From an uncultured Hormoscilla sp. (lineage in GTDB: Bacteria > Cyanobacteriota > Cyanobacteriia > Cyanobacteriales > Desertifilaceae): a DNA stretch of 64,000 nt. Each line of letters begins with the position of its first letter. Within the stretch, counting starts at the first letter, position 1. The notes beneath the pieces are model-generated. The model was not told where the DNA came from, ran no database searches, and saw only the letters and a program-made list of their open reading frames with translations. This document shows, piece by piece, positions 1 to 64,000 of this stretch. The DNA is taken from NCBI GenBank assembly GCA_963921275.4, contig OZ001293.3:2880001-2944000 (forward strand), read 5' to 3'. A program made the translations under genes and the position numbers.

Positions 1-451
1 CTGCCAATCAGGTTGCCGGTCGATCGCCCGGGTCAAAGCTAGCTCCTCATCTGTCCCAACTCACTCAACACCACCGCCCGCTGATACCAGGCCCAGTAAT
101 TCTCGGGTTCCAACTCGAGGGAGCGGTCGTAGTCGGACAGAGGTAATGCCAGGCCCTTCCCAGGCGGTACCAGGCCCAGTAATCATCTGGTCTTAACTCC
201 AAAGCTTGTTTATAAGACGCGACCGCCTCCGAGTACCGTCCTAAGCTCAACAGGGCACTGCCTCGGTTATACCAGGCCCAGTAGTCCGACGGTTGAGACT
301 CCAATACCTTGTCGTAATGGGCGAGGGCCTCCGAGTAGTTAGTCTCCGCATCTAAGTCTCGCCCCCGATCGGACCAACTCCAGTAATTCTCCGGTCTAGT
401 CTCCTGTGAAGCCCGATTTTTCTGAAGTTCGCCTGGCCTGTCAGAATTCAT
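1..451 (-). pseudogene. TPR-repeat protein, frameshifted near 137, runs off window start
   Basis: Repeated YWAWYNRG/YDKVLE/YKQALELRPDDYWAW TPR motifs; TPR text continues in another frame; likely start ATG 451. Confidence 0.75.
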
Positions 452-606
452 CAGCAACCCCTCCCTACAACAGTTTTCCGCCGCTCGTTTATCTGCACCT
501 GGCACCGCCATCCTTCGACTACCCGAGGGATCTGGGGAGGGCAGATGAAATCGGGCCTGCAAATATAGTATACTTTTAGCGATAGCTTTTCACAAAGGAG
601 TCAAGC

Positions 607-1173
607 ATGGCAGACCTCAAGGCTAAGGTCACTCTCCAGAAAAAGGGCGACGAAGCATACATTTCCGTCAAGCAACTGATGGTGACCTTGAAATGGACCA
701 AAGATGTCGATCTGGATTTGATGGCTTTCTATAAAGCCAAGGACTCACGGACTGGCGGTGTCTTCTCCGACAACTACCCAGGCGGTTCCATGGGAAGCCT
801 CAACGAGTTTCCCTTCATTCAACTGAGCGGCGATGCCGGAGTTGGAGCTAAGGGCGGCGACAACGAGGAGATTTTGAGAATCACCAAGCTGGACGACTTG
901 GCGGAACTCTACATTTGCACCTTAAACTACACGGACGCTAGTGAGAAGAAAGACGCCTCCTTCGGCAATTATGATGGTGGCATTGTCGTCATCGATGATA
1001 AAGGCGAGTCTGTTGCCGTTCCTTTGGACTCCACGGAATCGGGTCACGTGGCTGTTATTGCCAAGATTGACAATACAGGTCCCATGGGTGCCAAGTTGAT
1101 CAACGAAAACCGGATTGTCACATTGGAGACTTTCTTCAGCGATATTCCCGGCGCTAATAAACTCGCGGGTTAA
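607..1173 (+). CDS. TerD-like stress protein (divergent subfamily)
   Basis: LKW..DVDLDLMAFY, QLSGDAGVG..GGDNEE motifs; AAGGAG RBS; paralogs downstream. Confidence 0.8.
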   Translation: MADLKAKVTLQKKGDEAYISVKQLMVTLKWTKDVDLDLMAFYKAKDSRTGGVFSDNYPGGSMGSLNEFPFIQLSGDAGVGAKGGDNEEILRITKLDDLAELYICTLNYTDASEKKDASFGNYDGGIVVIDDKGESVAVPLDSTESGHVAVIAKIDNTGPMGAKLINENRIVTLETFFSDIPGANKLAG

Positions 1174-1248
1174 AGCTAGTCCCCGTTCCTGTTGCCCTTC
1201 CCCTGCTCTCACGGGGAGGGCAAGATCGCGTTAAAGTTAAGGTGCCTA

Positions 1249-2277
1249 ATGAGCTCTCAAATCACTACCTATCATCTGCAACGAGAAAATAATCCCCGTC
1301 GCCAAACAGCTCTCAGCTTTCCTTTCCTGGGCCAGTTAGGATTAACTTCCGAACCCGATTTGCTCGCCTGTAGAAAACACTTACAAGTGCTGCTGCGGTC
1401 AGCGGCATGCCAAAAGCCGATATCGGGAGAGCCTTTAATTATTGGCTTAGCTGAATCGGGAATTATCCCCTCTGGTCTGATGCATCAAGTGGTCAGAGAA
1501 CGGCAGATCTCCGCAGGCTGGATCTGTTCTACCCGCAGGCGGGCTTCTGGGATTCGCTTTATGGAAAGCCATTCCCACAGTCCCTATCATATCCTACCTC
1601 TGCCCCAATTTCAACCCACTCAATTATGGTTCGTAGAAGATGAAATTACTACAGGTCGGACTATCTTAAATTTAGCCCTGCATCTGTGCTCCCTGCTACA
1701 AGTTCGCCAGATGAGATTCTTCACCATCGCCGATAGCCGCAGCCCTGCCCAAATTGCCCAGTTTGAGTCCATTCTTGCCGAGCGCGACATCCAGTTCTCT
1801 ACCCATACTTTAATTCGTTTACCTCCCGATCGCCAATATCTCGCCCAAGACTTACTGCCTCAAGATATTATCATTAGTGAGGATCTGATTGTCAAAGAGC
1901 GAGATAAAATTCAGAGCCAATGGCACTTGTCTGGGCAACGAGCAGCCCGGCAAACACAATGGCATATAGTGCCGGATTTACCAAACAATCTGGAAGGTTC
2001 CCTTTTGGCGATCGGGGAGGCGATCGATTTAGCCTGGAGAATGGTGCGGGGGAATCCCAAATTATCCTTTCAGCATATCACCCTCAATCCCTGGCGCGTT
2101 GATGGCATCAATATTCAGCATCGCTTAGATATTTGTGATAAATATTATCTCTATAACTACAAGCACCTGAAGTCCCCCATCTACCTCCTCTATGACCCCC
2201 AGGACCGGGCGATCGCCTCAGGGGCTAAAAAAAAATTATCCCAAGCAGGATTTACCGTCAATAATTTGATCTTCTAG
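1249..2277 (+). CDS. Ter-cluster phosphoribosyltransferase-domain protein
   Basis: IIGLAESG, FMESHSH and WFVEDEITTGRT PRPP-binding motif; Ter context. Confidence 0.8.
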   Translation: MSSQITTYHLQRENNPRRQTALSFPFLGQLGLTSEPDLLACRKHLQVLLRSAACQKPISGEPLIIGLAESGIIPSGLMHQVVRERQISAGWICSTRRRASGIRFMESHSHSPYHILPLPQFQPTQLWFVEDEITTGRTILNLALHLCSLLQVRQMRFFTIADSRSPAQIAQFESILAERDIQFSTHTLIRLPPDRQYLAQDLLPQDIIISEDLIVKERDKIQSQWHLSGQRAARQTQWHIVPDLPNNLEGSLLAIGEAIDLAWRMVRGNPKLSFQHITLNPWRVDGINIQHRLDICDKYYLYNYKHLKSPIYLLYDPQDRAIASGAKKKLSQAGFTVNNLIF

Positions 2278-2283
2278 AAAAAC

Positions 2284-3276
2284 ATGGAATTTCTAACAAA
2301 TTTGGACAGAAAAAATCTTTGGAATCAACCGGTATACGCCCAGTTTCTGGCGGAAATTGACCCCTTTAGAGACTTTCAATATTTTCGGAAATATTTTGCT
2401 TATGATGGCCAGAATACCTTTTGGTCAAAACCTTGCCCAGAACCAAACCTGGAGGACGAGTTTTGGCAATTGGTACTCTCAAAACTAGCAGATGAAAAAT
2501 TGCAACTGGCTGCTACTCGCCTCGCTGCTGCTATTATCGCTACAGCCCCCGATCCTAGCAAGTTACTCTTTGTAGCTATTTTAAGAGGCGGTGTCCCGAT
2601 CGCAGATTGGCTTTGTCGCCTACTACCGGGATCGGTGGCGGTGGCCTTATCTCTATTTGTGGGCATAGGCATCGATCGAGTGGCTTTGCAAAACGTGCGA
2701 TCGCATTATCCCGATCGGCAAATCATCTTTGTTGACGGTTGGACTGGTAAAGGTGGCGTAGCCAGAGAATTATCAAAACTGGGACATTGTTCCGGAAAAA
2801 TCGGACCCCTAGCAGTTTTAATTGACCCTTGGGGCTGGGCAGATTTTTCTGGTGCAGTTGACGATCTATTCTGTCCCACAGCTTGTTTCACTGGCGTCGC
2901 TACTCTCGGCTTTTCTAGTGGCTTCTATGTAGACGATCGCCGTTTATTTGCCTCGTACCTATTTCCCGAAGCCTATTGTCGCCCCCAATTAGTTACAACC
3001 TGGCAGAACTCTTGCCCTCAATTGCCATCAACAACGCCACCAGAGAAGCAACGCTTTTGGTTAGAAACAGACTTGAGAATACATAGCAATGAAGTTTGCC
3101 GTGGCTTAATGAATGCCAATCCGGATACCCTCTATTTTGCCGACGATCGCATCTACGTTCGAGAACATTATAGCCTGATATTGGCTTTAGCCGAGCGGCG
3201 GCGTGTAAACATTGTCTATAATGCCAAGCATTTAGCAGATTACCGAACCCGCGTTGCCTGCTCCTTTCAGAAATGA
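2284..3276 (+). CDS. StiP-like (cysteine protease/PRTase-like) Ter-associated protein
   Basis: LRGGVP, GIGID, IIFVDGWTGKGG motifs. Confidence 0.75.
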   Translation: MEFLTNLDRKNLWNQPVYAQFLAEIDPFRDFQYFRKYFAYDGQNTFWSKPCPEPNLEDEFWQLVLSKLADEKLQLAATRLAAAIIATAPDPSKLLFVAILRGGVPIADWLCRLLPGSVAVALSLFVGIGIDRVALQNVRSHYPDRQIIFVDGWTGKGGVARELSKLGHCSGKIGPLAVLIDPWGWADFSGAVDDLFCPTACFTGVATLGFSSGFYVDDRRLFASYLFPEAYCRPQLVTTWQNSCPQLPSTTPPEKQRFWLETDLRIHSNEVCRGLMNANPDTLYFADDRIYVREHYSLILALAERRRVNIVYNAKHLADYRTRVACSFQK

Positions 3277-3372
3277 CTGGTATTGGGGAAGGGTCGCCTC
3301 AAAAGGTTGCAATTAACCATCAAGCATCTTAAGTTATGCTATAATCGAGTCAGTAGCGTAGGAAAAAGAGAT

Positions 3373-4152
3373 ATGTCTCAGTCAGTAGCGCCTGCGAAAA
3401 CCATGACATTTGAGGAATATCGGTTCTACCAGGGAGAACCGAATGTTCTGTACGAGCTATTCCGAGGACATTTGATACCAATGGCAACGCCAACATCTCT
3501 GCATACCAGAATCTGCAATTTTCTCGCCTATATCTTCTGGCGTCATTTTGCCAGTCAAAATCTAGCATTAATTGCCACAGATTTTACTGGAGTCAGAACA
3601 GAAGCGGATTCATCTCGCATTCCAGATGTGGTAGTTTGCTCTGCCGAACTCTGGGAGCAATGCTGTGCCAGACCGGGTGCTGGTATTCTGGACTTTGGGG
3701 AAGTGCCAACTCTAGTAGTTGAAGTCACTAGCGAAAATTGGCGGGAAGATTATGTCCGCAAACGGGCTGAATATGCCTCGCTCGATATTCTCGAATATTG
3801 GATAGTAGACCCGAACAAGGAGCAAGTATGGATTTTGAGTAATCCTGAAGGTCAGCGTGGTTACGATCGGGTAGAATATACAAGAGGGCAATCCTTCAGG
3901 TCTGTGCAGTTTTCCCAACTGGTTTTATCAGTTAATACAGTCCTTGCTCCTCCAGTGGTGGAGGATTTAATCAGGGAAGAGCAAGCACAACTGCGACAGG
4001 TTGAACAACAGAGAGATGAAGAGCGACAACGGGTCGATCGGGAGCGACAACGGGCAGATCGGGAGCGACAACGGGCAGATCGGGAGCGACAACGAGCAGA
4101 ACAATTGGCTGCTAAATTAAAGGAAATGGGATTAGACCCAGATACGATCTAG
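3373..4152 (+). CDS. Uma2 family endonuclease with coiled-coil tail, copy 1
   Basis: PDVVV, LVVEVTS, EYWIVDP; 21-nt ERQRADR tail repeats; GLDPDTI end. Confidence 0.9.
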   Translation: MSQSVAPAKTMTFEEYRFYQGEPNVLYELFRGHLIPMATPTSLHTRICNFLAYIFWRHFASQNLALIATDFTGVRTEADSSRIPDVVVCSAELWEQCCARPGAGILDFGEVPTLVVEVTSENWREDYVRKRAEYASLDILEYWIVDPNKEQVWILSNPEGQRGYDRVEYTRGQSFRSVQFSQLVLSVNTVLAPPVVEDLIREEQAQLRQVEQQRDEERQRVDRERQRADRERQRADRERQRAEQLAAKLKEMGLDPDTI

Positions 4153-4453
4153 AACCTAAGGGAAGGAGTGGGGTGCATCTCAATGCAAGAATCAAGAAAC
4201 CCGGTAATTCCGGCAAAACCTGATTTCTGGGCAAAAGAGTGAATATACCCGCCGCAAAAGTGAGATACTCCCGAAGGAGTTCTCTGTAGCGCTGCGCATA
4301 ATACGGAGTTCGGAGTTATATCCGAACCCGCATTACTCGATTCTTTCAGAAATGACTGATAATTAAGTAAACGATCGCCTCAAAAGGTTGCAATTAACCA
4401 TCAAGCATCTTAAGTTATGCTATAATCGAGTCAGTAGCGTAAAAAAAAGAGAT

Positions 4454-5338
4454 ATGTCTCAGTCAGTAGCGCCTGCGAAAACCATGACATTTGAGGAATA
4501 TCAGTTCTACCAGGGAGAACCGAATGTTCTGTACGAGCTATTCCGAGGACATTTGATACCAATGGCAACGCCAACATCTCTGCATGCCAGAATCTGCAAT
4601 TTTCTCGCCTATATCTTCTGGCGTCATTTTGCCAGTCAAAATCTAGCATTAATTGCCACAGATTTTACTGGAGTCAGAACAGAAGCGGATTCATCTCGTA
4701 TTCCAGATGTGGTAGTTTGCTCTGCCGAACTCTGGGAGCAATGCTGTGCCAGACCGGGTGCTGGTATTCTGGACTTTGGGGAAGTGCCAACTCTAGTAGT
4801 TGAAGTCACTAGCGAAAATTGGCGGGAAGATTATGTCCGCAAACGAGCTGAATATGCCTCGGTCGATATTCCCGAATATTGGATAGTAGACCCGAACAAG
4901 GAGCAAGTATGGATTTTGAGTAATCCTGAAGGTCAGCGTGGTTACGATCGGGTAGAATATACAAGAGGGCAATCCTTCAAGTCTGTGCAGTTTCCCCAAC
5001 TGGTTTTATCAGTTAATACAGTGCTTGCGCCTCCAGTGGTGGAGGATTTAATCAGGGAAGAACAAGCACAACTGCAACAGGTTGAACAAGAGAGAGAGCA
5101 AGAGCGACAACGGGCCGAGCAGGAGCGACAACGGGCAGAAGAAAAGCAACAACTCGCCGAGCAGGAGCGACAACGGGCCGAACAGGAGCGACAACGGGCA
5201 GATCGGGAGCGACAACGGGCAGATCGGGAGCGACAACGGGCAGAAGAAAAGCAACAACTCGCCGAGCAGGAGCGACAACGGGCCGAACAATTGGCTGCTA
5301 AATTACAGGAAATGGGATTAGACCCAGATACAATCTAG
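4454..5338 (+). CDS. Uma2 family endonuclease, tandem duplicate with longer tail
   Basis: Near-identical to 3373..4152; more 21-nt tail units. Confidence 0.9.
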   Translation: MSQSVAPAKTMTFEEYQFYQGEPNVLYELFRGHLIPMATPTSLHARICNFLAYIFWRHFASQNLALIATDFTGVRTEADSSRIPDVVVCSAELWEQCCARPGAGILDFGEVPTLVVEVTSENWREDYVRKRAEYASVDIPEYWIVDPNKEQVWILSNPEGQRGYDRVEYTRGQSFKSVQFPQLVLSVNTVLAPPVVEDLIREEQAQLQQVEQEREQERQRAEQERQRAEEKQQLAEQERQRAEQERQRADRERQRADRERQRAEEKQQLAEQERQRAEQLAAKLQEMGLDPDTI

Positions 5339-5567
5339 AATAGTCACCTTTCATGTCGCGAGTGCAAAACGAACGCCAGATGCCAGATGCGGGCAGATCG
5401 CCATAGCCCAGAAACCAGGTTTTTGCAAAAAACCCGGTTTCTTTATACGCAGTGCGCGACACCAGGAGCGCTATTGATTCTTGAGATGCTCCCAGGTTTT
5501 CGCCAAATGACTCGGCTGTCCCAAAAACGGATAATTTTATTTCAAAACCCTGCGTTTGAGTTCCTTC

Positions 5568-5614
5568 TGACAACCAACAACTGACAACCAACAACTGACA
5601 ACCAACAACTGACA
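5568..5614 (+). repeat. Heptamer short tandem repeat (CTGACAA/CCAACAA, STRR-like)
   Basis: Direct reading. Confidence 0.85.
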
Positions 5615-6298
5615 ATGGAAAAAGTTTTAGCTGTAGATTTGGATGGGACCCTGCTGCATCCCGAACCAGAGGTGATCGCAGTCTGGGGTCGTTCCCGTTA
5701 CCAGTATATGAGTTCAATGGCAGCCCAGCTACTAGAGGAAATTAGTCACCAGATGCCAGTGGCGATCGCCAGCGCCCGGAATGCCCAAAGCGTCAAAATA
5801 CTGGTGGACCAACTGCCGCAGGTAAACTTTTGTGGCTTTGTCACCGAAAATGGTCTGGTAGCCAGAAGGCACCTGCACCCAGTTGCCAATGGATCTGAGT
5901 GGGACATAGTAGCCAATTTACTCCCAGATTGGCTGCGCATCACCGGTTACGAACAATGTCTCGGTCTGATTCCGCCCACATCTGTGGACAACCCGGAAGC
6001 CATGTTGCGGTCCGTTCTCTGCCAAACAGGCAAGCATGGATATATTTACTTAGACCAACATAAAATATTTGTCTATCCAGCCCGGAGCAGCAAACTATCC
6101 GGACTGGGGCAGTTGGGCCTCGAACCCCGGATGGCCCTGGGCAACGACCTGAATGACTTGGACATGCTGGGACATTCCCTGCACCCAGCTACTCTGGCTA
6201 ATGGGCATCAAAAATTCAAAGATGTGGTTAAATTAAAGCCAGGGGGTTACTGCTCCCCCGCCGTGTCTCATGCTGGGACAGGAGATATATTATTATGA
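5615..6298 (+). CDS. HAD-superfamily hydrolase (Ter-associated)
   Basis: DLDGTLL motif I, SAR, ENG, GNDLNDLDML motif IV. Confidence 0.85.
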   Translation: MEKVLAVDLDGTLLHPEPEVIAVWGRSRYQYMSSMAAQLLEEISHQMPVAIASARNAQSVKILVDQLPQVNFCGFVTENGLVARRHLHPVANGSEWDIVANLLPDWLRITGYEQCLGLIPPTSVDNPEAMLRSVLCQTGKHGYIYLDQHKIFVYPARSSKLSGLGQLGLEPRMALGNDLNDLDMLGHSLHPATLANGHQKFKDVVKLKPGGYCSPAVSHAGTGDILL

Positions 6299-6421
6299 AT
6301 TAAGATCCTTTGCGCCAGCAGATATAGTACCGTGGGGATTTAGTTCCCTTCATTACGTTACGGAAAATTGCGTCTGGTTGATTGTTAAGTTACAATCAGC
6401 AATTCAGATAAAGGATAAAAC

Positions 6422-6988
6422 ATGGCAGAACTGAAAGCAAAATTAACCCTAGGAAAAAAAGGCGATGAAGCCTACATTCCCATCCACAAACTGATAGTTA
6501 CCCTGCATTGGACTGCAAATGTAGATTTGGACCTGATGGCATTCTACAAAACTAAGTCCGATCGCACCGGTGCAGTATTGTCCGCAAATTACCCAGGCGG
6601 GAACCAGGGCAGTCTCAGTAGTTTCCCTTATATTCAACTCAGTCAGGATGCTGGTGTAGGGGCGAGAGGCGGGGATAATCAGGAAGAGTTAGGGATCTCC
6701 AAATTGGATGAAATGGCAGAAGTATACATCTGCACCATCAACTATACTGATGCCAGCGCCAGGAAAGATAGCTCGTTCAGCGACTATGATGGTGGTGTGG
6801 TGGTGCGAGACGACAGAGGTGAGTCGGTAGCGATTCCTTTGGATGCAACGGAAAAAGGTCACATTGCCATTATCGCGAAAATTGATAATACTAGCCCCAT
6901 CGGTGCGAAACTGATTAACGAAAACCGGATCGTCAGTTTAGGCAAATTCGCTAGTAGCATTCCCGGTGCGGAAAATCTTTTGGGCTAA
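6422..6988 (+). CDS. TerD-like stress protein
   Basis: Paralog of 607..1173. Confidence 0.8.
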   Translation: MAELKAKLTLGKKGDEAYIPIHKLIVTLHWTANVDLDLMAFYKTKSDRTGAVLSANYPGGNQGSLSSFPYIQLSQDAGVGARGGDNQEELGISKLDEMAEVYICTINYTDASARKDSSFSDYDGGVVVRDDRGESVAIPLDATEKGHIAIIAKIDNTSPIGAKLINENRIVSLGKFASSIPGAENLLG

Positions 6989-7012
6989 CAGGAGATTCAT
7001 TGGAGTCAAAAT

Positions 7013-7579
7013 ATGGCGGAACTAAAATCGAAAGTCACTCTCCAAACTAAGGGAGAGGAAGCATATATACCGATCAAGCAGTTAATGGTCACCCTCAGCT
7101 GGACTGCCGACGTAGATTTGGACTTGATGGCATTCTATCAAACTAAGGATGGTCGCACTGGGGGAGTGGTGTCTGATAACTATCCCGGTGGGGACATGGG
7201 TTCCTTAAATAGCTTTCCTTTTATTCAACTGAGTGGCGATGCTGGTGTGGGTGCAGTCGGTGGCGAGAATGAAGAAGTGTTACGCATCACTCGCCTCGAT
7301 GATATGGCCTTCGTCTATATCTGCACTATTAACTATACCGACGCGATCGAGAAAAAAGAATCCTCTTTCAGCGCCTATGATGGTAATATCAGAGTGGTAG
7401 ACCACCAGGGTGAATCGGTAGAAGTGCCGTTGAATTCGCCGGAAACAGGAGCAGTGGCTGTGGTGGCCAAAATCGACAATACTAGCCCGATCGGTGCTAA
7501 GTTGATTAACGAAAACCGGATTATTAGTTTAGATACTTTCGAGACGGACATTCCTGGCTCTCACGTAATTTTAGCTTAG
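7013..7579 (+). CDS. TerD-like stress protein
   Basis: Paralog of 607..1173. Confidence 0.8.
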   Translation: MAELKSKVTLQTKGEEAYIPIKQLMVTLSWTADVDLDLMAFYQTKDGRTGGVVSDNYPGGDMGSLNSFPFIQLSGDAGVGAVGGENEEVLRITRLDDMAFVYICTINYTDAIEKKESSFSAYDGNIRVVDHQGESVEVPLNSPETGAVAVVAKIDNTSPIGAKLINENRIISLDTFETDIPGSHVILA

Positions 7580-7596
7580 CATAGGAGGTACAGCTG

Positions 7597-8040
7597 ATGA
7601 GTTTTATGGATTGGCTCAACACCCAGAGAAAAAATCTGCAAGAGGCGGTTGGCCGCTTTAAAAACAAAGACTTTCTGGAAGCAGTTGTGGCAGGGTGCGC
7701 CTTGGTGGCGGCGGCGGACGGACATATCGATCCTTCCGAAAAGCAAAAGATGACGGGTTTCATCGAACGCAGTCCCGAACTCCGTGTTTTTGAGATGAGG
7801 GAGGTGCTGGAGAAGTTTAACAAGTATGCATCGGATTTTGAATTCAATTTTGAAATCGGCAAGCGACAAGCATTAAACGCTGTGGTCAAAATTAGGGAGA
7901 ATGAAGAAGCAGCCAAATTGTTGGTGACGGTTTGTTGCGCGATCGGGGCTGCGGACGGCTATTTTGATGATGATGAGAAGAACATTATCAGAGAAATGTG
8001 CAGAGAATTAACCTTAAGTCCAGCGGAATTTAAGTTGTAA
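7597..8040 (+). CDS. terB: Tellurite resistance protein TerB
   Basis: KNKDFLEAVVA..AAADG.ID..EK, IGAADG.FD..EK; AGGAGG RBS. Confidence 0.9.
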   Translation: MSFMDWLNTQRKNLQEAVGRFKNKDFLEAVVAGCALVAAADGHIDPSEKQKMTGFIERSPELRVFEMREVLEKFNKYASDFEFNFEIGKRQALNAVVKIRENEEAAKLLVTVCCAIGAADGYFDDDEKNIIREMCRELTLSPAEFKL

Positions 8041-8113
8041 AAAATGTTGGCTTCGGGTGGGCATTGCCCACCTAAATCAAAAAAATATTGTTCCCAAAAA
8101 CTCAGGTATAATT

Positions 8114-9499
8114 ATGGCAGAAATTAAAGCAAAAGTAACGCTGACCAAAAAGGGAGAAGAAGCTTACGTCTCAGTTAAGCAGTTGATAGCAAAGCTGAAA
8201 TGGACAGCAGCAGTGGACTTAGATTTGATGGCTTTTTATCAAGCCAAGAATGGTCGAGTAGGGGCTGTGTTTTCAGAGCATTATAGCGGCGGCTCAATGG
8301 GGAGTCTGAATTCATTTCCGTTCATGCAATTGAGTGAAGATGCCGGTACTGATGCTACGGAGGACAAAGATGAAGAAGTCTTGCGCATTACAAAATTAGA
8401 TGATTTGGCAGCAGTTTATATCTGCACGATAAACTTCACGGAGGCGATGGAAAATCGACAGACTTCCTTCAGCAATTACGATGTTCATGTATTGCTGATT
8501 GATGACAAAAACGAATCTGTAGCAGTACCTCTAGATTCTCCCCAGTCTGGCACTGTCGCAGTCATTGCTAAAATTGACAACACTGGCTTTATGGGCGCTA
8601 AGTTGGTGAATGAAAACCAGATTATGGATCTGGGGACATTTCAAGCAACTATTCCCGGTGCCAGCAGCTTGCAATTGTTATCTAAAGCCGCTTTACTAGA
8701 GAAAAAGCTGGAACAGCAAGCGCCCCAAATTTGGCAGCTGGCTAAGAAGGCAACTCTGGCAATTAAAAAAGCCAACCTGACGGATCACCGAGCTAAGGTG
8801 GCTCTTTGCCTTGATATATCGGCGTCCATGAGTTCTCTGTATAGGTCAGGGAAAATTCAACAGTTTGCCGAGAAGATTCTGGCCTTGGGATGTCGCTTTG
8901 ACGATAATGGGTCGATCGACATCTTCCTGTTTGGGGCTAATTCCCATAGCGTCGGGGAAATGAATATTGATAATTTCGCCAACTTTATTCCGCAGATCCT
9001 GAAGAAGTACCCCCTGGAAGGTTCTACTTACTATGGCAAGGCGATGCAGACGATCAGAAACTTCTATTACCCCGACGGTAAGGGAAAAGTGAGAAAGTCA
9101 CCATTGGCCTCAAATATCCCAGTTTACGTGATGTTTGTAACCGATGGAGCCACCTTTGACGAGCAGATTACCGAACAACAGCTGAAGTGGTCCTCCTATG
9201 AGCCGATTTTCTGGCAATATATGGCGATCGGAAAGTCCCGCCGGGACATCAAAAAAGGGGGGTTAGGGGGTTTTGTAGCCAAAGCATTTGCTAGTGATTT
9301 TAAGTTTCTGGAACGCCTGGACGAAATGAGGGGTAGATACCTGGACAATGCCAATTTCTTCAGCGTGGAAGATCCCGAAAGCATCTCGGATGATGAACTA
9401 TACGAACTGCTGATGAGTGAATATCCTACCTGGGTGAAATTAGCGCAGAACAAAGATCTATTACGCTCAATAGTGTGGGCACCACCGTCCACTAGATAA
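8114..9499 (+). CDS. TerD-like + vWA (TerF-type) fusion
   Basis: N-terminal TerD-like paralog; LCLDISASM MIDAS, FVTDG, PIFWQY, DNANFF. Confidence 0.85.
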   Translation: MAEIKAKVTLTKKGEEAYVSVKQLIAKLKWTAAVDLDLMAFYQAKNGRVGAVFSEHYSGGSMGSLNSFPFMQLSEDAGTDATEDKDEEVLRITKLDDLAAVYICTINFTEAMENRQTSFSNYDVHVLLIDDKNESVAVPLDSPQSGTVAVIAKIDNTGFMGAKLVNENQIMDLGTFQATIPGASSLQLLSKAALLEKKLEQQAPQIWQLAKKATLAIKKANLTDHRAKVALCLDISASMSSLYRSGKIQQFAEKILALGCRFDDNGSIDIFLFGANSHSVGEMNIDNFANFIPQILKKYPLEGSTYYGKAMQTIRNFYYPDGKGKVRKSPLASNIPVYVMFVTDGATFDEQITEQQLKWSSYEPIFWQYMAIGKSRRDIKKGGLGGFVAKAFASDFKFLERLDEMRGRYLDNANFFSVEDPESISDDELYELLMSEYPTWVKLAQNKDLLRSIVWAPPSTR

Positions 9500-9625
9500 G
9501 TAGTGGGCACCACCCAATACCTCAAGGGATAGCAGGGAGCAGGGAGCAGTGATAAGATAAGTAGGGTGGGCACCGCCCACCAAGTGAAATGAGTGATAAG
9601 ATAAGTAGGGTGGGCACCGCCCACC
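9475..9625 (+). repeat. Cluster of four REP-like GTGGGCACC(G/A)CC(C)ACC palindromes
   Basis: Same element also near 8056, 12162, 19775, 22923, 24325, 38892, 44312, 44340, 53946, 56505. Confidence 0.8.
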
Positions 9626-9657
9626 AGCTGGATTAAATTAGATAAGAGGAGAAGAAA

Positions 9658-10845
9658 ATGGCAGAACTGAAAGCAAAAAGAATTCTGAAGGCAAAGGGTG
9701 AAGAAGCATATGTTTCACTCAAGCAACTGATGACATCTCTGAAATGGACGGCGGCAGTTGACTTGGATTTGATGGCATTTTACAAGGCCAAAGACGGTCG
9801 CGTGGGTGGGATTTTCTCAGATAATTACGCTGGGGGTTCGATGGGTAGCCTCAACTCATTTCCTTTCATCCAGCTGAGTGGAGATGCTGGGGTAGGGGCC
9901 ACGGGGGGCGAGAATGAAGAAACTCTCCGCATTACGAAACTGGATGATTTGGCAGAACTCTATATCTGCACGATTAATTTTACTGATGCGGTGCAGAACC
10001 GCGATCGCGCCTTTAGCAGTTATGATGCTTACGTAGTGGTTGTCGATGACAAGGGCGAATCAGTGGCAGTACCTCTGGATTCTACGGAACCGGGAACAGT
10101 GGCAGCGATCGCCAAAATTGATAACACCGGATTCATGGGAGCTAAAATGATTAATGAAAACCGGGTGATGGATATGGCAACCTTCCAAAAAACTATTCCC
10201 GGGGCCAATACCCTGAAACTTTCTTCCAAAGTGGTGCTGCAACGCAAGGGAGATTCGGCACGACTGAAGGCGAAATCTGGTGGCGGACTGGGGGAAATTT
10301 TGATCAATCTTAACTGGAATCAGGGACAACCGCAGCCGCAAAAAAAAGGTTTATTGGGAACATTGCTGGGGGGAGGACAAAGCGGCGGCATTGACCTGGA
10401 CCTGGGTTGCTTGTTTGAAATGACTTCCGGAGAAAAGGGCGCGATCCAACCCTTGGGAAATGCCTTTGGTGCTTTCGATCGCCCTCCATTTATTCTCCAT
10501 TGCGGGGACGATCGCACGGGTGCATGGTCATCAGGGGAAAATATGCGAATAAATGGGGACAAAATTCGGGAAATCAAACGGGTTTTGATCTATGCTTATA
10601 TCTACGAAGGTGTTGCCAATTGGTTAGAAGCAGATGGCATTGTCACCATTATCCAGTCCGGTACCCCCGATATCGTCGTGGCCTTGGACGAGGCACGAAA
10701 CAAAATGGTGATGTGCGCGATCGCCTTATTTGAGAATATCGGCGATACCTTCAGGGTCAAGAAAGTCGTGCAATATTTCTCTGGACAACCAGAAATGGAT
10801 CGGGCCTTCAACTGGGGACTGCAATGGGTCGCTGGATCTAAATAA
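9658..10845 (+). CDS. TerD-like + TerA-type fusion
   Basis: C-terminal INLNW..GIDLDLGCLFEM..G.KG..Q.LGN..GDDRTG..GEN..YIYEG..WGLQWVAGSK. Confidence 0.85.
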   Translation: MAELKAKRILKAKGEEAYVSLKQLMTSLKWTAAVDLDLMAFYKAKDGRVGGIFSDNYAGGSMGSLNSFPFIQLSGDAGVGATGGENEETLRITKLDDLAELYICTINFTDAVQNRDRAFSSYDAYVVVVDDKGESVAVPLDSTEPGTVAAIAKIDNTGFMGAKMINENRVMDMATFQKTIPGANTLKLSSKVVLQRKGDSARLKAKSGGGLGEILINLNWNQGQPQPQKKGLLGTLLGGGQSGGIDLDLGCLFEMTSGEKGAIQPLGNAFGAFDRPPFILHCGDDRTGAWSSGENMRINGDKIREIKRVLIYAYIYEGVANWLEADGIVTIIQSGTPDIVVALDEARNKMVMCAIALFENIGDTFRVKKVVQYFSGQPEMDRAFNWGLQWVAGSK

Positions 10846-10924
10846 TTCTGATGTCTCGTAGGACGGGCAGATGGCCTGTCCGTTCTCAATTTGCAATTCT
10901 CAATTTAAAATTGCGAGGCGAAAA

Positions 10925-12134
10925 ATGCTGCCTGATATCAACAACCTGAGATTCCCCTATGAAAGGAAGCTATTCATGGAAGTGCAGATGAACCCTGACA
11001 TTTCCAGGGTGCTAGAGGAAGTCTCAGGTGACTTGAATTACACAAAACTCTATCTGTTAGGAACAGCTGTAAAAATTACTGAGACATTGATTCCGGAACT
11101 TTACCAACTCTACCAAACCTGTTTAGAACGGGTGGGAAAAGGATTGGAAGGTCATCTTTACGTCTAACAGTCAAGTGATTATAACGCCTTGGTATATGCT
11201 GTGGGTTCTCGGTTCGATATCGTCCTGTGTTCGGCCATTGTTAAGGATTTTCAGCCCCAATAAATTGCCTTTGCGAGCGGGCACGAATTGGGTCACGTTC
11301 TGTTCGAACATAACCAGATTCCGGTAAAGCAAATTTTAGCAGCAGAGGAACATCTGTCTTACCAAGTTGCCAGTCTGCTATTTCAGTGGTCCCGGGCGGC
11401 GGAAATCTCAGCCGATCGGATCGGGTTGTTATGTAGTGGCAGTCTCGCGAGTGCGGCAAATGCCTTCTTCAAAACATCCAGCGGTTTATGTTTAGATAGA
11501 GAAGAGGAAATTATCCGTTCTCTGCGCAGTCAGTATGATGAACTTGCCCCCTTATCAACCGCGATGATCAGATGAAACTTTCTGCACCCATCCTCTAATT
11601 CCCATCAGGTTTAAGAGTTTAGAAATGATTTGTCTAGACATTATGGCCTGGCGAAACCAAAACTCGAAGTTCAAGATTTCCTGGGCTCAAATAGATGCCG
11701 AAATTGAGGAAGTATTGCTCAAAACTGAACCCCTGGGAAAGAGAAATTTACAGATTTCTCAAGCTGCTGTGGCCCTCATGATGTTAAGCTTGCTTTATAT
11801 AGCAGTCAACGATGGAGAACTAAATAAACATGAAGAGGATTTTATCGGCGAGATCCAGCAACGAGTTGCCCCTGAGTTAAATATCCAAGAAGTGCTGGCT
11901 CTATGCAAGGGCGATCGGTGCAAGTTTAGCCAACAAGTTGTCGGCGATCTGAGCAACAATCGGGTGTCCAGACAAGAAGCAGAGAAAATCTTGCAGCTGG
12001 GTTACGCGATCCCGATCTGTGATCGTCCCCTCAGTCCTGCCGAAACTCAGGCAATGGAGGCGATCTGCGAGTCCTTAGGTTGTGAAGTTGTGTTGGTCCA
12101 TGCCGTGATTAGCCAACATCAGGCGATCGCCTAA
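10925..12134 (+). pseudogene. M48 metallopeptidase + TerB-like domain, disrupted
   Basis: GHELGH, EISADRIG, THP-like motif; in-frame TAA at 11165 and near 11260; frameshift near 11570; C-terminal VNDGEL..HE TerB-like. Confidence 0.8.
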
Positions 12135-12161
12135 TCTGACGCTATAATGGAAGTGTTATAG

Positions 12162-12250
12162 TAGGGTGGGCACCGCCCACCAGAGAGGACCGGGCATCGC
12201 CCACCAGAGAGGACCGGGCACCGCCCACCAGAGAGGGTCGGGCCCACCAG
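12162..12250 (+). repeat. 24-bp tandem repeat derived from the REP-like palindrome (about 3.5 units)
   Basis: GGGCAC/TCGCCCACCAGAGAGGACC units. Confidence 0.8.
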
Positions 12251-12263
12251 GAGGGAGAAAAAA

Positions 12264-13400
12264 ATGGCAGAACTGAAAGCAAAAGTAACTTTGAAGCAAA
12301 AGGGCGAAGCAGCTTACATCTCAGTCAAGCAACTGCTAGTTACCCTGAAATGGACAGCAGCAGTTGATTTAGATTTGATGGCCTTTTACAAAGCCAAAGA
12401 CGGTCGAGTTGGTGCAGTATTTTCCGAAAACTATGCCGGAGGTTCCCTGGGTAGCCTCAACTCATTTCCTTTTATCCAGCTGAGTGGGGATGCAGGGGTG
12501 GGAGCTGTGGGGGGAAATAATGAAGAAACTCTGCGCATCACCAAATTGGATGACTTGGAGCAGTTGTATATATGCACGCTCAATTTTACTGATGCCGTAT
12601 ATAACCGGGATGTATACTTTGGCAATTATGACGCTTATGTCGTGGTTGTGGATGAAAAGAGCGAATCAATAGGGGTTTTTCTCGATTCTCAAGAGCCTGG
12701 TGTAGTGGCAGTTATTGCTAAGATTGATAATACTGACTTCATGGGACCAAAGCTAGTGAATGAAAACTGCGTCATGTCCCTGGCCACGTTTAAGGCAACT
12801 ATTCCTGGGGCAAATCTGTTGCAGCTGACTTCTAAAATTGTCTTAAAGCAAAAAGGCGATCGGGCCCCCATACCAGTGAAAAATCTGCGCGTGACCATGA
12901 AATGGAAGGCGGCAGTTGATTTGGATTTACATGCCTACTTTCAGACCAAACTTACTGCCCCTGCCGGCGGTAATTTATTCTCTAAATTCCTGGGTGGCGG
13001 CAGTGGCAAGCCCGGAGATGAAGGTCACGTCTATTACGCCAACCGGGGCAGTAAAAAATCTTTTCCCTGGATCTATCTGGATCGAGATGCGGGTATTGGC
13101 GATCGGGGTGGCGATAATGAAGAAAATCTTTATTTCACGGATCTGCAATATTTGGAGCATATCCTGATCGTGGCGAACATCTATAATAAACCGAAAGCCA
13201 ACTTTGCCAGTTATGATGGCAAAGTCATAGTCAAGGCAAACAGTCGCAGTTTCGAGGTGCCCCTGACAGCGACAACAGGTGGCAACAACTGCATCATTGC
13301 TCATGTTGATAATTCCGGTCCTGCTGGTCCGGTTTTGGTGAACGCAAATAAAGTGCTCGGACATGCGCCCACAGTAGCGGAGTTTCTCTATCTTCCATAG
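12264..13400 (+). CDS. Tandem double TerD-like domain protein
   Basis: Two KW.AAVDLDL...DAG.G..GG.NEE domains. Confidence 0.8.
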   Translation: MAELKAKVTLKQKGEAAYISVKQLLVTLKWTAAVDLDLMAFYKAKDGRVGAVFSENYAGGSLGSLNSFPFIQLSGDAGVGAVGGNNEETLRITKLDDLEQLYICTLNFTDAVYNRDVYFGNYDAYVVVVDEKSESIGVFLDSQEPGVVAVIAKIDNTDFMGPKLVNENCVMSLATFKATIPGANLLQLTSKIVLKQKGDRAPIPVKNLRVTMKWKAAVDLDLHAYFQTKLTAPAGGNLFSKFLGGGSGKPGDEGHVYYANRGSKKSFPWIYLDRDAGIGDRGGDNEENLYFTDLQYLEHILIVANIYNKPKANFASYDGKVIVKANSRSFEVPLTATTGGNNCIIAHVDNSGPAGPVLVNANKVLGHAPTVAEFLYLP

Positions 13401-13403
13401 TTG

Positions 13404-13486
13404 GTCAGTTGTCAGTTGTGGGTTGCCAGTTGTGGGTTGTCAGTTGTCCACTAACCACTAACTACTAACCACTAACTACTAACTAC
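13404..13486. repeat. Heptamer repeats in inverted arrangement (GTCAGTT.. / ..CTAACCA)
   Basis: Direct reading; could form a terminator-like hairpin. Confidence 0.7.
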
Positions 13487-13539
13487 AAGCAACCCATCAC
13501 ATATAATCAGATAGTAGCGACAAATAAGAAGAGCAGAAG

Positions 13540-14148
13540 ATGACAGAAATTACAGACAAAGTAACTGAGAATCAAAACAAGGAATAAATAGATATCTTGG
13601 CAAAGTATCTGATGGCAACCCTGAAGTGGACGGCAGCAGTAGACTTGGATTTGATGGCGTTTTATCAAGCCAAAAACGATCGCGCTGGCGGGATATTTTC
13701 AGATAATTATGCCGAGGTGGTGACCGGTAGCCTGAATGAGTTCCCTTTCATCGAACTGAGTGGGGATGCTGGCGTGGATGCCACAAGCGGAGAACATGAG
13801 GAAGTCCTGCATATTACTAAACTGGATGAATTGGCAGAACTGTATATTTGCGCTGTCAATTTCACTGATGCCGTGCAGAACCGCAATCAGTCCTTTAGCA
13901 ATTATGATGCTCAGGTGGCAGTTGTCGATAACAAGGGGAAATTAGCGGAAGTGCCTCTGGACTCTCAAGAACCTGGTGTAGTGGCAGTCATCCCTAAGAT
14001 TGATAACACAAATGCCACAGGAGTTAAGCTAGTGAATGAAAACCGCGTCATGGATGTGGCGACCTTCCCAAAAAAGCAGCAACAGTCAGTCGGAGAACAA
14101 AACAAAAGTATCGACATCTTGACCCAGCATCAGAAGTTCAAGCCCTAA
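13540..14148 (+). pseudogene. TerD-like gene with in-frame TAA at 13585 and divergent C-terminus
   Basis: ATG ACA GAA ATT.. in the same frame as ORF 13597. Confidence 0.75.
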
Positions 14149-14249
14149 GCAATTCAAAATTCTTTCTTCAAAATTATAAATTGGGAAACCCTTTGAGAAC
14201 AAAAGTCCCAGCTTTTATCTGTCTGCAATTTAAATGCGCGACAGCTTAG

Positions 14250-14830
14250 CAGCAGAAATAGACCTGGATTTCCTCAGACTTGCCCAAAATCCTCGAATCG
14301 ATGAAAATGGGAGCAGAACGCAAATGAAAGCGTTGATATCCATGAACGCATCGACAGCACCCTGGTAATCTGGCAACATAGGTTGCAGATAGAATCGGAT
14401 GTTCGGGGATTAAGGGCACTCTGGGAGCGTCTAATTAAAAGGATCGCCTGAAACCCTCACCCAGTAAGAGATATAGCCCTTTGATACCTAAAGGAACCGA
14501 AACACCTGTAAGGGTTTCAGCAGTTTGATTAATCAAACTGAACCAGTGCCGGATTAAGCTAGTTAAGGAATATGGGAAATTGCCCCTATTCGAGTGCTAT
14601 GCAGCTGGGCTGAATCAGGTGTTTATGAATATCCTCAGTAATGCGATCGACGCTTGAGAGGAAAACTCAGGGGATAACCCGAAAATTCTGATTCATACAG
14701 AACAGGTTGATGACTTCGTTGTGATTCACGTTGCTGATAATGGTCCGAGAATACCAGAAAAAGTGCGCTCGTAGATATTTAACCCCTTCTTTACCACCAA
14801 GCCTGTAGGCAAGGGAACGGGTTTCGGAAA
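14250..14830 (+). pseudogene. Histidine kinase C-terminal remnant
   Basis: Fragments [33 protein letters not shown] with stops and frameshifts. Confidence 0.8.
14415..14550. mobile_element. 136-bp MITE inside the kinase remnant
   Basis: Ends GGCACT...AGTGCC; 8-bp target duplication GGATTAAG (14407-14414, 14551-14558). Confidence 0.8.
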
Positions 14831-14878
14831 TCAATACCTCAAGGTTTTGCCAAGACTTATAGCAGTCAAGGGGCTGAA

Positions 14879-17444
14879 ATGCTTGAAATACCGTTTTTAC
14901 AGCCGTGTCTCCTGGTCGGGAGATGTCCCCCGATCGCTCGATGTCTGGCGGAGATGGCAGAACGCGATAAGGCAAGTCAACGACAGAAAACTCTAGCCGC
15001 GATTGGGGAGAAAATTCGCCAGTCCCTGGACCTGGACGCTATTTTCCAGACAGCCACTCGAGAAGTAAGGCAACTGCTGCAAGCCGATCGGGTGGCAATT
15101 TATCGCTTTAATCCCGACTGGAGTGGGGAGTTCATTGAGGAGTCAATAGCTTCTGGCTGGACGCCGCTAGTGGGAGTCCAGCCCGTAATTGAAGATACCT
15201 TCTTGCAAGAAACCCAAGGAGGCAGGTATGCCAACCATGAAACCTTTGCCGTTGACGATATCTACCAGGTAGGACATACGGACTGTCACATTCAGCTATT
15301 GGAGCAACTTGAAGCTAAAGCCTACGCGATCGCGCCCATCTTCCTGGGAGAAACACTCTGGGGCTTACTGGCAGCTTATCAAAACTCCGGTCCCCGTCAT
15401 TGGCAAGCCGATGAGGTGGACTTGCTGGCTCATATTGGCACGCAACTGGGGGTTGCCATCCAGCAAGCAGAGTATCTCAAGCAAGTTGAGGCCCAAGCCG
15501 CCGCACTGGCTAAAGCCGCCGAACGTCAGCGGGCCTTGGCGATTACAGTGGATAAAATTCGCCAGTCCCTCGATATCGATACGATCTTTGAGACAACCAC
15601 TCAAGAAGTACGGCGACTGCTGGAAGTGGAACGAGTGGCGATCTATCGCTTCTACTCGGATGGGAGTGGCGAGTTCGTAGCAGATTCTATTGTCGATGAT
15701 TGGACTCCCTTGGTCAAGAAACAGTCCGCGATCGACCAGACTTTACTCAAAGAAGCCAAGGGAGGGAAATATCCGCGCCATGAAACTTTTGTGCCGATTT
15801 TACAGGGGACTCAACTCTGGGGCTTGCTAGTAGCATATCAAAATTCCCAGCCCCGTTATTGGGAAGATGAGGAGATTAACTTGCTGGCCCAGGTGGGAGT
15901 ACAATTGGGAGTGGCACTCCAACAAGCGGAGTTACTCGACCAGACTCGACAGCAAGCTCAAGAACTCGTCCATGCACTCTCAGATTTGCAGCAAACCCAA
16001 GCCCAGATGATTCAGAATGAAAAAATGGCTTCTTTGGGGCAGTTGGTTGCAGGTGTCGCCATGAAATTAATAACCCGGTCAGCTTTATCTACGGCAACCT
16101 CATCCATGTAAGCGAGTACACTCAAGATTTACTCTCTTTCGTGCAACTATGCCAGAAACATTATCCTGACCCAGCAGCAGAAATTATTGAACGTGCTGAA
16201 GCGATCGACCTTGACTTTATGATTGAAGACTTGCCCAAAACTATCACCTCGATGAAAACTTATACAACTTATTGCAATTGCTGTTGGATAAAAATCATAA
16301 AGAAAAGGTGGAAGAACACAAAATACGTCGTGGGGGCGAAACCTAAATTATTAGTAGAAGAGCAAATAATTTTAAATTTGATGTGTCAAGGATTAACATT
16401 CCAAGTATTAGGTATACTTTTTGGGTGAAAGCTAATGATATTTTTAATTATTGGCAAGATATTTTCCGCTCCGCTTTGCCGTTTACTTGAACAAAAAAAT
16501 GGAGAAGATGAAGAATATTTATCCAAACACAGAATATGAGTTGATAGTCGATGAGCAAGCCATACCAAGACCTAAAGACTATGAAGAGCAGAAAAAGTTT
16601 TACTCAGGTAAGAAGAAATACTTTGAAAAATCAATTAATTGTTTTACCTGGTAGCGTGCAGATCTTGTCGATGTTGTATCTGGAGAAAGAGGCCTAGCAA
16701 GCGATATAAATCTTGCGAGCGTCGTTTTCGATCCAGATCAAATTTTTGCAGAAGATAAAGCCTATATTGGAGAACCTCAAATAAAAACAACCGAAAAAAC
16801 AGGAATTAACAGCTAAACAAAAAGAATAAAATAGAGATTTTTATTCCCGTTTTCGTTGAACACGTCATTGGTAAAATTTTTCCGGGTTGCCAGCGAGCGA
16901 TTTCGGTTAATATTGATAAATATGAATCGGTAATTTCGACAAAAGTTGGGTTGGTTAGATTGCGCGAATTTTAGAAGTATTAGAATCTGTTGATAGCTCT
17001 GAAAAACTTGAGATTAACCAGTACCACCTTTGGAGTTCTTTATTAACAGGAAATCTATCAAACCCAGATTCTGCCGTTTGAGTAACATATGTGAGCATGG
17101 GAGGTAGAGCTTAAAACCCAGAGCTGACAAGGGTTTTATTTTTGGAGATGTCTAATAACCCGAAAATTATGATTCGCACCGAAGTTACGACCGATACTGT
17201 GGGCCAGTCCCTACGCCAACGAGCGATAATTCGCATTGCTGACAATGGTCCGGGTATGCCCAAAGAAGTGCGATCGCGCATTTTCGACCCCTTTTTCACC
17301 ACTAAGCCTGTCGGTAAGGGAACGGGTTTAGGGCTTTCCATCAGCTACAAAATTGTGGTCGAAAAGCATAGGGGCAAGCTTAAGTGTACTTCCCAACCCG
17401 GTGATGGGACTGTGTTCTCGATCGAGATTCCCATCAAACAATGA
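14879..17444 (+). pseudogene. Cyanobacteriochrome GAF-GAF histidine kinase, 5'-truncated, frameshifted and split by an IS
   Basis: EDTFLQETQGGRY..DCH bilin-binding GAF; EKMASLGQLVAGVA H-box then frameshift near 16060; HATPase end at 17155-17444. Confidence 0.85.
16255..17155 (+). mobile_element. Decayed DDE transposase element (IS5/ISL2-like), left end missing
   Basis: YEEQKKFYSGKKK; right end TTTTGGAGATGTCTA; homologous to 39048..40041. Confidence 0.8.
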
Positions 17445-18326
17445 AAATATTTAGCAATTATCAATTAGTTATGAAAGTTATTCTCGTTTGGCCCTCTCCC
17501 TCTCTGGACCTAGGCCCAGTGAATCACTTTACCTAAGATCCGTCTACAGCGACCAAGTTCTAGTGACCAGGGAGACCCTGGTCACTAGGTTGAGGCTCTT
17601 CCGATGTCTCCTGGGAGACACGGCACTGCGACGGGAATAGTTTTCAGCCCCAACATGAGTCTCTTTATTTGGTTCTCGGCGATGCTGGGCAATAACAAGA
17701 GCTTCGATCGCTCTAGCACACCGTTCAGAAGGGGGATGGGAACAGAAGAAGGCATCAATTAAATCAGAGACTCGATAATGTGAAACTTATAGGCGATCGC
17801 CGGACGTTTCACCTGACGGGCCAGCTGGCTACCAACCTTATTGAGATCAGCAACATCTCGCCGATTTCGATTTAGTTTGCCAGCCATTTGGCCAGCGAGT
17901 TGCTGATAGAAGATATCGCCTATTTTCATTTCCTATTCTGGCGTAATTGTCACCCGATCTAGAAGGTATCCTATTGCGTGGGAATTGCCTGTTGACTAAG
18001 GGGTATCGCCTCGGATTTAGATCGAGTAACAAGTCAAAATTCTTTGATCAAGTAAAATCTCGCTTTCCTCTTTTCAAAATTGACCATTGACCATTGACAA
18101 CTGACAATTGAACCCCTCTCTAGTAGCATAAAATGCATCCAGGCGATCGCCGTGTGGCGTTAGCCATGCAAGTCTCAGTCAAAAGTAAGGAAAATACTGA
18201 CTTTAGCCGTTACCAATGGTTTCAACTCCTGGCCGTGATAAAGTCTGGTCATACCTGGGACAGGTATTCTGCCAAAGATTAAGATATATGTCAATTTGTA
18301 AAGAATGTAAACTGTATGAACTAAAG

Positions 18327-19526
18327 ATGAGAATACTCGTACTTGCCTGGGAATTCCCACCTCGGATTATCGGCGGCATCGCCCGCCATGTGGCAGAATT
18401 ATATCCTGAAATAGTCAAACAAAGACATGTAATTCATTTACTGACAGTAGAGTTTGACTCAGCACCGCTCTATGAGATAGTAGAGGGGATAAAAGTACAT
18501 CGAGTAGCGGTCGGTGAAGGTCACGACTTCTTTCATTGGGTAGTAAAAATGAATGAAAGTATGGGTACAGAAGGGGGCAAGCTGATATTGGCAGAAGGGC
18601 CTTTCGACCTGATCCATGCTCATGACTGGGTAGTCGGGGATGCGGCGATCGCCCTGAAGCACCACTTCCAAGTGCCCCTCGTCGCCACCATCCATGCCAC
18701 GGAGTATGGGCGCTACAACGGTCTGCACAACCACACTCATTACTACATCAACGGCAAAGAAAAGCACCTAGCTCGCGAAGCGCGGCGGATAATTGTCTGT
18801 AGCAAATATATGCAAGGGGAAGTAGAAGAGACCCTAGAGAGTCCTGCGGACAAAATAGATGTAATTTACAACGGCATCCGACCAGAAAAGAAACGACCCA
18901 TCCCCCCTAATGAGGCATGGGAGTTCCGCCGCAAGTTTGCCAGGGATGAAGAAAAAATAGTCTATTATCTGGGTCGCATGAGCTATGAAAAAGGCGTGGA
19001 CCTGTTGTTGGGTGCAGCACCCAAGCTATTGCGGGAGATGGGAGGCCAGGTCAAATTTGTGATTATCGGCGGCGGTAGGACCGACCATCTCCAGCGCCTG
19101 GCCTGGGATTTAGGGATTTGGCATCAGTGCTGCTTTACTGGTTTCATGTCCGAAGCAGACTTGGATAAATTCCAAACCATTGCTGACTGTGCAGTTTTCC
19201 CCAGTCTATACGAACCCTTTGGCATTGTTGCCCTAGAAAGCTTTGCCGCGCGAGTGCCCGTGGTGGTTTCGGATGCGGGTGGACTCAAGGAAGTGGTCCA
19301 TCATGGCGAGACGGGAATTGTCACTTGGAGAAATAACATTGATTCCTTGGCCTCGGGGATTCTGGAGGTATTGTATAATCCCGATTACGCTCGGTTTTTG
19401 GTTGAGAATGCCTATCAGGATTTACAACGCCGGTTCTCCTGGTCCCAGTTGGCCCGGCAGACTGAGGTGGTTTACCAGCAGGTATTCTCCCCTCGGGAGC
19501 AGTCAGTGGTCGGCGGTGAGTTGTAA
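18327..19526 (+). CDS. Glycosyltransferase family 4
   Basis: WEFPP..GGIARHV, HAHDW, PSLYEPFGIVALE. Confidence 0.92.
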   Translation: MRILVLAWEFPPRIIGGIARHVAELYPEIVKQRHVIHLLTVEFDSAPLYEIVEGIKVHRVAVGEGHDFFHWVVKMNESMGTEGGKLILAEGPFDLIHAHDWVVGDAAIALKHHFQVPLVATIHATEYGRYNGLHNHTHYYINGKEKHLAREARRIIVCSKYMQGEVEETLESPADKIDVIYNGIRPEKKRPIPPNEAWEFRRKFARDEEKIVYYLGRMSYEKGVDLLLGAAPKLLREMGGQVKFVIIGGGRTDHLQRLAWDLGIWHQCCFTGFMSEADLDKFQTIADCAVFPSLYEPFGIVALESFAARVPVVVSDAGGLKEVVHHGETGIVTWRNNIDSLASGILEVLYNPDYARFLVENAYQDLQRRFSWSQLARQTEVVYQQVFSPREQSVVGGEL

Positions 19527-20361
19527 GTCGATTCTGTCACTGGAGATGCCATTTATATTTGCTGGCGTGACGACTGAACTTTCGGCCCCGAGCGTGCCGT
19601 CTGGTACGATCTGTCCAGTGGCCTCTGAAGGCAAAGATAACTCCAGACTGCCACAGAGGGGGGCATAGGTGAAAGGATTCGTTAGTTTTCGATCTTTGAT
19701 TTTTTCAGAGCGCGATCTTATGTTTTACTTTTTGGTGGGCGGTGCTCTATATTGAATGTCACTGATTTAAGGTTGGTGGGCGGTGCCCACCCTACACGTA
19801 CAACCGGAATTCCCCGGGCTATGCCGACCGCAACCGCGAATACTGGTAATATGCTATCTTTTGCCCAGAAACCTGGTTTTGCCAAAAAACCAGGTTTCTT
19901 CATTTTTGCATCTCAAGCTCTCTTCTAGCGCCTTTATGCTGGTGGGTACGTATGGTGAGACCTGCCCGGAGGCGTGAGCCAAGGTTATGTAGGGGCACGG
20001 CCGATTCCAGATTTCGGTTTATCTGAGATCTTGCACTATTGTCAACAAACCCGAAGGCCCGTTGTGGGTTCAAACCCACGGCTAACAGCTAAAGTCGGTT
20101 GAAAACCGATCTTATTGCCTTATAGAGAAAGCGTTTTACTCTCGTTCCCACCGCGAAGCCTCTTAACGAGCTATCGAGGCTCCGCCTTGCACCATTCTCG
20201 ATAAGCCTCATGGCCCGCCTTCGGGGTCTCGTGGTCGCTCGATGTTCCCCGGGAGTTCGATGTCTCGCGAAGGCTGCTCGATGCATCCTGATAGCGAAGG
20301 CGGGCCGTGAGACTCTTCACAGGGAACGATGAACGGTTGCCAACGGGCGCAAGACCACACC

Positions 20362-20464
20362 GGTTTAAAACCCCAACCGAGAGGTTTAAAACCCCAACCG
20401 AGAGGTTTAAAACCCCAACCGAGAGGTTTAAAACCCCAACCGAGAGGTTTAAAACCCCAACCGA
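20362..20464 (+). repeat. 21-bp perfect tandem repeat x5 (GGTTTAAAACCCCAACCGAGA)
   Basis: Direct reading; no spacers. Confidence 0.95.
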
Positions 20465-20668
20465 AATGAGTTATGTAACTGAGATGGGGTTGAAATTATT
20501 ATCGGGCGGTGAGATTGCGCTTTGGCTGCGCAGCCGCTGCGCTAACGGGGGATACTTACGGGGAGCATTAAAATGCTGGTTGGGATCGCCCCTCGCAATG
20601 ACAAATTATAGTTTTTGAGTACCCACTCCCAAATTTTTGCACAAATGTAGAGGACGCACTATTGAGGC

Positions 20669-20893
20669 TCAGCCTCGATAACTCGTTCCCAGGGGTCGCC
20701 AGGGAACGAGGGTATTACGCTGAATGCCTGCGATAGTTTCGAGTTTGTCTATCAGTTGGCCCAGTTTAGCAGGATCTATCTTACTTGGTTCTAAAAATGT
20801 TACTAGAACCTGAGCCCGATCGCTCACATCTTGCGGGAACTCAGCCAGTTCTATTTTACCGTTTTGATAAATGCCTTCGACCGTTTTTAGCAT
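20669..20893 (-). pseudogene. Antitoxin-like small protein with 3' end replaced by a palindromic repeat
   Basis: MLKTVEGIYQNGKIEL; CTCGTTCCCAGG..GGGAACGAG element at 20682-20710. Confidence 0.6.
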
Positions 20894-20897
20894 AATT

Positions 20898-22050
20898 TTA
20901 AATTTCGATTCCTTCCACTTGTCTGATTCTCTTCCAATCAATGGCAGCTACCCATATGTCTTCTTCTTCCGAGTATTCGACAATTCCATCAACTTCTAAC
21001 TCCTCACTGTATAGCCTCAGTGATTGACCAGACTGTAACTCAATATGTTGACAGGCCAACTCCTCCATCGTGCCGATACAGTTGAGACGCAAACCAATGT
21101 CAGCATTGTGAAAATCGGCAAATACTCTGGCATTCTTCCTTCGTTCATCAAACATAATTCCCATAATCAGTCAGCATTTGCCAATTATGGGGTATCGTTC
21201 GGCATTACGCATCGTTATCCTCCGTGTTTTGTAACGCTTCTAACATGGCGTTTGCTGCTGCAAACGCATCCTATGGAGACCATATAGGGTAAGACTGACC
21301 TGGTTGGATGATGTCAGTTTCTTCTCGGGCAAATTCTGAGATTAAAACCTGCATATGTAAATTTTGTCTACAGGTAAGTTCTGCCGATACCATTGCTAAC
21401 AACTCCTCTTTTCTCTCTTAAGTCTAGTTTCTACTCGCCGCTCAATTCGGTCAGATCACCCCTTGTTCGGTAGTCACAGGGCGGGCAGCGCCCTACTACA
21501 GCACCTGAGCAGCCATCATTTCTTTTTTTCATGAACTCCCAACTTCGATCGCTTCTCCGGGAGAAATACTACCTAGGACGTTGCGAACATCAGGTATCAG
21601 TGGAACTAAATCGGGAAGTCGATTGCTGGGTGCTACAATAACAACGACTGCAACTCCTGCTTTTTGCAAGTTTTGCTGATATCGTAAATTCCGATCTGTG
21701 GTCAGTAAAATTGGCAAACTCTCTGCAAGCATAAGTTGCAGTAGCTCGTTGTTTTTCTTTCCTGACCATCCCATCTCCGTAACTGTTCTTACCTCATGTG
21801 AGTTCGCGTTTTAGAAGTCGTGGCACGCATTCATCAAACAGAATTCGCACAGTCAGCATTTCTTTTGCTAATTCCAGAGTGGCGATCGCCTGTTCTCGCG
21901 TGACACATGGTCTAAAAACTCATCCAGTGAATCACCCGCTTCGAGATAATCAAGCAATATTTTCATTGGTACCCGCGTGCCAACAAAAACTGGTGTTCCT
22001 CCCATTATATCTGGGTCGCTATGGACGATAGGTGATGTATGCTTCATAAT
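20898..22050 (-). pseudogene. Decayed, rearranged duplicate of the 22600-23883 cassette (DUF433, DUF5615, small hypotheticals)
   Basis: Long near-identical stretches with small deletions. Confidence 0.8.
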
Positions 22051-22228
22051 AGTCTATCTTATCGGAATGGAAATTGCAATCGTTCGCTATAACAGCCTTT
22101 TCTGGAGCCCAGGCCGAGCAGCCTCTTTTGATCTACATTGTACCGATTTTTGTCCGGAACAAAATGGAGTAGTTTTATAGATGTCCGTTAGCATTGTTTT
22201 GCTCTAAATTTGTTGATTTTGGACTGAC

Positions 22229-22627
22229 TTAGAAGTATAACTGCGATCTATAAAAGCAAACATTAAACTCCATGAAAAAATTCACTTGCCCCAGAATTAG
22301 TGGAACGTCAGTTGCTTGAGTCCAGGCGAAAGCAACTCTAACGGGGTTGAACTGACCTACTGTTGCCTGTACAACTAAGATACGGGCTTCGTACTTAGCT
22401 AAATTACCTGTCAAATTAAGAACTTTCGTCTGATTCTCCCATAAATACCCAAGGGAGATCCCAAGTTGATAGGGAAGTACATTAATTGTTGCTCCTGTAT
22501 CCACCAAACCGGATACTGTTACCGCCTGCTGTTTATGAAAGAGAGAGAGTGGTAGATAGGGACGAAAGCTAGATTCACCCAAAGCAACTTCGGAAGCTGT
22601 AAAGGGGTATCGTTCGGCATTACGCAT
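22229..22627 (-). CDS. Retropepsin-like aspartyl protease family protein
   Basis: GLVDTGAT motif; PLILGQVNFFMEF; C-terminus possibly shortened. Confidence 0.7.
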   Translation of the reverse strand: MRNAERYPFTASEVALGESSFRPYLPLSLFHKQQAVTVSGLVDTGATINVLPYQLGISLGYLWENQTKVLNLTGNLAKYEARILVVQATVGQFNPVRVAFAWTQATDVPLILGQVNFFMEFNVCFYRSQLYF

Positions 22628-22841
22628 CGTTATCCTCCGTGTTTTGTAACGCTTTTAACATGGCGTTTGCTGCTTCAAACGCATCGTATGGAGACCATAT
22701 AGGGTAAGACTGACCTGGTTGGATGATGTCAGTTTCTTCTCGGGCAAATTCTGAGATTAACACCTGCATGATGTAAAGTTTGTCTACACGAGTTAAATTT
22801 TGGATTCTGTTCATAAGTTCTGCCGATACCATTGCTAACAA
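22620..22841 (-). CDS. Small hypothetical protein (protease-partner type)
   Basis: YPIWSPYDAFEAA; overlaps the next gene by 8 nt. Confidence 0.6.
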   Translation of the reverse strand: MLAMVSAELMNRIQNLTRVDKLYIMQVLISEFAREETDIIQPGQSYPIWSPYDAFEAANAMLKALQNTEDNDA

Positions 22842-22977
22842 CTCCTCTTTTTTCTATTCAGTCTAGTTTCTACTCGCTGCTCAATTCGGTCAGCCTCGAT
22901 CGCCCCTTGTTCGGTAGTCACAGGGCGGGCAGCGCCCACCCTACTACAGCACCTGAGCAGCCATCATTTCTTTTTTT

Positions 22978-23300
22978 TCATGAACTCCCAACTTCGAGCG
23001 CTTCTCCGGGAGAAATACTACCTAGGACGTTGCGAACATCAGGTATCAGTGGAACTAAATCGGGAAGTCGATTGCTGGGTGCTACAATAACAACGACTGC
23101 AACTCCTGCTTTTTGCAAGTTTTGCTGATATCGTAAATTCCGATCTGTGGTCAGTAAAATTGGCAAACTCTCTTCAAGCATAAGTTGCAGTAGCTCGCCG
23201 TTTTTCTTTCCTCACCATCCCATCTCCGCAACAGTTCTTACTTCATAATCGGTGAGTTCGCGTTTTAGAGGTCGTGGCACCCATTCATCAAACAGAATTC
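22978..23300 (-). CDS. DUF5615 PIN-like toxin
   Basis: RILFDE..PRPL, LLTTDRNLRYQQNL. Confidence 0.65.
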
Positions 23301-23557
23301 GTATAAGCAGTCAGCATTTCCTTTGCTAATTATGGCGATCGCCTGTTCGCGCTTAACACACTGAGGTTTGTAGTGAGGACGGAAGTCCTCACTACAAACC
23401 TCAGAAAAATCGGAAAATGGTCTAAAAACTCATCCAGTGAATCACCCCCTTCGAGATAATCAAGCAATATTTTCATTGGTACCCGCGTGCCAACAAAAAC
23501 TGGTGTTCCTCCCATTATATCTGGGTCGCTATGGACGATAGGTGATGTATGCTTCAT
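23290..23557 (-). pseudogene. DUF433 antitoxin frameshifted by a 50-nt hairpin insertion (23361-23410)
   Basis: DPDIMGGTPVFVGTRVP..FLDHFP; removing the insert restores CVKREQAIA. Confidence 0.8.
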
Positions 23558-23610
23558 AATCTTCTACATGCTCCACGAATGAGTTCTTGGTTATTATACC
23601 CATAATACAC

Positions 23611-23883
23611 TTAAAACTGCGCTTGATAAGCCAACTCTTCCACTTGTCTGATTTTATTCCAATCTATGGCAGCTACCCACAAGTCTTCTTTTTCCGAGTA
23701 TTCGACAATTCCATCAACTTCTAACTCCTCACTGTATAGCGTCAGTGATTGACCGGACTGTAACTCAATATGTTGACAGGCCAAGTCCTCGATCGTGCCG
23801 ATACAGTTGAGACGCAAACGCCCTTGAATGTCAGCATTGTGAAAATCTGCAAAGACTCTGGTCTTCTGCGTTCGTTCTCCCAT
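23611..23883 (-). CDS. Conserved hypothetical protein (possible immunity/antitoxin)
   Basis: RVFADFHNAD..GRLRLNCIGT; 4 nt downstream of 23888..24208. Confidence 0.6.
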   Translation of the reverse strand: MGERTQKTRVFADFHNADIQGRLRLNCIGTIEDLACQHIELQSGQSLTLYSEELEVDGIVEYSEKEDLWVAAIDWNKIRQVEELAYQAQF

Positions 23884-23887
23884 GTTC

Positions 23888-24208
23888 TTACCTCGCTGGA
23901 TTAGTAATAGTGGGTGTTAAAAGACTGCTAATAATATCTGGACTTAAGCCAGTCATCGTTGCATGATTTGGACTCCTACCTGATGTTCTGATTACCTCTC
24001 CACCGACTTGGCGCACTTCGCCTACTGTTGTTACACCAACTTGCCCGTGAGGAATTGCTGATGCCAATTCTGCTACGGACAATCCTACTGCACATTCGAC
24101 AGAAATTCCTGTTACCCCACTGGGATGGGTTCCCGTTCCACGTTGAATGTCTTCTGGACGATTGCGCCCTCCACGAACCACTAGCGCCCCGTTTGGTATT
24201 ATCTCCAC
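23888..24208 (-). CDS. Hypothetical protein resembling polymorphic-toxin tip domains
   Basis: VVRGG..GISV..GVTTVGEVR..GG.V..PNHAT pattern. Confidence 0.5.
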   Translation of the reverse strand: MEIIPNGALVVRGGRNRPEDIQRGTGTHPSGVTGISVECAVGLSVAELASAIPHGQVGVTTVGEVRQVGGEVIRTSGRSPNHATMTGLSPDIISSLLTPTITNPAR

Positions 24209-24355
24209 AAATCTTAGCTTTTTGACTCAAGTTCACGTCAGCTAGTAATTTTACCATACTGGTTTACCAATGCTATGGGTAGATGTCAACCCTTGACAAG
24301 AGTTCTTCTAGTTCCGTAGTTGCAGGGCGGGCAGCGCCCACCCTACTATTGTACA

Positions 24356-25847
<1,492 letters not shown>

Positions 25848-25903
25848 CTATTTGATTATTCTATCATCCTGGGCGAACTGAGGGCAAGAAAGTAGTTTGT
25901 AGT

Positions 25904-25994
25904 TCCTACGAACGTGCCTGAAATTCCCACATATCAAGGGTTTTAGTCTATACTGCCCCAATTTTTACTTGACAATATTTTACATAGTGGCGAA
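25904..25994 (+). repeat. About 90-bp repeat, copy 1 (copy 2 near 27130-27218)
   Basis: GTGCCTGAAATTCCCACA..CAAGGGTTTTAG.CTATACTGCCCCAAT..TTGACAAT..TACATAGTGGCGAA. Confidence 0.8.
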
Positions 25995-26065
25995 AACTGA
26001 TGTCAGAGCAACGGGCCAGATCGCATGCTATACTATAGAGGTAGTTTCCATATCCAAGCTGACTG

Positions 26066-26248
26066 ATGACAATCCTGTTAGAAATCGAAGCGGCCATCAA
26101 ACAGTTGCCCGAACCGTTCCGGAAAAATCGGGATGTTCGCCAGTTGGCAGCATGGTTACAGACCTATTTAGACGAGCGGTGGGATCTGCAGATGCAGGAC
26201 GACGCCGAAGTAGACATCGCCGCTAACCAAGTGAGAGAGTTGCCTTAA
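26066..26248 (+). CDS. Small antitoxin-like protein with a 15-nt in-frame insertion; possibly internally deleted
   Basis: EIEAAIKQLP..WDLQM; insert 26114-26128. Confidence 0.55.
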   Translation: MTILLEIEAAIKQLPEPFRKNRDVRQLAAWLQTYLDERWDLQMQDDAEVDIAANQVRELP

Positions 26249-26257
26249 AATAAGTAG

Positions 26258-26560
26258 ATGAAGTTTGAGATTGATTTTACCCCAACAGCAGCTAACCATA
26301 TTCGCTCCTACAGGAAGTTTGAGCAAATGATTATCCTTGATGCGATAGAGTCCCTGTGCGAAAATGAACCTCTAAGTGAAACTAGAAACAGAAAGCGGTT
26401 GGGAGAAAACGAACTATCTGATTGGGAAATCAGAGTTCAAAAATATCGGGTATTTTACGATGTCATCCTTGCGGAAGACTCTGGAATTGTCAAAATCAAA
26501 GCTGTCGGACATAAGGAACATAATACGCTGTACATTGGTGGCAAAGAGGTTCAACTATGA
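26258..26560 (+). CDS. RelE/ParE family toxin
   Basis: ETRNRKRL, WEIRV.KYRVFYDV, VGHKE.N.LYIGG. Confidence 0.85.
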   Translation: MKFEIDFTPTAANHIRSYRKFEQMIILDAIESLCENEPLSETRNRKRLGENELSDWEIRVQKYRVFYDVILAEDSGIVKIKAVGHKEHNTLYIGGKEVQL

Positions 26561-26799
26561 AAATTATTCAATTAGAAGAAAAACAAGTAACAGTAGATGA
26601 GCTAATGGAATTAGCAAGGAATGAAGCTGTGGTTTTGCGTCAAGCAGATGGAGCAATGTTTGCTTTAGCACCAGTTGATAATTTTGATGTAGAAGTGGAA
26701 CTACTCAAAAATAATGCTGAATTTATGGCTTTTCTCAAGGAACTATCCGAAGAGGAGGCGACCATTTCATTACAGTCCTTACGGGAGGAACTAGCATAG
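26557..26799 (+). CDS. Antitoxin (Phd-like)
   Basis: ATGA overlap with the toxin; acidic. Confidence 0.7.
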   Translation: MKIIQLEEKQVTVDELMELARNEAVVLRQADGAMFALAPVDNFDVEVELLKNNAEFMAFLKELSEEEATISLQSLREELA

Positions 26800-26824
26800 T
26801 GATGATTTGCTGTAGAAAAGAAAC

Positions 26825-27088
26825 ATGAAGCATGTGTCAATAGAAAAAGTTGAAACTGATTTATTAGGTTATTTGCAGCAGGCCGAGAAGGATTATGTAA
26901 TAATCACTCGTCAAGGCGCCGCTGTGGGAATTCTAATTGGTTTAGAAGATCCTGAAGACTGGTGGGAAGAATTGCTTTTACATAACCCCAAATTTCTTGA
27001 GAGGATAGCACGGGCTCGAAAGCATCTGCAAGAGGGTAAGGGTGTTAGCATAGAGGAGATTAGAGCCAAGTATGAACATCACCCTTGA
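26825..27088 (+). CDS. Phd/YefM family antitoxin
   Basis: VIITRQG..VGILIG. Confidence 0.8.
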   Translation: MKHVSIEKVETDLLGYLQQAEKDYVIITRQGAAVGILIGLEDPEDWWEELLLHNPKFLERIARARKHLQEGKGVSIEEIRAKYEHHP

Positions 27089-27427
27089 CTGCACAACCGC
27101 TGGTGCGCAGTAGTTCGACCTTCGTATTTCCTACGATCGTGCCTGAAATTCCCACAGCTCAAGGGTTTTAGCCTATACTGCCCCAATCGCTCCTTGACAA
27201 TTTTACATAGTGGCGAATATTTCTGTCCGACTACTCAGTCTCTCTGTCAGAACAGTTCGTCCGGGCCTAGCCTCATCATACCCTGGTTAGGCTATGCCGC
27301 GCAGCGCTTCTCCTACTTTCTCTTTTGAGGATCGGTTTGGAGTAAAATTGGGATGTGCTCGCTCGGATCTCCTCCCCGCAAGTGCTATATTATCTATGAT
27401 AACCCCGACCTAGGCAAAACTACCACG

Positions 27428-28552
27428 ATGAGTACATTTGACCGAATGGAACCCCCATCTACCCCCGATTATCCAGCGGATGAAGAACCGGTTACTCAAA
27501 TTGCCGAGAACTTGGAAGATGATTCCGGAGATGATGATGACATCATTCCCTCCAAGTTCTCCATCGCCGTTTCTCGGAGTGATTTTGATGTTGCTGGTTT
27601 AGTCAGACGCATGAGGGACGGGGACATATACATTCCCGACTTTCAAGGTTCCTATGTCTGGAAAATCAAACAAGCTTCGCGTTTTATAGAATCCCTATTG
27701 CTGGGTTTGCCAGTTCCGGGTATATTCTTAGCCAAAGAACCAGACAACAGACACATAGTGATTGACGGACAGCAAAGATTGCGGAGTCTTCGCTATTTCT
27801 GCGATGGGAAGTTTTTAGAAGGTCGCCCAGCGTTTGCTCTTCTTGGAGTTCATAAGGAATTTGAGGGAAAAACATATGAGTCGCTGAATGCCAAGGATCG
27901 ACGCAAATTAGACGACTCTGTTTTATCTGCTACTGTAGTCGATCTACATGGCGATCAAAGCATTATTTACTACATTTTTGAAAGGCTGAATACAGGAGGA
28001 ACTCTGCTCAAACCCCAGGAAATTAGAGATTGCATTTATCACGGCGAATTAAACGAGCTGTTGCAGAAATTAAACTAAAATGAATCTTGGCGTAACATCT
28101 ATGGTAAAATGGATAATAATAAGAAAGACCAAGAACTGATTCTCCGCTTTCTAGTATTTTACTTTGAAGGAGAGAACTACAAACGCAATATGAAAGATTT
28201 GATCAATCAATATATGAGCAAAAACCGCAACCTGCAAAAGCAGTCGGAAGGGGAAATCAGGAAAGCATTTATCCCGACAATTGAAATAATTTATAAATCA
28301 CTCGGGAACAAAGCTTTCCAACTTGAGAAGAGATTTGTTCCAACGATATTTGAGTCGGTTATGATTGCGATCGCGCGCAGGTTGGCGCAAAGTGAGATTA
28401 AGAACCTTGAGGAATTGAAAAGTTGGTATGAATTACTGGTGGAAGCTCGAGAATTTAGGAGTGTATCGATGAAAATCCGCAATTTAACTAGCAAAGAGAA
28501 TTTCCAAAAGCGGATAGAAATTGCTAGCAAGTTATTAGCAGAAGTGGAATAG
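27428..28552 (+). pseudogene. DUF262 (GmrS-like) protein with one in-frame TAA at 28076
   Basis: PDFQ..YVW, IESLLLGLPVP, IDGQQRL, IFERLNTGG; ORF 28109 is in the same frame. Confidence 0.85.
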
Positions 28553-28684
28553 ATACATCGTCGAGATCGTCATCTCGCCGCCGTCACCCTAAAGGGTGCG
28601 GCTACTCGAACTAAGCCCGCCTGCGCGGGCTAGAATATTTTATCGGGTACGGGTAGAATGGGAGAAAGATACCTCCCAACTGCT

Positions 28685-29069
28685 TATGGACTGGACTACT
28701 CCTCTGCGATCACTCCAAGCTGATTTTATCGCCCGCCTGCATTCCGATGCTGCTGTCTTGCATCACTTGACTAATCCTCTACTCAAAGGCTATTTTAGCG
28801 AAATGACGATCGTCTCTGGGGCGGAGTTGGCCCAAGTCCGCCAAAATTGCTGGTCAGTTGCTGACAGGTTGAAGCATCTTTCTGGCCAGCCTATTTATGA
28901 TGTCTTTATCTCTCATTTTTATGCGACAATGGGTGAGTTTGTCGCTAGGAAATATTTGGATGGTTTGGTTGTCAATGTTGATAAATCTGGATTAGGAAGC
29001 GATCGACTGATGGTAGTAAAGACAAAACCATTAATATTTGGCATCTGGAAACAGGGTCTCTATGGCTGA
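28685..29069 (+). pseudogene. Hypothetical gene fragment
   Basis: MDWTTPLRSLQADFI.. ORF; 5' extension of the called ORF is a repeat element. Confidence 0.4.
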
Positions 29070-29134
29070 TGATAAGTTGTTCGATCGTCAGCCAAGCAGC
29101 TATAATAGGAACAGCAAGTAGGAGTCAGCGGACC

Positions 29135-29887
29135 ATGTCTGTAATCAAAGAATTAGAAGCAAGCGTCGAGTCACCGGAAGAGATATTCTTTCCATCAGGG
29201 GAATTCCTCAGCGACGAACCTGTATTTGATAATTATCAGCACTTGCAGCAAATAATGCTGTTAATCAAATGTCTGGACTGGTGGTGGAGAGAACGCCAGG
29301 ATTTCTTCTGCGCCAGCAACCTCACCATTTACTATAGTCGCAATCAGCCCAAATCGAAAGACTTCCGAGGACCAGACTTTTTCGTGGTCCTGGGAGTCGA
29401 TCGCCAAAAACCCCGCAATAGTTGGGTAGTATGGCAAGAAGATGGCAAGTATCCCAATCTAATAGTAGAAATCATGTCGGAAATAACAGCGGACAAGGAT
29501 AGGAGGTTGAAGAAACGAGTATATCAAGACATCTTCCGGATCCCAGATTATTTCTGGTTTGACCCAGAAACACTGGAATTTGCAGGATTTGTGCTAGTTA
29601 GCGGCAAGTATGAAGCCCTGAAACCAAATTTCCAAGGACATTTGTGGAGTCAGCAACTAGAAATGTATCTGGGTATCCATTCCAAGCAACTGCGCTTCTT
29701 TACCCCCGAAGGGATAATAGTACCCACACCAGACGAAGCAGCTGAGTCAGCTAAACAAGAGGCTGAGTTGGCTAAACAAGAGGCTGAGTTGGCTAAACAA
29801 CGCTCACAGTTGGAATTAACTCAACAACGGGTCTATAAGTTAGCGGCAAAACTGCGGGAGTTGGGCATAGATCCAAATAGCCTGTAA
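29135..29887 (+). CDS. Uma2 family endonuclease
   Basis: SDEP, RGPDFFVV, YPNLIVEI, YFWFDP. Confidence 0.9.
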   Translation: MSVIKELEASVESPEEIFFPSGEFLSDEPVFDNYQHLQQIMLLIKCLDWWWRERQDFFCASNLTIYYSRNQPKSKDFRGPDFFVVLGVDRQKPRNSWVVWQEDGKYPNLIVEIMSEITADKDRRLKKRVYQDIFRIPDYFWFDPETLEFAGFVLVSGKYEALKPNFQGHLWSQQLEMYLGIHSKQLRFFTPEGIIVPTPDEAAESAKQEAELAKQEAELAKQRSQLELTQQRVYKLAAKLRELGIDPNSL

Positions 29888-29945
29888 GATGAGTGATATA
29901 CGTTCGCATCGGATGAAATAATATAAGTAGGCAACTTTTGTCAAT

Positions 29946-30323
29946 ATGCCACCAAAAATAACTGATATGGTTGCATGGCAGCAAGCAGAACTGCTGATGC
30001 AACCCGCCTTACTCCGCGTCGTCGATAACATCCGCAAGCAGTTGGAAAACTCTGACTGGACTGGCACCTATGAAGATGTCCAGACTCCCATACCGGGTTA
30101 TAATCTATGTTTGCAGCATCAAGACCAGCAGATCGATGTGGATGTCTGGGAACTCTGCTATGAAGTCTGTTTTCGCGACTACAAAGCTCATTCGCAACTA
30201 GAAAGTCAGGAAGTGGCGATCGACAGTAGTTTGCTCGATATCACCGGTGATGTGGACTGGCAGCGTTTGGAGGCAAAAACTCAGGCGATAATCAGTGCCT
30301 TGTTCGCGTCTTTGCCCACATAA
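29946..30323 (+). CDS. Conserved cyanobacterial hypothetical protein
   Basis: WQQAELLMQPA..DNIRKQLE.S.W.G.Y; W.LCY.VCF. Confidence 0.75.
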   Translation: MPPKITDMVAWQQAELLMQPALLRVVDNIRKQLENSDWTGTYEDVQTPIPGYNLCLQHQDQQIDVDVWELCYEVCFRDYKAHSQLESQEVAIDSSLLDITGDVDWQRLEAKTQAIISALFASLPT

Positions 30324-30427
30324 GCACCTGAAAATAGTTCGATCGTGGCGGACTTTAGTCCTTATCTCGCGAAGTCGCAGGTGAGGACTTTAGTCCTCAC
30401 TACAAACCTCAGAAAAACATGAAGGGG

Positions 30428-30738
30428 ATGATGACAGCATTACAGGATATCCAAGCAGCAGCAGGCGCAACCTTTGTAGATGGAGTTGCAGTTAGTTTCG
30501 GGAATGAACCGGCGGCAATAGCAACTGCCCGCGTGGCGCTGTGCGATCGCACCCACTGGGGGCGCATCCAGCTAACAGGGGCAGATCGGGTGCGCTTTTT
30601 ACACAACCAGACTACCAACGATTTTCAAATCCGCAAACCCGGACAGGGATGTGATACAGTATTCGTGACATCAACTGCCCGCACCATTGACCTAGCAACA
30701 GCTTACATCGCGGAAGATGCCATCCTATTGCTATCTCC
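30428..30738 (+). pseudogene. YgfZ/GcvT-like folate-binding protein, 5' fragment
   Basis: DRTHWGRI..TGADRVRFLHNQTTN; stops matching after about 100 codons. Confidence 0.8.
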
Positions 30739-31305
30739 AAAGTCAATACATCGAGCAATTGTTGCAGTATTTTGATCGCAAACGCTATCAGTTCTGTGGT
30801 GGACGCATTTTGCTATGGGACAAAACGGATGCGATGGTGAGTGTCAATTACCATAATGAGTTCTTTCTGATACCGGCGGGCAGCTTTATTCCAGCAGGCA
30901 TGATTCAGGGAGCTAATATGGTGATTCACAGGGAAGTGATCGAAAAGGTGGGTGGCTTTCATCCAAAGATGGGAGCAGGCATGAAATTGTGTTGTGAAGA
31001 CATCGAAATGATGGGACGAGCCTGCATGAACGGTTTCACTGGTGCCCATCTTCCGCAATTGGTGGTTTATCATCATCATGGGCGCAAACCCGGAAGCCTG
31101 GAGTTGAAGGAATTAGGGTATACATATGACACCGGGCGCGGTGCTTATTATGCCTGTATGAGCGATCGCGGCTTTCTCGACTACTGGAAAGAAGGCATGA
31201 AAAGGTCACTCACCTTCTGCTCAAGATCTGGGCGAAAATCCTCTTATAGTATGCTCGTCAATGAACTTAAGGGTGCGCAAATCTACTTTGAAATGAAAGC
31301 GAAAG
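30739..31305 (+). pseudogene. Internal fragment of a family 2 glycosyltransferase
   Basis: GANM..VGGF..MGAG..ED.E..V.HHHGR. Confidence 0.65.
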
Positions 31306-31990
31306 GAGTAATCGACCTGCCCTCTGCTTTCGGTTCCCCCGTCTTCACATAACTATACAGCCCACTGCCCATCGGGTCTGCCAAGACATTTTGAACTATA
31401 GCATTCTTTTCTTTCAAATACATCGCCACCCCTGCAAAGGTGCCACCCGTACCCGTTGAGGCGACCCAGGCATCAACTTTACCATCAGTTTGGGTCCAAA
31501 TTTCCGGACCAGTAGTTTCATAATGAGCCCGTCGATTAGCTAAATTGTCAAACTGATTGGCCCAGATCGCATTTTCCATCTCAGCGGCGATTCTGCCAGA
31601 CAGCTTGACATAATTGTTAGGGTCTTTGTATGGTACAGTCGAGACCGTTTGCACGTCGGCACCCAAGGTGCGCAAGGCATCTATCTTCTCTTGAGATTGG
31701 GTTTCCGGAATGATAATCTTGCACTTATAGCCTTTAGCATTGCAAATATGGGCTAAACCAATCCCCGTATTGCCAGCAGTGCCCTCAACTACCGTGCCAC
31801 TGGGTTTAAGTAAGCCTTTTTCTTCAGCATCTTGAATAATGTAAAGTGCTGCCCGGTCCTTCACGGAACCGCCGGGATTGAGAAACTCAGCCTTTCCCAG
31901 GATTTCGCAACCCGTTTCCTCGCTGAAGCTGTTGATCCGGATTAAGGGCGTGTTGCCCACGGTGCCGACGAAGCCTGCTTTTATATCCAT
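31305..31990 (-). pseudogene. cysK: Cysteine synthase, 3'-truncated
   Basis: [24 protein letters not shown]; ends after about 228 aa at ..SIT. Confidence 0.85.
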
Positions 31991-32091
31991 GTGTTCCCCA
32001 AATTCTCAATATCTCAGATATTGTATACCTTAAACTAGAGTACGATCGCGTTTCCAGTCTCCGGCTGGTTTCGAGAGGAAGAGGGTGAATT

Positions 32092-32159
32092 AAGAAACCC
32101 GGTTTTTCCAAAAAACCGGGTTTCTGGGCTACCGGTGCATATACCCGCCGCAAAAGTGA
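32092..32159 (+). repeat. AGAAACCCGGTTTTT..AAAAACCGGGTTTCT palindrome family
   Basis: Variants near 4195, 5409, 19865, 43780, 61694, 62254; shared tail ATACCCGCCGCAAAAGTGA near 4245 and 32141. Confidence 0.8.
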
Positions 32160-32178
32160 AACGAGGGTAAGATAACTG

Positions 32179-32817
32179 TTACTTATTCGGTTGAGGAGTC
32201 ATCCGCAGGTAGGGCTTGACTTCGGTGTAACCTTTGGGGAATTTCTCCTTCAGGACTTCTGGGTCTTTCAGGGAGGGGACGATCACGCAGTCGCCGCCAT
32301 CTTTCCAGTTGACCGGGGTAGCGACGCTGTGGTTGTCTGTCAACTGCAAGGAGTCGATCACTCGCAAGAGTTCGTCGAAGTTGCGTCCAGTACTGGCGGG
32401 GTAGGTGAGGGTGAGGCGGAGTTTCTTGTCCGAGTCGATGATGAAGACAGAACGCACTGTCAAGGTATTGCTGGCGTTGGGGTGGATCATGTCGTAGAGG
32501 TCCGAGACCTTCTTATCAGGATCCGCTAAGATGGGATAGTTGACGGTGGTCTTCTGGGTTTCGTTGATATCCCCGATCCAGCCTTTGTGAGACTCAACGC
32601 TATCGACGCTGAGGGCGATCGGCTTGACGTTACGCTTGTCAAATTCCGATTTGAGGCGGGCGACTTCCCCCAGTTCGGTAGTGCAAACAGGGGTATAGTC
32701 GGCGGGGTGGGAGAATAGGATCACCCAGCTATCGCCTGCCCAGGAGTAAAAGTCGATTTCACCTTCAGAGGACGCCTGGGTGAAGTTGGGGACTGTGTCG
32801 CCTAGTCTCAGTGTCAT
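32179..32817 (-). CDS. 1-Cys peroxiredoxin
   Basis: FSHPADYTPVCTTE, YPASTGRNFDE. Confidence 0.95.
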   Translation of the reverse strand: MTLRLGDTVPNFTQASSEGEIDFYSWAGDSWVILFSHPADYTPVCTTELGEVARLKSEFDKRNVKPIALSVDSVESHKGWIGDINETQKTTVNYPILADPDKKVSDLYDMIHPNASNTLTVRSVFIIDSDKKLRLTLTYPASTGRNFDELLRVIDSLQLTDNHSVATPVNWKDGGDCVIVPSLKDPEVLKEKFPKGYTEVKPYLRMTPQPNK

Positions 32818-32983
32818 AATCTAGTTCCTGTAGTCTTCTACTAATTGTTTCCAACTTTACATTTTCCCACATACCCTGATGCTCCCACCTAATTTTAGAT
32901 ATTCTTAGGATTTGGATTGCATTTGCTGATAGACTGTATTAAGTTGAGTAATGTGTTATCTTCGCGCTTAAATAGGTTTGCCG

Positions 32984-33286
32984 ATGTTTCAATTGTTATA
33001 TTTTATACTACATGCCCTGGATCCGTTTCTGGTTCCGATTTGCTTTGTCTGTGCCTGGATGTTAGTGCTGATGGTAGCTTGGAGTCTCTGGAGGGCCGTG
33101 CGATCGGGGGTTGCGATTTTTCGCGCAGCGTGGGCCCAGATGATGCACCAGATCCCCTGTACCGGCTGTCAGTTTTTCACCAATGATTACCGGCTCAAAT
33201 GTACGGTGCGGCCTCAAATTGCCAATACCGAGAGGGCGATCGCCTGTTCTGACTATTCTGCCAAACAGAATCCTTTCAGTCTATAG
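32984..33286 (+). CDS. Conserved cyanobacterial membrane/Cys-motif protein with a 15-nt in-frame insertion
   Basis: PICF..AW, MHQIPC..C.FFT.DYRLKCTV.P..A.TE.AI.C. Confidence 0.8.
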   Translation: MFQLLYFILHALDPFLVPICFVCAWMLVLMVAWSLWRAVRSGVAIFRAAWAQMMHQIPCTGCQFFTNDYRLKCTVRPQIANTERAIACSDYSAKQNPFSL

Positions 33287-33302
33287 GGCGATCGCATTTT
33301 TG

Positions 33303-34350
33303 TCAGGTTTGCAATTGAAATTCTTCTGGAGAGATTCCCCAATTGACCCAACAAATTGCCTCCCGTGCTGATTCTACATCAGGAGGCACCCGCAATGCAT
33401 GAATGAATCCGGTGCTGGGGCAGGTCATTTTCAATAAATAAATTGGTTCGACATCCCCATCGATTCTCAATAAGGTATATTCTTGCCAAGTATCTAGGGC
33501 GATCGCCTGCAACTCTTGGATCATTCTGGCGTAGCCAATGAGTTAATACGCGCCGCAGTTCCGCATTATTTTCTGCTAAAATCCATTCCGATCGCCACTG
33601 GTGCGGGTGTAGCTTACCGTACTTTTCAGGTAATACTACTCCCTGATAAGCATAAACACTCAAACCATCTGCATATTGAATCGCTGGTCCCCCTTCTGCA
33701 TGCAGAAATAGTTGGTCGTCCAGAGAAATAGAGAAATAATTTTCGGGCGCGAACAAACAATACAAATCTTTTCAAACGGAAAAATCCAACCAGCGTTTTT
33801 CATCAGTCGCTGATATACATGTTTTTTGATAAGCTTGACAATTCAATTCTGAAATACAATAATCCAACAATCTTCCAAAATAAACAAAATTTTCTGTGAC
33901 GACAAAAACTATCTTCTAGCTCGATATTTATTCCAAGTTTGTTGTCTATCGCCGAGGAGATTTGAATTGCTCCTCCGAACGTTATTATTTGTCTTGCTTC
34001 TATTTCCCCAAATATCTCATCCTCTATCATCATCTTTTTTCTGAGTCTAATTACTAGAGCGAAATGTAATGGCGCAAATATTTCAGTTCTGTCAGAGAGG
34101 ACGATAAATTCAAGAAAATATGTCTCCAAGCAGAAGCGGGACTGTCCACAAAAATTATGTCTGGTTCTTCTGTGCCCATAAATTCATAGACAGCTTGTAT
34201 AGCTTCTGTTGCTTGGCTTCGATCTAGCGATGCAGTCGATGTAGCAATTTTCCACCATTTTTCCTGGTAAACTGGCATCATAGCTTCTTGCTCTGGCGTC
34301 AGTTGTTCGATCTTAGTTTGTGAGATCCTGTCGGACTCCTCCCTTTGCCT
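33303..34350 (-). pseudogene. DUF6745-type protein, multiple frameshifts
   Basis: IEQLTPEQEA, LHAEGGPAIQYADG, NAELRRVL, MTCPSTG..H.LRVPP across several frames. Confidence 0.8.
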
Positions 34351-34481
34351 TCTTTGCTGATTATACATCAAACTGCACCCGCAATACATTAAATTTTATC
34401 TTTTTTGGGGGCCTCTCATATTTAATAATAGACTCTGCTCCATGCTATTACCCTCATGCATTCTGCCCCCTAGCCGCCGCG

Positions 34482-35216
34482 TTAATGAGATGCTCCCGTT
34501 TCTTGAGTATAGAGCGATCGCCCGCACGGTCCGCGGACGGCCCGAAAAATCGGGGTAGCCAAGTCCGGTCTACCAACCTCGCACAGGGCCCGATCGCGAA
34601 TGCGGCAAGAGTCGCAGGCCCCACAGGGAAGTTCTTCGCCCTGATAGCAAGAGTAAGTCTCTTGAATGGGAACCCCCAACTGCAAGGCGCGACGGACGAT
34701 ATCCGCTTTAGAATCTTTAACTAAGGGGGCAACCAATTTAGGGGCCTTGCCTTCCAGTCCCACTTGAGATGATAAATTAGCCAACTGACCGAAAGCTGCC
34801 AAATATTCCGGGCGACAGTCAGGATAGCCAGAATAGTCTACCGCATTAATGCCCAGATAGATAGCTGACGCCCCCTTTGCTTCCGCCAGGGAAAGGGCGA
34901 TCGCGATAAAGACGGTATTGCGTCCGGGCACATAGGTAATAGGAATTATCCCTGGTTTGACGCCATCAGTAGGTACGGAAACATTTCGGTCGGTGAGGGC
35001 CGAACCTCCCCACTGGGATAAATTAACATCTATGATATAATGTTCGGCAAGGTGCAACTCTTTGGCAATAGTTTGGGCAGCCTCTAGTTCCCGATCGTGC
35101 CGTTGCCCGTAACGAAAGGATATAGCTATAGTTTGGTAGCCATCGGCAATAGCTTGGGCCGCAGCGGTGGAGGAGTCCAGTCCGCCAGACAGGAGGGCGA
35201 TCGCCTTTTCGTTCAT
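34482..35216 (-). CDS. queC: 7-cyano-7-deazaguanine synthase (24-nt insertion near C-terminus)
   Basis: LSGGLDS, YVPGRN, YPDCR, CY..CG.CDSC. Confidence 0.95.
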
Positions 35217-35217
35217 C

Positions 35218-35829
35218 TTATTTTACCTCCAAAAACTTGTGAGTTTGTAAACTCAAGCGCCATTGCGGGTGCTGCAAAATGTAAGCAAAAACCAGACTAG
35301 GACTAGAGGGAGTATTCCACTCAGGTTGCAGGTACTTCACCACAAAACTTTTCACCTTCAGGGCCTCTTGCTCTGCCCATTCTATATCCTGAGGGCTAGT
35401 AACGACAAACTTCAGTTCGTCCGCATGAGGATAGACAGAGGGGTGGGGAGGCTTAAATGTTTTTGGGGAAAGGGTTACCCAGTCAAAACTGCCAGTCAAG
35501 GGATATGCGCCAGAAGTTTCTAAATGGACTCGCAGGTGAGACTTTCGCAGTGCATCAGTCAGGGGAGTAAGGTCATGCATCAAAGGTTCTCCCCCAGTAA
35601 CGACCACAATAGCAGGAGTTGCAGCAGTAGCTTCTGCCACCAGATCGGGGACAGTCCACTGGGGATGAAGCTTTGGGTTCCAAGACTCCTTGGTATCGCA
35701 CCAAGAACAATGGACATCGCAACCCCCTAAGCGGATCAAAAAGGCGCTGACACCAGTCCAGGCACCTTCTCCCTGGATGGAGTGAAAGGTTTCTACTACG
35801 GGGTAAGTGACTTGAGTCAATAGAGTCAT
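35218..35829 (-). CDS. queE: 7-carboxy-7-deazaguanine synthase
   Basis: [28 protein letters not shown]. Confidence 0.95.
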
Positions 35830-36052
35830 ACTCAGATCTGGGGCTACAAATCGCTATCGGGGCGAACTGCCCCTTGACAGTTATAATTTCATATTCTATC
35901 ATCCTTGTCAAGGGAGCGGACTTTGTGCTATCCTTACATAGAAGGAATTTTGGCCGGGTTTGAGCAGTAGCAGTTTAATGAGTAGGGAAGCCTGCGGTGG
36001 TGAGCGGTGGTGCCCTACTAAAAGATAACATAATATAAGGAGGTCATGGTTA

Positions 36053-36376
36053 ATGGCAACCAAGGACAGAATCCGCGAGCAGCTAACAATTTTAACTGCC
36101 CTGTGCGAAAGTGGTAATAGTAGTGAGATAGTGGAGCGATCACTCGATAAAATAATTGCCCATGAACTAGCCGTTTTCCAGCAGCTTGCAACGGAGTTAG
36201 CAGGAGAATTACAGCAATTTGAAGCCCAGTATAAAATGTTATCATCAGATTTTGAACAGCTCTTCCGGGCAGGAGAATTAGGGGATGATGTTGATTTTGT
36301 CGAGTGGAATGCTTTTTATAAAATGTGGTATTCCGTGCAAAAACGCCTCAAGATTCTTGGAGCTGAGCTAGACTGA
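36053..36376 (+). CDS. Antitoxin-like protein
   Basis: FEAQY.M.S..F...F.AGELGD..DFVEW. Confidence 0.7.
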   Translation: MATKDRIREQLTILTALCESGNSSEIVERSLDKIIAHELAVFQQLATELAGELQQFEAQYKMLSSDFEQLFRAGELGDDVDFVEWNAFYKMWYSVQKRLKILGAELD

Positions 36377-36692
36377 TGTTGTCAGAGCAGTATCTAATAG
36401 AAATAAAGGTGAGATTGCTGGCTAGTGTTGCTGTGATTTCCCTCACAATTGTCAAACAACGAGCCTTGCCAGAAAAGGGGTATTTTCGGGAGGATATGAG
36501 ACGGTATCTGTAATCCCTACAGCAGAACTTAACAGCCTGATGGAGACAGCCTATTTGTTCGGATCTGGTGAAAATGCAGCGCGTCTCCTAGATGCTTTGC
36601 AACGGGCAAAAGCACGAACGAATAAACATCGAACGATAGAAGACTTGCGTCAGGAGTTTGGACAAGGTATTAAAGAAGAGGAAAATTTATAA
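36376..36692 (+). pseudogene. Chimeric remnant: 5' of a cognate toxin-like gene joined to 3' of a YefM-type antitoxin
   Basis: TGATG coupling; later ELNSLMETAYL..S.ENAARLL.AL.RA. Confidence 0.55.
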
Positions 36693-36924
36693 ACCTGACA
36701 GTCCACAACTATAATCAAGGCGGGCGGTCGCCTTTACTAGGACTATGTCAATAGAAGCGATCGCCTTACATTCAGTCTTCTGATAGGGTGTGGTCAAAAC
36801 CCGTTGGTACTCGGCCTCGCCTTCTGTGCTCCGCACAAGCCCGAACCCTAAAGGGTCCGGCTATATGAACAAAGCCCGCCTGCGCGGGCTATATACATGT
36901 ATCTGAGATGCACTCGGCTATCAA

Positions 36925-37317
36925 CTACTTATGACCACACCTTTCTGATAGAGTCAGCACTCCTGCTTTCCTATCAACAATAAGACGTAGATTTTCCAGC
37001 CAGGGTAAACCCAGCAAAATCTCACTAATTTCCTTCCCTCCTAAGACAGGAAAAGTAAACTCTTGACCGGCAAAAACAACTGTTCCTTCATATACATTTA
37101 ATCTTACATCTCCCCGTGCTGTTCGCATTTCCTGCTTGTCTATATGTAACCATCCCAAACTCTCCACATCTTGGATATCCATCGCTATCCAGTCAGTAAA
37201 ACCGGTGTCTAGCAACGCCTCAACTGTAATCACTGACCCATCAGCAGCAATCAAATCAATTTCAAACAATAGCTCACCTTTGCTACCAAAATATCCTTGA
37301 ATCATATTCTGCCACAA
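36925..37317 (-). CDS. Clan AA aspartyl protease
   Basis: ALLDTGFT, ILLGLPWL. Confidence 0.8.
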   Translation of the reverse strand: MWQNMIQGYFGSKGELLFEIDLIAADGSVITVEALLDTGFTDWIAMDIQDVESLGWLHIDKQEMRTARGDVRLNVYEGTVVFAGQEFTFPVLGGKEISEILLGLPWLENLRLIVDRKAGVLTLSERCGHK

Positions 37318-37643
37318 GTTCCTGTTTCATTCAATCGCATTGCCAAAATTTCTGCCCGAGGATGCTTCTCACGGGCTTTTTGCAAGGCGACTTTGTGATC
37401 CAGGTCAATAAAATAGTCTCCACTGTCTGGCTCAATCAGAATAAACCAGTCATAATGATCCTTGATTAATTCTGGGGAAACTCGGTCAAAAATCTCTCGG
37501 CAACGCTTGCCAAATGCGTCATCGGCGGCCATGCGTTTTTCTATCTCCTCTTGAGAAAGGCGAGGCCGATCGGGAAACAATGGCATACCTCTTGGCACCC
37601 GCCTGCGGGTTTTCTGAATCATCTTTACAACTCCCTTCTTCAT
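37302..37643 (-). CDS. DUF5678-like hypothetical protein, array copy 1
   Basis: IEPDSGDYFID, RLNETGTCGRI. Confidence 0.7.
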   Translation of the reverse strand: MKKGVVKMIQKTRRRVPRGMPLFPDRPRLSQEEIEKRMAADDAFGKRCREIFDRVSPELIKDHYDWFILIEPDSGDYFIDLDHKVALQKAREKHPRAEILAMRLNETGTCGRI

Positions 37644-37706
37644 TCTCTCACCTTAGTTTAGCATCTTCTGGGCTGCGATCGCCATCTTCTGCCCAAATCT
37701 CCTTGA

Positions 37707-38040
37707 ATCATATTCTACCAACACACCTCGTTTCATTTAAACATTTTGCCAGAATTCTGGCATAGCCGTTCGCGGGCTTTTTGGAAGCTGACCTCTCGAT
37801 CAAGATGAAATAATCTCCACTGTCTGGTTCGATATGAATGAACCAGTCGTAATGCTCTTTGACTAATTCCGAGTAGACTCGCCAAAATATTTCTCAGCAA
37901 CGTTGGGCAAATTCTTCATCTGCGGCATTGCGTTTTTCTATCTCCTCTTGAGAAAGGCGAGGCTGATCGGGAAACAGCGGCATACCTCTGGGCACCCGTC
38001 TGCGAGTTTTCTGAATCATCTTTACAACTCCCTTCTTCAT
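37707..38040 (-). pseudogene. Array copy 2, decayed
   Basis: Homologous to copy 1 with stop and indels. Confidence 0.7.
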
Positions 38041-38104
38041 TCTTTCATCTTAGTTTAGCATCAAATGAGCTGCGATCGCCATCTACTGCCCAAATCTCCT
38101 TGAA

Positions 38105-38446
38105 TCATATTCTGCCACAAGTCCCCGTTTCATTCAAACGCATTTCCAGAATATCTGCTGTAGGATGCTTCTCACGGGCTTTTTGAAAGGCTACTTTTGG
38201 ATCTCGATCGATGAAATAGTCTCCACTGTCTGGTTCAATCATGATAGCCCAGTCATAATGTTCCTCGATCAATTCTGGGGAAACTCGGTCGAAAATCTCC
38301 TGGCAACGCTTGCCAAATGCGTCATCGGCGCGGGCGCGTTTTTCTATCTCCTCTTGAGAAAGGCGAGGCCGATCGGGAAACAGTGGCATACCTCTGGGCA
38401 CCCGTCTGCGAGTTTTCTGAATCATCTTTACAACTCCCTTCTTCAT
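38105..38446 (-). CDS. Array copy 3
   Basis: Close paralog of copy 1. Confidence 0.7.
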   Translation of the reverse strand: MKKGVVKMIQKTRRRVPRGMPLFPDRPRLSQEEIEKRARADDAFGKRCQEIFDRVSPELIEEHYDWAIMIEPDSGDYFIDRDPKVAFQKAREKHPTADILEMRLNETGTCGRI

Positions 38447-38510
38447 TCTCTCACCTTAGCTTAGCATCTTCTGGGCTGCGATCGTCATCTGCTGCCCAAA
38501 TCTACTTGCG

Positions 38511-38725
38511 TCATATTCTACCACAAGTTCCTTTTTCATTCAATCGCATTGCCAAAATTTCTGCCCTAGGATGCTTCTGACGGGCTTTTTGCAGGGCGAC
38601 TTTGTGATCTGGGTCAATGAAATAGTCTCCACTGTCTGGCTCAATCAGACAGTCATAATGTTCCTTGATTAATTCTGGGGAAACTCGGTTAAAAATCTCC
38701 CAGCAACGCTTGCCAAATACCGAAG
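38511..38725 (-). pseudogene. Array copy 4, 5'-truncated
   Basis: FGKRCWEIF..CGRI. Confidence 0.7.
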
Positions 38726-38845
38726 GTGGTATAACTTGGAGTCTGTGCGATTGTATGCCACCACCGATACCCCACCTGCTAATAGCTTTTGCGCCATTGG
38801 CAGTCCCATTAGCCCAGTTCCAATTAATCCAACTTTCACAATAAC
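38726..38845 (-). pseudogene. 5' fragment of an NAD(P)-dependent (3-hydroxyisobutyrate-type) oxidoreductase
   Basis: KVGLIGTGLMGLPMAQKLL..YNRT. Confidence 0.75.
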
Positions 38846-39047
38846 CCTTGATCGCGCCATTTGAGATCATACCATAAGAAGGGGCAATATTGGTGGGCGG
38901 TGCCCACCCGACAATTAAGTACATAGGCAAAATTATTTTGATATTTTTCCTCTGAGCAGGGAGAGGGGAGAGGGGATCAGGGAGAAATGTTTGCACAAAT
39001 GATGCCCGACTAGCTATAAAAATAATTTTGCACAACTACTTAACTAT

Positions 39048-40041
39048 TAGACATCTCCAAAATAGAAATTTATGCTATAATAAGATTTGAAAATTTAATT
39101 TTGTGACGAGTATTACCTGGACATATTTGCAAGCCAAGCCTAAAGAAGCAAAACGGCTCATCGGTATCAGCTATGAAAACTTAATACAACTTATTGCAAT
39201 TGCTAAAAAGTTGGATAAAAATCATAAAGAAAAGGTGGAAGAACACAAAACTAGATTGATACGTCGGAGGAGCGAAACCTAAAGGATTAACATTCCAAGT
39301 ATTAGGTATACTTTTGTCAGTGAAAGCTAATGATATTTTTAATTATTGGCAAGAGCTTTTGCCGTTTACTTGAACAAAAAAATGGAGAAGATGAAGAATA
39401 TTTATCCAAACACAGAATATGAGTTGATAGTCGATAGCGCAAGCCATACCAAGACCTAAAGACTATGAAGAGCAGAAAAAGTTTTACTCAGGTAAAAAGA
39501 AATACCATACTTTGAAAAATCAATGTTTTACCTGGTAGCGAAGCGTGCAGATATTGTCGATGTTGTATCTGGAGAAAGAGGCCCAGCAAGCGATATAAAT
39601 CTTGCGAGCGTCGTTTTCGATCCAGATCAAATTTTTGCAGGTGATAAAGCCTATATTGGAGAACCTCAAAACTCCTCAAACCGAAAAAACAGGAATTAAC
39701 AGCTAAACAAAAAGAAGAAAATAGAGATTTTTCTGATAATTTTCGTTGAACACGTCATAAGATTGGTAAAAATTTTCCGGGTTGCCAGCGAGCGATTTCG
39801 GTTAAATATTGATAAATATGAATCGGTAATTTCGACAAAAGTTGGGTTGGTTGCGCGAATTTTAGAAGTATTAGAATCTGTTGATAGCTCTGAAAAACTT
39901 GAGATTAACCAGTACCACCTTTGGAGCTCTTTATTAACAGGAAATCTATCAAACCCAGATTCTGCCGTTTGAGTAACATATGTGAGCATGGGAGGTAGAG
40001 CTTAAAACCCAGAGCTGACAAGGGTTTTATTTTGAGGTCTA
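39048..40041 (+). mobile_element. Decayed DDE transposase IS (IS5/ISL2-like)
   Basis: Left end TAGACATCTCCAAAA; degenerate right end; GDKAYIG motif; many indels. Confidence 0.8.
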
Positions 40042-40051
40042 TTAACAATCT

Positions 40052-40672
40052 TCAATAAATCTGCTCTAAGCGACGAAAATCTCTTTCCACTTCCTCCCAC
40101 AGAGAACGGTTATAGGGGTCGGTTTTCAGAGCCTTTTTCAGATAAGCTCTCGCCTTATTCACCTGTTTTTCATCGATCAGATGACTCCCCCAGCGTTGAT
40201 AGACGATCGCCTGCCACTGACGCACCTCCCGATCGTGAGGGAATCGCCCGGCCAGTGCTTCAACAAGAACGATCGCCCGTGGTAATCGCTGTGCAATCAA
40301 CAATTCTTGCAACTGTTTATAGGAACTATCTTTCAGCTTCTGGTCAGCTTCTGACAGCGGTTTTACGTATTCATCTTTTTGATCTTTTTGATCTTTTTCA
40401 TTTTTTGAACTCTTGGTCTTTACCTTCACCTTTATCTTAGGTGGCTCCTGTTTTCTCTCACTTCCCTGAGGCGCTTTAGTATCTGACGATACAACGCCCA
40501 GGAGAAACTTGTAAGCGTCCGTCAATTGGATAAACTTCTGGGAGGCAAGCTTATCGGTAGAATTGACATCAGGATGATACTGGCGTGCCAACCGGCGGTA
40601 GGAGGACTTAATCTCCGCCAAAGACGCCCCAGGTCTTAACCCCAACAGTCGATAGCACTCTGGAATATCCAT
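40052..40672 (-). CDS. J-domain protein
   Basis: YRRLARQYHPD; TPR-like C-terminus. Confidence 0.9.
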   Translation of the reverse strand: MDIPECYRLLGLRPGASLAEIKSSYRRLARQYHPDVNSTDKLASQKFIQLTDAYKFLLGVVSSDTKAPQGSERKQEPPKIKVKVKTKSSKNEKDQKDQKDEYVKPLSEADQKLKDSSYKQLQELLIAQRLPRAIVLVEALAGRFPHDREVRQWQAIVYQRWGSHLIDEKQVNKARAYLKKALKTDPYNRSLWEEVERDFRRLEQIY

Positions 40673-40741
40673 AATCAAAAATGGCAGAATTTTTTCAATT
40701 CTGCCATCGTGCAAGCTATATTAACAAATGGGAAACATCAA

Positions 40742-41350
40742 TCATTGCCTCGATGCATCCCGATCTTGGATCACCCGGTCAATCAGACCGTACTCCTGAG
40801 CTTCAACAGCAGACATGAAATAATCGCGATCGGTATCCTTTTGAATTTTTTCGATTGATTGACCCGTGTGCTTGACTAACAGCTCGTTCAGCTGCTCGCG
40901 AGTCCGGAGAATCTGCTTCGCTTCAATCTGGATATCAGTCGCTTGTCGGCGTCCAATCCCGCCGAGGGGTTGATGGATCATAATCCGCGAATTAGGCAAT
41001 GCCAATCGCTTACCCTTGCTTCCCGCTGCCAACAGGAAAGCACCCATGCTAGCAGCGAGACCGACACAAATAGTTACCACCTCACACTTGATATGCTGCA
41101 TGGTATCGTAAATCGCCATGCCCGCAGTCACCGAGCCACCTGGAGAGTTGATGTAGATATAAATCGGTTTGCTCGGATCGTCAGAGTCCAGGTAGAGCAT
41201 CACTGCCACAATTGAATTAGCCAGGGAATCTGTAACTTCCCGACCGAGAAAGATAATCCGCTCCTGATAGAGACGATCGTAAATACTAATCCACCGCTCG
41301 TAGGGACTACCAGGCAGGCGGTAAGGAACACTGGGAACACCGATAGGCAT
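40742..41350 (-). CDS. clpP: ATP-dependent Clp protease proteolytic subunit (ClpP3-type)
   Basis: [23 protein letters not shown]; downstream of clpR. Confidence 0.95.
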
Positions 41351-41391
41351 AGGACAACTCTACTCTTTGTCAAAATTGAATTGATAAGGAA

Positions 41392-42078
41392 CTAAGTCAA
41401 GGCAGGTACGGGTTGAGGCAGTTCTTTGGTACTTTCCAAGACCTTGTCTATCAGACCATATTCTTTTGCCTCTTCGGGGGTCAGATAGAACATCCGGTCC
41501 ATATCCTGGGCAATCTTCTCTACTGGTTGACCCGTATTTTGGGAGAAGATGCTCAGCATGGTTGCCTTATTGTCTAGAACTTCCTTGGCCCGGATTTGAA
41601 TATCCGTAGCTTGACCCTGAGTTCCGGTCCTCGGCTGGTTGAGGACAATTGTAGCATGGCCCAGACTGGCTCTGGACCCCTTGGTGCCCGCTGAGAGAAT
41701 CATCGCCGCTGTCCCCATCGCTTGACCGATGCAGATCGTATTTACAGGGGGCTTGATGTACTTCAGGGTATCGCAGATGGCAAAGGCTTCGGTTTCAAAG
41801 CCGATCGCCTCTCCACCATACCAAGAGGTGCCTGTGGAATTGATGTAAAAGTAGATCGGCTTCTCTGGGTTATCAAATTCTAGGTAAAGCAATTGAGCGA
41901 CGATCAGTTCTGTTACGTCTATGCCGACTCTCTGCTTGAGATCGTCGTCGGAAAATAAGGGCAAACCCAGATAGACAATGCGTTCCTTAAGCAATAAGGA
42001 GGCTAAGTCTGGGGGTGGTGTCCGATAATATGCATCTCCGTAGTATGCAGATTGAGCAGCCCGAATCGGTGAGTTCAT
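41392..42078 (-). CDS. clpR: Non-catalytic Clp subunit ClpR
   Basis: RTPPPDL.SLLL.ERIVYLG; catalytic Ser/His absent. Confidence 0.9.
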   Translation of the reverse strand: MNSPIRAAQSAYYGDAYYRTPPPDLASLLLKERIVYLGLPLFSDDDLKQRVGIDVTELIVAQLLYLEFDNPEKPIYFYINSTGTSWYGGEAIGFETEAFAICDTLKYIKPPVNTICIGQAMGTAAMILSAGTKGSRASLGHATIVLNQPRTGTQGQATDIQIRAKEVLDNKATMLSIFSQNTGQPVEKIAQDMDRMFYLTPEEAKEYGLIDKVLESTKELPQPVPALT

Positions 42079-42459
42079 TTTGCGTTACTGCCTAAACCAC
42101 TGTCGTTTTACTTATGGTACCTTGGGACTGCCTACTATTGGAGATTGCCGATTGGGGATTGCCGAATGCGCTCCGACTGTGCGATCACCGGTACTGTCCG
42201 CAGACCGTGCGATCGCCGGTGAGTCCGGAACAATACAACTAATAACTGACAACAAACGGACGGGCGGATCGCCCATCCTCGACTGCTGCGCTTCGGACAA
42301 CCCGTGCCTGCCCTTATGCTGGTGATAGTCAGGTTTGCAGTTCGCGGTTGCCTTCGATATCTCCTGCGGTGCTCTTGCCTCCGGCACGGCACCCACTCGA
42401 CATCGAAGTGCGGTTGTCCAGAGTGTTATCATATTATGGGAAATCGGGAGTTTTGTGTT

Positions 42460-43752
42460 ATGAGAGTTGGTCTAAAAGCTGCCTTGAGTGATGCCAATGT
42501 TGATGAGCGATCGCCGAATAATCAGCGTCAGCTGGCGATTTCCGTAGAAGCGATAGCCTCCACTGACTTGTCCGGGTCGAGGTCTGTGCCCCTGAATTTG
42601 TGCCTCATTCTGGACCACAGCGGTTCCATGGGTGGGCGTCCTCTGAAAACGGTTAAACAGGCAGCCCAGCAGCTTGTAGACCGGCTGAACCCAGGCGATC
42701 GCCTCTCGGTAGTTGTCTTCGATCAGAGGGCGAAAGTAATAGTCCCCAATGGCGTGATTGACGACCCGCGCAGCATCAAGCGTCAGATCGACAAGCTGCG
42801 CGCGGATGGGGGAACTGCCATTGACGAGGGGTTGCGGTTGGGAATTGAGGAACTAGGAAAAGGCAAAAAAGATACAGTCTCCCAGGCATTTTTGCTAACT
42901 GACGGCGAAAACGAGCATGGCTCTAATGATAAATGCCTCAAATTTGCCAAGTTAGCAACGGAGTATAATTTAACCTTGAACACCCTGGGATTTGGCGCCC
43001 ACTGGAACCAGGATATTTTAGAAGCCATTGCTGATGCTGGGGGCGGTACAATGGCTTATATTGAGCGCCCCGAACAGGCGGTAGATGAATTTGGACGCCT
43101 GTTTAATCGCATTCAGTCTGTCGGGTTAACCAATGCCTACCTGCGCCTATCTCTGATGCCCAAGGTCCGTCTAGCGGAACTCAAACCTATTGCCCAGGTG
43201 TCCCCGGACGCGATCGAACTGGCAGTACAACCTGCGGAGTCCCCTGGGAGCGCTATTCGCACTACCTCGGGGACTCCGGAAGGAGATTTGTTCTTGGTGC
43301 GGTTGGGAGACTTGATGACAGGTGACCCGCGAGTGGTACTGGCAAACCTTTACGTCGGCCAGTTGCCCCTCGGAAGTCAGACGATCGCCCAAGTGCAAAT
43401 ACAATACTATGACCCCGCTTTCGGTCGAGAGGGTTTGCTATCGGAAACTCTCAGAGTTGAGGCAAATGTGGTCAGTGCTTACCAACCATCTATCAACCCA
43501 GAGGTGCAACCCCACGTGCTAGCTTTGGCTAAATATCGGCAAACTAAGCTGGCGGAAACTAGACTGCAACAGGGCGATCGCTCGGGGGCTGCCACCCTGC
43601 TGCAAACTGCCGCCAAAACCGCCTTGCAAATGGGTGACAAAGGCGCTGCTACAGTCCTGCAAGAGAATGCCACCCGCTTGCAATCAGGAGAAGAACTCTC
43701 CGATGAGGACAAAAAGAAAACCCGCATTGTCTCTAAGACGATTTTGCAGTAG
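42460..43752 (+). CDS. vWA-domain protein with a 45-nt in-frame hairpin insertion (43234-43278)
   Basis: LDHSGSM, LLTDGENEHG. Confidence 0.9.
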   Translation: MRVGLKAALSDANVDERSPNNQRQLAISVEAIASTDLSGSRSVPLNLCLILDHSGSMGGRPLKTVKQAAQQLVDRLNPGDRLSVVVFDQRAKVIVPNGVIDDPRSIKRQIDKLRADGGTAIDEGLRLGIEELGKGKKDTVSQAFLLTDGENEHGSNDKCLKFAKLATEYNLTLNTLGFGAHWNQDILEAIADAGGGTMAYIERPEQAVDEFGRLFNRIQSVGLTNAYLRLSLMPKVRLAELKPIAQVSPDAIELAVQPAESPGSAIRTTSGTPEGDLFLVRLGDLMTGDPRVVLANLYVGQLPLGSQTIAQVQIQYYDPAFGREGLLSETLRVEANVVSAYQPSINPEVQPHVLALAKYRQTKLAETRLQQGDRSGAATLLQTAAKTALQMGDKGAATVLQENATRLQSGEELSDEDKKKTRIVSKTILQ

Positions 43753-43944
43753 TTTTTCCAGGCTAGTCAATTAAGAATAAGAAACCAGGTTTTTACCGAA
43801 AACCTGCGTCTTGGCTTCTGGGCTACTCCAGCAAGCAACGATCGCGCTTACGATAACTTCTCTCTTCCCTAATCTTATAGGCGCGAAAGCGCCGGGTAAT
43901 CACTTTAGTGATTACTACAAACAGGTAAATACGAGAACAAACAG

Positions 43945-44280
43945 ATGCCTTCCCGAAAAGCCTATCAATTTATCCAAGTGCGAGTGGAATTAAAAGGACG
44001 AGGAGTAACTAATGAAATCGATACCCTTCATATCAATGGCAAAAACCTCAAACCGGGCTTAAAAACCTTGGATGCATTACTAAATTATCTGGGAACACAA
44101 GGCTTCCAGGTGGTAACTTCAAAAATGGCGAAAGAAACATTCTTTATCTACTTCTATACGCTGCAACGTGAAGTTTATACTCAAGAACCCCTCAAAGAAG
44201 ATATCCTTGAAACTATTGCTAATACTCAAACAGGGGCGAGTTTCGGTCATCCTGTCAAGGGTGCTTTCGATTTATTTTAA
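43945..44280 (+). CDS. Hypothetical protein
   Basis: ORF only. Confidence 0.5.
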   Translation: MPSRKAYQFIQVRVELKGRGVTNEIDTLHINGKNLKPGLKTLDALLNYLGTQGFQVVTSKMAKETFFIYFYTLQREVYTQEPLKEDILETIANTQTGASFGHPVKGAFDLF

Positions 44281-44360
44281 AATTAGGCTTTGCACAATCA
44301 AGAAAAGCCTAAGGTGCCCACCCTACTGCAAAGCCTAAGGTGCCCACCCTACTGCTGGGT

Positions 44361-45440
44361 TTAGGCGATCGCCTCTGCCTGGGGACGGGCAAAGACCATC
44401 CGACCAGCAGAAGTTTGCAGGGCCCCAGTTACAACTACTCGGACTTCGGCACCAATATGCTTCCCTGCATCTTCGACCACTACCATCGTGCCATCATCCA
44501 GATAACCAACACCTTGCTGGGGTTCTCTCCCTTGCTTGACAATTTTCAAATTGATGTAGTCTCCCGGGAGATAGGCCGGACGAATTGCTTGTGCCAAGTC
44601 GTTAACATTTAATACGGGCACCTTTTGCAAGCTAGCAACCTTGTTTAAGTTGTAGTCATTGGTCAACAGGGTAGCGTTGATTTCTTGGGCTAAATGCACT
44701 AACTTGGCATCCACTGTGTGAATCTCGTCGTAGTCAGCGGGGTGGATGACCACCCTTTCTGGGTAAGATTCTTTCAGTCGGTTCAGGATCTCCAAACCTC
44801 GCCGTCCCCGGATCCGTTTTTGATCGTTGGAAGAATCTGCTATTATTTGCAACTCTTGTAAGACGAAATGGGGCACCAGAATTTGACCTTCGATAAATCC
44901 AGTGGCGAATAGTTCCTCAATGCGACCGTCGATAATGCAACTGGTATCTATAATCTTGCTAGTTGCTGGCCTCATCGTGCCTTCTGCTAGCAACATGGTT
45001 TCCACGCTGTGGGGATTAATCAGTCTCAGAAAGGCGCGACCGTGGGTATCTGCCAGTCCCATGCCGGAGACGGCAAAAATGATACTGACTAAGACTGCTG
45101 CCAAGGGCTTAATGAAACTAAATTCCTTGGGAATTGGCAACAGGAAAATCGGTGCTAGCATTAAGTTTGCTACTAATAGCCCCATCACTAGGCCAGTGGT
45201 ACGGGTCAGCAGCACTTCTATCGACATCTGCCGGACTTGCCTTTCTAGGCGACGGTAGGAGGTTTGGGTCAGTAATCCTACGGCACCACCTATTATGCCT
45301 GAAAAACCGGCAGTTACCGATCGCAAGCCTTCTTGATTGCTGACTTGCTCTAGTGTATGGTGGGGTAGCAAGTCAATCCCGTGGAAACCGATACCCACTC
45401 CTGTGAGGACGAATACAACAACAATGATTGCATCAAGCAT
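44361..45440 (-). CDS. PIN/TRAM domain membrane protein
   Basis: IDTSCIIDGRI, TND.NLNKVA, GVGYLDDGTMVVVE, QTSAGRM.FA. Confidence 0.92.
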   Translation of the reverse strand: MLDAIIVVVFVLTGVGIGFHGIDLLPHHTLEQVSNQEGLRSVTAGFSGIIGGAVGLLTQTSYRRLERQVRQMSIEVLLTRTTGLVMGLLVANLMLAPIFLLPIPKEFSFIKPLAAVLVSIIFAVSGMGLADTHGRAFLRLINPHSVETMLLAEGTMRPATSKIIDTSCIIDGRIEELFATGFIEGQILVPHFVLQELQIIADSSNDQKRIRGRRGLEILNRLKESYPERVVIHPADYDEIHTVDAKLVHLAQEINATLLTNDYNLNKVASLQKVPVLNVNDLAQAIRPAYLPGDYINLKIVKQGREPQQGVGYLDDGTMVVVEDAGKHIGAEVRVVVTGALQTSAGRMVFARPQAEAIA

Positions 45441-45672
45441 AGTTATACCTTGAGGTTGGGTTTCCTAAGTCGGGTGGGAATTTCTCTGATAGCTGACAAG
45501 TCCCTACGCGAGGTTGACTTGAAAAAAGCCTAGCATAACCGGCTACAAGGAGATTCTACAGCCGGATATGCTAGGCCGCCGGAAAGTTCATTCCTTCTTT
45601 ACTCTATCACAAGTTCATCGGTATTGGCCTAGCTTGACCTCTATTATATCCCTCAGAGGAGGCAAAAACGAG

Positions 45673-46905
45673 ATGCTCCCAAACATAATAGATTCTGCCA
45701 TGCCTCGCGGAGCTTATCTGCATATTCCTTTCTGCCGCCGTCGGTGCTATTACTGTGATTTCCCGGTATCGGTGGTGGGCGATCGCACTTGGGGAGAGGA
45801 CTCGGGTACGATAATTCAATATATTCGTCTGCTGTGTGAGGAAATAAAAGCAACGTCGGTGTCGGCACAGCCCCTGTCAACGGTTTTCTTGGGCGGGGGG
45901 ACGCCGTCTTTGTTGTCGGTAGGGCAGTTGGCAGAAATTTTGCACGTGCTCGATCGCCATTTGGGCATTGCTGCTGGTGTGGAAATTTCTATGGAAATGG
46001 ACCCTGGCACTTTCGATCGGGTACAGCTGCAAGGTTATCACTCGGCGGGGGTGAATCGCGTCAGTCTGGGGGTGCAGGCATTTCAAGCAGAACTGCTGCA
46101 CTCAAGCGGGCGATCGCACTCGGTGACTGACATTTTCGCCGCTGTGGACTGTCTCGGGCAAGTCGGGGTAGAGAACTTCAGTCTGGACTTAATATCCGGT
46201 TTGCCCCACCAGACGATCGCTCAATGGCAGGAATCTCTGTCCAAAGTTGTGGCCATCGGGCCTACTCACATCTCCACTTACGACTTGGTGGTGGAGCCAG
46301 TTACGGCCTTTGGCCGCCAGTATGAACCGGGAGTAGCACCCCTGCCCCCAGAGGAGACGACTGCCCAAATGTATCGCCTCGCCCAGCAAGTCCTCACGGA
46401 CGCTGGTTACCAGCATTATGAAATTTCTAACTACGCCAGGCCCGGTTATCAATGTCGCCACAATCGGGTTTACTGGGAAAATCGCCCTTACTATGGCTTT
46501 GGCATGGGGGCCGCAAGTTATGTTAACCGGGTCCGCTTTACTCGACCTCGCAGGCGATCGGAATATTATCAATGGATCGCAGCCGGATGTGTAATTGATG
46601 ATACTGCCGTATCAGACCAGGATCTGTTATTGGAAACTTTGATGCTGGGGTTGCGCTTGGCAGAGGGTTTGAGTCTGGAAAGCCTGCGTCAGAGATTTGG
46701 GGAAGCAACCTTAGCACGAATTGGCACTTGCTTGGAGCCCTATAATCAGCAAGGGTGGGTGGAAGTTTTCGGGCAAAATGGGGAATGTTGTCTGGAACTG
46801 CCGAACTTGCCAGCAACTGGACGTTTGCGGTTAAGCTCGCCAGAAGGGTTTTTGTTCTCTAATACTGTGCTAGCGGACTTGTTTAGTCAGCTGGAGGTAG
46901 GGTAG
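45673..46905 (+). CDS. hemW: Radical SAM heme chaperone (HemN-like)
   Basis: YLHIPFCRRRCYYCDF, GGGTPS, YEISNY, HNRVYW. Confidence 0.9.
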   Translation: MLPNIIDSAMPRGAYLHIPFCRRRCYYCDFPVSVVGDRTWGEDSGTIIQYIRLLCEEIKATSVSAQPLSTVFLGGGTPSLLSVGQLAEILHVLDRHLGIAAGVEISMEMDPGTFDRVQLQGYHSAGVNRVSLGVQAFQAELLHSSGRSHSVTDIFAAVDCLGQVGVENFSLDLISGLPHQTIAQWQESLSKVVAIGPTHISTYDLVVEPVTAFGRQYEPGVAPLPPEETTAQMYRLAQQVLTDAGYQHYEISNYARPGYQCRHNRVYWENRPYYGFGMGAASYVNRVRFTRPRRRSEYYQWIAAGCVIDDTAVSDQDLLLETLMLGLRLAEGLSLESLRQRFGEATLARIGTCLEPYNQQGWVEVFGQNGECCLELPNLPATGRLRLSSPEGFLFSNTVLADLFSQLEVG

Positions 46906-47065
46906 GCGTCTCGCCCGCCCCAGAGGGAGAGGGTCTGCGGCGTCTTCCGCTCCAGACACCGAGCTCTTGTCCTGAAGGACTCGGCATGCTCCAGACACCT
47001 TCAACGCCTGGAGCATGCTCTTGTCCTGAAAGACGCGGCATGCTCCAGGCGTTGCCCTATCAATG

Positions 47066-47905
47066 CTACATCAATTGGTCGGGGTCAAGGTCGAGCGAGC
47101 GCAGATATTCTGCTAGCCGTTCGGCCCGTTGCCGTTCCCGTTCCAGCTCCAGCTCCTGCTGTGCCTGCTCAGCCCGTTGTCGTGCCTGCTCAGCCCATTG
47201 TCGTGCCTGCTCGGCCCGTTGCCGTTCGCTCTCAGCCCGTTGCCGTGCCTGCTCAGCAAACTCATCACTGGTCAGATATCTTCTTCCCTCTTGGTCGTAC
47301 CAATACACCCATTCCCTGCTCCTGCCTCGATATTTTCCCAGTTCCGTTCCTATTCCCAAGCCTATTTCTGGCAACCAGATGGGATTTCCTGACAGCAGTA
47401 TGTATGGTCCCCTTCTAACTTATACACTTCCAAAGGTTGATGGTCTGCATGGCGACTCCTTCGCCCCCGTCTTCCACTAGCGCTGGGACGGCAAAATGGA
47501 TTGTATATCACATAGTACAATGGCCCTAGTTCGGCATAATCTTCCATTTTTTGTCATACTCGCCCCCGTAAGTTTTGGATGCCACTTCCATCACCAAAAT
47601 TGGCACTATTCCCCTTTCTTCCCACACCAAGTAGCTGAGGCGCAGTTTTGTTGATTTTATCCGCTGTACTCCTATACTGAGAAATCCATCTGGGACTGGG
47701 GCTGGCTTTTCGGGGTGATAGTATATTCCCATATCTACTCCCCAAATCTAGTCATCTCGTTGGGCCCAGATCGGGATGATATCACGTTAGCAGCGTTGGG
47801 GATTAGGTTTTGCAATTCGTTGTCCACGGGCGTATCGTCTGAGTCGGGTAATTCTTCTGCTGTTGGCAGGCGTAATGTGGGAACGTATGACAGAAACTTC
47901 TTGAT
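47066..47905 (-). pseudogene. Uma2 family gene, frameshifted duplicate of 48024..49232
   Basis: Split over four ORFs. Confidence 0.85.
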
Positions 47906-48023
47906 GTCTAGTAGGTGGCAGTATACGCTTACATTCTTGAGCTGTGAGTATATTATCAATAGAACCCAGCCGGATGGGAGGTTGATTATGAGCCTATCCC
48001 ACAGCAGGAGCTATCCATCCATT

Positions 48024-49232
48024 TTAGATCAATTGGTCGGGGTCGATGTTTTGCGATCGCAGATATTCTGCCAGCCGTTCGGCCCGTTGCCGAGCTTGCT
48101 GAGCCCGTTGCCGTTCTTGTTCTACCTCCTGCTGAGCCTGCTGAGCCCGTTGCCGTTCTTGTTCCACCTCCCGCCGAGCCTGCTGAGCCCGTTGCCGTTC
48201 TTGTTCCACCTCCTGCTGAGCCCGTTGCCGTTCTTGTTCCACCTCCTGCTGAGCCCGTTGCCGTTCTTGTTCCACCTCCTGCTGAGCCCGTTGCCGTTCT
48301 TGTTCCACCTCCTGCTGAGCCTGCTGAGCCCGTTGCCGTTCTTGTTCCACCTCCCGCCGAACCTGCCGAGCCCGTTGCCGTTCTTGTTCCACCTCCTGCT
48401 GAGCCTGCTGAGCCCGTTGCCGTTCTTGTTCCACCTCCTGCTGAGCCTGCTGAGCCCGTTGTCGTTCTTGTTCCACCTCCTGCTGAGCCCGTTGTCGTTC
48501 TTGTTCCACCTCCTGCTGAGCCCGTTGTCGTTCCTGCTGTGCCCGTTGCCGTTCGAGCTCAGCCCGTTGTCCTTCGGTCTCAGCAAACTCATCACTGGTC
48601 AGATATCTCCTGCCCTCTTGGTCGTACCAATACACCCATTCCCTGCTCCTGCCTCGATATCTTCCCAGTCCTGTTTTTATTCCCAAGCCTATTTCTGGCA
48701 ACCAGATGGGATTTCCTGACAGCAGTATGTATTGGTCCCCTTCTAACTTATATACCTCCAAAGGTTGATGGTCTGCATGGCGACTCCTTCGCCCCCGTCT
48801 TCCACTAGCGAGCGGACGGCAAAATGGATTGTATATTACATAGTACAATGCCCCTAGTTCGGCATAATCTTCCATTTTTTTGTCATACTCGCCCCCGTAG
48901 GTTTTGGAGACCACTTCCATGACCAAAATTGGCACTATTCCCTTTTCTTCCCACACCACGTAGCTGAGGCGCAGTGCTGTTGATTTTATCCGCTGTACCC
49001 CGATACTGAGAAATCCATCGGGGACTAGGGCCGGTTTTTCGGGGTGATAGTATATTCCCATATCTACTCCCCAAAACCAGTCATCCCGTTGGGCCCAGAT
49101 CCGGGATAAGATATCGTCAGCGGCGTTGGGGATTAGGTTTTGCAGTTCGTTGTCCACGGGCGTGTCGTCTGAGTCGGGTAATTCTTCTGCCGTTGGTAGG
49201 CGTAATGTTGGATCGTATGACAGAATTTTCAT
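48024..49232 (-). CDS. Uma2 family endonuclease with long repetitive coiled-coil tail
   Basis: LPDSDDTPVDNELQ, PDGFLS; about 11 33/42-nt QERQRAQQ(AQQ)EVE units. Confidence 0.9.
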   Translation of the reverse strand: MKILSYDPTLRLPTAEELPDSDDTPVDNELQNLIPNAADDILSRIWAQRDDWFWGVDMGIYYHPEKPALVPDGFLSIGVQRIKSTALRLSYVVWEEKGIVPILVMEVVSKTYGGEYDKKMEDYAELGALYYVIYNPFCRPLASGRRGRRSRHADHQPLEVYKLEGDQYILLSGNPIWLPEIGLGIKTGLGRYRGRSREWVYWYDQEGRRYLTSDEFAETEGQRAELERQRAQQERQRAQQEVEQERQRAQQEVEQERQRAQQAQQEVEQERQRAQQAQQEVEQERQRARQVRREVEQERQRAQQAQQEVEQERQRAQQEVEQERQRAQQEVEQERQRAQQEVEQERQRAQQARREVEQERQRAQQAQQEVEQERQRAQQARQRAERLAEYLRSQNIDPDQLI

Positions 49233-49606
49233 GATGTCTAGGAAGTTGGGTGGCAATATCCTTACTATATCAGCAATCTTGCTTCGATGTGCGATGCGCA
49301 GTGCGAATAGCGCGCGCAGAGTACATCGAAGTGGGGCGCTCTCAAGCATGCAAATGTACGGGGTAGCCGTTACCTCCACCGGTGCAGCAGCTTGAGCCCG
49401 CCCAGGCGGGCTTAGTCAATGTAGCGATACCCTTGAGGGTATCGCGGCGCTAATTGTTCGTGTTAACTATTGAACAGTTTGCATCCATAACCTCTGGTGC
49501 ATCTGTTAATGTTGGTGGCAGTGGGGGCTGAGTGTAATCAATATGTACGTCCAGCCCTAAATATCCTTCCTCTGTATGGGTCTATATTAATGGTAAATTA
49601 GATTGA

Positions 49607-49715
49607 TGGCAAGCTGGTTGACTCCGAGGCGATCGCGCATAATTTCTCTGTTCCTAATTATAATCTGGTTGCCGCTGTCGTGCTATGGAGGACTGCATCT
49701 GCCGTCCCCCCAGAA
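49607..49715 (+). pseudogene. 5' fragment duplicated from the 52044 gene
   Basis: MASWLTPRRSR..LFLII vs MASWFTPRRSR. Confidence 0.8.
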
Positions 49716-49772
49716 CAAATCAAGAACATTCAGATTTGGGAGAAATGCGATCGCGCCTTTGTCTAGTTCCTA

Positions 49773-51623
49773 TTACTCAAATGCTGGATAGATATCGTTT
49801 TCAAAGATATCCTTAATCCAACCAGGCAAGAAGGAATACTTGGGATCGTAAACGTTAAGATCCGATCGCAGGTCTACTTTGTAAGTAGATGTTCGGGGAG
49901 CTATTTCCGGTATCCAAGCCGCGTGCAGGGGAAAAGCAAACTTGACCTCGGGATGCCGCAGTTTGGCAACGGGACCGGCAGCCAGATTTCCCGCCTGCCA
50001 AATCCAGAATTCCGAATATTCTGGGGTGGAGACCATAGCCACCAGATAACCTTCTAACTCATTATTCTGACCGAGCTTGGGAAAGTAAACCGTAGTGGTA
50101 ACGCAGGTTCCCCGAGGGGCAGCCCAGAAATCCTTTACTTCCATATCCCCAGGGGACCATCGCATCACCCCCGCTTCTTTCCATCGGGGTAGATCCTCTA
50201 TGGGAACTTCTCGGAACTCGTGGTGTTCGTACAGTTTCACCAAACGCCTGGGAGTAATTTCGCTGATGTAGCCAGTGAAATTCACCCAAAAATTTGCAAA
50301 CTCTGGGGGACTGGTTTCTTGAATGCCATTATAAGTAGGAAGGGCAATCCCCCAGAAGCGATCGGACAACTGGTATTTGCTGCTCTTTATTTCCCCCGTC
50401 TGGGCGTTGACCACGTATTTGCCGAATCCTTGCTGGTCGTAAACTCCCGGAGGCGAGCCATGGAAAGGCGCGCTTACCCAGTCATCAAATGTCGGCCAGC
50501 TCGCGTCCCATCGCCGGTTCCATTCACTCACATCGTGTCCGGAAGCATGCAATAAATGCAAGGTGACATCATCGTTGTCATCGTCATAGTTGGCAAAGAA
50601 GTGAACGCACTCCCGGGGGATCTCGACGTATTTGGCCCAAGCAGTAGCTATCTCTTCTTTTCCATCATTGAGCTGCGCTCTGGGCACAAACCAGACTTGG
50701 TTGTATGGGGACTGGGGCTTCGCTGGAGCACCGGGAATCATTATCCGATAATATTCCATGGTAAATGCCGTGTCAATGATGATGATATAATTGCGCGTGA
50801 CGGCAATTTGATGGGTTGACTGTTTAATTACCACTGGCTCTTTGGTGCGATCGTCGATAATCCGAGTAGTCTTAAATTTCCCGGTGCCATCCCAAACCTG
50901 TATGTAGGCATCGGGTTGAATGCTGCCTAGGGCAATGGGAATTTCAAAAATCGTATTGATGATGAAAATTTACCCGGTGCGATCGTCGTAAGCAGGATGA
51001 GCGGCGCTCATGTGCATGGGAAAGATCCAGGGAAACTTGATGTGCGGGATATTCGGGATGCCGTCAATCTCCATTTTCATCCACTCGGAGCGCTGGCCCA
51101 CCGGCGTGACGGGAGCGAAGGTGGTCGGATCGAAATCAAACGGACGGCCCGAGTCAATGGTAGCCATCATCCGCCAAGAACCATTGTCTGGGTCTTGAAA
51201 GGCTTGAAGGCCAGTATGACATTGGTTCTGCACTCCTAGGAACAGGTTAAGACGCGCCAAACCCATCTTGTTGCTAAACCGATAAGCCCTTCTCCAGAAC
51301 TTCCAGAAGGACTGCTCTTGAATTTTCAGATCGCAGATGATGGACGGTGTATGAAAAGGTCCGCTTTTTAGATGCACCCGATTTTTCGGGCCGTCCGCGG
51401 ACCGATCGCCTTTAAAGTCTAAGCGATACAACTGCCTGTAGCCATTAAACCAAGGGGTATCTCCCGCTTGGGGTGTAGGCACCATCCAAAATGCGTGTCC
51501 CGCCATGTCCGTAGGTATGGACCCCTCAATTGTATTGAGGTCCAGGTCGAGAAGTGCCGTGTTTTGGTAGCGGATGTGGGTGGGAAAATCGGGAGGACTC
51601 ATAAATTTAGCCTGCCAAAGCAA
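49773..51623 (-). pseudogene. Carotenoid oxygenase (RPE65) family gene with one in-frame TAA (50970-50972)
   Basis: Both ORFs in the same frame; four His (AHP, THQ, VHF, LHA); 24-nt insert 51381-51404. Confidence 0.75.
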
Positions 51624-51776
51624 TGACTACCAAACTATAGCACAGTCCTGAAATTATCACCCGGCAATGGTTCCCGCATAACTGAGTCAGGAGGCGATCT
51701 CATATAGTCAGCCAGCGCCCTCGTTGTGCGATCTTTAACAGACTCGCCAAAGTGCCGCTTGCTGGAAAAAAAGATA

Positions 51777-51971
51777 GGCTCTTCGTGAAATAGTATGCTC
51801 AATTATCATCAAAAAAGACATCAAAGCTTTGCCTCGTATAGGTTTGATGCGATTGCTGCTCTCGAACGACTAATCTGCACTGATCTGCAAGGCTCAAGCG
51901 CTGGAAGTCTTATTGGGAAAGGATTTCATGCAAATTAGCTATCATTTTAGCATACTAAATTGGGAAGAGCC
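51777..51971. mobile_element. 195-bp MITE (IS1/IS1595-like ends)
   Basis: Imperfect 23-bp TIR GGCTCTTC....A.TAGTATGCT; 8-bp target duplication AAAAGATA. Confidence 0.85.
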
Positions 51972-52043
51972 AAAAGATATGGTTGGAAGTTGTTACGAAT
52001 CTAACAAACCAGAGATAAAATACTTAATGGGTGATTTGAGATT

Positions 52044-52973
52044 ATGGCAAGCTGGTTCACTCCGAGGCGATCGCGCCTAATTTCTCTATTCCTGATTATC
52101 ATAGGGTTACCGCTGCTGTGCTATGGGGGACTGCTGCTGCTGCGCCCTCCCAGAACCAACCTTGAACGGGTGCTGTTTAGGGGCATTACCTACAAGCGGT
52201 TAGCACGCGGAAGGCGCCGTTCCGTGCCGCGCCGCGTGATGATTCATATCGTCACTATTGACTTAACTGCCCCCGGGATTAAGGTCTTTGTGACCCCAGG
52301 CACTCCAGGACCCGATCTTGCGGAAATCTCGGCCCGAACTACAGCAGAATTTGTCCGAGAGTTTCAGGTGCAATTAGCTGTCAATGCCAGTTTTTTTTAC
52401 CCATTCTCTGCTAAGACACTCTGGGATTATTATCCCCGATCGGGCGATCGGGTGGAGGTGCTGGGAAAAGCTATTTCCAATAGAGTAGAATATTCCCAGG
52501 GGGATCCCGGATGGTTTGCCTTATGTTTCTCAGCAGAGGGGAGGGCGCAAATTACCGGCCACCATCAATGTCCTGACGGTACAATGCAAGCAGTAGCGGG
52601 GGAAACTATTTTAGTTTGGAATAGCAAGCAAAAAGCGACGTTAAGCAAAGGTGGGATATATGATGAACTGTATCCGCGCACGGCAGTAGGAATTGACCGG
52701 AAGGGTGAGAAAATCTGGATAGTTGTCATTGACGGTCGTCAAGCTTATTATAGTTCGGGTGTTTCCTTACCCGAACTGGCTGATATCTTGATAGAATTAG
52801 GTGTGGAAACAGCCCTGAACTTGGATGGTGGCGGTTCCACAACCTTAGTAGTAGGAGACCCCAAACCCAGAGTATTAAACGCACCCATTCATACTCGCAT
52901 TCCCATGCGCCAGCGCCCCGTTGCCAATCACTTGGGTTTCTATGCGATCAGGAATGATCAACTAATACAATAA
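52044..52973 (+). CDS. Phosphodiester glycosidase family protein
   Basis: AVNASFF, PRTAVG, IDGRQ, ALNLDGGGS. Confidence 0.9.
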   Translation: MASWFTPRRSRLISLFLIIIGLPLLCYGGLLLLRPPRTNLERVLFRGITYKRLARGRRRSVPRRVMIHIVTIDLTAPGIKVFVTPGTPGPDLAEISARTTAEFVREFQVQLAVNASFFYPFSAKTLWDYYPRSGDRVEVLGKAISNRVEYSQGDPGWFALCFSAEGRAQITGHHQCPDGTMQAVAGETILVWNSKQKATLSKGGIYDELYPRTAVGIDRKGEKIWIVVIDGRQAYYSSGVSLPELADILIELGVETALNLDGGGSTTLVVGDPKPRVLNAPIHTRIPMRQRPVANHLGFYAIRNDQLIQ

Positions 52974-53022
52974 TTTTGTTTATGCTAATATCCGATTAGT
53001 TGTCGTTCGCTGGCAGAGGTAA

Positions 53023-53277
<255 letters not shown>

Positions 53278-53285
53278 TCGAGACT

Positions 53286-53420
53286 ATGTTAGTAACATTA
53301 GACGAAAATCTTAGTATTGCCCATGCAAAGTTTCTCCGGGATGAGGGTTACGATCGCGATCGGGTTACTGATGAAGAATTGTCCGGTGAAGAAGACGGGG
53401 TTGCATGGCAGCGAAGAACG
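53286..53420 (+). pseudogene. DUF5615 PIN-like toxin, truncated
   Basis: LDENLS..FLR.EGYD. Confidence 0.6.
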
Positions 53421-53598
53421 CTTTTTTCTATTTTTTCGGAAAGTAGTGCGAGTTCTTCGTAGGGTGAGCACCCCTCACCAGAATGTAGTATTTTTTTACC
53501 AACTAATGCAAGACCACACTCGTCGTCATCTGACTGGCGGACCCCAGGGGATCCCGGGGAAACTCCGCATCATTACATAGATCAGCAGGCCCAGATGG

Positions 53599-53734
53599 TA
53601 TATGCTGAGAGGCAAATCATATATGCTGAGAGGCAAATCATATATGCTGAGAGGCAAATCATATATGCTAAGAGGCAAATCATATATGCTGAGAGGCAAA
53701 TCATATATGCTGAGAGGCAAATCATATATGCTGA
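53599..53734 (+). repeat. 21-bp tandem repeat x about 6 (ATATGCTGAGAGGCAAATCAT)
   Basis: Direct reading. Confidence 0.95.
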
Positions 53735-54058
53735 TTTCTGGAAATACTCGTGCAGTTCTTGCACCTTGAGTAGATCGAGTATGTGGTGCGCTACTGAGGT
53801 TTGTCACTACAAACCTCAGAAAAATCGGTCACCCAATCTTGCTGTAGCAACAGGTCTGCTAAATAGAGATAGGTATGTGCTAACAGTTCTAGTGTAAGAT
53901 TGCTGCTGTTGCAGGGATAGCACCTCCTGATGGCAAAACGTTGGTAGGGTGGGCAATGCCCACCTTGTCAATTGTGGGTTGTTGGTTGTCAGTTGCTATC
54001 GCTGATAAAGACTAAAGTCCTTACTACGAACCTCTGATCTATAGGCCCAGTCCCATTC

Positions 54059-54277
54059 TTAAGCCTGAGTAACCAGACTACCCAGCCAGCATCGGCTAGC
54101 CGGTTCTAGCAGACCGTCATCAGCTAACACCTCAGCTATTAACTGTTCTAAGGAACGTCCTTGAGAACGGGATACCTTGATCACCCCCGCGATCGCCGTT
54201 GCGACCAGTTCTTCATCCACCTGCTTTTTTTTGAGGGCGACAATTTCTTGAGCATTGGTGGGAATTTCATAATTCAT
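54059..54277 (-). CDS. Conserved cyanobacterial hypothetical protein
   Basis: VDEELVATAIAGV..RSQG.SL..L.AEVLADD. Confidence 0.7.
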   Translation of the reverse strand: MNYEIPTNAQEIVALKKKQVDEELVATAIAGVIKVSRSQGRSLEQLIAEVLADDGLLEPASRCWLGSLVTQA

Positions 54278-54509
54278 GGCTATTAATCGATTTTTTTAAA
54301 ACATCTGCCAGAAATAGTTTGGCAATCTCAAATCTAAAATTTCAAATCGTCAATTCTTATCAAAAAATTTTTCACTCCCTAGCACTACGCGCACTTCGTC
54401 TCACAAAATGATATGTTTGTAAAGTTTCTTAACATGATTTTCATCTGGGATTCTGTATGATAGCGTAAGTTGTACCTTTGTCAACTCGGTTTCAAACAAT
54501 TTTCAGCCA

Positions 54510-56507
54510 ATGAACGAATTACTTTATCTGGAAGTTCCCACGCCCGATCGGGCGGCGGTAACGGCCTGGTTACAGCAGAAATACGATCCAGGCATGGGGG
54601 CCAAGCAGGTGGCTGCCGATGGCATCAGGCTGGAATTTGGTCAAAATGGTTCCCAACCCACAGCAGAACTCTCGATATTTGTCTGGTCGGTGCAGCGAAC
54701 GACATACTTAAAGGTATTTCGTTGGTCAGACAGACCTTTCAAGCAGGAAAAACAGTTAATTGCCAAACTCCGTGCCGATCTCAGAGATAAGTTTCCCTAT
54801 CAATATCCCGAACCGCCAGCGATTAACCTTCAAGAGCAAACTATCTTTGAGGCCCTGATTGGCCAGTACCCCATGACAGTCAAGTACTTTCAGAAAATGC
54901 CCAGGGGCGATTATCATCTCCAGCGGGTATATTGGTGGGAGCAACGTTGGCGTCAAAGCGTCTGCAACCCCCATAAACCTCAACAAGTAGTTTTTCCCCA
55001 GCAGCAAACAGCACCCAAAACAGAGTACGACCTGATATATATTGGGGGTGCATTAGGGGCGATCCATGCAGCAAGAATGGCCCGGTTGGGTTATCGGGTG
55101 CTGCTGATCGAACGCTTACCCTTCGGACGGATGAACCGAGAGTGGAATATTTCCCGGGATGAGTTTCAAAGAATAATTGACCTGGGTTTGTTTACTCCAC
55201 AGGAGTTTGAGGAGATCATTGCCCGGGAGTATATTGATGGATTTAATAAATTCTTTGATGGTAACAACCCCAGCCACTTAAGAGCAAAAGTTTTACATAC
55301 CCCAAGGGTGCTGAATGTGGCCTTAGACTCGGAGAAATTTTTGGACCTCTGCGGACAAAAGCTGCGGGACGCGGGGGGAGTTATCTGGGATGAAACTGAG
55401 TTTATCCGGGCAGATGTATCTAAAGATAATGTCCTAGTTCGCCTGCAACATCTACCCACAGGGGAACAACGTCAAGCAACAGGACGCCTGCTAGTGGATG
55501 CCATGGGTACCGCTTCCCCGATCGCCTGGCAGCTGAACGGCGGGCGTACCTTCGATAGTGTTTGTCCTACCGTCGGAGGGGCGATCGCCAGTGGTTTTGA
55601 ATCGGGAGTCTGGGATTCTGATTACGGGGACGTACTCAATTCTCATGGAGACATTTCCCGGGGACGACAGTTAATTTGGGAATTATTTCCCGGCGCCGGA
55701 GAGGAACTGACGATTTATTTGTTCCATTACCATCAGGTCCATCCTGATAATCCCGGATCTCTATTAGAAATGTATGAAGATTTCTTTACAATTCTCCCCG
55801 AATATCGTCGCTGCGATATGGACAAGCTAGTCTGGAGAAAGCCCACCTTCGGCTATATTCCCGGTCACTTTTCCGTCGGCAGTCACGATCGCGCGATCGC
55901 CTGCGATCGGATCCTCGCCATTGGCGACGCCGCCTCACTCCAGTCACCCCTAGTCTTCACCGGTTTTGGCTCCCTCGTCAGGAATCTGCCCCGTCTGACT
56001 GTACTTTTAGATACAGCCCTTAAGCATGACCTCTTGTCAGCCCAACATTTAAATCAAATCCGGGCTTACCAAAGCAACGTCGCCGTCACCTGGCTATATT
56101 CCAAAGGCATGATGGTGCCTACAGGTCGCCACTTGCCCCCGGAACGGATCAATTCCATGCTGAATACCTTCTTTGGCCTGCTAGCAGAGGAACCGCCAGA
56201 AGTAGCAGACACCTTCATTAAAGACCGTACAGACTGGCTGACCTTTAATCGACTGGCCCTGAAAGCAGCTTTCACGAACCCGGCCCTGTTACTGTGGATT
56301 TGGGAAATGGCTGGTGCCAAGGATATGCTGCGTTGGTTAGGCAGCTACTTCAGCTTCACCCTCAGCGCCTCAGTCAACTTGTTGCTGGGGGGCTGGTTTC
56401 CTAGCTTCACCCGCTGGTGTCAGCCTTGGTTAGAACGGAAGTATCCCGCCCTGTGGCTGCGAATGCTGACTGTCAGCTACGGACTTACTACTGTAATGAA
56501 ACAGTAG
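54510..56507 (+). CDS. cruA: CruA-type lycopene cyclase
   Basis: 665 aa; LYLEVPTPD N-terminus, YIGGALG, MNREWNIS, GDAASLQSPLVFTGFG. Confidence 0.8.
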   Translation: MNELLYLEVPTPDRAAVTAWLQQKYDPGMGAKQVAADGIRLEFGQNGSQPTAELSIFVWSVQRTTYLKVFRWSDRPFKQEKQLIAKLRADLRDKFPYQYPEPPAINLQEQTIFEALIGQYPMTVKYFQKMPRGDYHLQRVYWWEQRWRQSVCNPHKPQQVVFPQQQTAPKTEYDLIYIGGALGAIHAARMARLGYRVLLIERLPFGRMNREWNISRDEFQRIIDLGLFTPQEFEEIIAREYIDGFNKFFDGNNPSHLRAKVLHTPRVLNVALDSEKFLDLCGQKLRDAGGVIWDETEFIRADVSKDNVLVRLQHLPTGEQRQATGRLLVDAMGTASPIAWQLNGGRTFDSVCPTVGGAIASGFESGVWDSDYGDVLNSHGDISRGRQLIWELFPGAGEELTIYLFHYHQVHPDNPGSLLEMYEDFFTILPEYRRCDMDKLVWRKPTFGYIPGHFSVGSHDRAIACDRILAIGDAASLQSPLVFTGFGSLVRNLPRLTVLLDTALKHDLLSAQHLNQIRAYQSNVAVTWLYSKGMMVPTGRHLPPERINSMLNTFFGLLAEEPPEVADTFIKDRTDWLTFNRLALKAAFTNPALLLWIWEMAGAKDMLRWLGSYFSFTLSASVNLLLGGWFPSFTRWCQPWLERKYPALWLRMLTVSYGLTTVMKQ

Positions 56508-56825
56508 GGTGGGCACCGCCTACCATCGGCCATGGGACTGTGGAAAATGCACGGCTGCGCCCCACAATCACTCACGGGAGCGGCAGCCATGCGGCGTCTT
56601 CCGCGTACTCTTGTCCTGACCGCGCTAGCGTGGCGCCAGCCATAGGACATCGTTTGCGTCCGCGCAGCGTGCGCGCAGCGCATAGACGCTTCGCGGACGG
56701 TACGCGAGAGACACCGTAGCGCCATCAGGAGTCGCGGTAACAAGAATTATCCCTCGTTCCCTCGTTCCTAGGGTCTCCCTGGGAACGAGCAGTCCTCGCA
56801 AGCACTCTTGGTGCTTACTACGAGC

Positions 56826-59739
56826 TTAGAACACTTCCAGATCGAAAGGGACGAAACTTCCATTCAACTCGTCTGGTGCCACCCGGTTAACCATGCCTAA
56901 AATCAGATTGGAGTCGGCAATTGTGATCATAGTATTGGTGCCCAATGATTCTAGAATTATATCATCTGAAGTTAATCCACCCGTTAGCCCGATCGCATCT
57001 TCTGCCACCTGAAAGTCCACGAGGACATCAACTTGCGATCTGTTAACCACTGCTGCCTCAGGGGACAGGACGAAAATATCACTGCCCGGACCGCCCAGGA
57101 GAATATCTTGACCAGATCCGCCATTGATAGTATCGTCTCCTGCACCGCCCTGGATGAAGTCATTTCCTCGACCTCCAAGGAGTTCGTCATCGCCCATACC
57201 GCCAGTCAGGCTGTCGGCACCGGGACCAGCAAAGATAATATCATCCCCTGACATGCTATCGATCGTATCGTCCCCGCCAAAGGAGATAATTAGATCGTTC
57301 TCAGGGGTGCCCATCAGCATATCGTCCCCTGGGTTCCCTCGGATCAGATTTACAAACTCCGGTGGCGGTTTTACATCACCACCGGAAATGAAGAATTGGG
57401 CCTCTTCCCAAACCGCCTCGCCCACGTTGCGCCCGAGGATTAATCCCTCTTCGTTCCCAGCAAAATTATGAATCCCACCATAGAGGCAAGAGATCCCCGA
57501 CGATGTTGCTGCATCGGAAAAGGTATCCCAACTCAGAGTCACCGGTTCGGCGGGCGTGATTCCCGGTTCAAACAAAGACTCTCCAGCAGGTGCCGTCACC
57601 GAAGCCCCAAATTGATCGCTACCTGTAAACCGCTGGAGAACTTCCGCCGCAGCGCTGCTGAAGGCACTGTGTCCCGATACATATTCAGCCAAGGGAGGAG
57701 TGGGACTTTCCAAGCGCTGGTAAGGGATAAATTCCGATCCATCTAGTTCGACAGTGCCCTGTCCCGGACCGCCCCAAGCTTCGATAGTTTGACCGCCAAA
57801 CAGAGCCTCGATCGCCGTGATCGGACGCACGTAATCATAGAATACTTTTGCTTCCCAGGCCACAATCCCCGCATCCATGACAGCGTTACCCAACATGAAG
57901 AACATCTTGGCGTCTTCATCCAGGGTGTTATCGTCCCGTTCGGAAACGAACTGGCCAAAACCCATCCAGGTACCGGGAGGAAAGGATGATCCCGGTCCAT
58001 CTTCCCAGAACTCCGCAACAATTTTGCGCTCGTCGTTGAGGTTGGCGCTGATCTCGATAACTTCCTCATGCAGCGTCAGGAACTCCTCGCTGCCAAACTC
58101 CGGCGGTGCTGGGGGTCGGAATTGGTCCCCTGATTCTAGTCCAAAGGGAATCACTTCGCCCCACTGAGGGGTGAGGAACTGTTGGACTGTGCCATCTGGG
58201 TCGCGCAAAGGTTGCAGCAGGGGTTGCCAGCGGTTCGGATCGACGATCTCCTCTCCCTGGGGAGGATTTACTGGCTCGTAACCCGTATAGTCGGAGTAGG
58301 GCAGACCATCATTTGGATGGGGTCGAGCCGGGAATCGCTTCCCGACCCTCCCTTGAGGAACCGGACTTGCGATTTTCACCGCATCCGGCTACTGGGTACT
58401 AGGCCCTTTTCATAGGTAGACTTAATAGGAATTACTTCCGTTAGCCCTTGCCGCCTGTCTTTTCTTCCCTTTCCTGGTTTAGCGAGTGGTTGTTCTGATA
58501 ACCGTTAGTATCACCATTTTCAAGTCAGTTTTACCAGTTATCCATACCTTATCCTCCACTTGCGTTTCGGATTAGTTCCGTGGCTTTTTAGGATTACTCA
58601 TTCCAGCAGCTTCCTAGTATCACCGACCCACGTCAGCACTGGCTACCCAGCATCATCTACATTACTGTAGATGTTATCCCAGGAATTACCCCGGGCATTC
58701 GCTTCTTGGGCCATCCCTCCCCCCGTGGCTTGCGCTTAACATCTAACTTGTCCTGATGGACAGCACACGAGAGGTTACTTCGTTCCCTAACAACATTTCG
58801 CGATACCTTTAGGTCCACACTATACCCCGGGAGCTATTTGAGTACTATATTAGCCAGAGTCTAAAACTAATACTAGCTACCATTTCCTTTTTAGGCCAGC
58901 GCATATAGCCTTATTTCGCTGGTTCCTTATAACGAGGCTTGCACATGTTTGCCTGCTCTAACCTTGGATATCTTTCCTAGCGGCGTCACCGGCTTAGGCT
59001 GCCAGTTATCCTACATTTGAGTCCTCGCTTAGCACCACGATGATGTCGCTTCGTAGCACCGAGGACCGGTGTCACCCCCGTACCTGGGGGGAGGGGAATT
59101 TAACCCCCATGCGGTCAGAGTTCCCGGCTAATGAAACCGGGCTAGCGTTCCGTGTTTGACCACGTTAGGCTAGAACGAATCGCACAGATCCCCTAACTGG
59201 TTGGAACCGTCGTTGCGGCGAAAGTCGAGTAATGCCTGGGCCGAGACATTGCCAATGCCTGCGGGGGTAGAGTTGTTGTCTGGGTCTAGGCCCAGTTGTT
59301 CCATGAGGCTATCGAACAAATCTACCTCTGTGGGAAACAGGTCTTCCAGCACCCGATAGGCCGCATAACTCATGGCCTCGGTTTTGTTTTCCAGGGTATT
59401 TTCCTCGGCGGGCCGTTGCAGGTCGTCACCCAACTGGGTGCCGATGGCCTCTGGGTCGTATGCTGCCCAGGCATCGAAGATCGCCGTATGCACCATCCCG
59501 TAGGCGCGGGAGGCGATCGTCGGTCCTACACCTAAATTGCGGACTGCTTGCTGTGCCGCCTCATCCCACAAAACCGAGGGCGTTATCTCTTCGGTCGCAT
59601 CAGTCAGGGTCCTGTCGGGGTTGAGCCAAAAAATCCCTATGGGTTCCCCGTCCACTTCGCCGAAGGAGACGGGACTGATACCAACACCGTTTATCCATCC
59701 TAGGCCGTCATTGGTGAGTTCTATTTCGATCGGATCCAT
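56826..59739 (-). CDS. Vanadium haloperoxidase-like/PAP2 protein with RTX Ca-binding repeats, interrupted by a group II intron; may be a pseudogene
   Basis: GPTIASRA, DGSNQLG | YSDYTGY, K..YDYVRP, EYVSGHS, YGGIH; GGxGxD repeats. Confidence 0.8.
58317..59185 (-). mobile_element. ORF-less group II intron (about 869 nt)
   Basis: 5' GTGCGATTCG; domain V AGCCGGATGCGGTGAAAATCGCAAGTCCGGTT; domain VI with bulged A 7 nt from the ..CCCCAT end; no RT ORF. Confidence 0.92.
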
Positions 59740-59800
59740 AATTTTCTGCTTGCGAATTTTTCATTGAGAATTGTTAATTGCCATTAGGGTAGTTTGGCCG

Positions 59801-60859
59801 TTAGCCATTACCTCCAATGGTCAATATGCGGCGAATTTCATCAGTTTTGAAGCCGATCGCCATTGGCCGACGCACCCCTGGCAAGATTGCCACGTCATAC
59901 AATTCCTCTACTACACCTTCTATCCGCAACCAATGTACGATATCCCCTGTGCGCAGGTCAATAACTAACAGTCCGCAGCGGGGTTCGGCATCTCTAGTGG
60001 AGAGGTTTTCATCTAAAGGCAGGCTCGAAAATGTCTTGTTATTTCTCGGTTTAGATATGCCCACCACTGCAAAGTTACGGCTAAAGGCACAGCCCCGCAA
60101 GTATCCCGGACAGAATGTCACCGCTTCAAAGGTTAAACTCTTCAGGTCTGCATAACCAAAGAAACCCGTACCCGAGTTTAACAGCCACAGTTTCTTCTGA
60201 TGCCAGCGGGGCGAGTGGGGCATGGAAAGCCCGGTAACGATCGCCTCATTGCTGCTGACATCTATGACGCATCCCCCGGAAACCCTGCGATCGCGCCACC
60301 CATCAGCTACATCACTTTGACTGACAGCAGTAACGTATTTTGCCTGACCATTTTGCATAGCTAAGCCATTCAGGTGACATCTATCTTCAGCAGCAAGTCG
60401 GGAAATAAAAGGTGGTTGCCAGAGGGGAATAAAACTATGCTCTTCACTTACGGTCGCCAGACAGCCAAATAATGTATTGACAAATATAATCTTTCCTGTT
60501 TTATCTACAGCCACATCATGAACATCCAAGTCCCCAGTAATGTAACCGACTTGGGGCACGAGCAAGCAGTCATAACCATTATGAACCTGTCCGGGTTGCA
60601 GTGCATTTTGAAATCGCCACAGTTGATACAGTACGCTCATGTAAAGCCTGGAACTATCTGCTCACAAGCCCATACATCGCTCGAAAGTGCGTTCAAATAC
60701 TGATAGTCGCCCGTCTGGTTGCAAACCGATCAGAAACAGTTTACCTGCTTGATAGGTGGTGAAGGCCAGACTGATGTTTTGCTCCCCTAACCAGGCGGTA
60801 AACTGGCGGGAACAGTTAATTTCTAGGGATGGAATTGAGGTTGGTTGTGGTTGTGTCAC
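59801..60859 (-). pseudogene. TIGR03032 family protein, frameshift near 60660
   Basis: SLAFTTYQAGKL, FERCMGL, EDRCHLNGLA, MPHSPRW. Confidence 0.85.
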
Positions 60860-60987
60860 TTCAGTTGGTTTGCGTTCTACTAAGGATTATTATAACACAA
60901 ATGTGCGCGGATTCGCTGTTAGCCCGCTGGGGATTCTCAACTTTGAACGGTATATTGTATAATGGAGATGTCGTTGTTTCTGAATGC

Positions 60988-61275
60988 ATGACTATTGCAT
61001 GCGCTGCGCGCACGCTGCACGATCGAGTCGGCGAACAATATCAAATCACGATTCCCGATCACGCAGCGCGGCGCAGCCGTGGATGTGCGAGAATGGGGCT
61101 AAAAACAGGTGATTCCCTGGATGTGAAAGTCATCGATGGGGCTCTGGTTATGGTACCGTTTTCGGTAAAACCCCTAAGTCATACGGAGCGAATTTTTGGA
61201 AAGCATCGTGGGTTGTGGTCTGGAGAGGATGCAGTGGCTTATATTCGTAAAGAACGGGAATCATGGCGAGACTAG
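60988..61275 (+). CDS. AbrB/MazE-like antitoxin carrying two micro-insertions
   Basis: YQITIP..GLKTGD; YIRKERESW. Confidence 0.7.
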   Translation: MTIACAARTLHDRVGEQYQITIPDHAARRSRGCARMGLKTGDSLDVKVIDGALVMVPFSVKPLSHTERIFGKHRGLWSGEDAVAYIRKERESWRD

Positions 61276-61640
61276 AAGAACTCGAAGTGATAGAATTGCC
61301 TTGGATAGCTTCATCTTTATTTACGGTTTTTAAGGTAACCCACAATTTGGAGAACGAGCTAAAAAGATTTTTTCCCAAGATTGAGCAGGGACAATGTCTT
61401 GGCTTCCCTTGCGATCTTGTTCTGGCTGAATTGATAGTCAAACCATTGCGAGAAGGACGATTGGAGATTGCCGTTCGCGCAGCGCGGCGCAGCCGTAGGA
61501 TACGCTCGCGATTTGACAAGTTTTCCGAACTTGAACTTTGTCTGCCTAACCCAGGCAATTGTTATTGCTGCCGCCGGTTTAAGAGGAAGATGCTTCTTTG
61601 CATCTTCCTGATGTCGGTTTGGATATTTGGATGTTGACAG
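61263..61640 (+). pseudogene. PIN-domain toxin, decayed; frameshifted by a 22-nt insertion
   Basis: LAELIVKPLREG; removing 61474-61495 gives EIAVGYARDLTSFPNL. Confidence 0.65.
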
Positions 61641-62117
61641 ATATTGAAGACTAAAATCAACTCAGAGATTTGATGCGAAAATATGTCGGATCAGAAACCA
61701 GGTTTATTCGAGAAATATGGTTTATAAATCTGCGGTTGATTTATCCAGAATATGAGTGCGATCGCCATTATCGCGTCTCAATCCTATATTTTTCTAGGTA
61801 ACAATTTTATCAGATAACAAACTGATAAAATTCAGATTTTAATCTCGAGCATAAAAAGATATCAAAATCCTTGACAATTACAATTTAAACTATCTATATT
61901 TAAAATGGCAATTCTAAAAATGAGAAAACTCCAATGCCCGAGACAAAACGATCAAATAACCGCCCCCATTCGGGGGCTGCTCCTAACTGAAAATCGCCGG
62001 TTGATTGCTGGCCGGAGATCGGGTATTGGAGACTCTTTTTTCTAACCGGTTGGCTAAGCGGTCAAAAAATTATGGCGCACAGAGATCCAGGCGATCGGGT
62101 TGGATATTTGCTGATTT

Positions 62118-62154
62118 AAAAAGCCCGGTTTCTCCTGCGAAACCGGGCTTTTTC
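62118..62154. terminator. Bidirectional intrinsic terminator-like hairpin
   Basis: AAAAAGCCCGGTTTC-TCCTGC-GAAACCGGGCTTTTT. Confidence 0.7.
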
Positions 62155-62734
62155 CTATGGAACTTCGATATAGTATAAGGTAACCCATAATTGGGCGATC
62201 GCCCTAAAAAGATCTACTGATTCACGAGCACTCTGCGCCCGCGAGACCAGCTAAGAAAGCCAGTTTTTTGTCAAAACTGGCTTTCTGGGGTACTGGGGAG
62301 ATACCCTCAATACTTCTCGGTTAAGCAATAAATTCGGAGTGGGGAGTGGCTTACAGGGGTATGTTTTTTAGATTTCGGTCAATACTTCAAGGTTTTGCAT
62401 TTTATTTGTCATTGCGAGGGGGGGGAGGTTGATTGTCACTACCCTTTGGCCCAGATCCCATCCAGTTTGTAACTTGAGGTAATTTTCTGCGAAAAAGTTG
62501 AGCTTTGGACCGATACCTCTGTAGAAGGAGCTCACGGGGTCTTGTTGGAACCGGTTGCTTCCCTGAGGTTGAGTTCAAATATTTCGTGGAGATTTTCTAT
62601 GTCAGGCAAATACGTGAAAAAGCTGGCGATCGGAGCGGACTGGAACCGGAAGTTGAAGATGGGTGCAGCTCATTTGTAGTTGCATTAGTAGAGCAATTTT
62701 AGACTCTGGTCGGTATTTGTGCCTACCGGCTTAT

Positions 62735-63991
62735 TCATCGGGGAAAAGTTGGCAAGTCAATTGCGGCCAGGGACTTAATCTTCTTGTGGGGACGGAGGGG
62801 ATAAACTAGAGGAGAGGGGGACTTTGTAGAGGAAAGCAGGGACAACGTCTCGGCATCCACCGTGCCGGAAAAATCGGAACCCCCCTCTGAGGCTTGCTCT
62901 TCGCTTTGGTGGCTTTCTTGCTGCTCAAAGATAGATGCAACGTCGGAAAGTGAGTCCTCTGGAGTTTGCTCATTCCCTATGCTTGAAGAGTTATCTACTG
63001 CTGCTACTGTCTCATCAGTCAAGTCCTCACCAACTTCAGAATACTCATCCTCTAATTGTTCCGAGACCGAAGCCATTACCGATAACTCATTTTCAGGGGA
63101 AGCGAGTTCCTCTGAGACTGCGGACTCTGATACCCCAAGGGTTTCTCTGGGTCGATCCTGCTGTGAGACGGGGGCGCGAACGCTGCGCGAAAAATCGACA
63201 GTAGGAGTATCGGCAGATATCTGCCAGTAGTCAGGCTCACCCCAAGCCTGCCCAGGTACTGCATCCGACTCTTCTGGATCGAGATATAATTCAAGTTCTG
63301 CTAATTCAGATGCTGCTGACCAGGGTTGAATTGCTGGCGCTTTCGGGACAACTCCCTGTACGATCGCTCTGGTATCTGTTTCCTGTTGAGTGCTCCGACC
63401 CACCGTTCCGGAAAAATTAGCCGGTTGTTCCGGACCCGTCATCTCCAGGCATTTGTCCAGGGCATTTTTGAATTGCAGGGTGTAGCGTTGCTGCCGGTAC
63501 AGACGCGATCGCAAATCCCGGCAAATCGTTTCCGCTTGGGAAAGCTTAGTTGTCTGTTCCTCGTAGCGTTGCTGAGTAAGAGCACAATCTCGTTCCAACT
63601 GGGCCACTTGTTGTTGGTTAGTTTCCAACTGCCCGCGGAGTGTTTCTATGAGAATTTGTTGGCGAACCGTTCCGGAAAAATCGGAAGTTTGCTGGCCAAG
63701 TTCCTTTTCCTGCTGCACCTGAGAGTGCTGTTTTTTCAAGCTATGCAGTTCTGCGGACTGCTCGGAGAGTTTGGCCTCTTGAGCTTGACAATGCTCCTGA
63801 TATAGCTGCAATTGCCTTTGAGCAACTGCCAGTTCTGATTCTAACTGCATTACCCGATCGATCAAATCCGTGTTTGACTCTACCCGTACTTCTGCCGATG
63901 TCTGGTCGGTGTCTCCGGAGTAGTGCGAGTAGCGCTCTCCGGAGACACCGAAGATGTCTACCGTTCCGGAAAAATCGGGGTTTTCGCGCAC
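62735..63991 (-). CDS. Cyanobacterial coiled-coil protein carrying six in-frame micro-insertions; 5' end may lie outside the window
   Basis: RQQILIETL, LERDCA, LRSRL.RQQR.TLQFK.AL.KCL; C-terminal SPSP..YP.RP.K..KSLAAIDLP.F. Confidence 0.8.
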   Translation of the reverse strand: MRENPDFSGTVDIFGVSGERYSHYSGDTDQTSAEVRVESNTDLIDRVMQLESELAVAQRQLQLYQEHCQAQEAKLSEQSAELHSLKKQHSQVQQEKELGQQTSDFSGTVRQQILIETLRGQLETNQQQVAQLERDCALTQQRYEEQTTKLSQAETICRDLRSRLYRQQRYTLQFKNALDKCLEMTGPEQPANFSGTVGRSTQQETDTRAIVQGVVPKAPAIQPWSAASELAELELYLDPEESDAVPGQAWGEPDYWQISADTPTVDFSRSVRAPVSQQDRPRETLGVSESAVSEELASPENELSVMASVSEQLEDEYSEVGEDLTDETVAAVDNSSSIGNEQTPEDSLSDVASIFEQQESHQSEEQASEGGSDFSGTVDAETLSLLSSTKSPSPLVYPLRPHKKIKSLAAIDLPTFPR

Positions 63992-64000
63992 ATCGCGCAG

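Follow-up and report, generated by a model that had tools for sequence, protein, structure and literature searches.

T5 micro-elements of an uncultured Hormoscilla sp.: mobile one-hairpin insertions at HIP1 half-sites and a candidate HUH-like mode of transfer

What are the tiny hairpin-bearing inserts that recur throughout the 64,000-nucleotide stretch of DNA analysed here (the window), from an uncultured Hormoscilla sp., and how do they reach new sites? The original prediction listed 14 copies of a family with an ATTTTTC core at CG^T. All 14 strings lie where it placed them, and the 15- and 24-mers are far above chance: on the chromosome (contig C1), a 6th-order Markov model predicts 0.13 and 0.18 copies of its two 15-mers, where 185 and 100 are present, and 1e-7 copies of the 24-mer, where there are 62; for the 12-mer, the count is just 7 and the expectation 2.7. 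The proposed core and insertion point are one base off: in empty orthologues the A is retained and the T is missing. The unit, here called the T5 element, is non-coding, has the form TTTTT-C-hairpin-G-T, measures 15, 24 or 50 nt and inserts at GA^ without target duplication. C1 carries ~426 copies, with a T run of exactly five in 182, 95 and 61 copies. The two boundary readings coincide only for A-ended copies before TCG, e.g. at 51381. Because of the one-base shift, the empty hosts reconstructed earlier were wrong; the actual peptides are LAEGLT (DUF433, G004) and ATPIGRSLY (queC, G001), where G000 is the window's genome, G001-G004 are congeners and G005 is an element-free comparison genome. 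The predicted GNA-triloop hairpins with covarying stems come in four stem variants (CCG/CGG, CGC/GCG, CGG/CCG and CTG/CAG), and the loop reads GNA on one strand only; for the 15-mers, ViennaRNA energies do not separate the two strands. No element matched Rfam, and a description of the family was absent from the open-access literature searched.

At 63 independent T5 sites, orthologues in congeners are empty by exactly the length of the element. An A occupies position -1 at 60 of the 63 sites, and mismatches at +1 number 6 of 63 (flank range 1-10), which leaves a conversion of the target +1 base unsupported. The predicted fixed ends, variable hairpin payload and clean insertion are borne out, as is mobility, to which both the empty orthologues and a 15-mer nested inside a 50-mer at C1:6817615 testify. 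Empty orthologues could be aligned for nine of the 14 copies in the window (Table 1). Convergent mutation, slippage or a selected protein motif, i.e. an origin that involves no mobility, could draw on the skew of the reading frames to DFSGT and TVPEK (p=4e-4), but is refuted by the empty sites; identical sequence in unrelated contexts, the nested insertion and intergenic copies likewise leave it next to no probability. Many independent, recent insertions have occurred exactly 3' of (C)CGA, with no target bases duplicated or deleted.

Table 1. T5 elements and related features in the window, with their state in congeners.
Position	Strand	Start as predicted	Feature	Orthologues and context
417..428	+	416	12-nt T5 element, probably collapsed 50-mer	in frame in TPR ORF (antisense); empty G004, CCCGA^TCGCC
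2786..2800	-	2787	degenerate 15-nt T5 (CCG-GAA type)	StiP-like gene (Pfam); empty G001, G002, G004; 9-nt remnant G003
23360..23409	-	23361	50-nt T5 with perfect GTAG-REP palindrome	frameshifts DUF433-like gene (translation); empty G001
26113..26127	-	26114	15-nt T5, CCG-GAA-CGG	empty G001
30382..30417	-	absent	single-copy host T5-CTGAG, then ordinary GTAG REP	likely birthplace of 50-mer
33117..33131	+	33116	15-nt T5, CGC-GCA-GCG (= first hairpin of SDR5-like repeats)	empty G001, G004, GCGA^GGG
34526..34549	-	34527	24-nt T5	queC 3' end, in frame; empty G001, G002, G004; 20-nt remnant G003
51382..51405	+	51381	24-nt T5 ending in A	at CGA^TCG (HIP1 core); no orthologue aligned
53136..53159	+	53135	decayed 24-nt T5	DUF433 gene, in frame; empty G004; canonical 24-mer at same site in G001
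53793..53824	-	53794	32-nt contraction of 50-mer	frameshifts host; 12 nt in G002, empty G001
61475..61496	+	absent	sister two-hairpin (SDR5-like) 22-mer	after CCGT; no orthologue aligned
62859..62873	-	62860	15-nt T5, CCG-GCA-CGG	in frame (DFSGT); filled G002, G003, G004
63180..63194	-	63181	15-nt T5, CGC-GCA-GCG	in frame; altered in congeners
63402..63416	-	63403	15-nt T5, CCG-GAA-CGG	in frame; filled G002, G003, G004; upstream G mutated in G000, G002, CTGA kept in G003, G004
63666..63680	-	63667	15-nt T5, CCG-GAA-CGG	in frame; empty G004, CCGA^TCG
63960..63974	-	63961	15-nt T5, CCG-GAA-CGG	in frame; no orthologue aligned

The T5 form is present in all five genomes of the genus and does not rise above single chance hits in any other genome searched; viral contigs gave 1 match, metagenome contigs none for the 24-mer and plasmids none for the 50-mer. 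The host genus belongs to the filamentous cyanobacteria, probably outside Nostocaceae. Assembled contigs of three public runs, which may be the source sample, span several copies without a difference, so the copies are not assembly errors; the empty/filled polymorphism proposed as a check was not seen in these contigs, nor was a circle.

Among 305 independent sites, the 5' flank is CGA at 263 and TGA at 28, and the +1 base is G at 128, A at 91, T at 86 and never C; when the search pattern left position -1 free, A stood there in 438 of 440 copies. The exceptional TG and TA targets listed earlier exist as seen, but represent decayed or variant CGA. The target is (C)CGA, half of a HIP1 site whose second half is loosely specified. 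Position -4 depends on the element: in families that themselves end with C at -4, the target has C there at 218 of 233 sites, against 10 of 31 in the remaining families (p=2e-14), as expected if DNA-DNA contacts steer cutting, a principle that passages of PMC6006769 set out for Y1 enzymes. Simple Watson-Crick pairing between the target and the 5' arm of the element agrees with some families but not with the CCG and 50-nt types. Natural variation is tolerated in the payload and the loop base, while the T5 and the terminal C-G pair may not change.

The longer forms suggest how a payload is acquired and lost. The payload of the 50-mer is the palindrome of the GTAG REP family, which has 288 sites in G000. 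At 30382-30417, a locus kept in G001, G002 and G003, the first 25 nt are identical to the 50-mer, followed by an ordinary REP loop, with no mirrored arm and no GA before it; its T5 corresponds to the run of A that immediately precedes the ATG at 30419. The 50-mer was likely born from this host T5+REP locus. The site at 53794 holds 32 nt in G000, 12 nt in G002 and nothing in G001, and neither the 12-mer nor the 32-mer is a separate mobile unit; the 12-mer as an independent family member is not supported. The 32-mer is a collapsed 50-mer, and the 12-mer probably likewise. The frameshift attributed to the 50-mer is evident, and the 32-mer frameshifts its host as well. The payload is exchangeable; frame-keeping copies persist in genes, and others decay by hairpin collapse.

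To which known repeats do T5 elements belong? SDR5 and related small dispersed repeats (SDRs) of Nostoc punctiforme were reportedly described by Elhai et al. in 2008. T5 elements share the general traits of SDRs: they are very small, dispersed, mobile by empty orthologues and devoid of coding capacity, and, as predicted, they are smaller than the 21-27-nt SDRs. Independence from described SDRs does not hold up, since the same genome carries 22/23/24-nt two-hairpin sisters, which insert at the same target and whose first hairpin is also that of the CGC-GCA-GCG 15-mer. These sisters match the architecture of the 21-nt inserts in N. punctiforme plasmid pNPUN01, i.e. two GNA hairpins splitting HIP1 between bases 3 and 4; similar repeats were found in N. 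punctiforme and several other families, and in different families the first hairpin is again that of the CGC-GNA-GCG 15-mer. Within the SDR5-like two-GNA-hairpin superfamily, an operational grouping defined in this analysis, T5 elements have the 3-bp-stem GNA triloop at a CG[A/T] junction without duplication, and they have one hairpin where the sisters have two. The comparison with SDR5 draws on the pNPUN01 inserts and on literature passages rather than on the published SDR1-8 consensus sequences. According to passages in PMC4390886, PMC5861425, PMC13756078 and PMC3116915, SDR5, like T5, is tiny and non-coding, inserts precisely at HIP1-like centres without duplication or a known enzyme, forms GNA-triloop hairpins and inserts into itself in tandem. 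SDR5, however, is 21 nt long, cuts HIP1 between bases 3 and 4 and is cut before A on the GNA strand; T5 is 15, 24 or 50 nt long, has T at +1 at only 86 of 305 sites, is cut after A, combines one hairpin with a T5 leader and exchangeable cargo up to 50 nt, mostly targets CCGA^R rather than HIP1 and is confined to one genus. The SDR5 register can also accommodate A-ended T5 copies at CGA^TCG. T5 elements very probably represent a one-hairpin offshoot of SDR5-like repeats in which a T4 linker replaces one hairpin.

Does movement proceed through DNA or RNA? Elhai et al. are said to have favoured an RNA-mediated model for SDRs in 2008. For T5, such a route would have a group II intron reverse transcriptase copy the element from transcripts and join it at CGA^. 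G000 has 93 RT-domain matches, elements are found within group II introns and within ISs, and the G-A mismatch and 4-nt loop of the 24-mer could be RNA structure. On the other hand, orientation to transcription is unbiased (49 sense, 47 antisense), the T run is invariant rather than tail-like, the ends lack intron signatures, 15 nt is short for primer plus template, and GNA triloops, a feature of DNA mini-hairpins, fit DNA. We therefore consider the RNA route unlikely; where the original prediction left single-stranded DNA and RNA side by side, the data lean to DNA. It also stated that copies are mostly in-frame in genes; about half of the independent 15/24-mers, not most, lie in ORFs (147 of 294 by crude calls, against 62.7% of unoccupied CCGA^R sites).

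As predicted, no enzyme is visible in the window, and the search was extended to the genomes. The genus has no Y2 HUH transposase (0 of 5 genomes at E<=1), no Cas1 (0 of 5) and, in G000, G001, G002 and G004, no tyrosine recombinase. IS110 is in pieces or absent except for one open frame in G003. Of the co-occurring gene types proposed earlier, RT and Y1 genes are present, the latter in all five genomes; no Y1 gene is linked: within about 1.5 kb of the 31 Y1 loci there is neither a T5 nor a sister element, and other REPs occupy their flanks. Nor do T5 sites lie close to GTAG REPs; of 14 tests of REP proximity, three fell below p=0.05, two of them for non-GTAG repeats (in one case a known host repeat) and the third at p=0.049, and these are not counted as support. 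The Y1 type common to the four congeners is only a fragment in G000 and occurs in 5 of 12 repeat-rich and 12 of 85 repeat-free genomes (p=0.03); it is neither necessary nor sufficient for the repeats. The densest element neighbourhoods are an ISKra4-like IS, in which five 24-mers have the same orientation, tandem repeats, restriction-modification loci and housekeeping genes, and element density pointed to no autonomous partner beyond them. Neighbour pairs <=500 bp apart number 49 against 12.4 expected, 35 of them on the same strand against 56% for control targets (p=0.03); this same-strand clustering is weak and stems partly from paralogues. A GC-skew link appears at 2 kb (p=0.014) and is absent at 10 or 50 kb, giving no usable skew.

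We suggest, tentatively and at slightly less than even odds, that a trans-acting HUH-like (Y1-like) single-strand break-and-join activity moves T5 elements. The enzyme would bind the folded T5 strand and cut at GA^T and GT^N; the element would close as a small single-stranded circle (T6 loop plus stem) and, in the manner of peel-and-paste transposition, be joined into CGA^ where DNA is exposed as a single strand, and replication of the other strand would let the copy number grow. Neighbour clustering on one strand, the shared orientation of the five 24-mers in the ISKra4-like IS, the element-tuned -4 position, the absence of transcription bias and Y1 genes throughout the genus speak for this mechanism. 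Against it, TnpA binds hairpins of 20-25 nt, far larger than the 9-nt one here, and the A/T exchange at junctions before TC is unexplained by simple one-strand transfer. In IS608-type guide-target pairing, the T4 or TTTC of T5 does not fit. Taken as a whole, mobile T5 micro-elements moved by HUH-like single-strand transfer are the best explanation, with a probability of about 0.5.

Other mobile elements resemble T5 in part. Helitrons start with T after a host A, have a 3' hairpin and do not duplicate the target, as T5 does; Helitron/IS91 elements, however, use the Y2 transposase that all five T5 genomes lack, and T5 ends are precise. A MITE of a DDE transposon is rejected, as T5 ends are asymmetric and no target is duplicated. 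IS200/IS605 (Y1 HUH) ends, as described in passages of PMC6006769 and PMC5027513, share with T5 the lack of duplication, a fixed short target 5' of the element, an end hairpin, strand asymmetry and an element end resembling the target; they differ in having two 20-25-nt hairpins (T5, a single one of 9-18 nt), a cognate tnpA and guide pairing, for which no T5 counterpart was found, and T5 shows a preference also 3' of the cut. REP/REPIN sequences with their RAYT (TnpA-REP) are likewise short dispersed hairpins, and a C^T cut by TnpA-REP, as given in part of PMC3333891, is often read on the strand opposite the T5 target. Their GTAG tag is absent from the 15/24-mers and found only in the 50/32-mer payload, and they are extragenic and RAYT-clustered; about half of the T5 elements are intragenic, and T5 clusters neither round RAYT genes nor near REPs. 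Rickettsia palindromic elements and intragenic REPs also lie in-frame in working genes and add short peptides (passages in PMC3733652), but T5 is much shorter, has a strict target and differs in sequence and phylum.

Two further mechanisms need no HUH enzyme. In the first, which we find doubtful, topoisomerase IA or HIP1-directed cutting/recombination would rejoin a looped-out hairpin oligonucleotide at HIP1-like sites in the absence of a dedicated transposase. No linked enzyme was found, the target amounts to a degenerate HIP1 core, only junctions that resemble such cores show A/T exchange, and SDR5-like kin are spread over many families. The C four bases upstream in CCGA^ and in the ends CGGT^, CCGT^, CAGT^ and CCAT^ also matches the choice of C four bases 5' of the cut by bacterial topoisomerase I, as given in part of PMC3467081. 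Yet there is no extra topoisomerase, topA being single-copy and present in element-free G005 too; the invariant G-2/A-1 goes beyond what the topoisomerase rule demands, the ends of two families have G at -4, and HIP1-bearing genomes of the same family lack elements. In the second, less probable still, two-strand site-specific recombination with a 1-nt overlap (serine or DEDD/IS110-type) would join a hairpin-closed donor to CGA^. The sister 24-mer shows all four A/T junction combinations (29, 32, 14 and 17 of 96) against a background change of 0.3% at that HIP1 position; T5 elements, however, never have T at the left junction, IS110 is absent from G001, and known recombinase sites would not fit on a duplex donor of 15 bp.

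To our knowledge, how SDRs move has been an open question since 2008. A 2026 paper still calls SDR5 function unknown (PMC13756078), and a 2018 paper reports that none was detected outside Nostocaceae (PMC5861425). The T5 family offers a minimal substrate of 15 nt, a target defined exactly by about 300 sites, a candidate locus of birth and fewer possible enzymes; given this substrate and target, the natural variants and the shorter enzyme list, oligonucleotide tests are feasible, and the enzyme, if found, could give scarless small insertions. In one genome, the elements have added peptides of 5-8 residues to about 150 predicted proteins. More speculatively, cyanobacteria may possess a break-and-join activity for HIP1 half-sites that needs nothing more of its substrate than a short T-leader, one closed hairpin and a T at the end. 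Any piece of the chromosome shaped in this way might then turn mobile, as 30382-30417 appears to have done, and, with similarly low odds, the element end would tune the target and A/T exchange at junctions could create or repair HIP1 cores. If true, this would be the smallest known transposition substrate and an insertion chemistry that carries cargo and leaves no scar, and it would offer a connection to how HIP1 arose.

T5 elements, micro-insertions of the form TTTTT-C[hairpin]G-T, are a real and recently active family of mobile hairpins of 15-50 nt. All 14 copies listed in the original prediction are present at its positions, and in genome-wide counts the motif exceeds chance. In the 7.03-Mb genome that holds the window (G000), the two main 15-mers and the 24-mer lie far above the expectation of a 6th-order Markov model (185 and 100 copies vs 0.13 and 0.18 expected, and 62 copies vs 1e-7 expected), and the 12-mer has 7 copies vs 2.7 expected. 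A loose T5 pattern finds 426 copies on the main contig (C1), which contains 4738 HIP1 sites (the site whose half-site (C)CGA is the T5 target), but no copy on any of the six small contigs; after collapsing copies borne by repeated hosts, 305 independent sites are left. One insertion sequence (G000:C1:830214-831584), which from its features we take to be ISKra4-like, is present in about 11 copies, each with at most five 24-mers in one orientation. The small contigs (C2-C7) have zero HIP1 sites; the G+C content of C3 is 17.6%, and this contig is probably not from this organism.

To place the element ends, we used orthologous DNA from four congeners (0.79 Mb of G001, 0.4 Mb of G002, 1.2 Mb of G004 and the window orthologues of G003). 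Because empty orthologous sites retain the A but not the T, the element starts with the T run and its target is GA^ (^, insertion point), one base away from the ATTTTTC...G at CG^T originally proposed. T5 sites entered 134 genome-pair comparisons, made in regions chosen partly because they held elements; of these comparisons, 69 were empty with exact length, 35 were filled and 30 were other, the latter in the first batch mostly empties with indels close by. Among the 63 independent empty sites, A is at -1 in 60, the base directly after the cut differs in 6, which is within the range of flanking positions, and target bases are neither duplicated nor deleted. An empty orthologue exists for nine of the 14 copies in the window, and a 15-mer nested within a 50-mer (C1:6817615) displays the same boundary inside a single genome. 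In congener orthologues of window 62860-63200 (L008, L013 and L014), hairpins of 66-69 nt adjoin T5 copies and a 15-mer carries a 15-nt extension; hairpin families of 42-57 nt and 70-76 nt are common in the indel catalogue.

The T5 target is a HIP1 core whose left half is strict and whose right half is loose. The three bases 5' of the cut are CGA in 263/305 sites and TGA in 28/305, while the base 3' of it is G (128), A (91) or T (86) and never C. The search patterns behind these 305 sites had A at -1 built in; once that base was left free, A was found in 438/440 sites. Target choice also depends on the element's own end: at sites followed by a purine, with one host repeat left out, -4 is C in 218/233 sites of families with C four bases from their own end vs 10/31 sites of families lacking it (p=2e-14). 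A C at -4 is likewise preferred by TopA, according to PMC3467081, and movement of the elements by host enzymes such as TopA is a live explanation. Within the element, 182, 95 and 61 copies have a T run of exactly five, and the hairpin loop is constant as GNA while the stems vary in pairs (CCG/CGG 175, CGC/GCG 96, CGG/CCG 2 and CTG/CAG 1, commonest loops counted), a covariation that rests on few events, since two of the lineages are large and the other two rare.

Shortening connects the 12- and 32-nt classes with the 50-mer. Site 53794 holds 32 nt in G000 and 12 nt in G002 and is empty in G001, and G004 has additional shortened forms; this series shows the 12-mers and 32-mers to be 50-mers that have collapsed. 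As its payload, the 50-mer carries a perfect palindrome of a GTAG REP family common in G000, with its loop found in both orientations. At G000:C1:4740091-4740146, a 50-mer has T5 at either end, forming a perfect inverted repeat that extends into the CGA target. The 50-mer was likely born through fold-back copying at a single-copy locus in the window (table), where the T5 is an A-run ahead of a start codon, the REP loop is ordinary, and both the mirrored arm and an upstream GA are lacking. This locus is retained in G001, G002 and G003; alternatively, it is itself a decayed 50-mer.

Features of the window on the strands given
Feature	Position	Strand	Remark
Single-copy host T5 run with ordinary GTAG REP	30382-30417	-	First 25 bases are those of the 50-mer
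TPP riboswitch ahead of thiC	25755-25853	-	Window match
Group II intron 3' remnant	58317-58393	-	Window match
CRISPR-DR28	36868-36891	+	Weak, lone window match

Copies in genes reflect tolerance under selection and not function. By crude ORF calling, which gave 4632 genes and a coding share of 61%, intact ORFs contain 96/176 and 35/87 independent copies of the 15-mers, 16/31 of the 24-mers and 1/11 of the 50-mers. Thus, of the claim that copies are mostly in-frame in genes, the bias of intact ORFs toward multiples of three stands (171/348 for lengths divisible by three vs 10/69 for others, p=5e-8, two-hairpin sister families included), while "mostly" genic does not. Sense and antisense copies are balanced (49:47), and reading frames yielding DFSGT and TVPEK are overrepresented (p=4e-4). 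Six A-ended 15-mers lie in tandem and in frame (G000:C1:4116585-4116674) within a 1168-aa gene that, by eye, we take to resemble mfd. A topA domain match (G000:C1:3713889-3715232) is 45 bases longer than those of the congeners, probably by an in-frame hairpin insertion. On the minus strand at window 53500-53800, a 21-nt tandem repeat of about seven units lies 3' of the gene broken by the 32-mer.

The main 15-mer is present in all five genomes of the genus (26-180 copies each) and in none of 36 other relatives searched; the general T5 pattern, with 295 matches in G000, occurs no more than once per genome in 200 further genomes of the class. G000 also carries sister elements of 22, 23 and 24 nt, of the form T-hairpin-hairpin-T, with the same target and with empty orthologues at 29 sites; one T5 15-mer equals their first hairpin plus four extra T's. 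In the N. punctiforme plasmid pNPUN01 (200 of 354 kb examined), 21-nt inserts made of two GNA hairpins interrupt HIP1 between its third and fourth bases, in agreement with the accounts of SDR5 in two citing papers (PMC4390886, PMC13756078). Kinship with SDR5 is judged from these inserts and descriptions. The two-hairpin pattern matches 36/121 genomes of the order and reaches at least 10 copies in 12, from five other family labels, and it is absent from the five same-family non-congener genomes; a first hairpin of the CGC-GNA-GCG type is common to many of these genomes. Such repeats occur in 13-47 copies in families f3, f9, f20 and f74, outside the Nostoc-type family. The shared target, the shared first hairpin and the cross-family matches indicate that T5 elements branched off an SDR5-like superfamily as a one-hairpin form. 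From sequence comparison, this superfamily seems wider than the Nostocaceae, which PMC5861425 sets as the limit of such repeats.

The substrate would be single-stranded DNA, on which a break-and-join enzyme would act in trans, as argued by the asymmetry and precise ends of the elements, the lack of duplication, the strand-specific GNA hairpins, the absence of transcription bias and the tendency of close pairs, weak and local, to lie on one strand (35/49 vs 56% in controls, p=0.03). At junctions followed by TC, this mechanism leaves an interchange of A and T unexplained. A-ended copies sit almost exclusively before T, and at one site the element ends in T in G004 and in A in G000. In the sister elements, T replaces A at -1 in 54/232 sites (dimer-internal junctions counted) vs a background change of 0.3% at the same HIP1 position.

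As for the enzyme, the suggested search for HUH/RAYT, recombinase or reverse transcriptase genes did find Y1 and reverse transcriptase genes, while Y1 loci lacked linked elements. Neither Y2 transposase nor Cas1 was found in the five genus genomes; outside G003, IS110 is either in fragments or missing. Tyrosine recombinase (PF00589) has no match in G000, G001, G002 and G004, whereas 14/14 control genomes have one, so no XerC/D-like gene was found in these four. Because Y1 HUH genes are present in all five genomes, Y1 HUH is the leading candidate class, by elimination and by analogy with systems in PMC6006769, PMC3333891 and PMC5027513. Against it, elements lie near 0/31 Y1 loci, T5 sites are not close to GTAG REPs, and the Y1 type common to the congeners is a fragment in G000; this type tracks the repeats loosely (5/12 repeat-rich vs 12/85 repeat-free genomes). 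Movement by a reverse transcriptase is also live, with 93 domain matches on C1. These matches are mostly in frames of 400-600 aa, a length typical of group II introns; several group II intron copies of G000 bear a 15-mer in their 5' part.

T5 elements are thus tied by their hairpin to SDR5-like repeats, and the idea of a system independent of SDRs is not upheld: they are a variant of the SDR kind and no separate category. New from this window are the collapse series, a locus where the 50-mer was likely born, a tested link to SDR5-like repeats and an element-dependent target rule.

Follow-up and report, generated by a model that had tools for sequence, protein, structure and literature searches.

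Very short T5-hairpin insertions in genes of Hormoscilla, a probable family of mobile DNA units

Copies and their host genes

The window, i.e., the whole stretch of DNA that was analysed, is 64,000 nucleotides (64 kb) from the genome of Hormoscilla, a sponge-symbiont-type cyanobacterium. The window carries short units of common design, often within genes: five T (T5), a hairpin that opens with C, closes with G and has a stem of 3 to 20 bp, and a final T. All fourteen copies of the original prediction were found at the coordinates it gave, with the sequences and flanks it gave, including the two (53135 and 63403 in its numbering) that have no CG flank. They are listed here, together with one partial relative, in corrected coordinates.

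417..428, plus strand: 12-nt unit (T5 + CTGAAG + T), shortest long-hairpin member, read as LQKN; in the N-terminal part of a TPR protein gene (65-451, minus)
2786..2800, minus strand: degenerate 15-nt unit of the CCG-GAA-CGG type (CAA for CGG), read as HCSGK; in a StiP-like gene (2284-3276, plus)
23360..23409, minus strand: 50-nt unit, T5 + perfect hairpin with 20-bp stem (loop TTCC) + T; frameshifts a DUF433 gene
26113..26127, minus strand: 15-nt unit (CCG-GAA-CGG), read as PFRKN, inferred empty site CGA^TCG; antisense in a 60-aa ORF (26066-26248, plus) upstream of a ParE-family gene
30381..30417, minus strand: partial long-hairpin relative (T5, left arm, loop TAAA, 8 nt of right arm), intergenic; preceded by TCATG, not CCGA, and of uncertain membership
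33117..33131, plus strand: 15-nt unit (CGC-GCA-GCG), an older copy, read as IFRAA; in the gene of a conserved 100-aa membrane protein (32984-33286, plus)
34526..34549, minus strand: 24-nt unit, read as FRAVRGPC after a native Ile; in the C-terminal tail of queC (34482-35216, minus)
51382..51405, plus strand: 24-nt unit, hairpin as in 34526..34549 but A, not T, as the last base of the unit, inferred empty site CGA^TCG; antisense in the N-terminal fragment of a split RPE65-like gene
53136..53159, plus strand: related 24-nt unit (4 of 18 hairpin bases differ) after CTGA, read as DFSGRTRTV; in an intact DUF433 gene (53026-53277, plus)
53793..53824, minus strand: 32-nt unit, the long hairpin minus its tip (11-bp stem, loop AGTG); adjoins a 21-nt tandem repeat
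62859..62873, minus strand: 15-nt unit, loop variant CCG-GCA-CGG, read as (D)FSGTV; site C of a 490-aa coiled-coil gene
63180..63194, minus strand: 15-nt unit (CGC-GCA-GCG), read as (D)FSRSV; site D of the same gene
63402..63416, minus strand: 15-nt unit, read as (N)FSGTV; site B of the same gene
63666..63680, minus strand: 15-nt unit, read as (D)FSGTV; site A of the same gene
63960..63974, minus strand: 15-nt unit; site E of the same gene, nested in a 52-residue stretch

The fourteen copies measure 12 nt (one), 15 nt (eight), 24 nt (three), 32 nt (one) and 50 nt (one). Lengths are multiples of three in 12 of 14 cases; the exceptions are the 50-nt unit, which breaks its DUF433 gene, and the 32-nt unit, which lies in non-coding DNA. 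The abundant families are of 15 or 24 nt and have a stop codon in none of the six frames, and for this reason the units persist within genes and are simply translated.

In the window the word CGATTTTTC is observed 13 times when 1.04 occurrences are expected, a count reached by 0 of 100 shuffles, and 12 of the 13 matches are listed copies. ATTTTTC alone is barely enriched (29 observed, 19.3 expected; of 100 shuffles, one reached 29). The remaining CGATTTTTC match, at 25182-25190, was rejected as a chance match in ordinary thiC coding sequence (VKNR), and so was a look-alike at 2843 (DFSGAV), a native peptide that is invariant in 14 of 14 aligned StiP rows.

One may ask if these words reflect selection for a peptide motif, DFSGTV, or arose by chance from composition, with no insertion involved. 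DFSGTV does occur five times in one protein, and ADFSG is native and conserved in StiP. However, one DNA unit is read in all frames and on both strands, as DFSGTV, IFPER, PFRKN and HRSGK, with FFRNG and TVPEKS as further readings, and therefore it is a DNA element and not a peptide motif. Moreover, the exact 15-mer stands at four window sites with identical codons, orthologs are cleanly without the residues, and the shuffles argue against composition. The frame and strand data refute the motif for practical purposes, and the probability left for either variant is negligible.

Empty sites and the insertion point

The expectation that homologs without the insert exist was confirmed for StiP, QueC, the TPR protein, the 100-aa membrane protein, DUF433 and the 490-aa protein, in all of which it is cleanly missing. 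Consider the TPR protein, where the GUM202 ortholog fragment P0517 has RPGDRASQ and the window has RPGELQKNRASQ: when 417..428 is removed, GDRA is predicted exactly, and the empty site is CGA^TCG. The StiP site is empty in 10 of 13 homologs (P0003 of GUM202, P0006 of GM7CHS1pb and 8 of 8 aligned non-Hormoscilla sequences) and filled in the window, P0002 and P0005; the copy in P0004 is 2 aa shorter. All nine aligned QueC homologs, Hormoscilla GM102CHS1 (96% identity) among them, read ATPI-GRSLY with an 8-residue gap. In the membrane protein the five residues are missing from 9 of 9 aligned family representatives, and the copy is also carried by P0515 of Hormoscilla SP5CHS1/SP12CHS1. In the host of 53136..53159, 64 residues span 56 positions of the Pfam DUF433 profile, and comparison with the solved DUF433 2ga1 places an 8-residue gap exactly at the unit. 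Removal of 23360..23409 restores an open DUF433 frame, and a DUF433 paralog at 21780-22100 (95-98% identical) is without the 50-nt unit and 7 nt of flank. For the host ORF of 26113..26127 no ortholog was found, its cluster being a singleton.

The 490-aa protein has at least nine separate filled/empty sites across lineages; between six Hormoscilla sequences the filling varies at sites A-D of the window and at sites F, G, I and J of orthologs. Site C is filled in the window and P0124-P0126 and empty (GSE^DA) in P0123, P0127 and P0128, and its removal predicts GSEDA exactly. Site D is empty (TVD^RA) in P0123 and P0127, with a matching predicted peptide and CGA^TCG as empty site; P0124 has a 10-residue insert there. 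Site B is filled in the window and P0124-P0127 and empty (PAE^GRST) in P0123 and P0128; its flank is now CTAA, and three of the four other filled orthologs have Asp, which implies CTGA, with Asn in P0125. Site A is filled in the window, P0124 and P0125 and empty (TSD^RQQ) in P0123, P0126 (GUM202), P0127 and 6 of 6 outgroups; its predicted empty peptide matches, and the site is again CGA^TCG. Site A needs two changes on the gene tree, a tree of one gene with a support of 82/87 for the key branch, and either precise loss or parallel gain is possible. The stretch around site E (alignment columns 54-105) occurs in this protein only in the window's genome. Insertions arose at different times, some being common to several Hormoscilla species and others lineage-specific.

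When the unit is cut out with the boundaries of the original prediction, which were off by one base, the predicted empty peptide matches the ortholog at none of seven testable sites. When the unit is shifted by one base (T5-hairpin-T after CGA), the peptide is predicted exactly at four of the seven, and a fifth site matches if the AAT codon of the window derives from GAT. The supposed target CG^T is replaced by an insertion point directly 3' of native C(C/T)GA, and the junction ATP^CGRSLY suggested for queC was wrong, the orthologs being ATPIGRSLY. In queC, the predicted empty site lies one base from the one that orthologs imply (S versus I). In StiP, removal predicts LGLG; empty Hormoscilla orthologs have LEIG and outgroups LGLQ. 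The earlier observation is confirmed as a whole (copies present, CGATTTTTC enriched, homologs without the insert), and of the interpretation the fixed-end micro-insertions stand while the target and the queC junction do not.

Counted over 31 sites, the base at -4 is C 29 times and that at -2 is G 30 times; -3 has C (26) or T (5), and +1 has G (16), A (10) or T (5) but never C; the A at -1 is set by the way the copies were found. Target duplications are absent from the insertion junctions. The 15-mer has at least 16 loci in four Hormoscilla assemblies, and 16 of the 16 listed have C[CT]G before and T after, a context found for 4 of the 101 matches listed in other taxa. The identical 24-nt unit is also present in GM7CHS1pb (L019).

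CCGA accounts for 28% of the NCGA words in the window, yet for 10 of the 12 NCGA sites used there, and GCGA accounts for 31%, yet for one of the 12; canonical HIP1 (GCGA side) is avoided. The T-run side of the element faces CCGA rather than GCGA. Six of 14 window copies split the CGA^TCG core of HIP1-like sites, and that so many split this palindrome at its centre is because CGATCG is hyper-abundant in this genome (142 occurrences in 64 kb). The same 142 occurrences would suit an origin without any dedicated enzyme, by template switching or microhomology-mediated copying between the CGA...T(CG) flanks of HIP1-like sites during replication or repair, with hairpins stalling the fork. In the six copies the two halves of the site offer microhomology on both sides, and SDR5 of the Nostocaceae is likewise tied to HIP1, according to excerpts of PMC4390886. 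However, the right-hand TCG is found at 0 of 17 Hormoscilla sites and is missing at 8 of 14 window sites, and therefore right-hand homology is not needed. Such copying is quite improbable, also in view of the avoided canonical HIP1 and of a four-base homology that would not yield such clean, identical junctions.

Hairpin payloads and mode of movement

Fixed ends with interchangeable hairpin payloads, as first suggested, are borne out by the copies and by the empty sites of orthologs. The hairpin claim holds for the 50-nt and 32-nt copies, which fold better than shuffled sequence (z = -10.1 and -7.3; -23.5 kcal/mol for 23360..23409), but not for the 12-, 15- and 24-nt copies, which fold no better than shuffled sequence (z from -2.0 to +1.0) and in which the "hairpin" is a complementarity, visible in the sequence itself, between the first 2-3 bases past the T-run and the last 2-3 bases. 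The claimed covariation of stems is seen in the two 15-nt families, which differ on both sides of two of three stem pairs with complementarity kept. Structure counts for more than sequence in the units.

Members of the long-hairpin family have lengths of 50, 32 and 12 nt and share their ends, which makes them a deletion series. They could be what is left, as footprints or after internal deletions, of a larger transposon with CCGA as its target and T5...T as its termini, a reading with which the imprecise 57-nt loss in the DUF433 paralog also agrees. But independent deletions would not converge on an exact 15-mer at four window sites and at least 16 Hormoscilla loci, and the window shows no longer element with T5...T ends, so this origin is highly improbable.

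Every copy has a T-run of five T, neither more nor less, which always adjoins the left junction; this junction is conserved, the right one loose. This polarity is expected from target-primed reverse transcription of an A-tailed template. In such a retro-insertion, a nuclease would nick after CCGA and a reverse transcriptase, e.g., that of a group II intron, would extend the 3' end along a very small hairpin RNA that has five A at its end, by which T5-hairpin-T is written into the nick. The window contains a group II intron remnant (RF00029, 58317-58393, 44.4 bits), and therefore such retroelements live in this genome. We nevertheless consider retro-insertion unlikely: the invariant five T and the few discrete payload families fit a copied element better than tailed RNAs, neither target duplication nor deletion is seen, Pfam finds no reverse transcriptase gene among the 148 window ORFs, and no small RNA of this form emerged from an Rfam gathering scan, which gave only three unrelated matches.

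With a probability of about three in four, the copies are mobile DNA of the genus Hormoscilla, in a family whose ultra-small units are non-coding and non-autonomous. An enzyme from a gene at another place would move them in trans and would recognise the fixed T-run, the CCGA target and, of the hairpin, the shape but not the sequence. In agreement with the original prediction, none of 148 ORFs of the window matches a Pfam family of transposases, reverse transcriptases, HUH enzymes or recombinases, at thresholds of E<=0.01 for 15 ORFs, E<=1e-5 for 59 and E<=1e-3 for 74. If the units are mobile elements, a single-strand "peel and paste" mechanism of the HUH tyrosine-transposase type (IS200/IS605, REP/RAYT) may tentatively be suggested by analogy. 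The favoured, though unproven, mechanism is a transposition of single strands that is guided by hairpins and supplied in trans.

Relation to known small elements

In IS200/IS605 and REP/RAYT systems the target is a fixed word of 4-5 nt. Known IS200/IS605 elements depend on two hairpins, one per end, and greatly exceed the Hormoscilla units in size, and we know of no IS200/IS605 substrate with a single 3-bp stem. The units do resemble IS200/IS605 in that they insert 3' of a short word without target duplication; insertion 3' of a fixed short word, lack of target duplication, hairpin dependence and seamless excision are established for this family of systems, in part by PMC6006769. REPs are described in excerpts of PMC3733652 as hairpins of 20-40 bp with a fixed 5' tag, some of them within genes, and the long Hormoscilla hairpin, with a core that starts with GTAG and ends with CTAC, is similar to the GTAG-tagged REPs of that source. 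The Hormoscilla units differ from both systems by their length of 12-50 nt, their single hairpin, their T5 tag instead of GTAG and their mostly intragenic, in-frame positions in a window without a cognate transposase.

Rickettsia palindromic elements (RPEs) are roughly ten times longer than the Hormoscilla units and belong to a different phylum, and to our knowledge they have no CCGA-type target. Like the present units they are found in-frame in protein-coding genes and are translated, as palindromic repeats (PMC3733652, excerpts). Like the Hormoscilla units, cyanobacterial MITEs such as Nezha are structured and dispersed non-autonomous elements, whose sites are filled in some relatives and empty in others (PMC3184786). 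MITEs, however, have terminal inverted repeats that match a parent IS, and target duplications, and the units show neither.

The closest known relatives are the small dispersed repeats (SDRs), of which the Hormoscilla units are a shorter variant in a different order. SDR4/5/6 of the Nostocaceae were reportedly described by Elhai et al. in 2008 (Genome Res 18:1484), with a family range of 21-27 nt. Both are very small, dispersed and apparently mobile repeats of a HIP1-rich cyanobacterium, with no enzyme known; the SDRs are, however, from Nostocaceae, whereas Hormoscilla belongs to Gomontiellales, and the likeness is one of description. The SDR5 insertion point in HIP1, as given in later papers, lies within one base of CGA^TCG, at the position given by the original boundaries; SDR5 lies in HIP1, whereas the primary target in Hormoscilla is CCGA, with no use of canonical HIP1 in the window. 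The units are, as had been claimed, shorter than SDRs, with 15 nt for the commonest and 12 nt for the shortest against 21 nt for SDR5 in excerpts of PMC13756078, and no smaller mobile DNA seems to have been described in bacteria to date.

Composition and target of the inserted units

Taken by itself, ATTTTTC is little more frequent in the window than expected (29 occurrences against 19.3). When the preceding CG is included, the resulting CGATTTTTC occurs 13 times against 1.04 expected, a count that is reached in none of 100 shuffles. All 14 copies of the original prediction were confirmed in position and in flanking sequence, four on the plus and ten on the minus strand, with five of the latter in one gene; their lengths are 12, 15 (eight copies), 24 (three copies), 32 and 50 nt. 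The CGATTTTTC match at 25182-25190 (also 25184) is not a copy, being ordinary thiC coding sequence and the one match expected by chance. Directly upstream of thiC there is, as expected, a TPP riboswitch (25755-25853, minus strand, 70 bits). A look-alike at 2843 (DFSGAV) was also rejected, as it belongs to a native ADFSG peptide that is invariant in 14 of 14 aligned StiP rows. At 30381-30417, behind a different flank, there is also a partial relative of the long hairpin.

Each unit consists of T5, a hairpin running from C to G, and a final T. The ends are constant and the hairpins interchangeable among families, which bears out the expectation of fixed ends with a variable payload.

Unit families in the window
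CCG-GAA-CGG family, 15 nt: six copies, of which four are exact, one varies in the loop and one is degenerate
CGC-GCA-GCG family, 15 nt: two copies
24-nt form: two copies with identical hairpins and a third in which 4 of the 18 hairpin bases are different
Long-hairpin family, series of 50, 32 and 12 nt: core starting with GTAG and ending with CTAC

Between the two 15-nt families, two of the three stem pairs are changed on both sides with complementarity kept. Every unit has a single inverted repeat, the stems of the short units are 2-3 bp long, and when all 14 copies were folded only those of 50 and 32 nt folded better than their shuffles. Stop codons, as read from the sequence, occur in no frame of the 15-mer or the 24-mer. 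The core ends of the long hairpin resemble those of the GTAG-tagged REPs described for cyanobacteria in the accessible part of PMC3733652, and a BLAST search of plasmids with the 50-nt copy gave two weak matches in Nostoc (E 0.4), to a hairpin of similar GTAG type that lacks the T5/CCGA context.

The exact boundaries follow from comparison with empty orthologs. At seven sites where such an ortholog was observed, either the stretch as first drawn, starting with ATTTTTC, or the stretch shifted by one base (T5, hairpin and T) was removed, and the predicted peptides were compared. With the first boundaries none of the seven predicted peptides matches the orthologs. With the shifted unit the match is exact in the TPR protein and at sites A, C and D of a 490-aa coiled-coil protein; site B of the latter fits if the Asn codon of the window derives from the Asp codon of three of the four other filled orthologs, and at queC the prediction is one residue off (S predicted, I observed; one base). 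The Asp or Glu that precedes the insert, itself preceded by Ser or Pro, belongs to the native sequence, and a Glu is frequently replaced by Asp followed by FSGTV because insertion after TCC GA^G yields this change. The target was also redrawn: instead of CG^T, the flank logo of 31 sites gives C(C/T)GA at positions -4 to -1.

Target logo from 14 window sites and 17 Hormoscilla sites (n = 31)
-4: C 29/31
-3: C 26, T 5
-2: G 30/31
-1: A 31 (fixed by the manner of finding copies)
+1: G 16, A 10, T 5, C 0
+3: G 21

Insertion is directly 3' of C(C/T)GA at 29-31 of the 31 sites, removal of the unit alone restores the empty site, and no target duplication was seen at any site with an empty ortholog. 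CCGA makes up 28% of the NCGA words of the window, compared with 10 of the 12 NCGA sites used. The word CGATCG occurs 142 times in the window, and CGA^TCG is split by six of the 14 copies (queC counted from its orthologs). Enzyme-free template switching between CGA...TCG halves is weakened as a rival explanation since TCG is missing on the right of most sites, including all 17 Hormoscilla sites.

Filled and empty sites in host genes

That the copies are genuine insertions, as originally proposed, is confirmed by orthologs lacking the residues in StiP, QueC, a 100-aa membrane protein, the TPR protein, DUF433 and the 490-aa protein, mostly by comparison at the protein level. The closest relatives of the window's proteins are from Hormoscilla MAGs, with 94% identity to GUM202 for StiP, 96% to GM102CHS1 for QueC and 90-91% to SP5CHS1, GM7CHS1pb and GUM202 for the 490-aa protein. 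In an alignment of 13 of 120 listed StiP matches, HCSGK is present in the window and in the homologs P0002 and P0005, the copy in P0004 is 2 aa shorter, and the residues are missing from GUM202, GM7CHS1pb and 8/8 non-Hormoscilla homologs. The eight insert residues of QueC are missing from all nine aligned homologs (9 of 120 listed), and the five of the 100-aa protein from all nine aligned representatives (9 of 150 listed). The latter five are also found in P0515, the protein of SP5CHS1/SP12CHS1, so that this copy must be old. Four insert residues of the TPR protein are missing from P0517, a GUM202 fragment.

At the StiP site (2786-2800) the empty homologs from GUM202 (P0003) and GM7CHS1pb (P0006) read LEIG, removal of the unit predicts LGLG, and the outgroups have LGLQ; this difference and the shortened P0004 copy could be substitutions or the footprint of imprecise removal. 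StiP genes, together with TerB, vWA-TerF-like and PRTase genes, are interleaved at 600-14150 with seven paralogous ORFs that have a common repeat of about 300 nt and no Pfam match, and this region is a tellurite-type stress or conflict island.

The DUF433 protein with a 24-nt unit has 64 residues over 56 Pfam positions, with an eight-residue gap relative to 2ga1. Removal of the 50-nt copy reopens the frame of its own DUF433 gene, as predicted, and a paralog of this gene (95-98% identical) is without the unit and without 7 nt of flank. The two genes lie in a segmental duplication (20900-22100 and 22600-23820, 95-98% identity). The copy at 21871-22053 is frameshifted, and its 57-nt gap, equal to the 50-nt unit and 7 nt of left flank, may have arisen when the long palindrome was lost imprecisely. 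The intact DUF433 paralogs were too divergent, by DNA alignment, to serve as an empty-site pair. Protein cluster look-up gave no relatives of DUF433 and a 60-aa ORF, and tblastn of the window ORFs against the 16 Hormoscilla loci of the genome scan gave no orthologous host genes. Locus L077 has an 11-base right flank in common with the queC copy, and is not queC.

The gene of the 490-aa protein, of which the last 421 residues are inside the window, holds five window copies. Among six Hormoscilla sequences, including that of the window, the protein is a mosaic of filled and empty sites.

Sites in the 490-aa protein (P0123-P0128 are homologs, P0126 being from GUM202)
Site A: filled in window, P0124, P0125; empty in P0123, P0126, P0127 and all 6 outgroups
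Site B: filled in window, P0124-P0127; empty or other in P0123, P0128
Site C: filled in window, P0124-P0126; empty or other in P0123, P0127, P0128
Site D: filled in window; empty or other in P0123, P0127; a 10-residue insert at the same place in P0124
Site F: filled in P0124, P0125
Site G (NAARK, reverse orientation): filled in P0124-P0126
Site H: longer DFSRSGG... insert in P0124-P0126
Site I: filled in P0124-P0126
Site J (TLREK, reverse orientation): filled in P0127
Sites F, G, I and J are empty or other in the remaining aligned sequences, including the window.

In a tree from 346 columns, with inserts and their neighbours excluded and eight rows used (the four most distant left out), most sites require one change. 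Site F requires two, perhaps only one once a three-way fork is resolved, and site A requires two. The branch uniting the window with the P0124-P0126 clade has a support of only 82/87. Judged by this single-gene tree and the two changes at site A, at least one site has either lost its unit seamlessly or gained it more than once at one and the same position. A stretch of 52 residues in the window's protein (63840-64000, minus strand; left end beyond the window) is missing from 11/11 other aligned sequences. It holds one 15-nt unit and a separate inverted repeat with a 13-bp stem, and looks like a nested insertion.

Other repeats and rearranged genes in the window
53571-53738: 21-nt tandem repeat array, adjoining the 32-nt unit
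47111-48578: long runs of 21/33/42-nt periodic repeats, in ORFs 46986-47480 and 48024-49379
36845-36890 and 28586-28625: another dispersed repeat, about 45 nt long and containing two small hairpins
3283-4152, 4388-5338, 29069-29887, 48024-49379: Uma2-family genes (putative restriction endonuclease)
47529-47747: Uma2 fragment
49773-51623: RPE65-like gene in two ORFs
59801-60886: DUF4915 gene in two ORFs
17142-17444: lone HATPase_c fragment

The repeat of about 45 nt also occurs in scan locus L096, where it adjoins a 15-nt unit. In Rfam a part of this repeat matches CRISPR-DR28 (36.6 bits, single copy), and the repeat appears as PTLKGGATGTKPACAGS-like translated inserts in StiP proteins P0004 and P0006. 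With four genes and a fragment in 64 kb, the Uma2 family includes two members 98% identical over 300 nt, and is also found on a Nostoc plasmid. The RPE65-like, DUF4915 and HATPase_c genes look split or truncated, which fits gene decay in a symbiont-type genome.

Distribution and relation to described repeats

A genome scan with the 15-mer gave at least 116 loci, at least 16 of them in four Hormoscilla assemblies. Among the matches listed, the context of C[CT]G before and T after the unit is found at 16/16 Hormoscilla loci and in only 4/101 matches of 100 other loci, each from an unrelated taxon. Locus L019 also has the identical 24-nt unit. The Hormoscilla loci have the unit within long open frames on one strand or the other, with readings such as DFSGTV, IFPER, PFRKN, TVPEKS and HRSGK, and the window copies, too, differ in frame and strand. 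Therefore, the unit is an element at the DNA level rather than a peptide under selection. That the units are remnants of a larger element is made less plausible by the occurrence of identical 15-mers at about 20 sites.

The small dispersed repeats (SDRs) of Nostocaceae reportedly measured about 21-27 nt in a study of 2008, a range that includes only the three 24-nt Hormoscilla copies. By the descriptions accessible in later papers, the SDR families are the nearest described thing, and it is by these descriptions only that the present family is set apart from them, as shorter, from another order (Gomontiellales, not Nostocales) and with CCGA rather than HIP1 as primary target. In the accessible text SDR5 has 21 nt (PMC13756078), so that the Hormoscilla units of 15 and 12 nt are, as anticipated, shorter than this SDR. 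For SDR5 the insertion point is described as lying in HIP1, after its third and before its fourth base (PMC4390886). In the window six of 14 units split CGA^TCG and none of the 44 canonical GCGATCGC sites is occupied. Like the SDRs, the Hormoscilla units have orthologous sites that are filled in one genome and empty in a related one.

A k-mer and interrupted-HIP1 search of 150 kb of the N. punctiforme plasmid pNPUN01 gave no SDR-like or interrupted-HIP1 repeats, only heptamer tandem repeats and TPR-gene repeats. The literature on cyanobacterial small dispersed repeats, HIP1 and Hormoscilla genomes gave no prior description of a T5-hairpin-T family, papers citing the 2008 study gave no SDR sequences to compare with, and for DFSGTV no literature was found. 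A term search of the accessible part of the Hormoscilla genome paper gave nothing on such repeats or transposases (PMC6520454).

Candidate modes of movement and their implications

Site-specific insertion after CCGA, without duplication, with fixed T5 and T ends, interchangeable hairpins and differing insertion ages, is shown by these comparisons. The units would be moved in trans by an enzyme that reads the target, the T-run and the shape of the hairpin. No such enzyme is visible in the window, in line with the original prediction: none of its 148 ORFs matches transposase, reverse transcriptase, HUH (including Y1) or recombinase families. The ends of the units, T5 and T, without terminal inverted repeats and without target-site duplication, differ from those of MITEs. 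The closest resemblance would be to single-strand transposition of the IS200/IS605 and REP/RAYT kind, where the likeness lies in insertion 3' of a specific word of 4-5 nt without target duplication. The known substrates of those systems are larger and have two hairpins, compared with one inverted repeat in the Hormoscilla units, and because of this we give this reading a probability of about 0.35.

Target-primed reverse transcription of an A-tailed hairpin RNA is a rival to single-strand transposition, and has in its favor a group II intron remnant at 58317-58393 (minus strand; RF00029, 44.4 bits), with no reverse transcriptase match among the window ORFs. The Rfam match is flanked by ORFs 56826-58379 and 59170-59739, the halves of a split vanadium-haloperoxidase-like gene (a VCPO_2nd/RTX part and a DUF6851 part), an arrangement which suggests that an ORF-less group II intron may interrupt this gene.

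A further-reaching idea, which we consider rather unlikely, is that, at 12-15 nt, these are the smallest DNA units known to propagate themselves, served by a trans enzyme that reads only CCGA, T-run and mini-hairpin shape and that also removes them seamlessly. If this were true, any hairpin set between T5 and T would become mobile, seamless removal would explain the exact empty site of GUM202 at site A, the enzyme would provide a natural means of writing and erasing short peptide tags in frame, and the same machinery might move the SDRs of Nostocaceae.

How cyanobacterial repeats of about 20 nt move is a question dating from 2008. The Hormoscilla family provides an unusually clean handle on it, in that the unit and its four-base target are exactly defined, the target is not duplicated, the hairpins are interchangeable and there are many filled/empty differences between closely related genomes, and this makes the search for the enzyme tractable by comparative genomics and biochemistry. 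At the protein level, sequences can be remodelled in five-residue steps by mobile DNA, with at least nine inserts gained by the 490-aa protein across lineages, and inserts of this type should be kept in mind when Hormoscilla proteins are annotated and aligned.

Follow-up and report, generated by a model that had tools for sequence, protein, structure and literature searches.

The small dispersed repeats (SDRs) reportedly described by Elhai et al. in 2008, SDR4, SDR5 and SDR6 of Nostoc punctiforme and its relatives, are said to have units of 21-27 nt. To our knowledge, the question of how repeats too small to encode anything move has been open since that description in Nostoc. Very small hairpin-forming repeats which also land in coding regions are found in fungal mitochondria as mobile GC clusters and double-hairpin elements. 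SDR5 inserts inside HIP1 (PMC4390886), and template switching at quasipalindromes is presented as an established process in PMC7202029 and PMC3820800.

The window analysed here is a 64,000-nt stretch of DNA from an uncultured Hormoscilla sp. Three hairpins in it were confirmed, and they are read as copies of a mobile family, a non-autonomous mini element restricted to this genus of sponge-dwelling cyanobacteria, for which a mechanism of spread can be proposed. The family makes small-repeat mobility testable, as it offers hundreds of copies, five genomes, filled and empty sites and base-resolved joints.

Hairpin copies in the window

The original prediction placed three hairpins with a shared loop in the window. 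Their coordinates and inverted-repeat flanks were exactly as claimed, and all three fold. The features are listed below.

43231..43275, + strand: 45-nt insertion in the vWA gene (42304-43752, +), 15 added residues
43235..43278, + strand: hairpin copy 1, from sequence, DNA fold and junction analysis; arms 43235-43248 and 43265-43278, 16-nt loop 43249-43264
49282..49331, - strand: hairpin copy 2, loop 49300-49313, GCGC-stem subfamily
63907..63950, - strand: hairpin copy 3, loop 63922-63935, in frame in ORF 62735->64000(-)
63908..64000, - strand: in-window part of a composite insertion; the full insertion is ~156 nt (52 codons), with ~60 nt beyond the window end

A search of the window for the loop GCGCTAYTCGCACT, allowing up to 2 mismatches, gave 4 matches against a shuffle mean of 0.53, a number reached in 0/100 shuffles. 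Three of these are the loops of the listed copies, at 43250-43263 (+), 49300-49313 (-) and 63922-63935 (-). The fourth, at 54382-54395 with 2 mismatches, has flanks that are not complementary and was set aside as a chance match. Folded as single-stranded DNA, copies 1, 2 and 3 gave -15.5 kcal/mol (z -4.5), -15.7 kcal/mol (z -3.3) and -20.0 kcal/mol (z -8.0) respectively; for each of them 0/200 shuffles folded as well as the native sequence.

The product of the vWA gene is a VWA-domain protein (Pfam). In a DNA alignment with four same-genus orthologues the empty site reads GTACAA joined directly to CCGGAAGG, and the placement of the insert is ambiguous by 2 nt (CC), 43233-43277 being equally good. 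The 15 added residues are absent from 11/11 vWA orthologues, and the segment AESPGSAIRTTSGTP, whose occurrence in orthologues had been named as evidence against an insertion, was contained in 0/11. Junction analysis showed that the final 3 nt (CCG) of the copy 1 right arm are pre-existing target DNA. Copy 2 falls within codons 1-32 of the open frame 48024-49379(-), the Uma2 domain of which occupies residues 95-221. Its description as upstream of Uma2 is right; the association itself looks incidental. A clean empty site for copy 2 was not found: G004 and G002 match the left arm of the element only and then diverge. Copy 3 is translated as ..GVSGERYSHYSGD.. and forms part of the ~156-nt composite together with a second hairpin carrying nested mini-repeats. 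The composite is missing at the orthologous site in 3/3 relatives, at L126 (G003), L128 (G002) and L129 (G004).

Family size, distribution and gene context

The exact loop occurs 154 times genome-wide. Of these loops, 101/154 have flanks that form 11 or more of 16 Watson-Crick pairs without gaps, compared with 7/5000 random positions. A looser loop, GC[GA]CTANNNGCAC, was found 476 times as against 6 for the reversed control, and 10 or more of the 14 flank positions were paired at 263/476 looser loops and 0/6 reversed controls. Loop matches devoid of complementary flanks, which would have spoken against a hairpin family, thus did not prevail; most matches carry such flanks. The unit is ~44 nt, with a 14-bp stem and a 16-nt loop, usually A-GCGCTANNCGCAC-TA. 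Conservation of the loop held up, but the pyrimidine code (Y) originally assigned to one of its positions was too narrow, since the middle triplet is free to vary (CTC 112, ATC 82, TTC 73, GTC 40, AAA 34, CGC 29). What the copying machinery, or a putative loop-binding factor, requires would most likely be the conserved loop. No family for these hairpins was found in Rfam.

The family was found in 5/5 Hormoscilla genomes, with exact-loop counts of 154, 22, 52, 56 and 89 (a 7-fold range), and next to no matches were obtained in the 26 and 400 other cyanobacterial genomes searched. The 26 other cyanobacterial relatives gave 1 exact-loop match in total, and the 16-mer gave a single match in 1/400 other genomes of the class. 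Flank pairing around loop matches averaged 3.84/14 in other taxa, which is the chance level, and 11.2/14 in Hormoscilla.

Clean empty sites were seen in relatives and in paralogous repeats, with many more filled/empty pairs. Whole-unit inserts of 43-49 nt, both arms included, are found in unique DNA, in other repeats and in the element's own copies. Copies nest within copies (a 133-nt triple nest at L240) and within a 225-nt terminal-inverted-repeat element (MITE). Mobility, as originally proposed, is well supported by these empty sites, the nesting, the restriction to a single genus and the 7-fold spread in copy number.

Gene context was judged by open frames rather than by annotation. In frames of at least 200 codons 66/234 copies (28%) were found, in both orientations, as compared to 2585/5000 random windows. 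Five frames are read, giving SA[TNI]RTT, ERYSHY, ALLALP, VVR[LVI]AL and SA[SNT]SAP; the sixth is never used, a stop being present in it in 177/177 copies. Insert length was a multiple of 3 at 9/11 unique loci as against 3/15 repeat-embedded sites. These data show that in-gene copies survive if the number of codons added is whole and the frame is one of the five open ones. As about a quarter of the copies add ~15 residues to proteins, the family steadily supplies the proteome, here that of an uncultured sponge symbiont, with small insertions. To gene callers and homology searches such copies will appear as unexplained indels.

The hairpins could instead be selected functional sites rather than selfish DNA, acting as RNA stabilisers or terminators, protein-binding sites, or recombination or replication signals. 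The strongly conserved loop, the stability of the hairpins and the persistence of the family in five genomes fit such a role. However, presence or absence differs among close relatives at most loci examined, copies sit in each other, in a MITE and in both orientations in long open frames, and the search did not turn up the family in the sister genera that it covered. Neither a T-run after the stem nor a fixed position relative to genes was seen, and for this reason, together with the 66 copies inside long frames, the regulatory role suggested originally was not upheld. A function of this kind appears very improbable.

Stem covariation, insertion joints and the proposed mechanism

Stem sequences had been said to covary in a compensatory manner, and this is real. 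Three to four Watson-Crick pair types occur at every stem position, and the covariation score, calculated from 317 rows with no flank filter, was 0.285, far above the shuffles (0.081, maximum 0.099) and the slid partners (0.04-0.06). The 234 copies carry 137 different left arms. Differences between nearest neighbours were compensated in 133 cases, one-sided in 118 and other in 21.

Such covariation would be expected if a structure-specific enzyme moved the element by recognising the hairpin and its loop on single-stranded DNA, only well-paired copies being substrates. The candidates would be an HUH/Y1 transposase like the REP-associated ones (RAYT), or else a nuclease or recombinase that has gone unrecognised elsewhere. 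Structure-plus-loop recognition predicts a conserved loop, free stem sequence and kept pairing; in REPIN hairpins, likewise, compensatory changes are common and the putative intermediate is asymmetric (PMC3116915), and the genome holds 2 Y1-transposase matches (PF01797, Y1_Tnp). However, the GTAG-tagged repeats on either side of the intact RAYT-like gene (C1:241639-242259) are its own and unrelated to the element, the second Y1 gene looks broken, and no loop copy with up to 2 mismatches was found within about 2.5 kb of either. A strand bias along the chromosome is also absent, plus and minus copies being about equal in every tenth, with a weak GC skew and uncertain replichore bounds.

The behaviour of the arms bears on the same question. 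An identical imperfect arm pair is present at different loci (L222 in G004 and 6165521 in G000); both arms are copied faithfully, even imperfect ones. Among 12 orthologous filled loci compared, 5 were identical. At L082 one pair had changed in place with compensation, C..G to T..A. Orthologous copies differ as TACCC versus AAAAG at L018 and L091, and at L257 CCCCAGAGGGGG stands against CCCCCTCTGGGGG in G000, an inversion of a sub-hairpin. One left-arm class carries a direct copy of the right arm. The multi-base switches (TACCC/AAAAG; CTCTTGGGA/CTCGCGAAGGCC) recur across many loci, and at orthologous loci they could equally be explained by gene conversion between copies. Since arms are copied faithfully and templated changes arise in place, arms can stay paired even if no recognised structure is being selected for. 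Selection for a protein-recognised structure need not be the sole cause of complementarity. Imperfect arm pairs that propagate unchanged, and compensated changes that arise in resident orthologous copies, stand against an enzyme that accepts only well-paired substrates, as do insert ends that vary by several bases and the lack of a fixed target motif or duplication. Movement by such an enzyme seems unlikely. The designation of the element as structure-recognised could not be substantiated: no enzyme is linked to it, imperfect arms propagate and the in-place changes in orthologous copies are templated.

The joints were analysed in 18 clean single-unit filled/empty events with inserts of 44-49 nt, a set which holds three loci twice and two misregistered rows. 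Junctions are ambiguous by 0, 1 or 2 nt, depending on the event, and there is therefore no fixed target duplication. A left-flank target consensus was not found among the 18 events. In 6/18 events the palindrome reaches 3 nt or more into the right flank, compared with 1.6% when flanks were swapped between events, and 9/18 show no microhomology. The palindrome never truly enters the left flank, the sole left-flank score being a misregistered row. Left overhangs range from 0 to +5 nt and right overhangs from -3 to +1 nt, the donor right end being deduced from the insert left end on the assumption of symmetry. Donors with unusual outer stems exist elsewhere, so that left-arm bases matching the target may reflect donor choice and not templating.

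These joints point towards polymerase template switching rather than a classical transposase. Spread may occur as copy-and-paste by a template-switching polymerase and not by a cut-and-paste transposase, an account which we find plausible, if slightly short of probable. The polymerase might be a reverse transcriptase, of which the genome has many, or else a DNA polymerase working at a stalled hairpin. The left end of the insert would be complete, with 0-5 extra bases, and the right end ragged, joining where 0-5 target bases chance to continue the palindrome (microhomology). A point change in one arm would be copied onto the other in place, by the type of template switch known from quasipalindromes (imperfect inverted repeats), so that arms could differ between copies yet stay complementary; for this step the case appears evenly balanced. 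Variants corrected in this way could seed further copies.

Reverse transcription gives rise to a further possibility. The element may be a parasite of retro-elements, its short hairpin RNA being trimmed to the stem base and copied by a group II intron reverse transcriptase; the enzyme would begin copying by jumping to this template from a nick or break, and microhomology would serve to rejoin the cDNA end, in the manner of LINE 5' junctions. RNA intermediates were reportedly also proposed for the SDRs by Elhai et al. in 2008. There are 93 RVT_1 matches in the genome, about 60 of full length, and reverse-transcriptase activity is therefore plentiful. Insertion independent of orientation, with one insert end complete and the other ragged with microhomology, is also in keeping with this route. 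However, G:T mismatches (42, versus 67 A:C) are not in excess on either strand and hence give no wobble signal for an RNA stage. Copies are not close to introns, elements lie no nearer to the 93 reverse-transcriptase matches than random positions do, and an untemplated tail is absent. An origin from retro-elements is considered quite unlikely.

The proposed mechanism is drawn from the anatomy of the joints. The best explanation overall, which we judge somewhat more probable than otherwise, is a non-autonomous mini-element spread by template-switch copy-and-paste, with arms kept paired by in-place correction. A bolder and less probable form, the "self-correcting palindrome", can be put forward tentatively: no transposase would act; a polymerase, possibly one of the ~90 reverse transcriptases, would jump to the hairpin template and rejoin by microhomology, and the arms would stay complementary by template switching, not by selection. 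If true, it would explain the movement of the smallest known mobile DNAs, and compensatory covariation, being made mechanically, would not be evidence of function in DNA palindromes. If arms are kept complementary by templated correction, covariation tools could mistake DNA palindromes for selected RNA structures.

Comparison with known systems

The Hormoscilla element shares with quasipalindrome mutagenesis the alteration of several bases in one step; that process is known from E. coli and yeast reporter genes (PMC7202029 and PMC3820800), whereas here it is proposed to maintain the self-complementarity of hundreds of natural mobile hairpins. The fungal mitochondrial elements differ in being organellar and unrelated in sequence. 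MITEs, for instance the cyanobacterial Nezha, are similarly non-autonomous, with inverted-repeat ends, many copies and the ability to sit in genes, but as described in PMC3733652 and PMC10969869 they are 70-300 bp long, their terminal inverted repeats are conserved and match a parent insertion sequence, and their target duplication is fixed. Identity with a MITE was rejected: there are 137 distinct left arms in 234 copies, a parent element was not found and a fixed-length target duplication is absent. An IS200/IS605-type identity was likewise rejected, since there is no fixed left-flank target word in the 18 events and strand counts are about equal per chromosome tenth, with replichore bounds uncertain.

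REP/REPIN elements are also short palindromic repeats in hundreds of copies, with compensatory hairpin changes and a proposed asymmetric intermediate (PMC3116915, PMC3733652 and PMC6006769). In the same accounts REPs conserve the arms and an unpaired GTAG/CGTC tag and are extragenic, whereas the Hormoscilla element conserves the loop, its arms vary and 28% of its copies lie in long open frames. The terminal unpaired GTAG/CGTC tag was not found, the ends of the element being variable. The element departs from the REP/REPINs also in that no RAYT (Y1_Tnp) gene is flanked by it and its location is not extragenic. The sole GTAG-like word is part of the loop as read on the antisense strand and is confined to CTAC copies.

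Rickettsia palindromic elements (RPEs) are palindromic repeats placed in frame in unrelated protein-coding genes, where they add a peptide and do not destroy the gene (PMC10969869), and in-frame insertion of this type into unrelated genes was found for the Hormoscilla element. The RPEs of that text are ~150 bp, or ~100-150 bp as a class, with one conserved peptide, in an obligate intracellular alphaproteobacterium; the Hormoscilla element has a third of that length, and its copies are translated in five different frames.

SDRs resemble the element in several respects. Both are cyanobacterial dispersed repeats of very small size that form hairpins; both show compensatory changes, nest in copies of themselves, occur within mini-transposons, are confined to a single clade and have no transposase linked to them. 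In contrast to the SDRs, the Hormoscilla unit is 44 nt and not 21-27 nt, the HIP1 target is not seen, in-frame gene copies are frequent, and the joints are ragged with microhomology, apparently not part of the SDR description. The genus also differs from the SDR hosts, Hormoscilla not being known to form heterocysts. On the best reading, the Hormoscilla hairpins belong with the SDR, REP and RPE kinds as a distinct variant.

Hairpin copies in the window and across the genome

Three hairpins, each with the predicted loop and inverted-repeat flanks, were present in the window at the positions first proposed:

43235-43278 (+): copy 1, in the vWA gene
49282-49331 (-): copy 2, upstream of Uma2
63907-63950 (-): copy 3

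With up to two mismatches allowed, the window has four loop matches, whereas 100 shuffled sequences averaged 0.53 and none reached four. The fourth match (54382) was rejected as a hairpin copy, its flanks being without complementarity. Folded as single-stranded DNA, copy 1 gave -15.5 kcal/mol (z-score -4.5), copy 2 -15.7 kcal/mol (z-score -3.3) and copy 3 -20.0 kcal/mol (z-score -8.0). In the public sequencing runs, seen as assembled contigs, an X1 contig was identical to the window across 43001-46992 and an X4 contig piece begins at 43276, where insert 1 has its right edge. The hairpins matched no Rfam family at E <= 1 across 42000-64000, where the sole matches were a group II intron domain and a weaker, overlapping, sub-threshold plastid group II domain-5:

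58317-58393 (-): group II intron domain match, Rfam RF00029, 44.4 bits

This match lies at the edge of a ~0.9-kb stretch (about 58300-59200) that has dozens of copies in relatives and very high contig depth in the public runs. The ORF adjoining the intron stretch, 56826-58379 (-), was rejected as a reverse transcriptase and is a VCPO_2nd plus RTX-repeat protein.

The window corresponds to C1:2880001-2944000 of the 7.03 Mb genome under study (G000), which carries 154 copies of the exact loop (79 forward, 75 reverse), against none for the reversed control. A search combining the loop with flank self-complementarity had been suggested with the original prediction; most exact-loop matches (101/154) were found to have complementary flanks, with 11 or more ungapped Watson-Crick pairs out of 16, as compared with 7 of 5000 random positions. 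The loop as first drawn was too narrow. The looser GC[GA]CTANNNGCAC gave 476 matches, all on the main contig, versus 6 for the reversed pattern, and at least 10 of 14 flank positions were paired in 263 of the 476 and in none of the 6 control matches. The loop's middle triplet is free to vary, and the 3' continuation of the loop falls into the classes TACCC (198), AAAAG (71), TACTC (51) and TGCGC (17). In a strict set of 234 hairpin copies, stem pairing holds over 14 positions and drops to 125/234 at position 15 and 64/234 at position 16, which makes the unit 44 nt in total, with a 14-bp stem and a 16-nt loop.

Covariation was scored on 317 distinct rows, left unfiltered by flank so as not to select on pairing, with column shuffles and slid partners as scripted controls. 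Paired cells amounted to 63.7%, where column shuffles gave 45.1% (maximum 46.7%) and slid partners 24-31%. The compensatory covariation proposed from three copies is real, the score being 0.285 as against 0.081 in shuffles (maximum 0.099) and 0.04-0.06 with slid partners. Each stem position shows three to four Watson-Crick pair types (at position 4: GC 86, TA 80, CG 59), and 137 distinct left arms occur among the 234 copies. Between nearest neighbours, 133 differences were compensated, 118 one-sided and 21 of other kinds, a ratio far too high in compensated changes for independent decay. No RNA wobble signal was found: G:T mismatches (42) are not above A:C mismatches (67), and the pairing rule is therefore strict Watson-Crick.

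Empty sites and copies inside genes

The hairpin element is an insertion. At copy 1, its 15 residues are absent from all 11 vWA orthologues examined, including four same-genus ones at 94-95% identity, an outcome opposite to the one that the original prediction had named as its refutation. At the DNA level, 45 nt are cleanly inserted between GTACAA and CCGGAAGG. Copy 3 is part of a ~156-nt composite insertion absent in 3/3 relatives. At copy 2 a clean empty site was not obtained, as relatives match one arm only and then diverge. Many filled/empty pairs were seen among paralogous repeats within G000. From the relatives 146 hairpin copies were fetched (26 + 60 + 60); 81 of these had orthologous flanks in G000 (48/86 + 33/60) and gave additional clean empty sites. 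Nesting of hairpin copies is common, as in a 133-nt triple nest between GCGC and TATT of a host loop. Hairpins are also carried by a larger repeat:

G000 C1, seven loci, e.g. 1142897-1143120: 225-nt MITE with terminal inverted repeats CAATAGTCCGGAC...GTCCGGAGTATTG

One hairpin is present in 7/7 of these MITE copies and a second, 47-nt hairpin in 2/7; the MITE has at least seven copies, and additional ones are without a hairpin insert. A second, even smaller dispersed repeat occurs in the window:

62859-62875, 63402-63418, 63666-63682, 63960-63976 and 26113-26129 (+): repeat with core ACCGTTCCGGAAAAATC

It matches the genome 233 times (at most one mismatch) versus none for the reversed control, and is also nested within hairpin-element arms. 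A DFSGTV-like peptide recurs five times in the ORF running from 62735 to 64000 (-), and four of the five map to this repeat (at most two mismatches). In two vWA orthologues, from the relatives G003 and G002 (L003 and L004), a different 24-nt in-frame insertion (RLRCAHAT), which probably represents a further family of small repeats, lies ~55 codons downstream of the site filled in G000.

Gene context was judged from open frames, with no annotation used. Copies lie within open frames 200 codons or longer in 66 of 234 cases, versus 2585 of 5000 random windows. In coding DNA the family is about two-fold depleted, yet far from excluded. Of the six possible frames across the element, five are mostly open. 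The remaining one, an antisense frame, has a stop in 177/177 copies and is never the frame used. The most frequent peptide reading is small and polar, SA[TNI]RTT, the one that the vWA protein carries. Insert lengths are multiples of three at 9/11 unique loci (45, 48, 60, 90, 102 nt) and in 3/15 repeat-embedded inserts; therefore, insert length varies at birth and the reading frame filters it.

Joints, candidate mobilisers and the pairing of the arms

The joint set held 18 clean single-unit events, with three loci entered twice and two rows misregistered. Inserts measure 44-49 nt. Their left ends run 0-5 bases past the 14-bp stem, often as (C)TTCG, and their right ends fall from 3 bases short to 1 over. 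In 6/18 events the pre-existing right flank prolongs the palindrome by at least 3 nt, as against 1.6% with flanks exchanged among the events; no true extension into the left flank, and no left-flank consensus, was found among the 18. The ambiguity of the junctions varies from 0 to 2 nt. Such joints are not what a transposase cutting at fixed points would leave. An origin of the stems as inverted duplications of the flank was rejected, since the empty sites are without both arms; therefore, at most the outer 1-5 bases can be target-derived. From the joints and a dozen orthologous pairs we infer a mode of spread in which synthesis would begin at one end and rejoining would occur by microhomology, a scheme that fits the joint anatomy.

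No enzyme could be named as the mobiliser among the Y1 and reverse-transcriptase matches of the genome. A link to Y1 transposases was rejected, as neither of the two matches genome-wide has a loop copy near it; one gene is intact and accompanied by GTAG repeats of its own, the other apparently broken. Downstream of the RAYT-like Y1 gene at G000 C1:241639-242259, the GTAG-tagged repeats belonging to that gene lie in tandem (TGTAGCCCTAC..TTTAGGGTTGGGGCGA..); gene and repeats form a classical REP/RAYT pair unrelated to the hairpin family. The 93 RVT_1 reverse-transcriptase matches likewise gave no link: 26/234 copies lie within 5 kb of one versus 8.2% of random positions, which is not closer. Nor was any replication-strand bias found, orientation being even along the chromosome.

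Both arms are copied faithfully: an identical imperfect arm pair occurs at different loci in the relative G004 and in G000. The same recurrence led to rejection of the idea that the second arm is rebuilt at each transposition. At 12 orthologous loci filled in both G000 and a relative, five were identical, two had one-side differences, two had indels, one (L082) had a compensated C..G to T..A pair, and two (L018, L091) had a TACCC/AAAAG switch. At L257, one of the five loci identical in G004, the relative G002 has an inverted sub-hairpin (CCCCAGAGGGGG vs CCCCCTCTGGGGG), and in one class of left arms the right arm is present as a direct copy. In quasipalindromes, template switching over short range is an established process (PMC7202029, PMC3820800). 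The compensated pair, the TACCC/AAAAG switches, the sub-hairpin inversion and the direct arm copy bear the marks of such template switching. The changes at orthologous loci could alternatively be attributed to gene conversion between copies.

Distribution and comparison with known repeats

Exact-loop counts in five genomes of the genus were 154, 22, 52, 56 and 89, as against one match in total in 26 other relatives. Among 400 other genomes of the class, the 16-mer was present in one genome, as a single match. A one-genome-per-species scan gave at least 96 stretches, and the 80 loci listed (L015-L094) were all examined. Among the matches listed, paired flank positions averaged 11.2/14 at the 26 loci in records titled Hormoscilla sp. 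and 3.84/14, which equals chance, at the 50 in other taxa; four loci were an unrelated repeat of one metagenome-assembled genome. In this last genome, titled uncultured Cytophagaceae (L015, L053, L063, L094), the 16-mer occurs 4x within ..AATTGGCTAATAGC-AGCGCTATTCGCACTA-TTTTTT.. and looks like a sequence coincidence. Phage carriage was rejected, as the seven single viral-contig matches each had 1-7/14 paired flank positions, the chance level. Six small G000 contigs have no hairpin loops versus ~10 expected by length, and one of them, C3 (31,420 bases), has a G+C of 17.6% versus 47% for the chromosome; these contigs may be plasmids or another organism's DNA. In the Hormoscilla genome paper (PMC6520454), a search by term brought up no such repeats.

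The hairpin element works like the small dispersed repeats (SDRs) of Nostoc, though it falls outside their defining size. It also works like REP/REPIN sequences (PMC3116915) and the Rickettsia palindromic elements (PMC10969869). It lacks the defining tag, RAYT gene and extragenic location of a REP, and the conserved ends and fixed duplication of a MITE. Its conserved loop between arms free to vary, its ragged microhomology joints and its frequent in-frame genic copies mark it as a variant among these small repeats.

Follow-up and report, generated by a model that had tools for sequence, protein, structure and literature searches.

How does a five-residue peptide, DFSGT or a close variant of it, come to stand five times in one cyanobacterial protein? 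The question is raised by a gene at the end of a 64,000-nucleotide stretch of an uncultured Hormoscilla chromosome (G000:C1:2880001-2944000, where G000 is the source genome), which is called the window here. A sequence-only reading of this locus had proposed that the protein gained six micro-insertions and that its apparent repeat was produced by mobile DNA, with very small elements generating new protein sequence. Our comparisons within and between genomes indicate that the DFSGT(V) repeats are very probably in-frame insertions of a tiny element with a specific target site.

The source chromosome is 6.88 Mb long with 47% G+C, and it contains 4738 copies of HIP1 (GCGATCGC), a hyper-abundant short word. 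The gene had been taken to start at position 63991, which is not borne out, as it continues beyond the window to an ATG and encodes 490 amino acids. Its product (P0001 in the source genome) is a conserved coiled-coil protein of cyanobacteria whose C-terminal tail, SPSPLVYPLRPHKKIKSLAAIDLPTFPR, is invariant. The closest protein relatives are named Hormoscilla sp., and no family above the cut-off was found for the 490-residue product in Pfam or NCBIfam. Between the ATG and the stop codon, the gene contains four copies of a unit that we call family A (TTTTTCCGGAACGGT, encoding DFSGTV here), one copy of a family B unit (TTTTTCGCGCAGCGT, encoding FSRSV) and a composite insertion near the N-terminus. 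In the translated minus-strand ORF, DFSGT stands at three places and NFSGT and DFSRS at one each, in agreement with the motif count of the sequence-only reading. A repeat search of the window recovered these as five direct copies of ~21 nt at 62859, 63180, 63402, 63666 and 63960. The spacings between them (321, 222, 264 and 294 nt) are all divisible by 3, and the five copies therefore have a common orientation and phase, as had been noticed, including the copy just before the RQQILIETL block. A 19-mer consisting of the 4-nt target and the 15-nt unit has six matches in the window at no more than 3 mismatches, compared with 0.03 expected, and none of 100 shuffles reached six. The five 15-mers and the hairpin are indeed present, but they do not belong to one family: the DFSRS copy is a member of family B, and the hairpin counted with them belongs to an unrelated third family, H. 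All features are listed in Table 1.

Table 1 Features of the repeat-bearing gene and further family A copies, in window coordinates. A slash marks the insertion point.
Feature	Position	Strand	Details
Complete gene	62735-64207	minus	490 codons; ATG at window-equivalent 64207, stop codon end at 62735
3' part of gene inside window	62735..64000	minus	1266 nt; 207 nt more past window end
Family A insert, one mismatch, (D)FSGTV at aa 445-450	62859..62873	minus	target tetranucleotide CCGA at 62874-62877
Family B insert (TTTTTCGCGCAGCGT), (D)FSRSV	63180..63194	minus	flank GTCGA/TCGC
Family A insert, (N)FSGTV	63402..63416	minus	left flank mutated from GA to AA
Family A insert, exact consensus, (D)FSGTV	63666..63680	minus	adjoins conserved RQQILIETL block; flank TTCCGA/TCGC
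Family A insert, exact consensus	63960..63974	minus	nested within composite N-terminal insertion
Family H hairpin, 46 nt, in-frame translation VSGERYSHYSGDT	63906..63951	minus	19-nt conserved loop core, variable complementary stems
In-window portion of 153-nt (51-codon) composite insertion	63908..64000	minus	absent from all other orthologues aligned
Exact family A copy, translation PFRKNR	26113..26127	minus	within 60-aa ORF (26066-26248, + strand)
Degenerate family A copy (2 mismatches), translation CSGKIG	2786..2800	minus	within StiP-family gene (2284-3276, + strand)

If the repeats were inserted, orthologous sites without them should be found. The sequence-only reading had suggested aligning orthologues, and in a 16-orthologue alignment each motif corresponds to a gap of exactly five residues in the proteins from repeat-free genomes, with E or D as the residue preceding the gap. 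Two close relatives are gapped at all motif sites (P0003) and at all but one (P0006). More broadly, 113 of the 120 listed homologues are without any motif; of the seven that have one, six are close relatives and the other is a distant protein carrying a lone DFSRS. The observation that the sequence-only reading had named as contrary to it, DFSGT repeats in orthologues from element-free genomes, was thus not made. At the DNA level the empty sites are exact. The KLSE/Q site reads TCC GAG CAG in G000 and G004, and TCC GA TTTTTCCGGAACGGT G CAG in G002 and G003. The QTSD/R site (the insert at 63666) is filled in G000, and is empty in G004 (TCC GAT CGC), in G001 (TCC GAA CGC) and in contigs from runs X5 and X13. 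A third site, EYSE/V, is TCT GAA GTT in G000 and filled in G002, G003 and G004. The metagenome contig X5, which is ~97.6% identical to the source sequence (28 substitutions in 1180 nt), omits exactly 15 nt at 62859, 63179, 63402-9 (as 4+1+10 nt) and 63665, and is thus without four of the five copies in the gene. At the protein level, the insert at 62859 is a five-residue gap in P0003, P0006 and P0007, the family B insert at 63180 is missing from P0003 and P0006, and P0003 and P0007 are without the insert at 63402.

The same pattern is found beyond this gene. We took 20 stretches of 20 kb (400 kb) of G002, containing 46 family A copies, 32 of which had a site-spanning alignment in G000, a genome of the same genus. 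At these 32 sites, G000 has 11 clean 15-nt gaps, 2 near-clean gaps, 16 filled sites and 3 unclear cases. All 11 clean empty sites read YGA/R, and 10 of the 11 read CYGA. In the reverse comparison, 3 of 20 copies in G000 are empty in G002. The insert starts and ends with T and is flanked by A and a purine, so the 15 nt cannot be shifted along the alignment, and insertion therefore leaves no target duplication. Together with the genome-wide dispersal described below, these exact 15-nt empty sites support the earlier claim that mobile DNA produced the apparent protein repeat.

Insertion is not the only way in which filled and empty sites can arise. The units might be ancestral to the genus, with most of the polymorphism due to precise deletion or to replacement of alleles between strains by recombination. 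One site in the gene is indeed homoplasious: the protein tree places P0003 and P0006 outside (P0001,(P0002,P0004,P0005)), with support 84/88, and the QTSD/RQQ site has the unit in P0001, P0002 and P0004 and lacks it in P0005, a pattern that needs one parallel gain or one precise loss. The X5 contig, which is empty at four sites simultaneously, could be read in the same way. In addition, G000 and G002 have 15 filled sites in common. Their element copies there show 1 difference in 225 positions, whereas the flanks show 238 in 4249 (5.6%; Fisher p = 9e-5), which could mean constraint or conversion. This contrast is inflated by our choice of near-consensus copies in G002; even with change confined to the G000 lineage, however, we estimate that ~6 differences would be expected. 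We consider ancestral units improbable as the main explanation, because every site is empty in orthologues outside the genus, whose genomes lack the repeat, so that each copy must once have been gained. Repeated gain is further indicated by an mfd site with 0, 1 or 6 units (see below) and by copies nested in other repeats. The direction of change at the sites is inferred from outgroups.

The insertion units are dispersed throughout the source genome. The 19-mer matches at 246 places on both strands with no more than 2 mismatches, and 135 of these matches are exact. The family A unit has a fixed length of 15 nt, and by clustering of flanks its 238 copies represent 187 independent loci, of which 171 are singletons. 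Aligned on a 10-nt anchor (n=212), the copies show high information content only over t-C-C/T-G-A, the 15 nt and the following purine (91%), with background values beyond, and over 83% of them have CCGA or CTGA as the left flank. For both A and B, background is reached 1-4 nt outside the unit. Family B (TTTTTCGCGCAGCG followed by T or A) is also 15 nt long, with 120 copies at 87 independent loci by the same clustering. Family C is 24 nt long and has 80 copies, many inside a multi-copy transposase-like ORF, where its translation is DFSGRPRTV. The three families have a common left junction, CGA/TTTTTC, and a right end ...GT; their first 6 nt and last 2 nt are alike. The lengths of all three are multiples of three, and A and B contain no stop codon in any frame, so genes that receive them remain open. 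The run of five T is present in 185 of 187 family A copies, which makes its length uninformative on frame selection.

Other classes of repeat were also considered. MITEs are about 50-500 bp long and have terminal inverted repeats and a target-site duplication; the units are 15 nt long and have neither duplication nor terminal inverted repeats. Similarity extends on both sides of family A in the largest flank clusters (14, 9, 8, 5 and 4 copies), which means that A is carried inside larger repeats, and a search for a longer parent element ending in family A found none. A 15-nt difference within the family B copy of the G003 orthologue was also tried as a repeat family and dismissed, as its 16 loose matches in G000 have no common flanks. 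Rfam gave only two sub-threshold, chance-level matches, and there was no match in a plasmid collection.

Could the peptide itself, rather than the DNA, be what is repeated? DFSGTV might be a functional motif gained convergently under protein-level selection, and its frame is enriched among genic copies of family A (49 of 101). We regard this as extremely unlikely. Nucleotide identity reaches synonymous positions, as the 135 exact copies among 246 19-mers illustrate, and 86 of the 187 loci lie outside our gene set. Copies of the unit lie in either orientation and are read in all six frames; this dispersal indicates that the repeat is driven by DNA and is not a selected peptide motif.

A different possibility is that the units spread without insertion, in the manner of HIP1 or of DNA-uptake sequences, by point substitution together with biased repair, uptake or selection for a binding site such as TTCCGGAA. 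The genome is rich in HIP1, family A contains this 8-nt palindrome, and the element is far more conserved than its flanks. In every informative comparison the difference is nevertheless an indel of exactly 15 nt rather than a series of substitutions, and HIP1 itself introduces no indels into alignments, according to an excerpt of PMC13756078. Spread of this kind is thus very improbable for the units, and in-frame insertion of a mobile element remains the reading that we follow.

Family A is confined to one genus of Hormoscilla-like cyanobacteria. Across the five genomes of the genus, matches to a 17-mer of family A (at most 1 mismatch) number 233, 45, 187, 186 and 178, whereas among 26 relatives outside it one has 2 copies and the other 25 have none. 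The exact 17-mer was found as 1 single copy, not a repeat, in 400 other genomes of the phylum (156 genera). For family B, two genomes of the genus gave 97 and 51 copies, and 3 of 149 other genomes of the order gave a single match each.

About half of the family A loci are genic. Genes contain 101 of the 187 loci compared with about 62% of CCGAR target words (p = 0.03), coding fractions that are approximate because our gene set, derived from long ORFs and codon usage (4493 genes, 57.7% of the chromosome), is crude. As a check on the gene set, 18 carrier ORFs were drawn at random, and Pfam domains were found in 16; these include DnaE, PheT, Mg-chelatase H, an LpxA-like protein, a Ser/Thr kinase and a PKS module. 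The inserts in these sampled carriers are mostly in linkers or at termini, and about four are inside a domain envelope, judged from their positions relative to the best domain stretches. The reading frames of genic copies are biased. The frames DFSGTV, RFFRNG, PIFPER, TVPEKS, RSGKIG and PFRKNR were observed 49, 3, 4, 30, 7 and 8 times, compared with 33, 10, 10.5, 20, 15 and 12 expected from the frames of the target motif (p = 4.5e-5); the four minor frames together amount to 22 observed vs 48 predicted. Target codon context accounts for part of this bias, and selection on the encoded peptide probably for the remainder.

These data also bear on the shared orientation of the five copies, which the sequence-only reading had tentatively attributed to transcription-linked insertion or to selection. 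Genome-wide, sense and antisense genic copies number 65 and 49, compared with 61 and 53 expected from target availability, and transcription-linked insertion is therefore not supported. In the 490-codon gene, 7 of 16 CYGAR words lie in frame as ...GAR (Ser-Glu/Asp) codons, which makes five insertions in a single phase unusual but not extraordinary. The common orientation and phase are better explained by in-frame TCY GA/R targets together with selection on the encoded peptide, in favor of the two tolerated reading frames. With respect to replication strand, GC skew, gene strand and element strand were compared in 28 bins and no two-arm pattern was seen; the GC skew is flat, which leaves this comparison without power.

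The unit at 63402 is retained in a contig from the RNA-library run X13. This library may carry DNA, and the contig is weak evidence that the units remain in transcripts. Elsewhere the same contig has one more family A unit, whose orientation is reversed.

Family B is related to HIP1 through its target. It often lies at CGA/TCG, the core of HIP1, and of its 120 junctions 48 restore GATC, 30 restore CGATCG and 3 restore the full HIP1; among the 238 family A junctions, only 12 restore CGATCG. One variant of family B has CGA at its end and thereby forms its target anew, and for this variant the insertion point can equally be written as GCG/ATCGC. The consequence is visible at a site CTCGA/TCGC in mfd (identified by NCBIfam on a 400-residue fragment), which has no unit in G001, G002, G003 and G005, one unit in G004, and six tandem units in G000, where the array translates as (DFSRS)x6. 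All of these units are at CGA/TC, and the junction of the G004 unit regenerates a perfect HIP1.

How might a 15-nt unit move? The observed signature is a fixed insert of 15 or 24 nt, oriented to an asymmetric word of 4-5 nt, with no duplication, possible precise loss, re-targeting and nesting. We propose that family A enters in one orientation between the A of C-Y-G-A and the next purine, leaving the target unduplicated. When the target falls on an in-frame TCY GA/R, the residue would turn into Asp and FSGTV would be added; selection would then filter the copies towards permissive sites and the least disruptive frames. The element may be moved in trans by an enzyme encoded elsewhere.

IS200/IS605 elements, and REP/REPIN sequences mobilized by RAYT proteins (Y1 enzymes of the HUH type), insert in one orientation 3' of a 4-5-nt word, make no duplication and can excise seamlessly. 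By analogy with this known chemistry (oriented insertion 3' of a short specific word, no duplication and precise exit), we tentatively prefer a single-strand cut-and-join of the HUH kind with the enzyme acting in trans, which we would still rate as somewhat doubtful. Two end hairpins, as IS200/IS605 elements need them, do not fit into 15 nt, and the units with their flanks have no significant DNA fold (z -0.75 to +0.68 for A and B), unlike the IS200/IS605-RAYT systems. Mini-hairpins with a 3-bp stem and a GNA loop, CCG-GAA-CGG in A and CGC-GCA-GCG in B, were noticed by eye and rejected, since they are not the predicted fold and their energy is non-significant. The genomic evidence does not link a Y1 enzyme to the element: PF01797 has 2 matches in G000 but also has matches in 29 of 31 relatives and so does not track it, and no copy of A, B, C or H was found within 5 kb of a Y1-like ORF at G000:C1:241795, the one locus examined. 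REPs are moreover extragenic, whereas the 15-nt units are half genic; it is the co-resident hairpin family H that looks REP-like.

We also consider templated patch synthesis, a candidate to which we give distinctly less weight than to the HUH-type reaction. Here a nick after ...CYGA would let the 3' end pair with a short RNA or DNA template, from which a reverse transcriptase or polymerase would copy exactly 15 nt before resealing, in a telomerase-like or target-primed manner. The C/T tolerance of CYGA would fit a wobble pair with a G-containing template, and the invariant insert length, reflected in the conserved T run, the missing target duplication and the similar ends of A, B and C are all compatible with copying. 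Truncated copies, the usual by-product of such synthesis, were not seen, and the mfd arrays of family B are also explicable by simple re-insertion or slippage. We assign the remaining probability to a mechanism not yet described, which may be that of the Nostoc small dispersed repeats.

Those repeats are the nearest precedent for what is seen here. Small dispersed repeats, SDR1-8, were reportedly described by Elhai and co-workers in 2008 in Nostoc and heterocystous cyanobacteria. Published SDR lengths are 21-27 nt, and the 15-nt units are shorter. Both are very short dispersed mobile repeats in a cyanobacterium with no enzyme linked to either, and like SDRs, A and B are high-copy, sharp-edged and present or absent at orthologous sites in a manner consistent with insertion. 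SDR5 is 21 nt long, and an excerpt of a 2026 paper calls its function unknown (PMC13756078). It sits precisely between the 3rd and 4th nucleotides of HIP1, as stated in part of PMC4390886, which recalls the preference of family B for CGA/TCG (30/120), the HIP1 core. Unlike SDR5, our units are 15 nt long and occur in a non-heterocystous genus, and family A targets CYGA/R, not HIP1, with about half of its loci genic. SDR-like repeats were, according to PMC5861425, not found outside Nostocaceae. HIP1 itself spreads without indels, in the excerpted text of PMC13756078, whereas the 15-nt units are indels.

A functional analogy, and no more than that, exists with the Rickettsia palindromic elements. 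These are described in part of PMC10969869 as selfish elements that lie in frame in many unrelated genes, adding a conserved peptide and leaving the gene intact, and as palindromic sequences of about 150 bp in an alphaproteobacterial parasite. The 15-nt units likewise insert in frame in unrelated ORFs and add a conserved peptide, but they add only 5 residues and have a defined target word. The unit sequences and DFSGTV were not found in the literature searched, and among the papers listed for Hormoscilla repeats and mobile elements no title or abstract opening is concerned with these repeats.

The units are thus a smaller and heavily genic form of very small mobile repeat, in a new lineage, with a defined target and no enzyme linked. 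They could conceivably be the smallest site-specific mobile DNA yet seen, moved by machinery outside the known transposition systems, an idea that we hold as speculative, and the machinery is possibly common to the 15-nt units and the Nostoc SDRs. If this is true, such machinery would be a leading source of protein-length change in the genus, including in the housekeeping proteins Mfd, DnaE and PheT, judging from four or five gains compared with 28 substitutions in one 1.2-kb gene. Whatever the machinery, selfish DNA has here added new five-residue segments, at scale, to about a hundred encoded proteins, which is relevant to protein evolution, to alignment and annotation of these genomes, and to strain typing of sponge-symbiont cyanobacteria. 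The mobility of repeats of ~20 nt has awaited an explanation ever since the first description of the Nostoc SDRs, and this genus offers a cleaner system, with an exact 15-nt insert, a target word, three sister families with a common junction, five genomes and several metagenomes with many filled/empty pairs, and a self-retargeting variant that makes tandem arrays.

The hairpin in the N-terminal part of the gene belongs to a different class of repeat. It had been described as 44 nt long at 63907-63950; it is real, but it measures 46 nt and is part of the larger composite insertion. Its arms (63906-63920 and 63937-63951) are 15 nt each, 100% complementary and 16 nt apart, and the predicted DNA fold has an energy of -20.6 kcal/mol (z -6.5). 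Family H has 141 copies (at most 2 mismatches) with a common 19-nt loop core; the stems vary among copies yet remain complementary, and some copies are nested. Reads from RNA run X23 match only the hairpin repeat, with none on the 490-codon gene, and are uninformative on its expression; read-depth spikes over the hairpin were observed in runs X4 and X5. The 153-nt insertion is found only in G000 among the orthologues. Three parts make it up: the family H hairpin, a module of the hairpin type (about 14 copies) and, nested close to the 3' arm of the module, a family A unit. The same arrangement of module and family A unit recurs elsewhere in the genome as a 14-copy flank cluster.

Six tandem 15-nt family B units, read as (DFSRS)x6, are inserted between CTCGA and TC in mfd of the source genome G000. 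The same site contains a single family B unit in G004 (locus L045), another genome of the Hormoscilla-like genus, and the right junction of this lone unit is a perfect, regenerated copy of the hyper-abundant word HIP1. No family B unit is present at the mfd site in G001, G002 and G003 or in G005, a relative from a sister genus (loci compared: L043, L044, L046, and L047).

Tandem organization is also observed for family A (15 nt, DFSGTV), in an array of eight 89-nt units, each containing one family A unit beside a HIP1 site. At 15 orthologous filled sites in G000 and G002, the element differs at 1 of 225 positions and the flanks at 238 of 4249, which makes the flanks ~12 times more diverged than the element. 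Constraint, conversion among copies, and repeated loss followed by re-insertion could each account for this low divergence.

Insertions are found in other genes as well. The focal gene adjoins dnaE, with only a few small ORFs in between. The dnaE product is full-length (1495 aa; PHP, pol III alpha, finger, HHH, and OB domains), and its long C-terminal extension contains many micro-insertions (SDDFSGTK, CAKNRG, IFRAAF, and LIFPER). The StiP-family protein contains a degenerate reverse copy of family A, read as CSGKIG, within the matched domain stretch, and a DFSGAV farther along. Family C units (24 nt), read as DFSGRPRTV, occur three to five at a time in a multi-copy transposase-like ORF that has no match in Pfam; much of the family C copy number is thus due to units carried along by this larger repeat.

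The hairpin family H has a conserved 19-nt loop core, and its stems differ from copy to copy with complementarity kept; some copies are nested within the loop of another copy. Family H looks like REP sequences, but its copy in the focal gene is read in frame.

Coordinates of genes, arrays, and repeats (C1, chromosome of G000; L, extracted loci)
Feature	Position	Strand	Remark
mfd family B array	L035:585-675 = G000:C1:4116585-4116675		
Family A array, 8 x 89 nt	L036 = G000:C1:5096032-5096655		
dnaE	L059 = G000:C1:2946178-2950662	(-)	overlaps L001:6175-7959
StiP-family protein gene	window 2284-3276	(+)	Pfam E = 4e-21
Transposase-like ORF with family C	L034:2885-3658	(-)	~10 paralogous loci
Paralogous loci of this ORF, examples	G000:C1:434879, 830655, 4351135		
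Family H hairpin	window 63906-63951		one of 141 sites in G000:C1
Y1 (IS200-like) transposase-like ORF	G000:C1:241795-242139 and downstream		

Separately, a tandem repeat array with ~20 codons per unit, recognized by eye in a translated frame, lies downstream of the Y1 transposase-like ORF (~206 aa). The G000 contig C3 (31,420 nt) has a G+C content of 17.6%, compared with 47% for the chromosome, and lacks HIP1; within the assembly, this contig is possibly of foreign or organellar origin.
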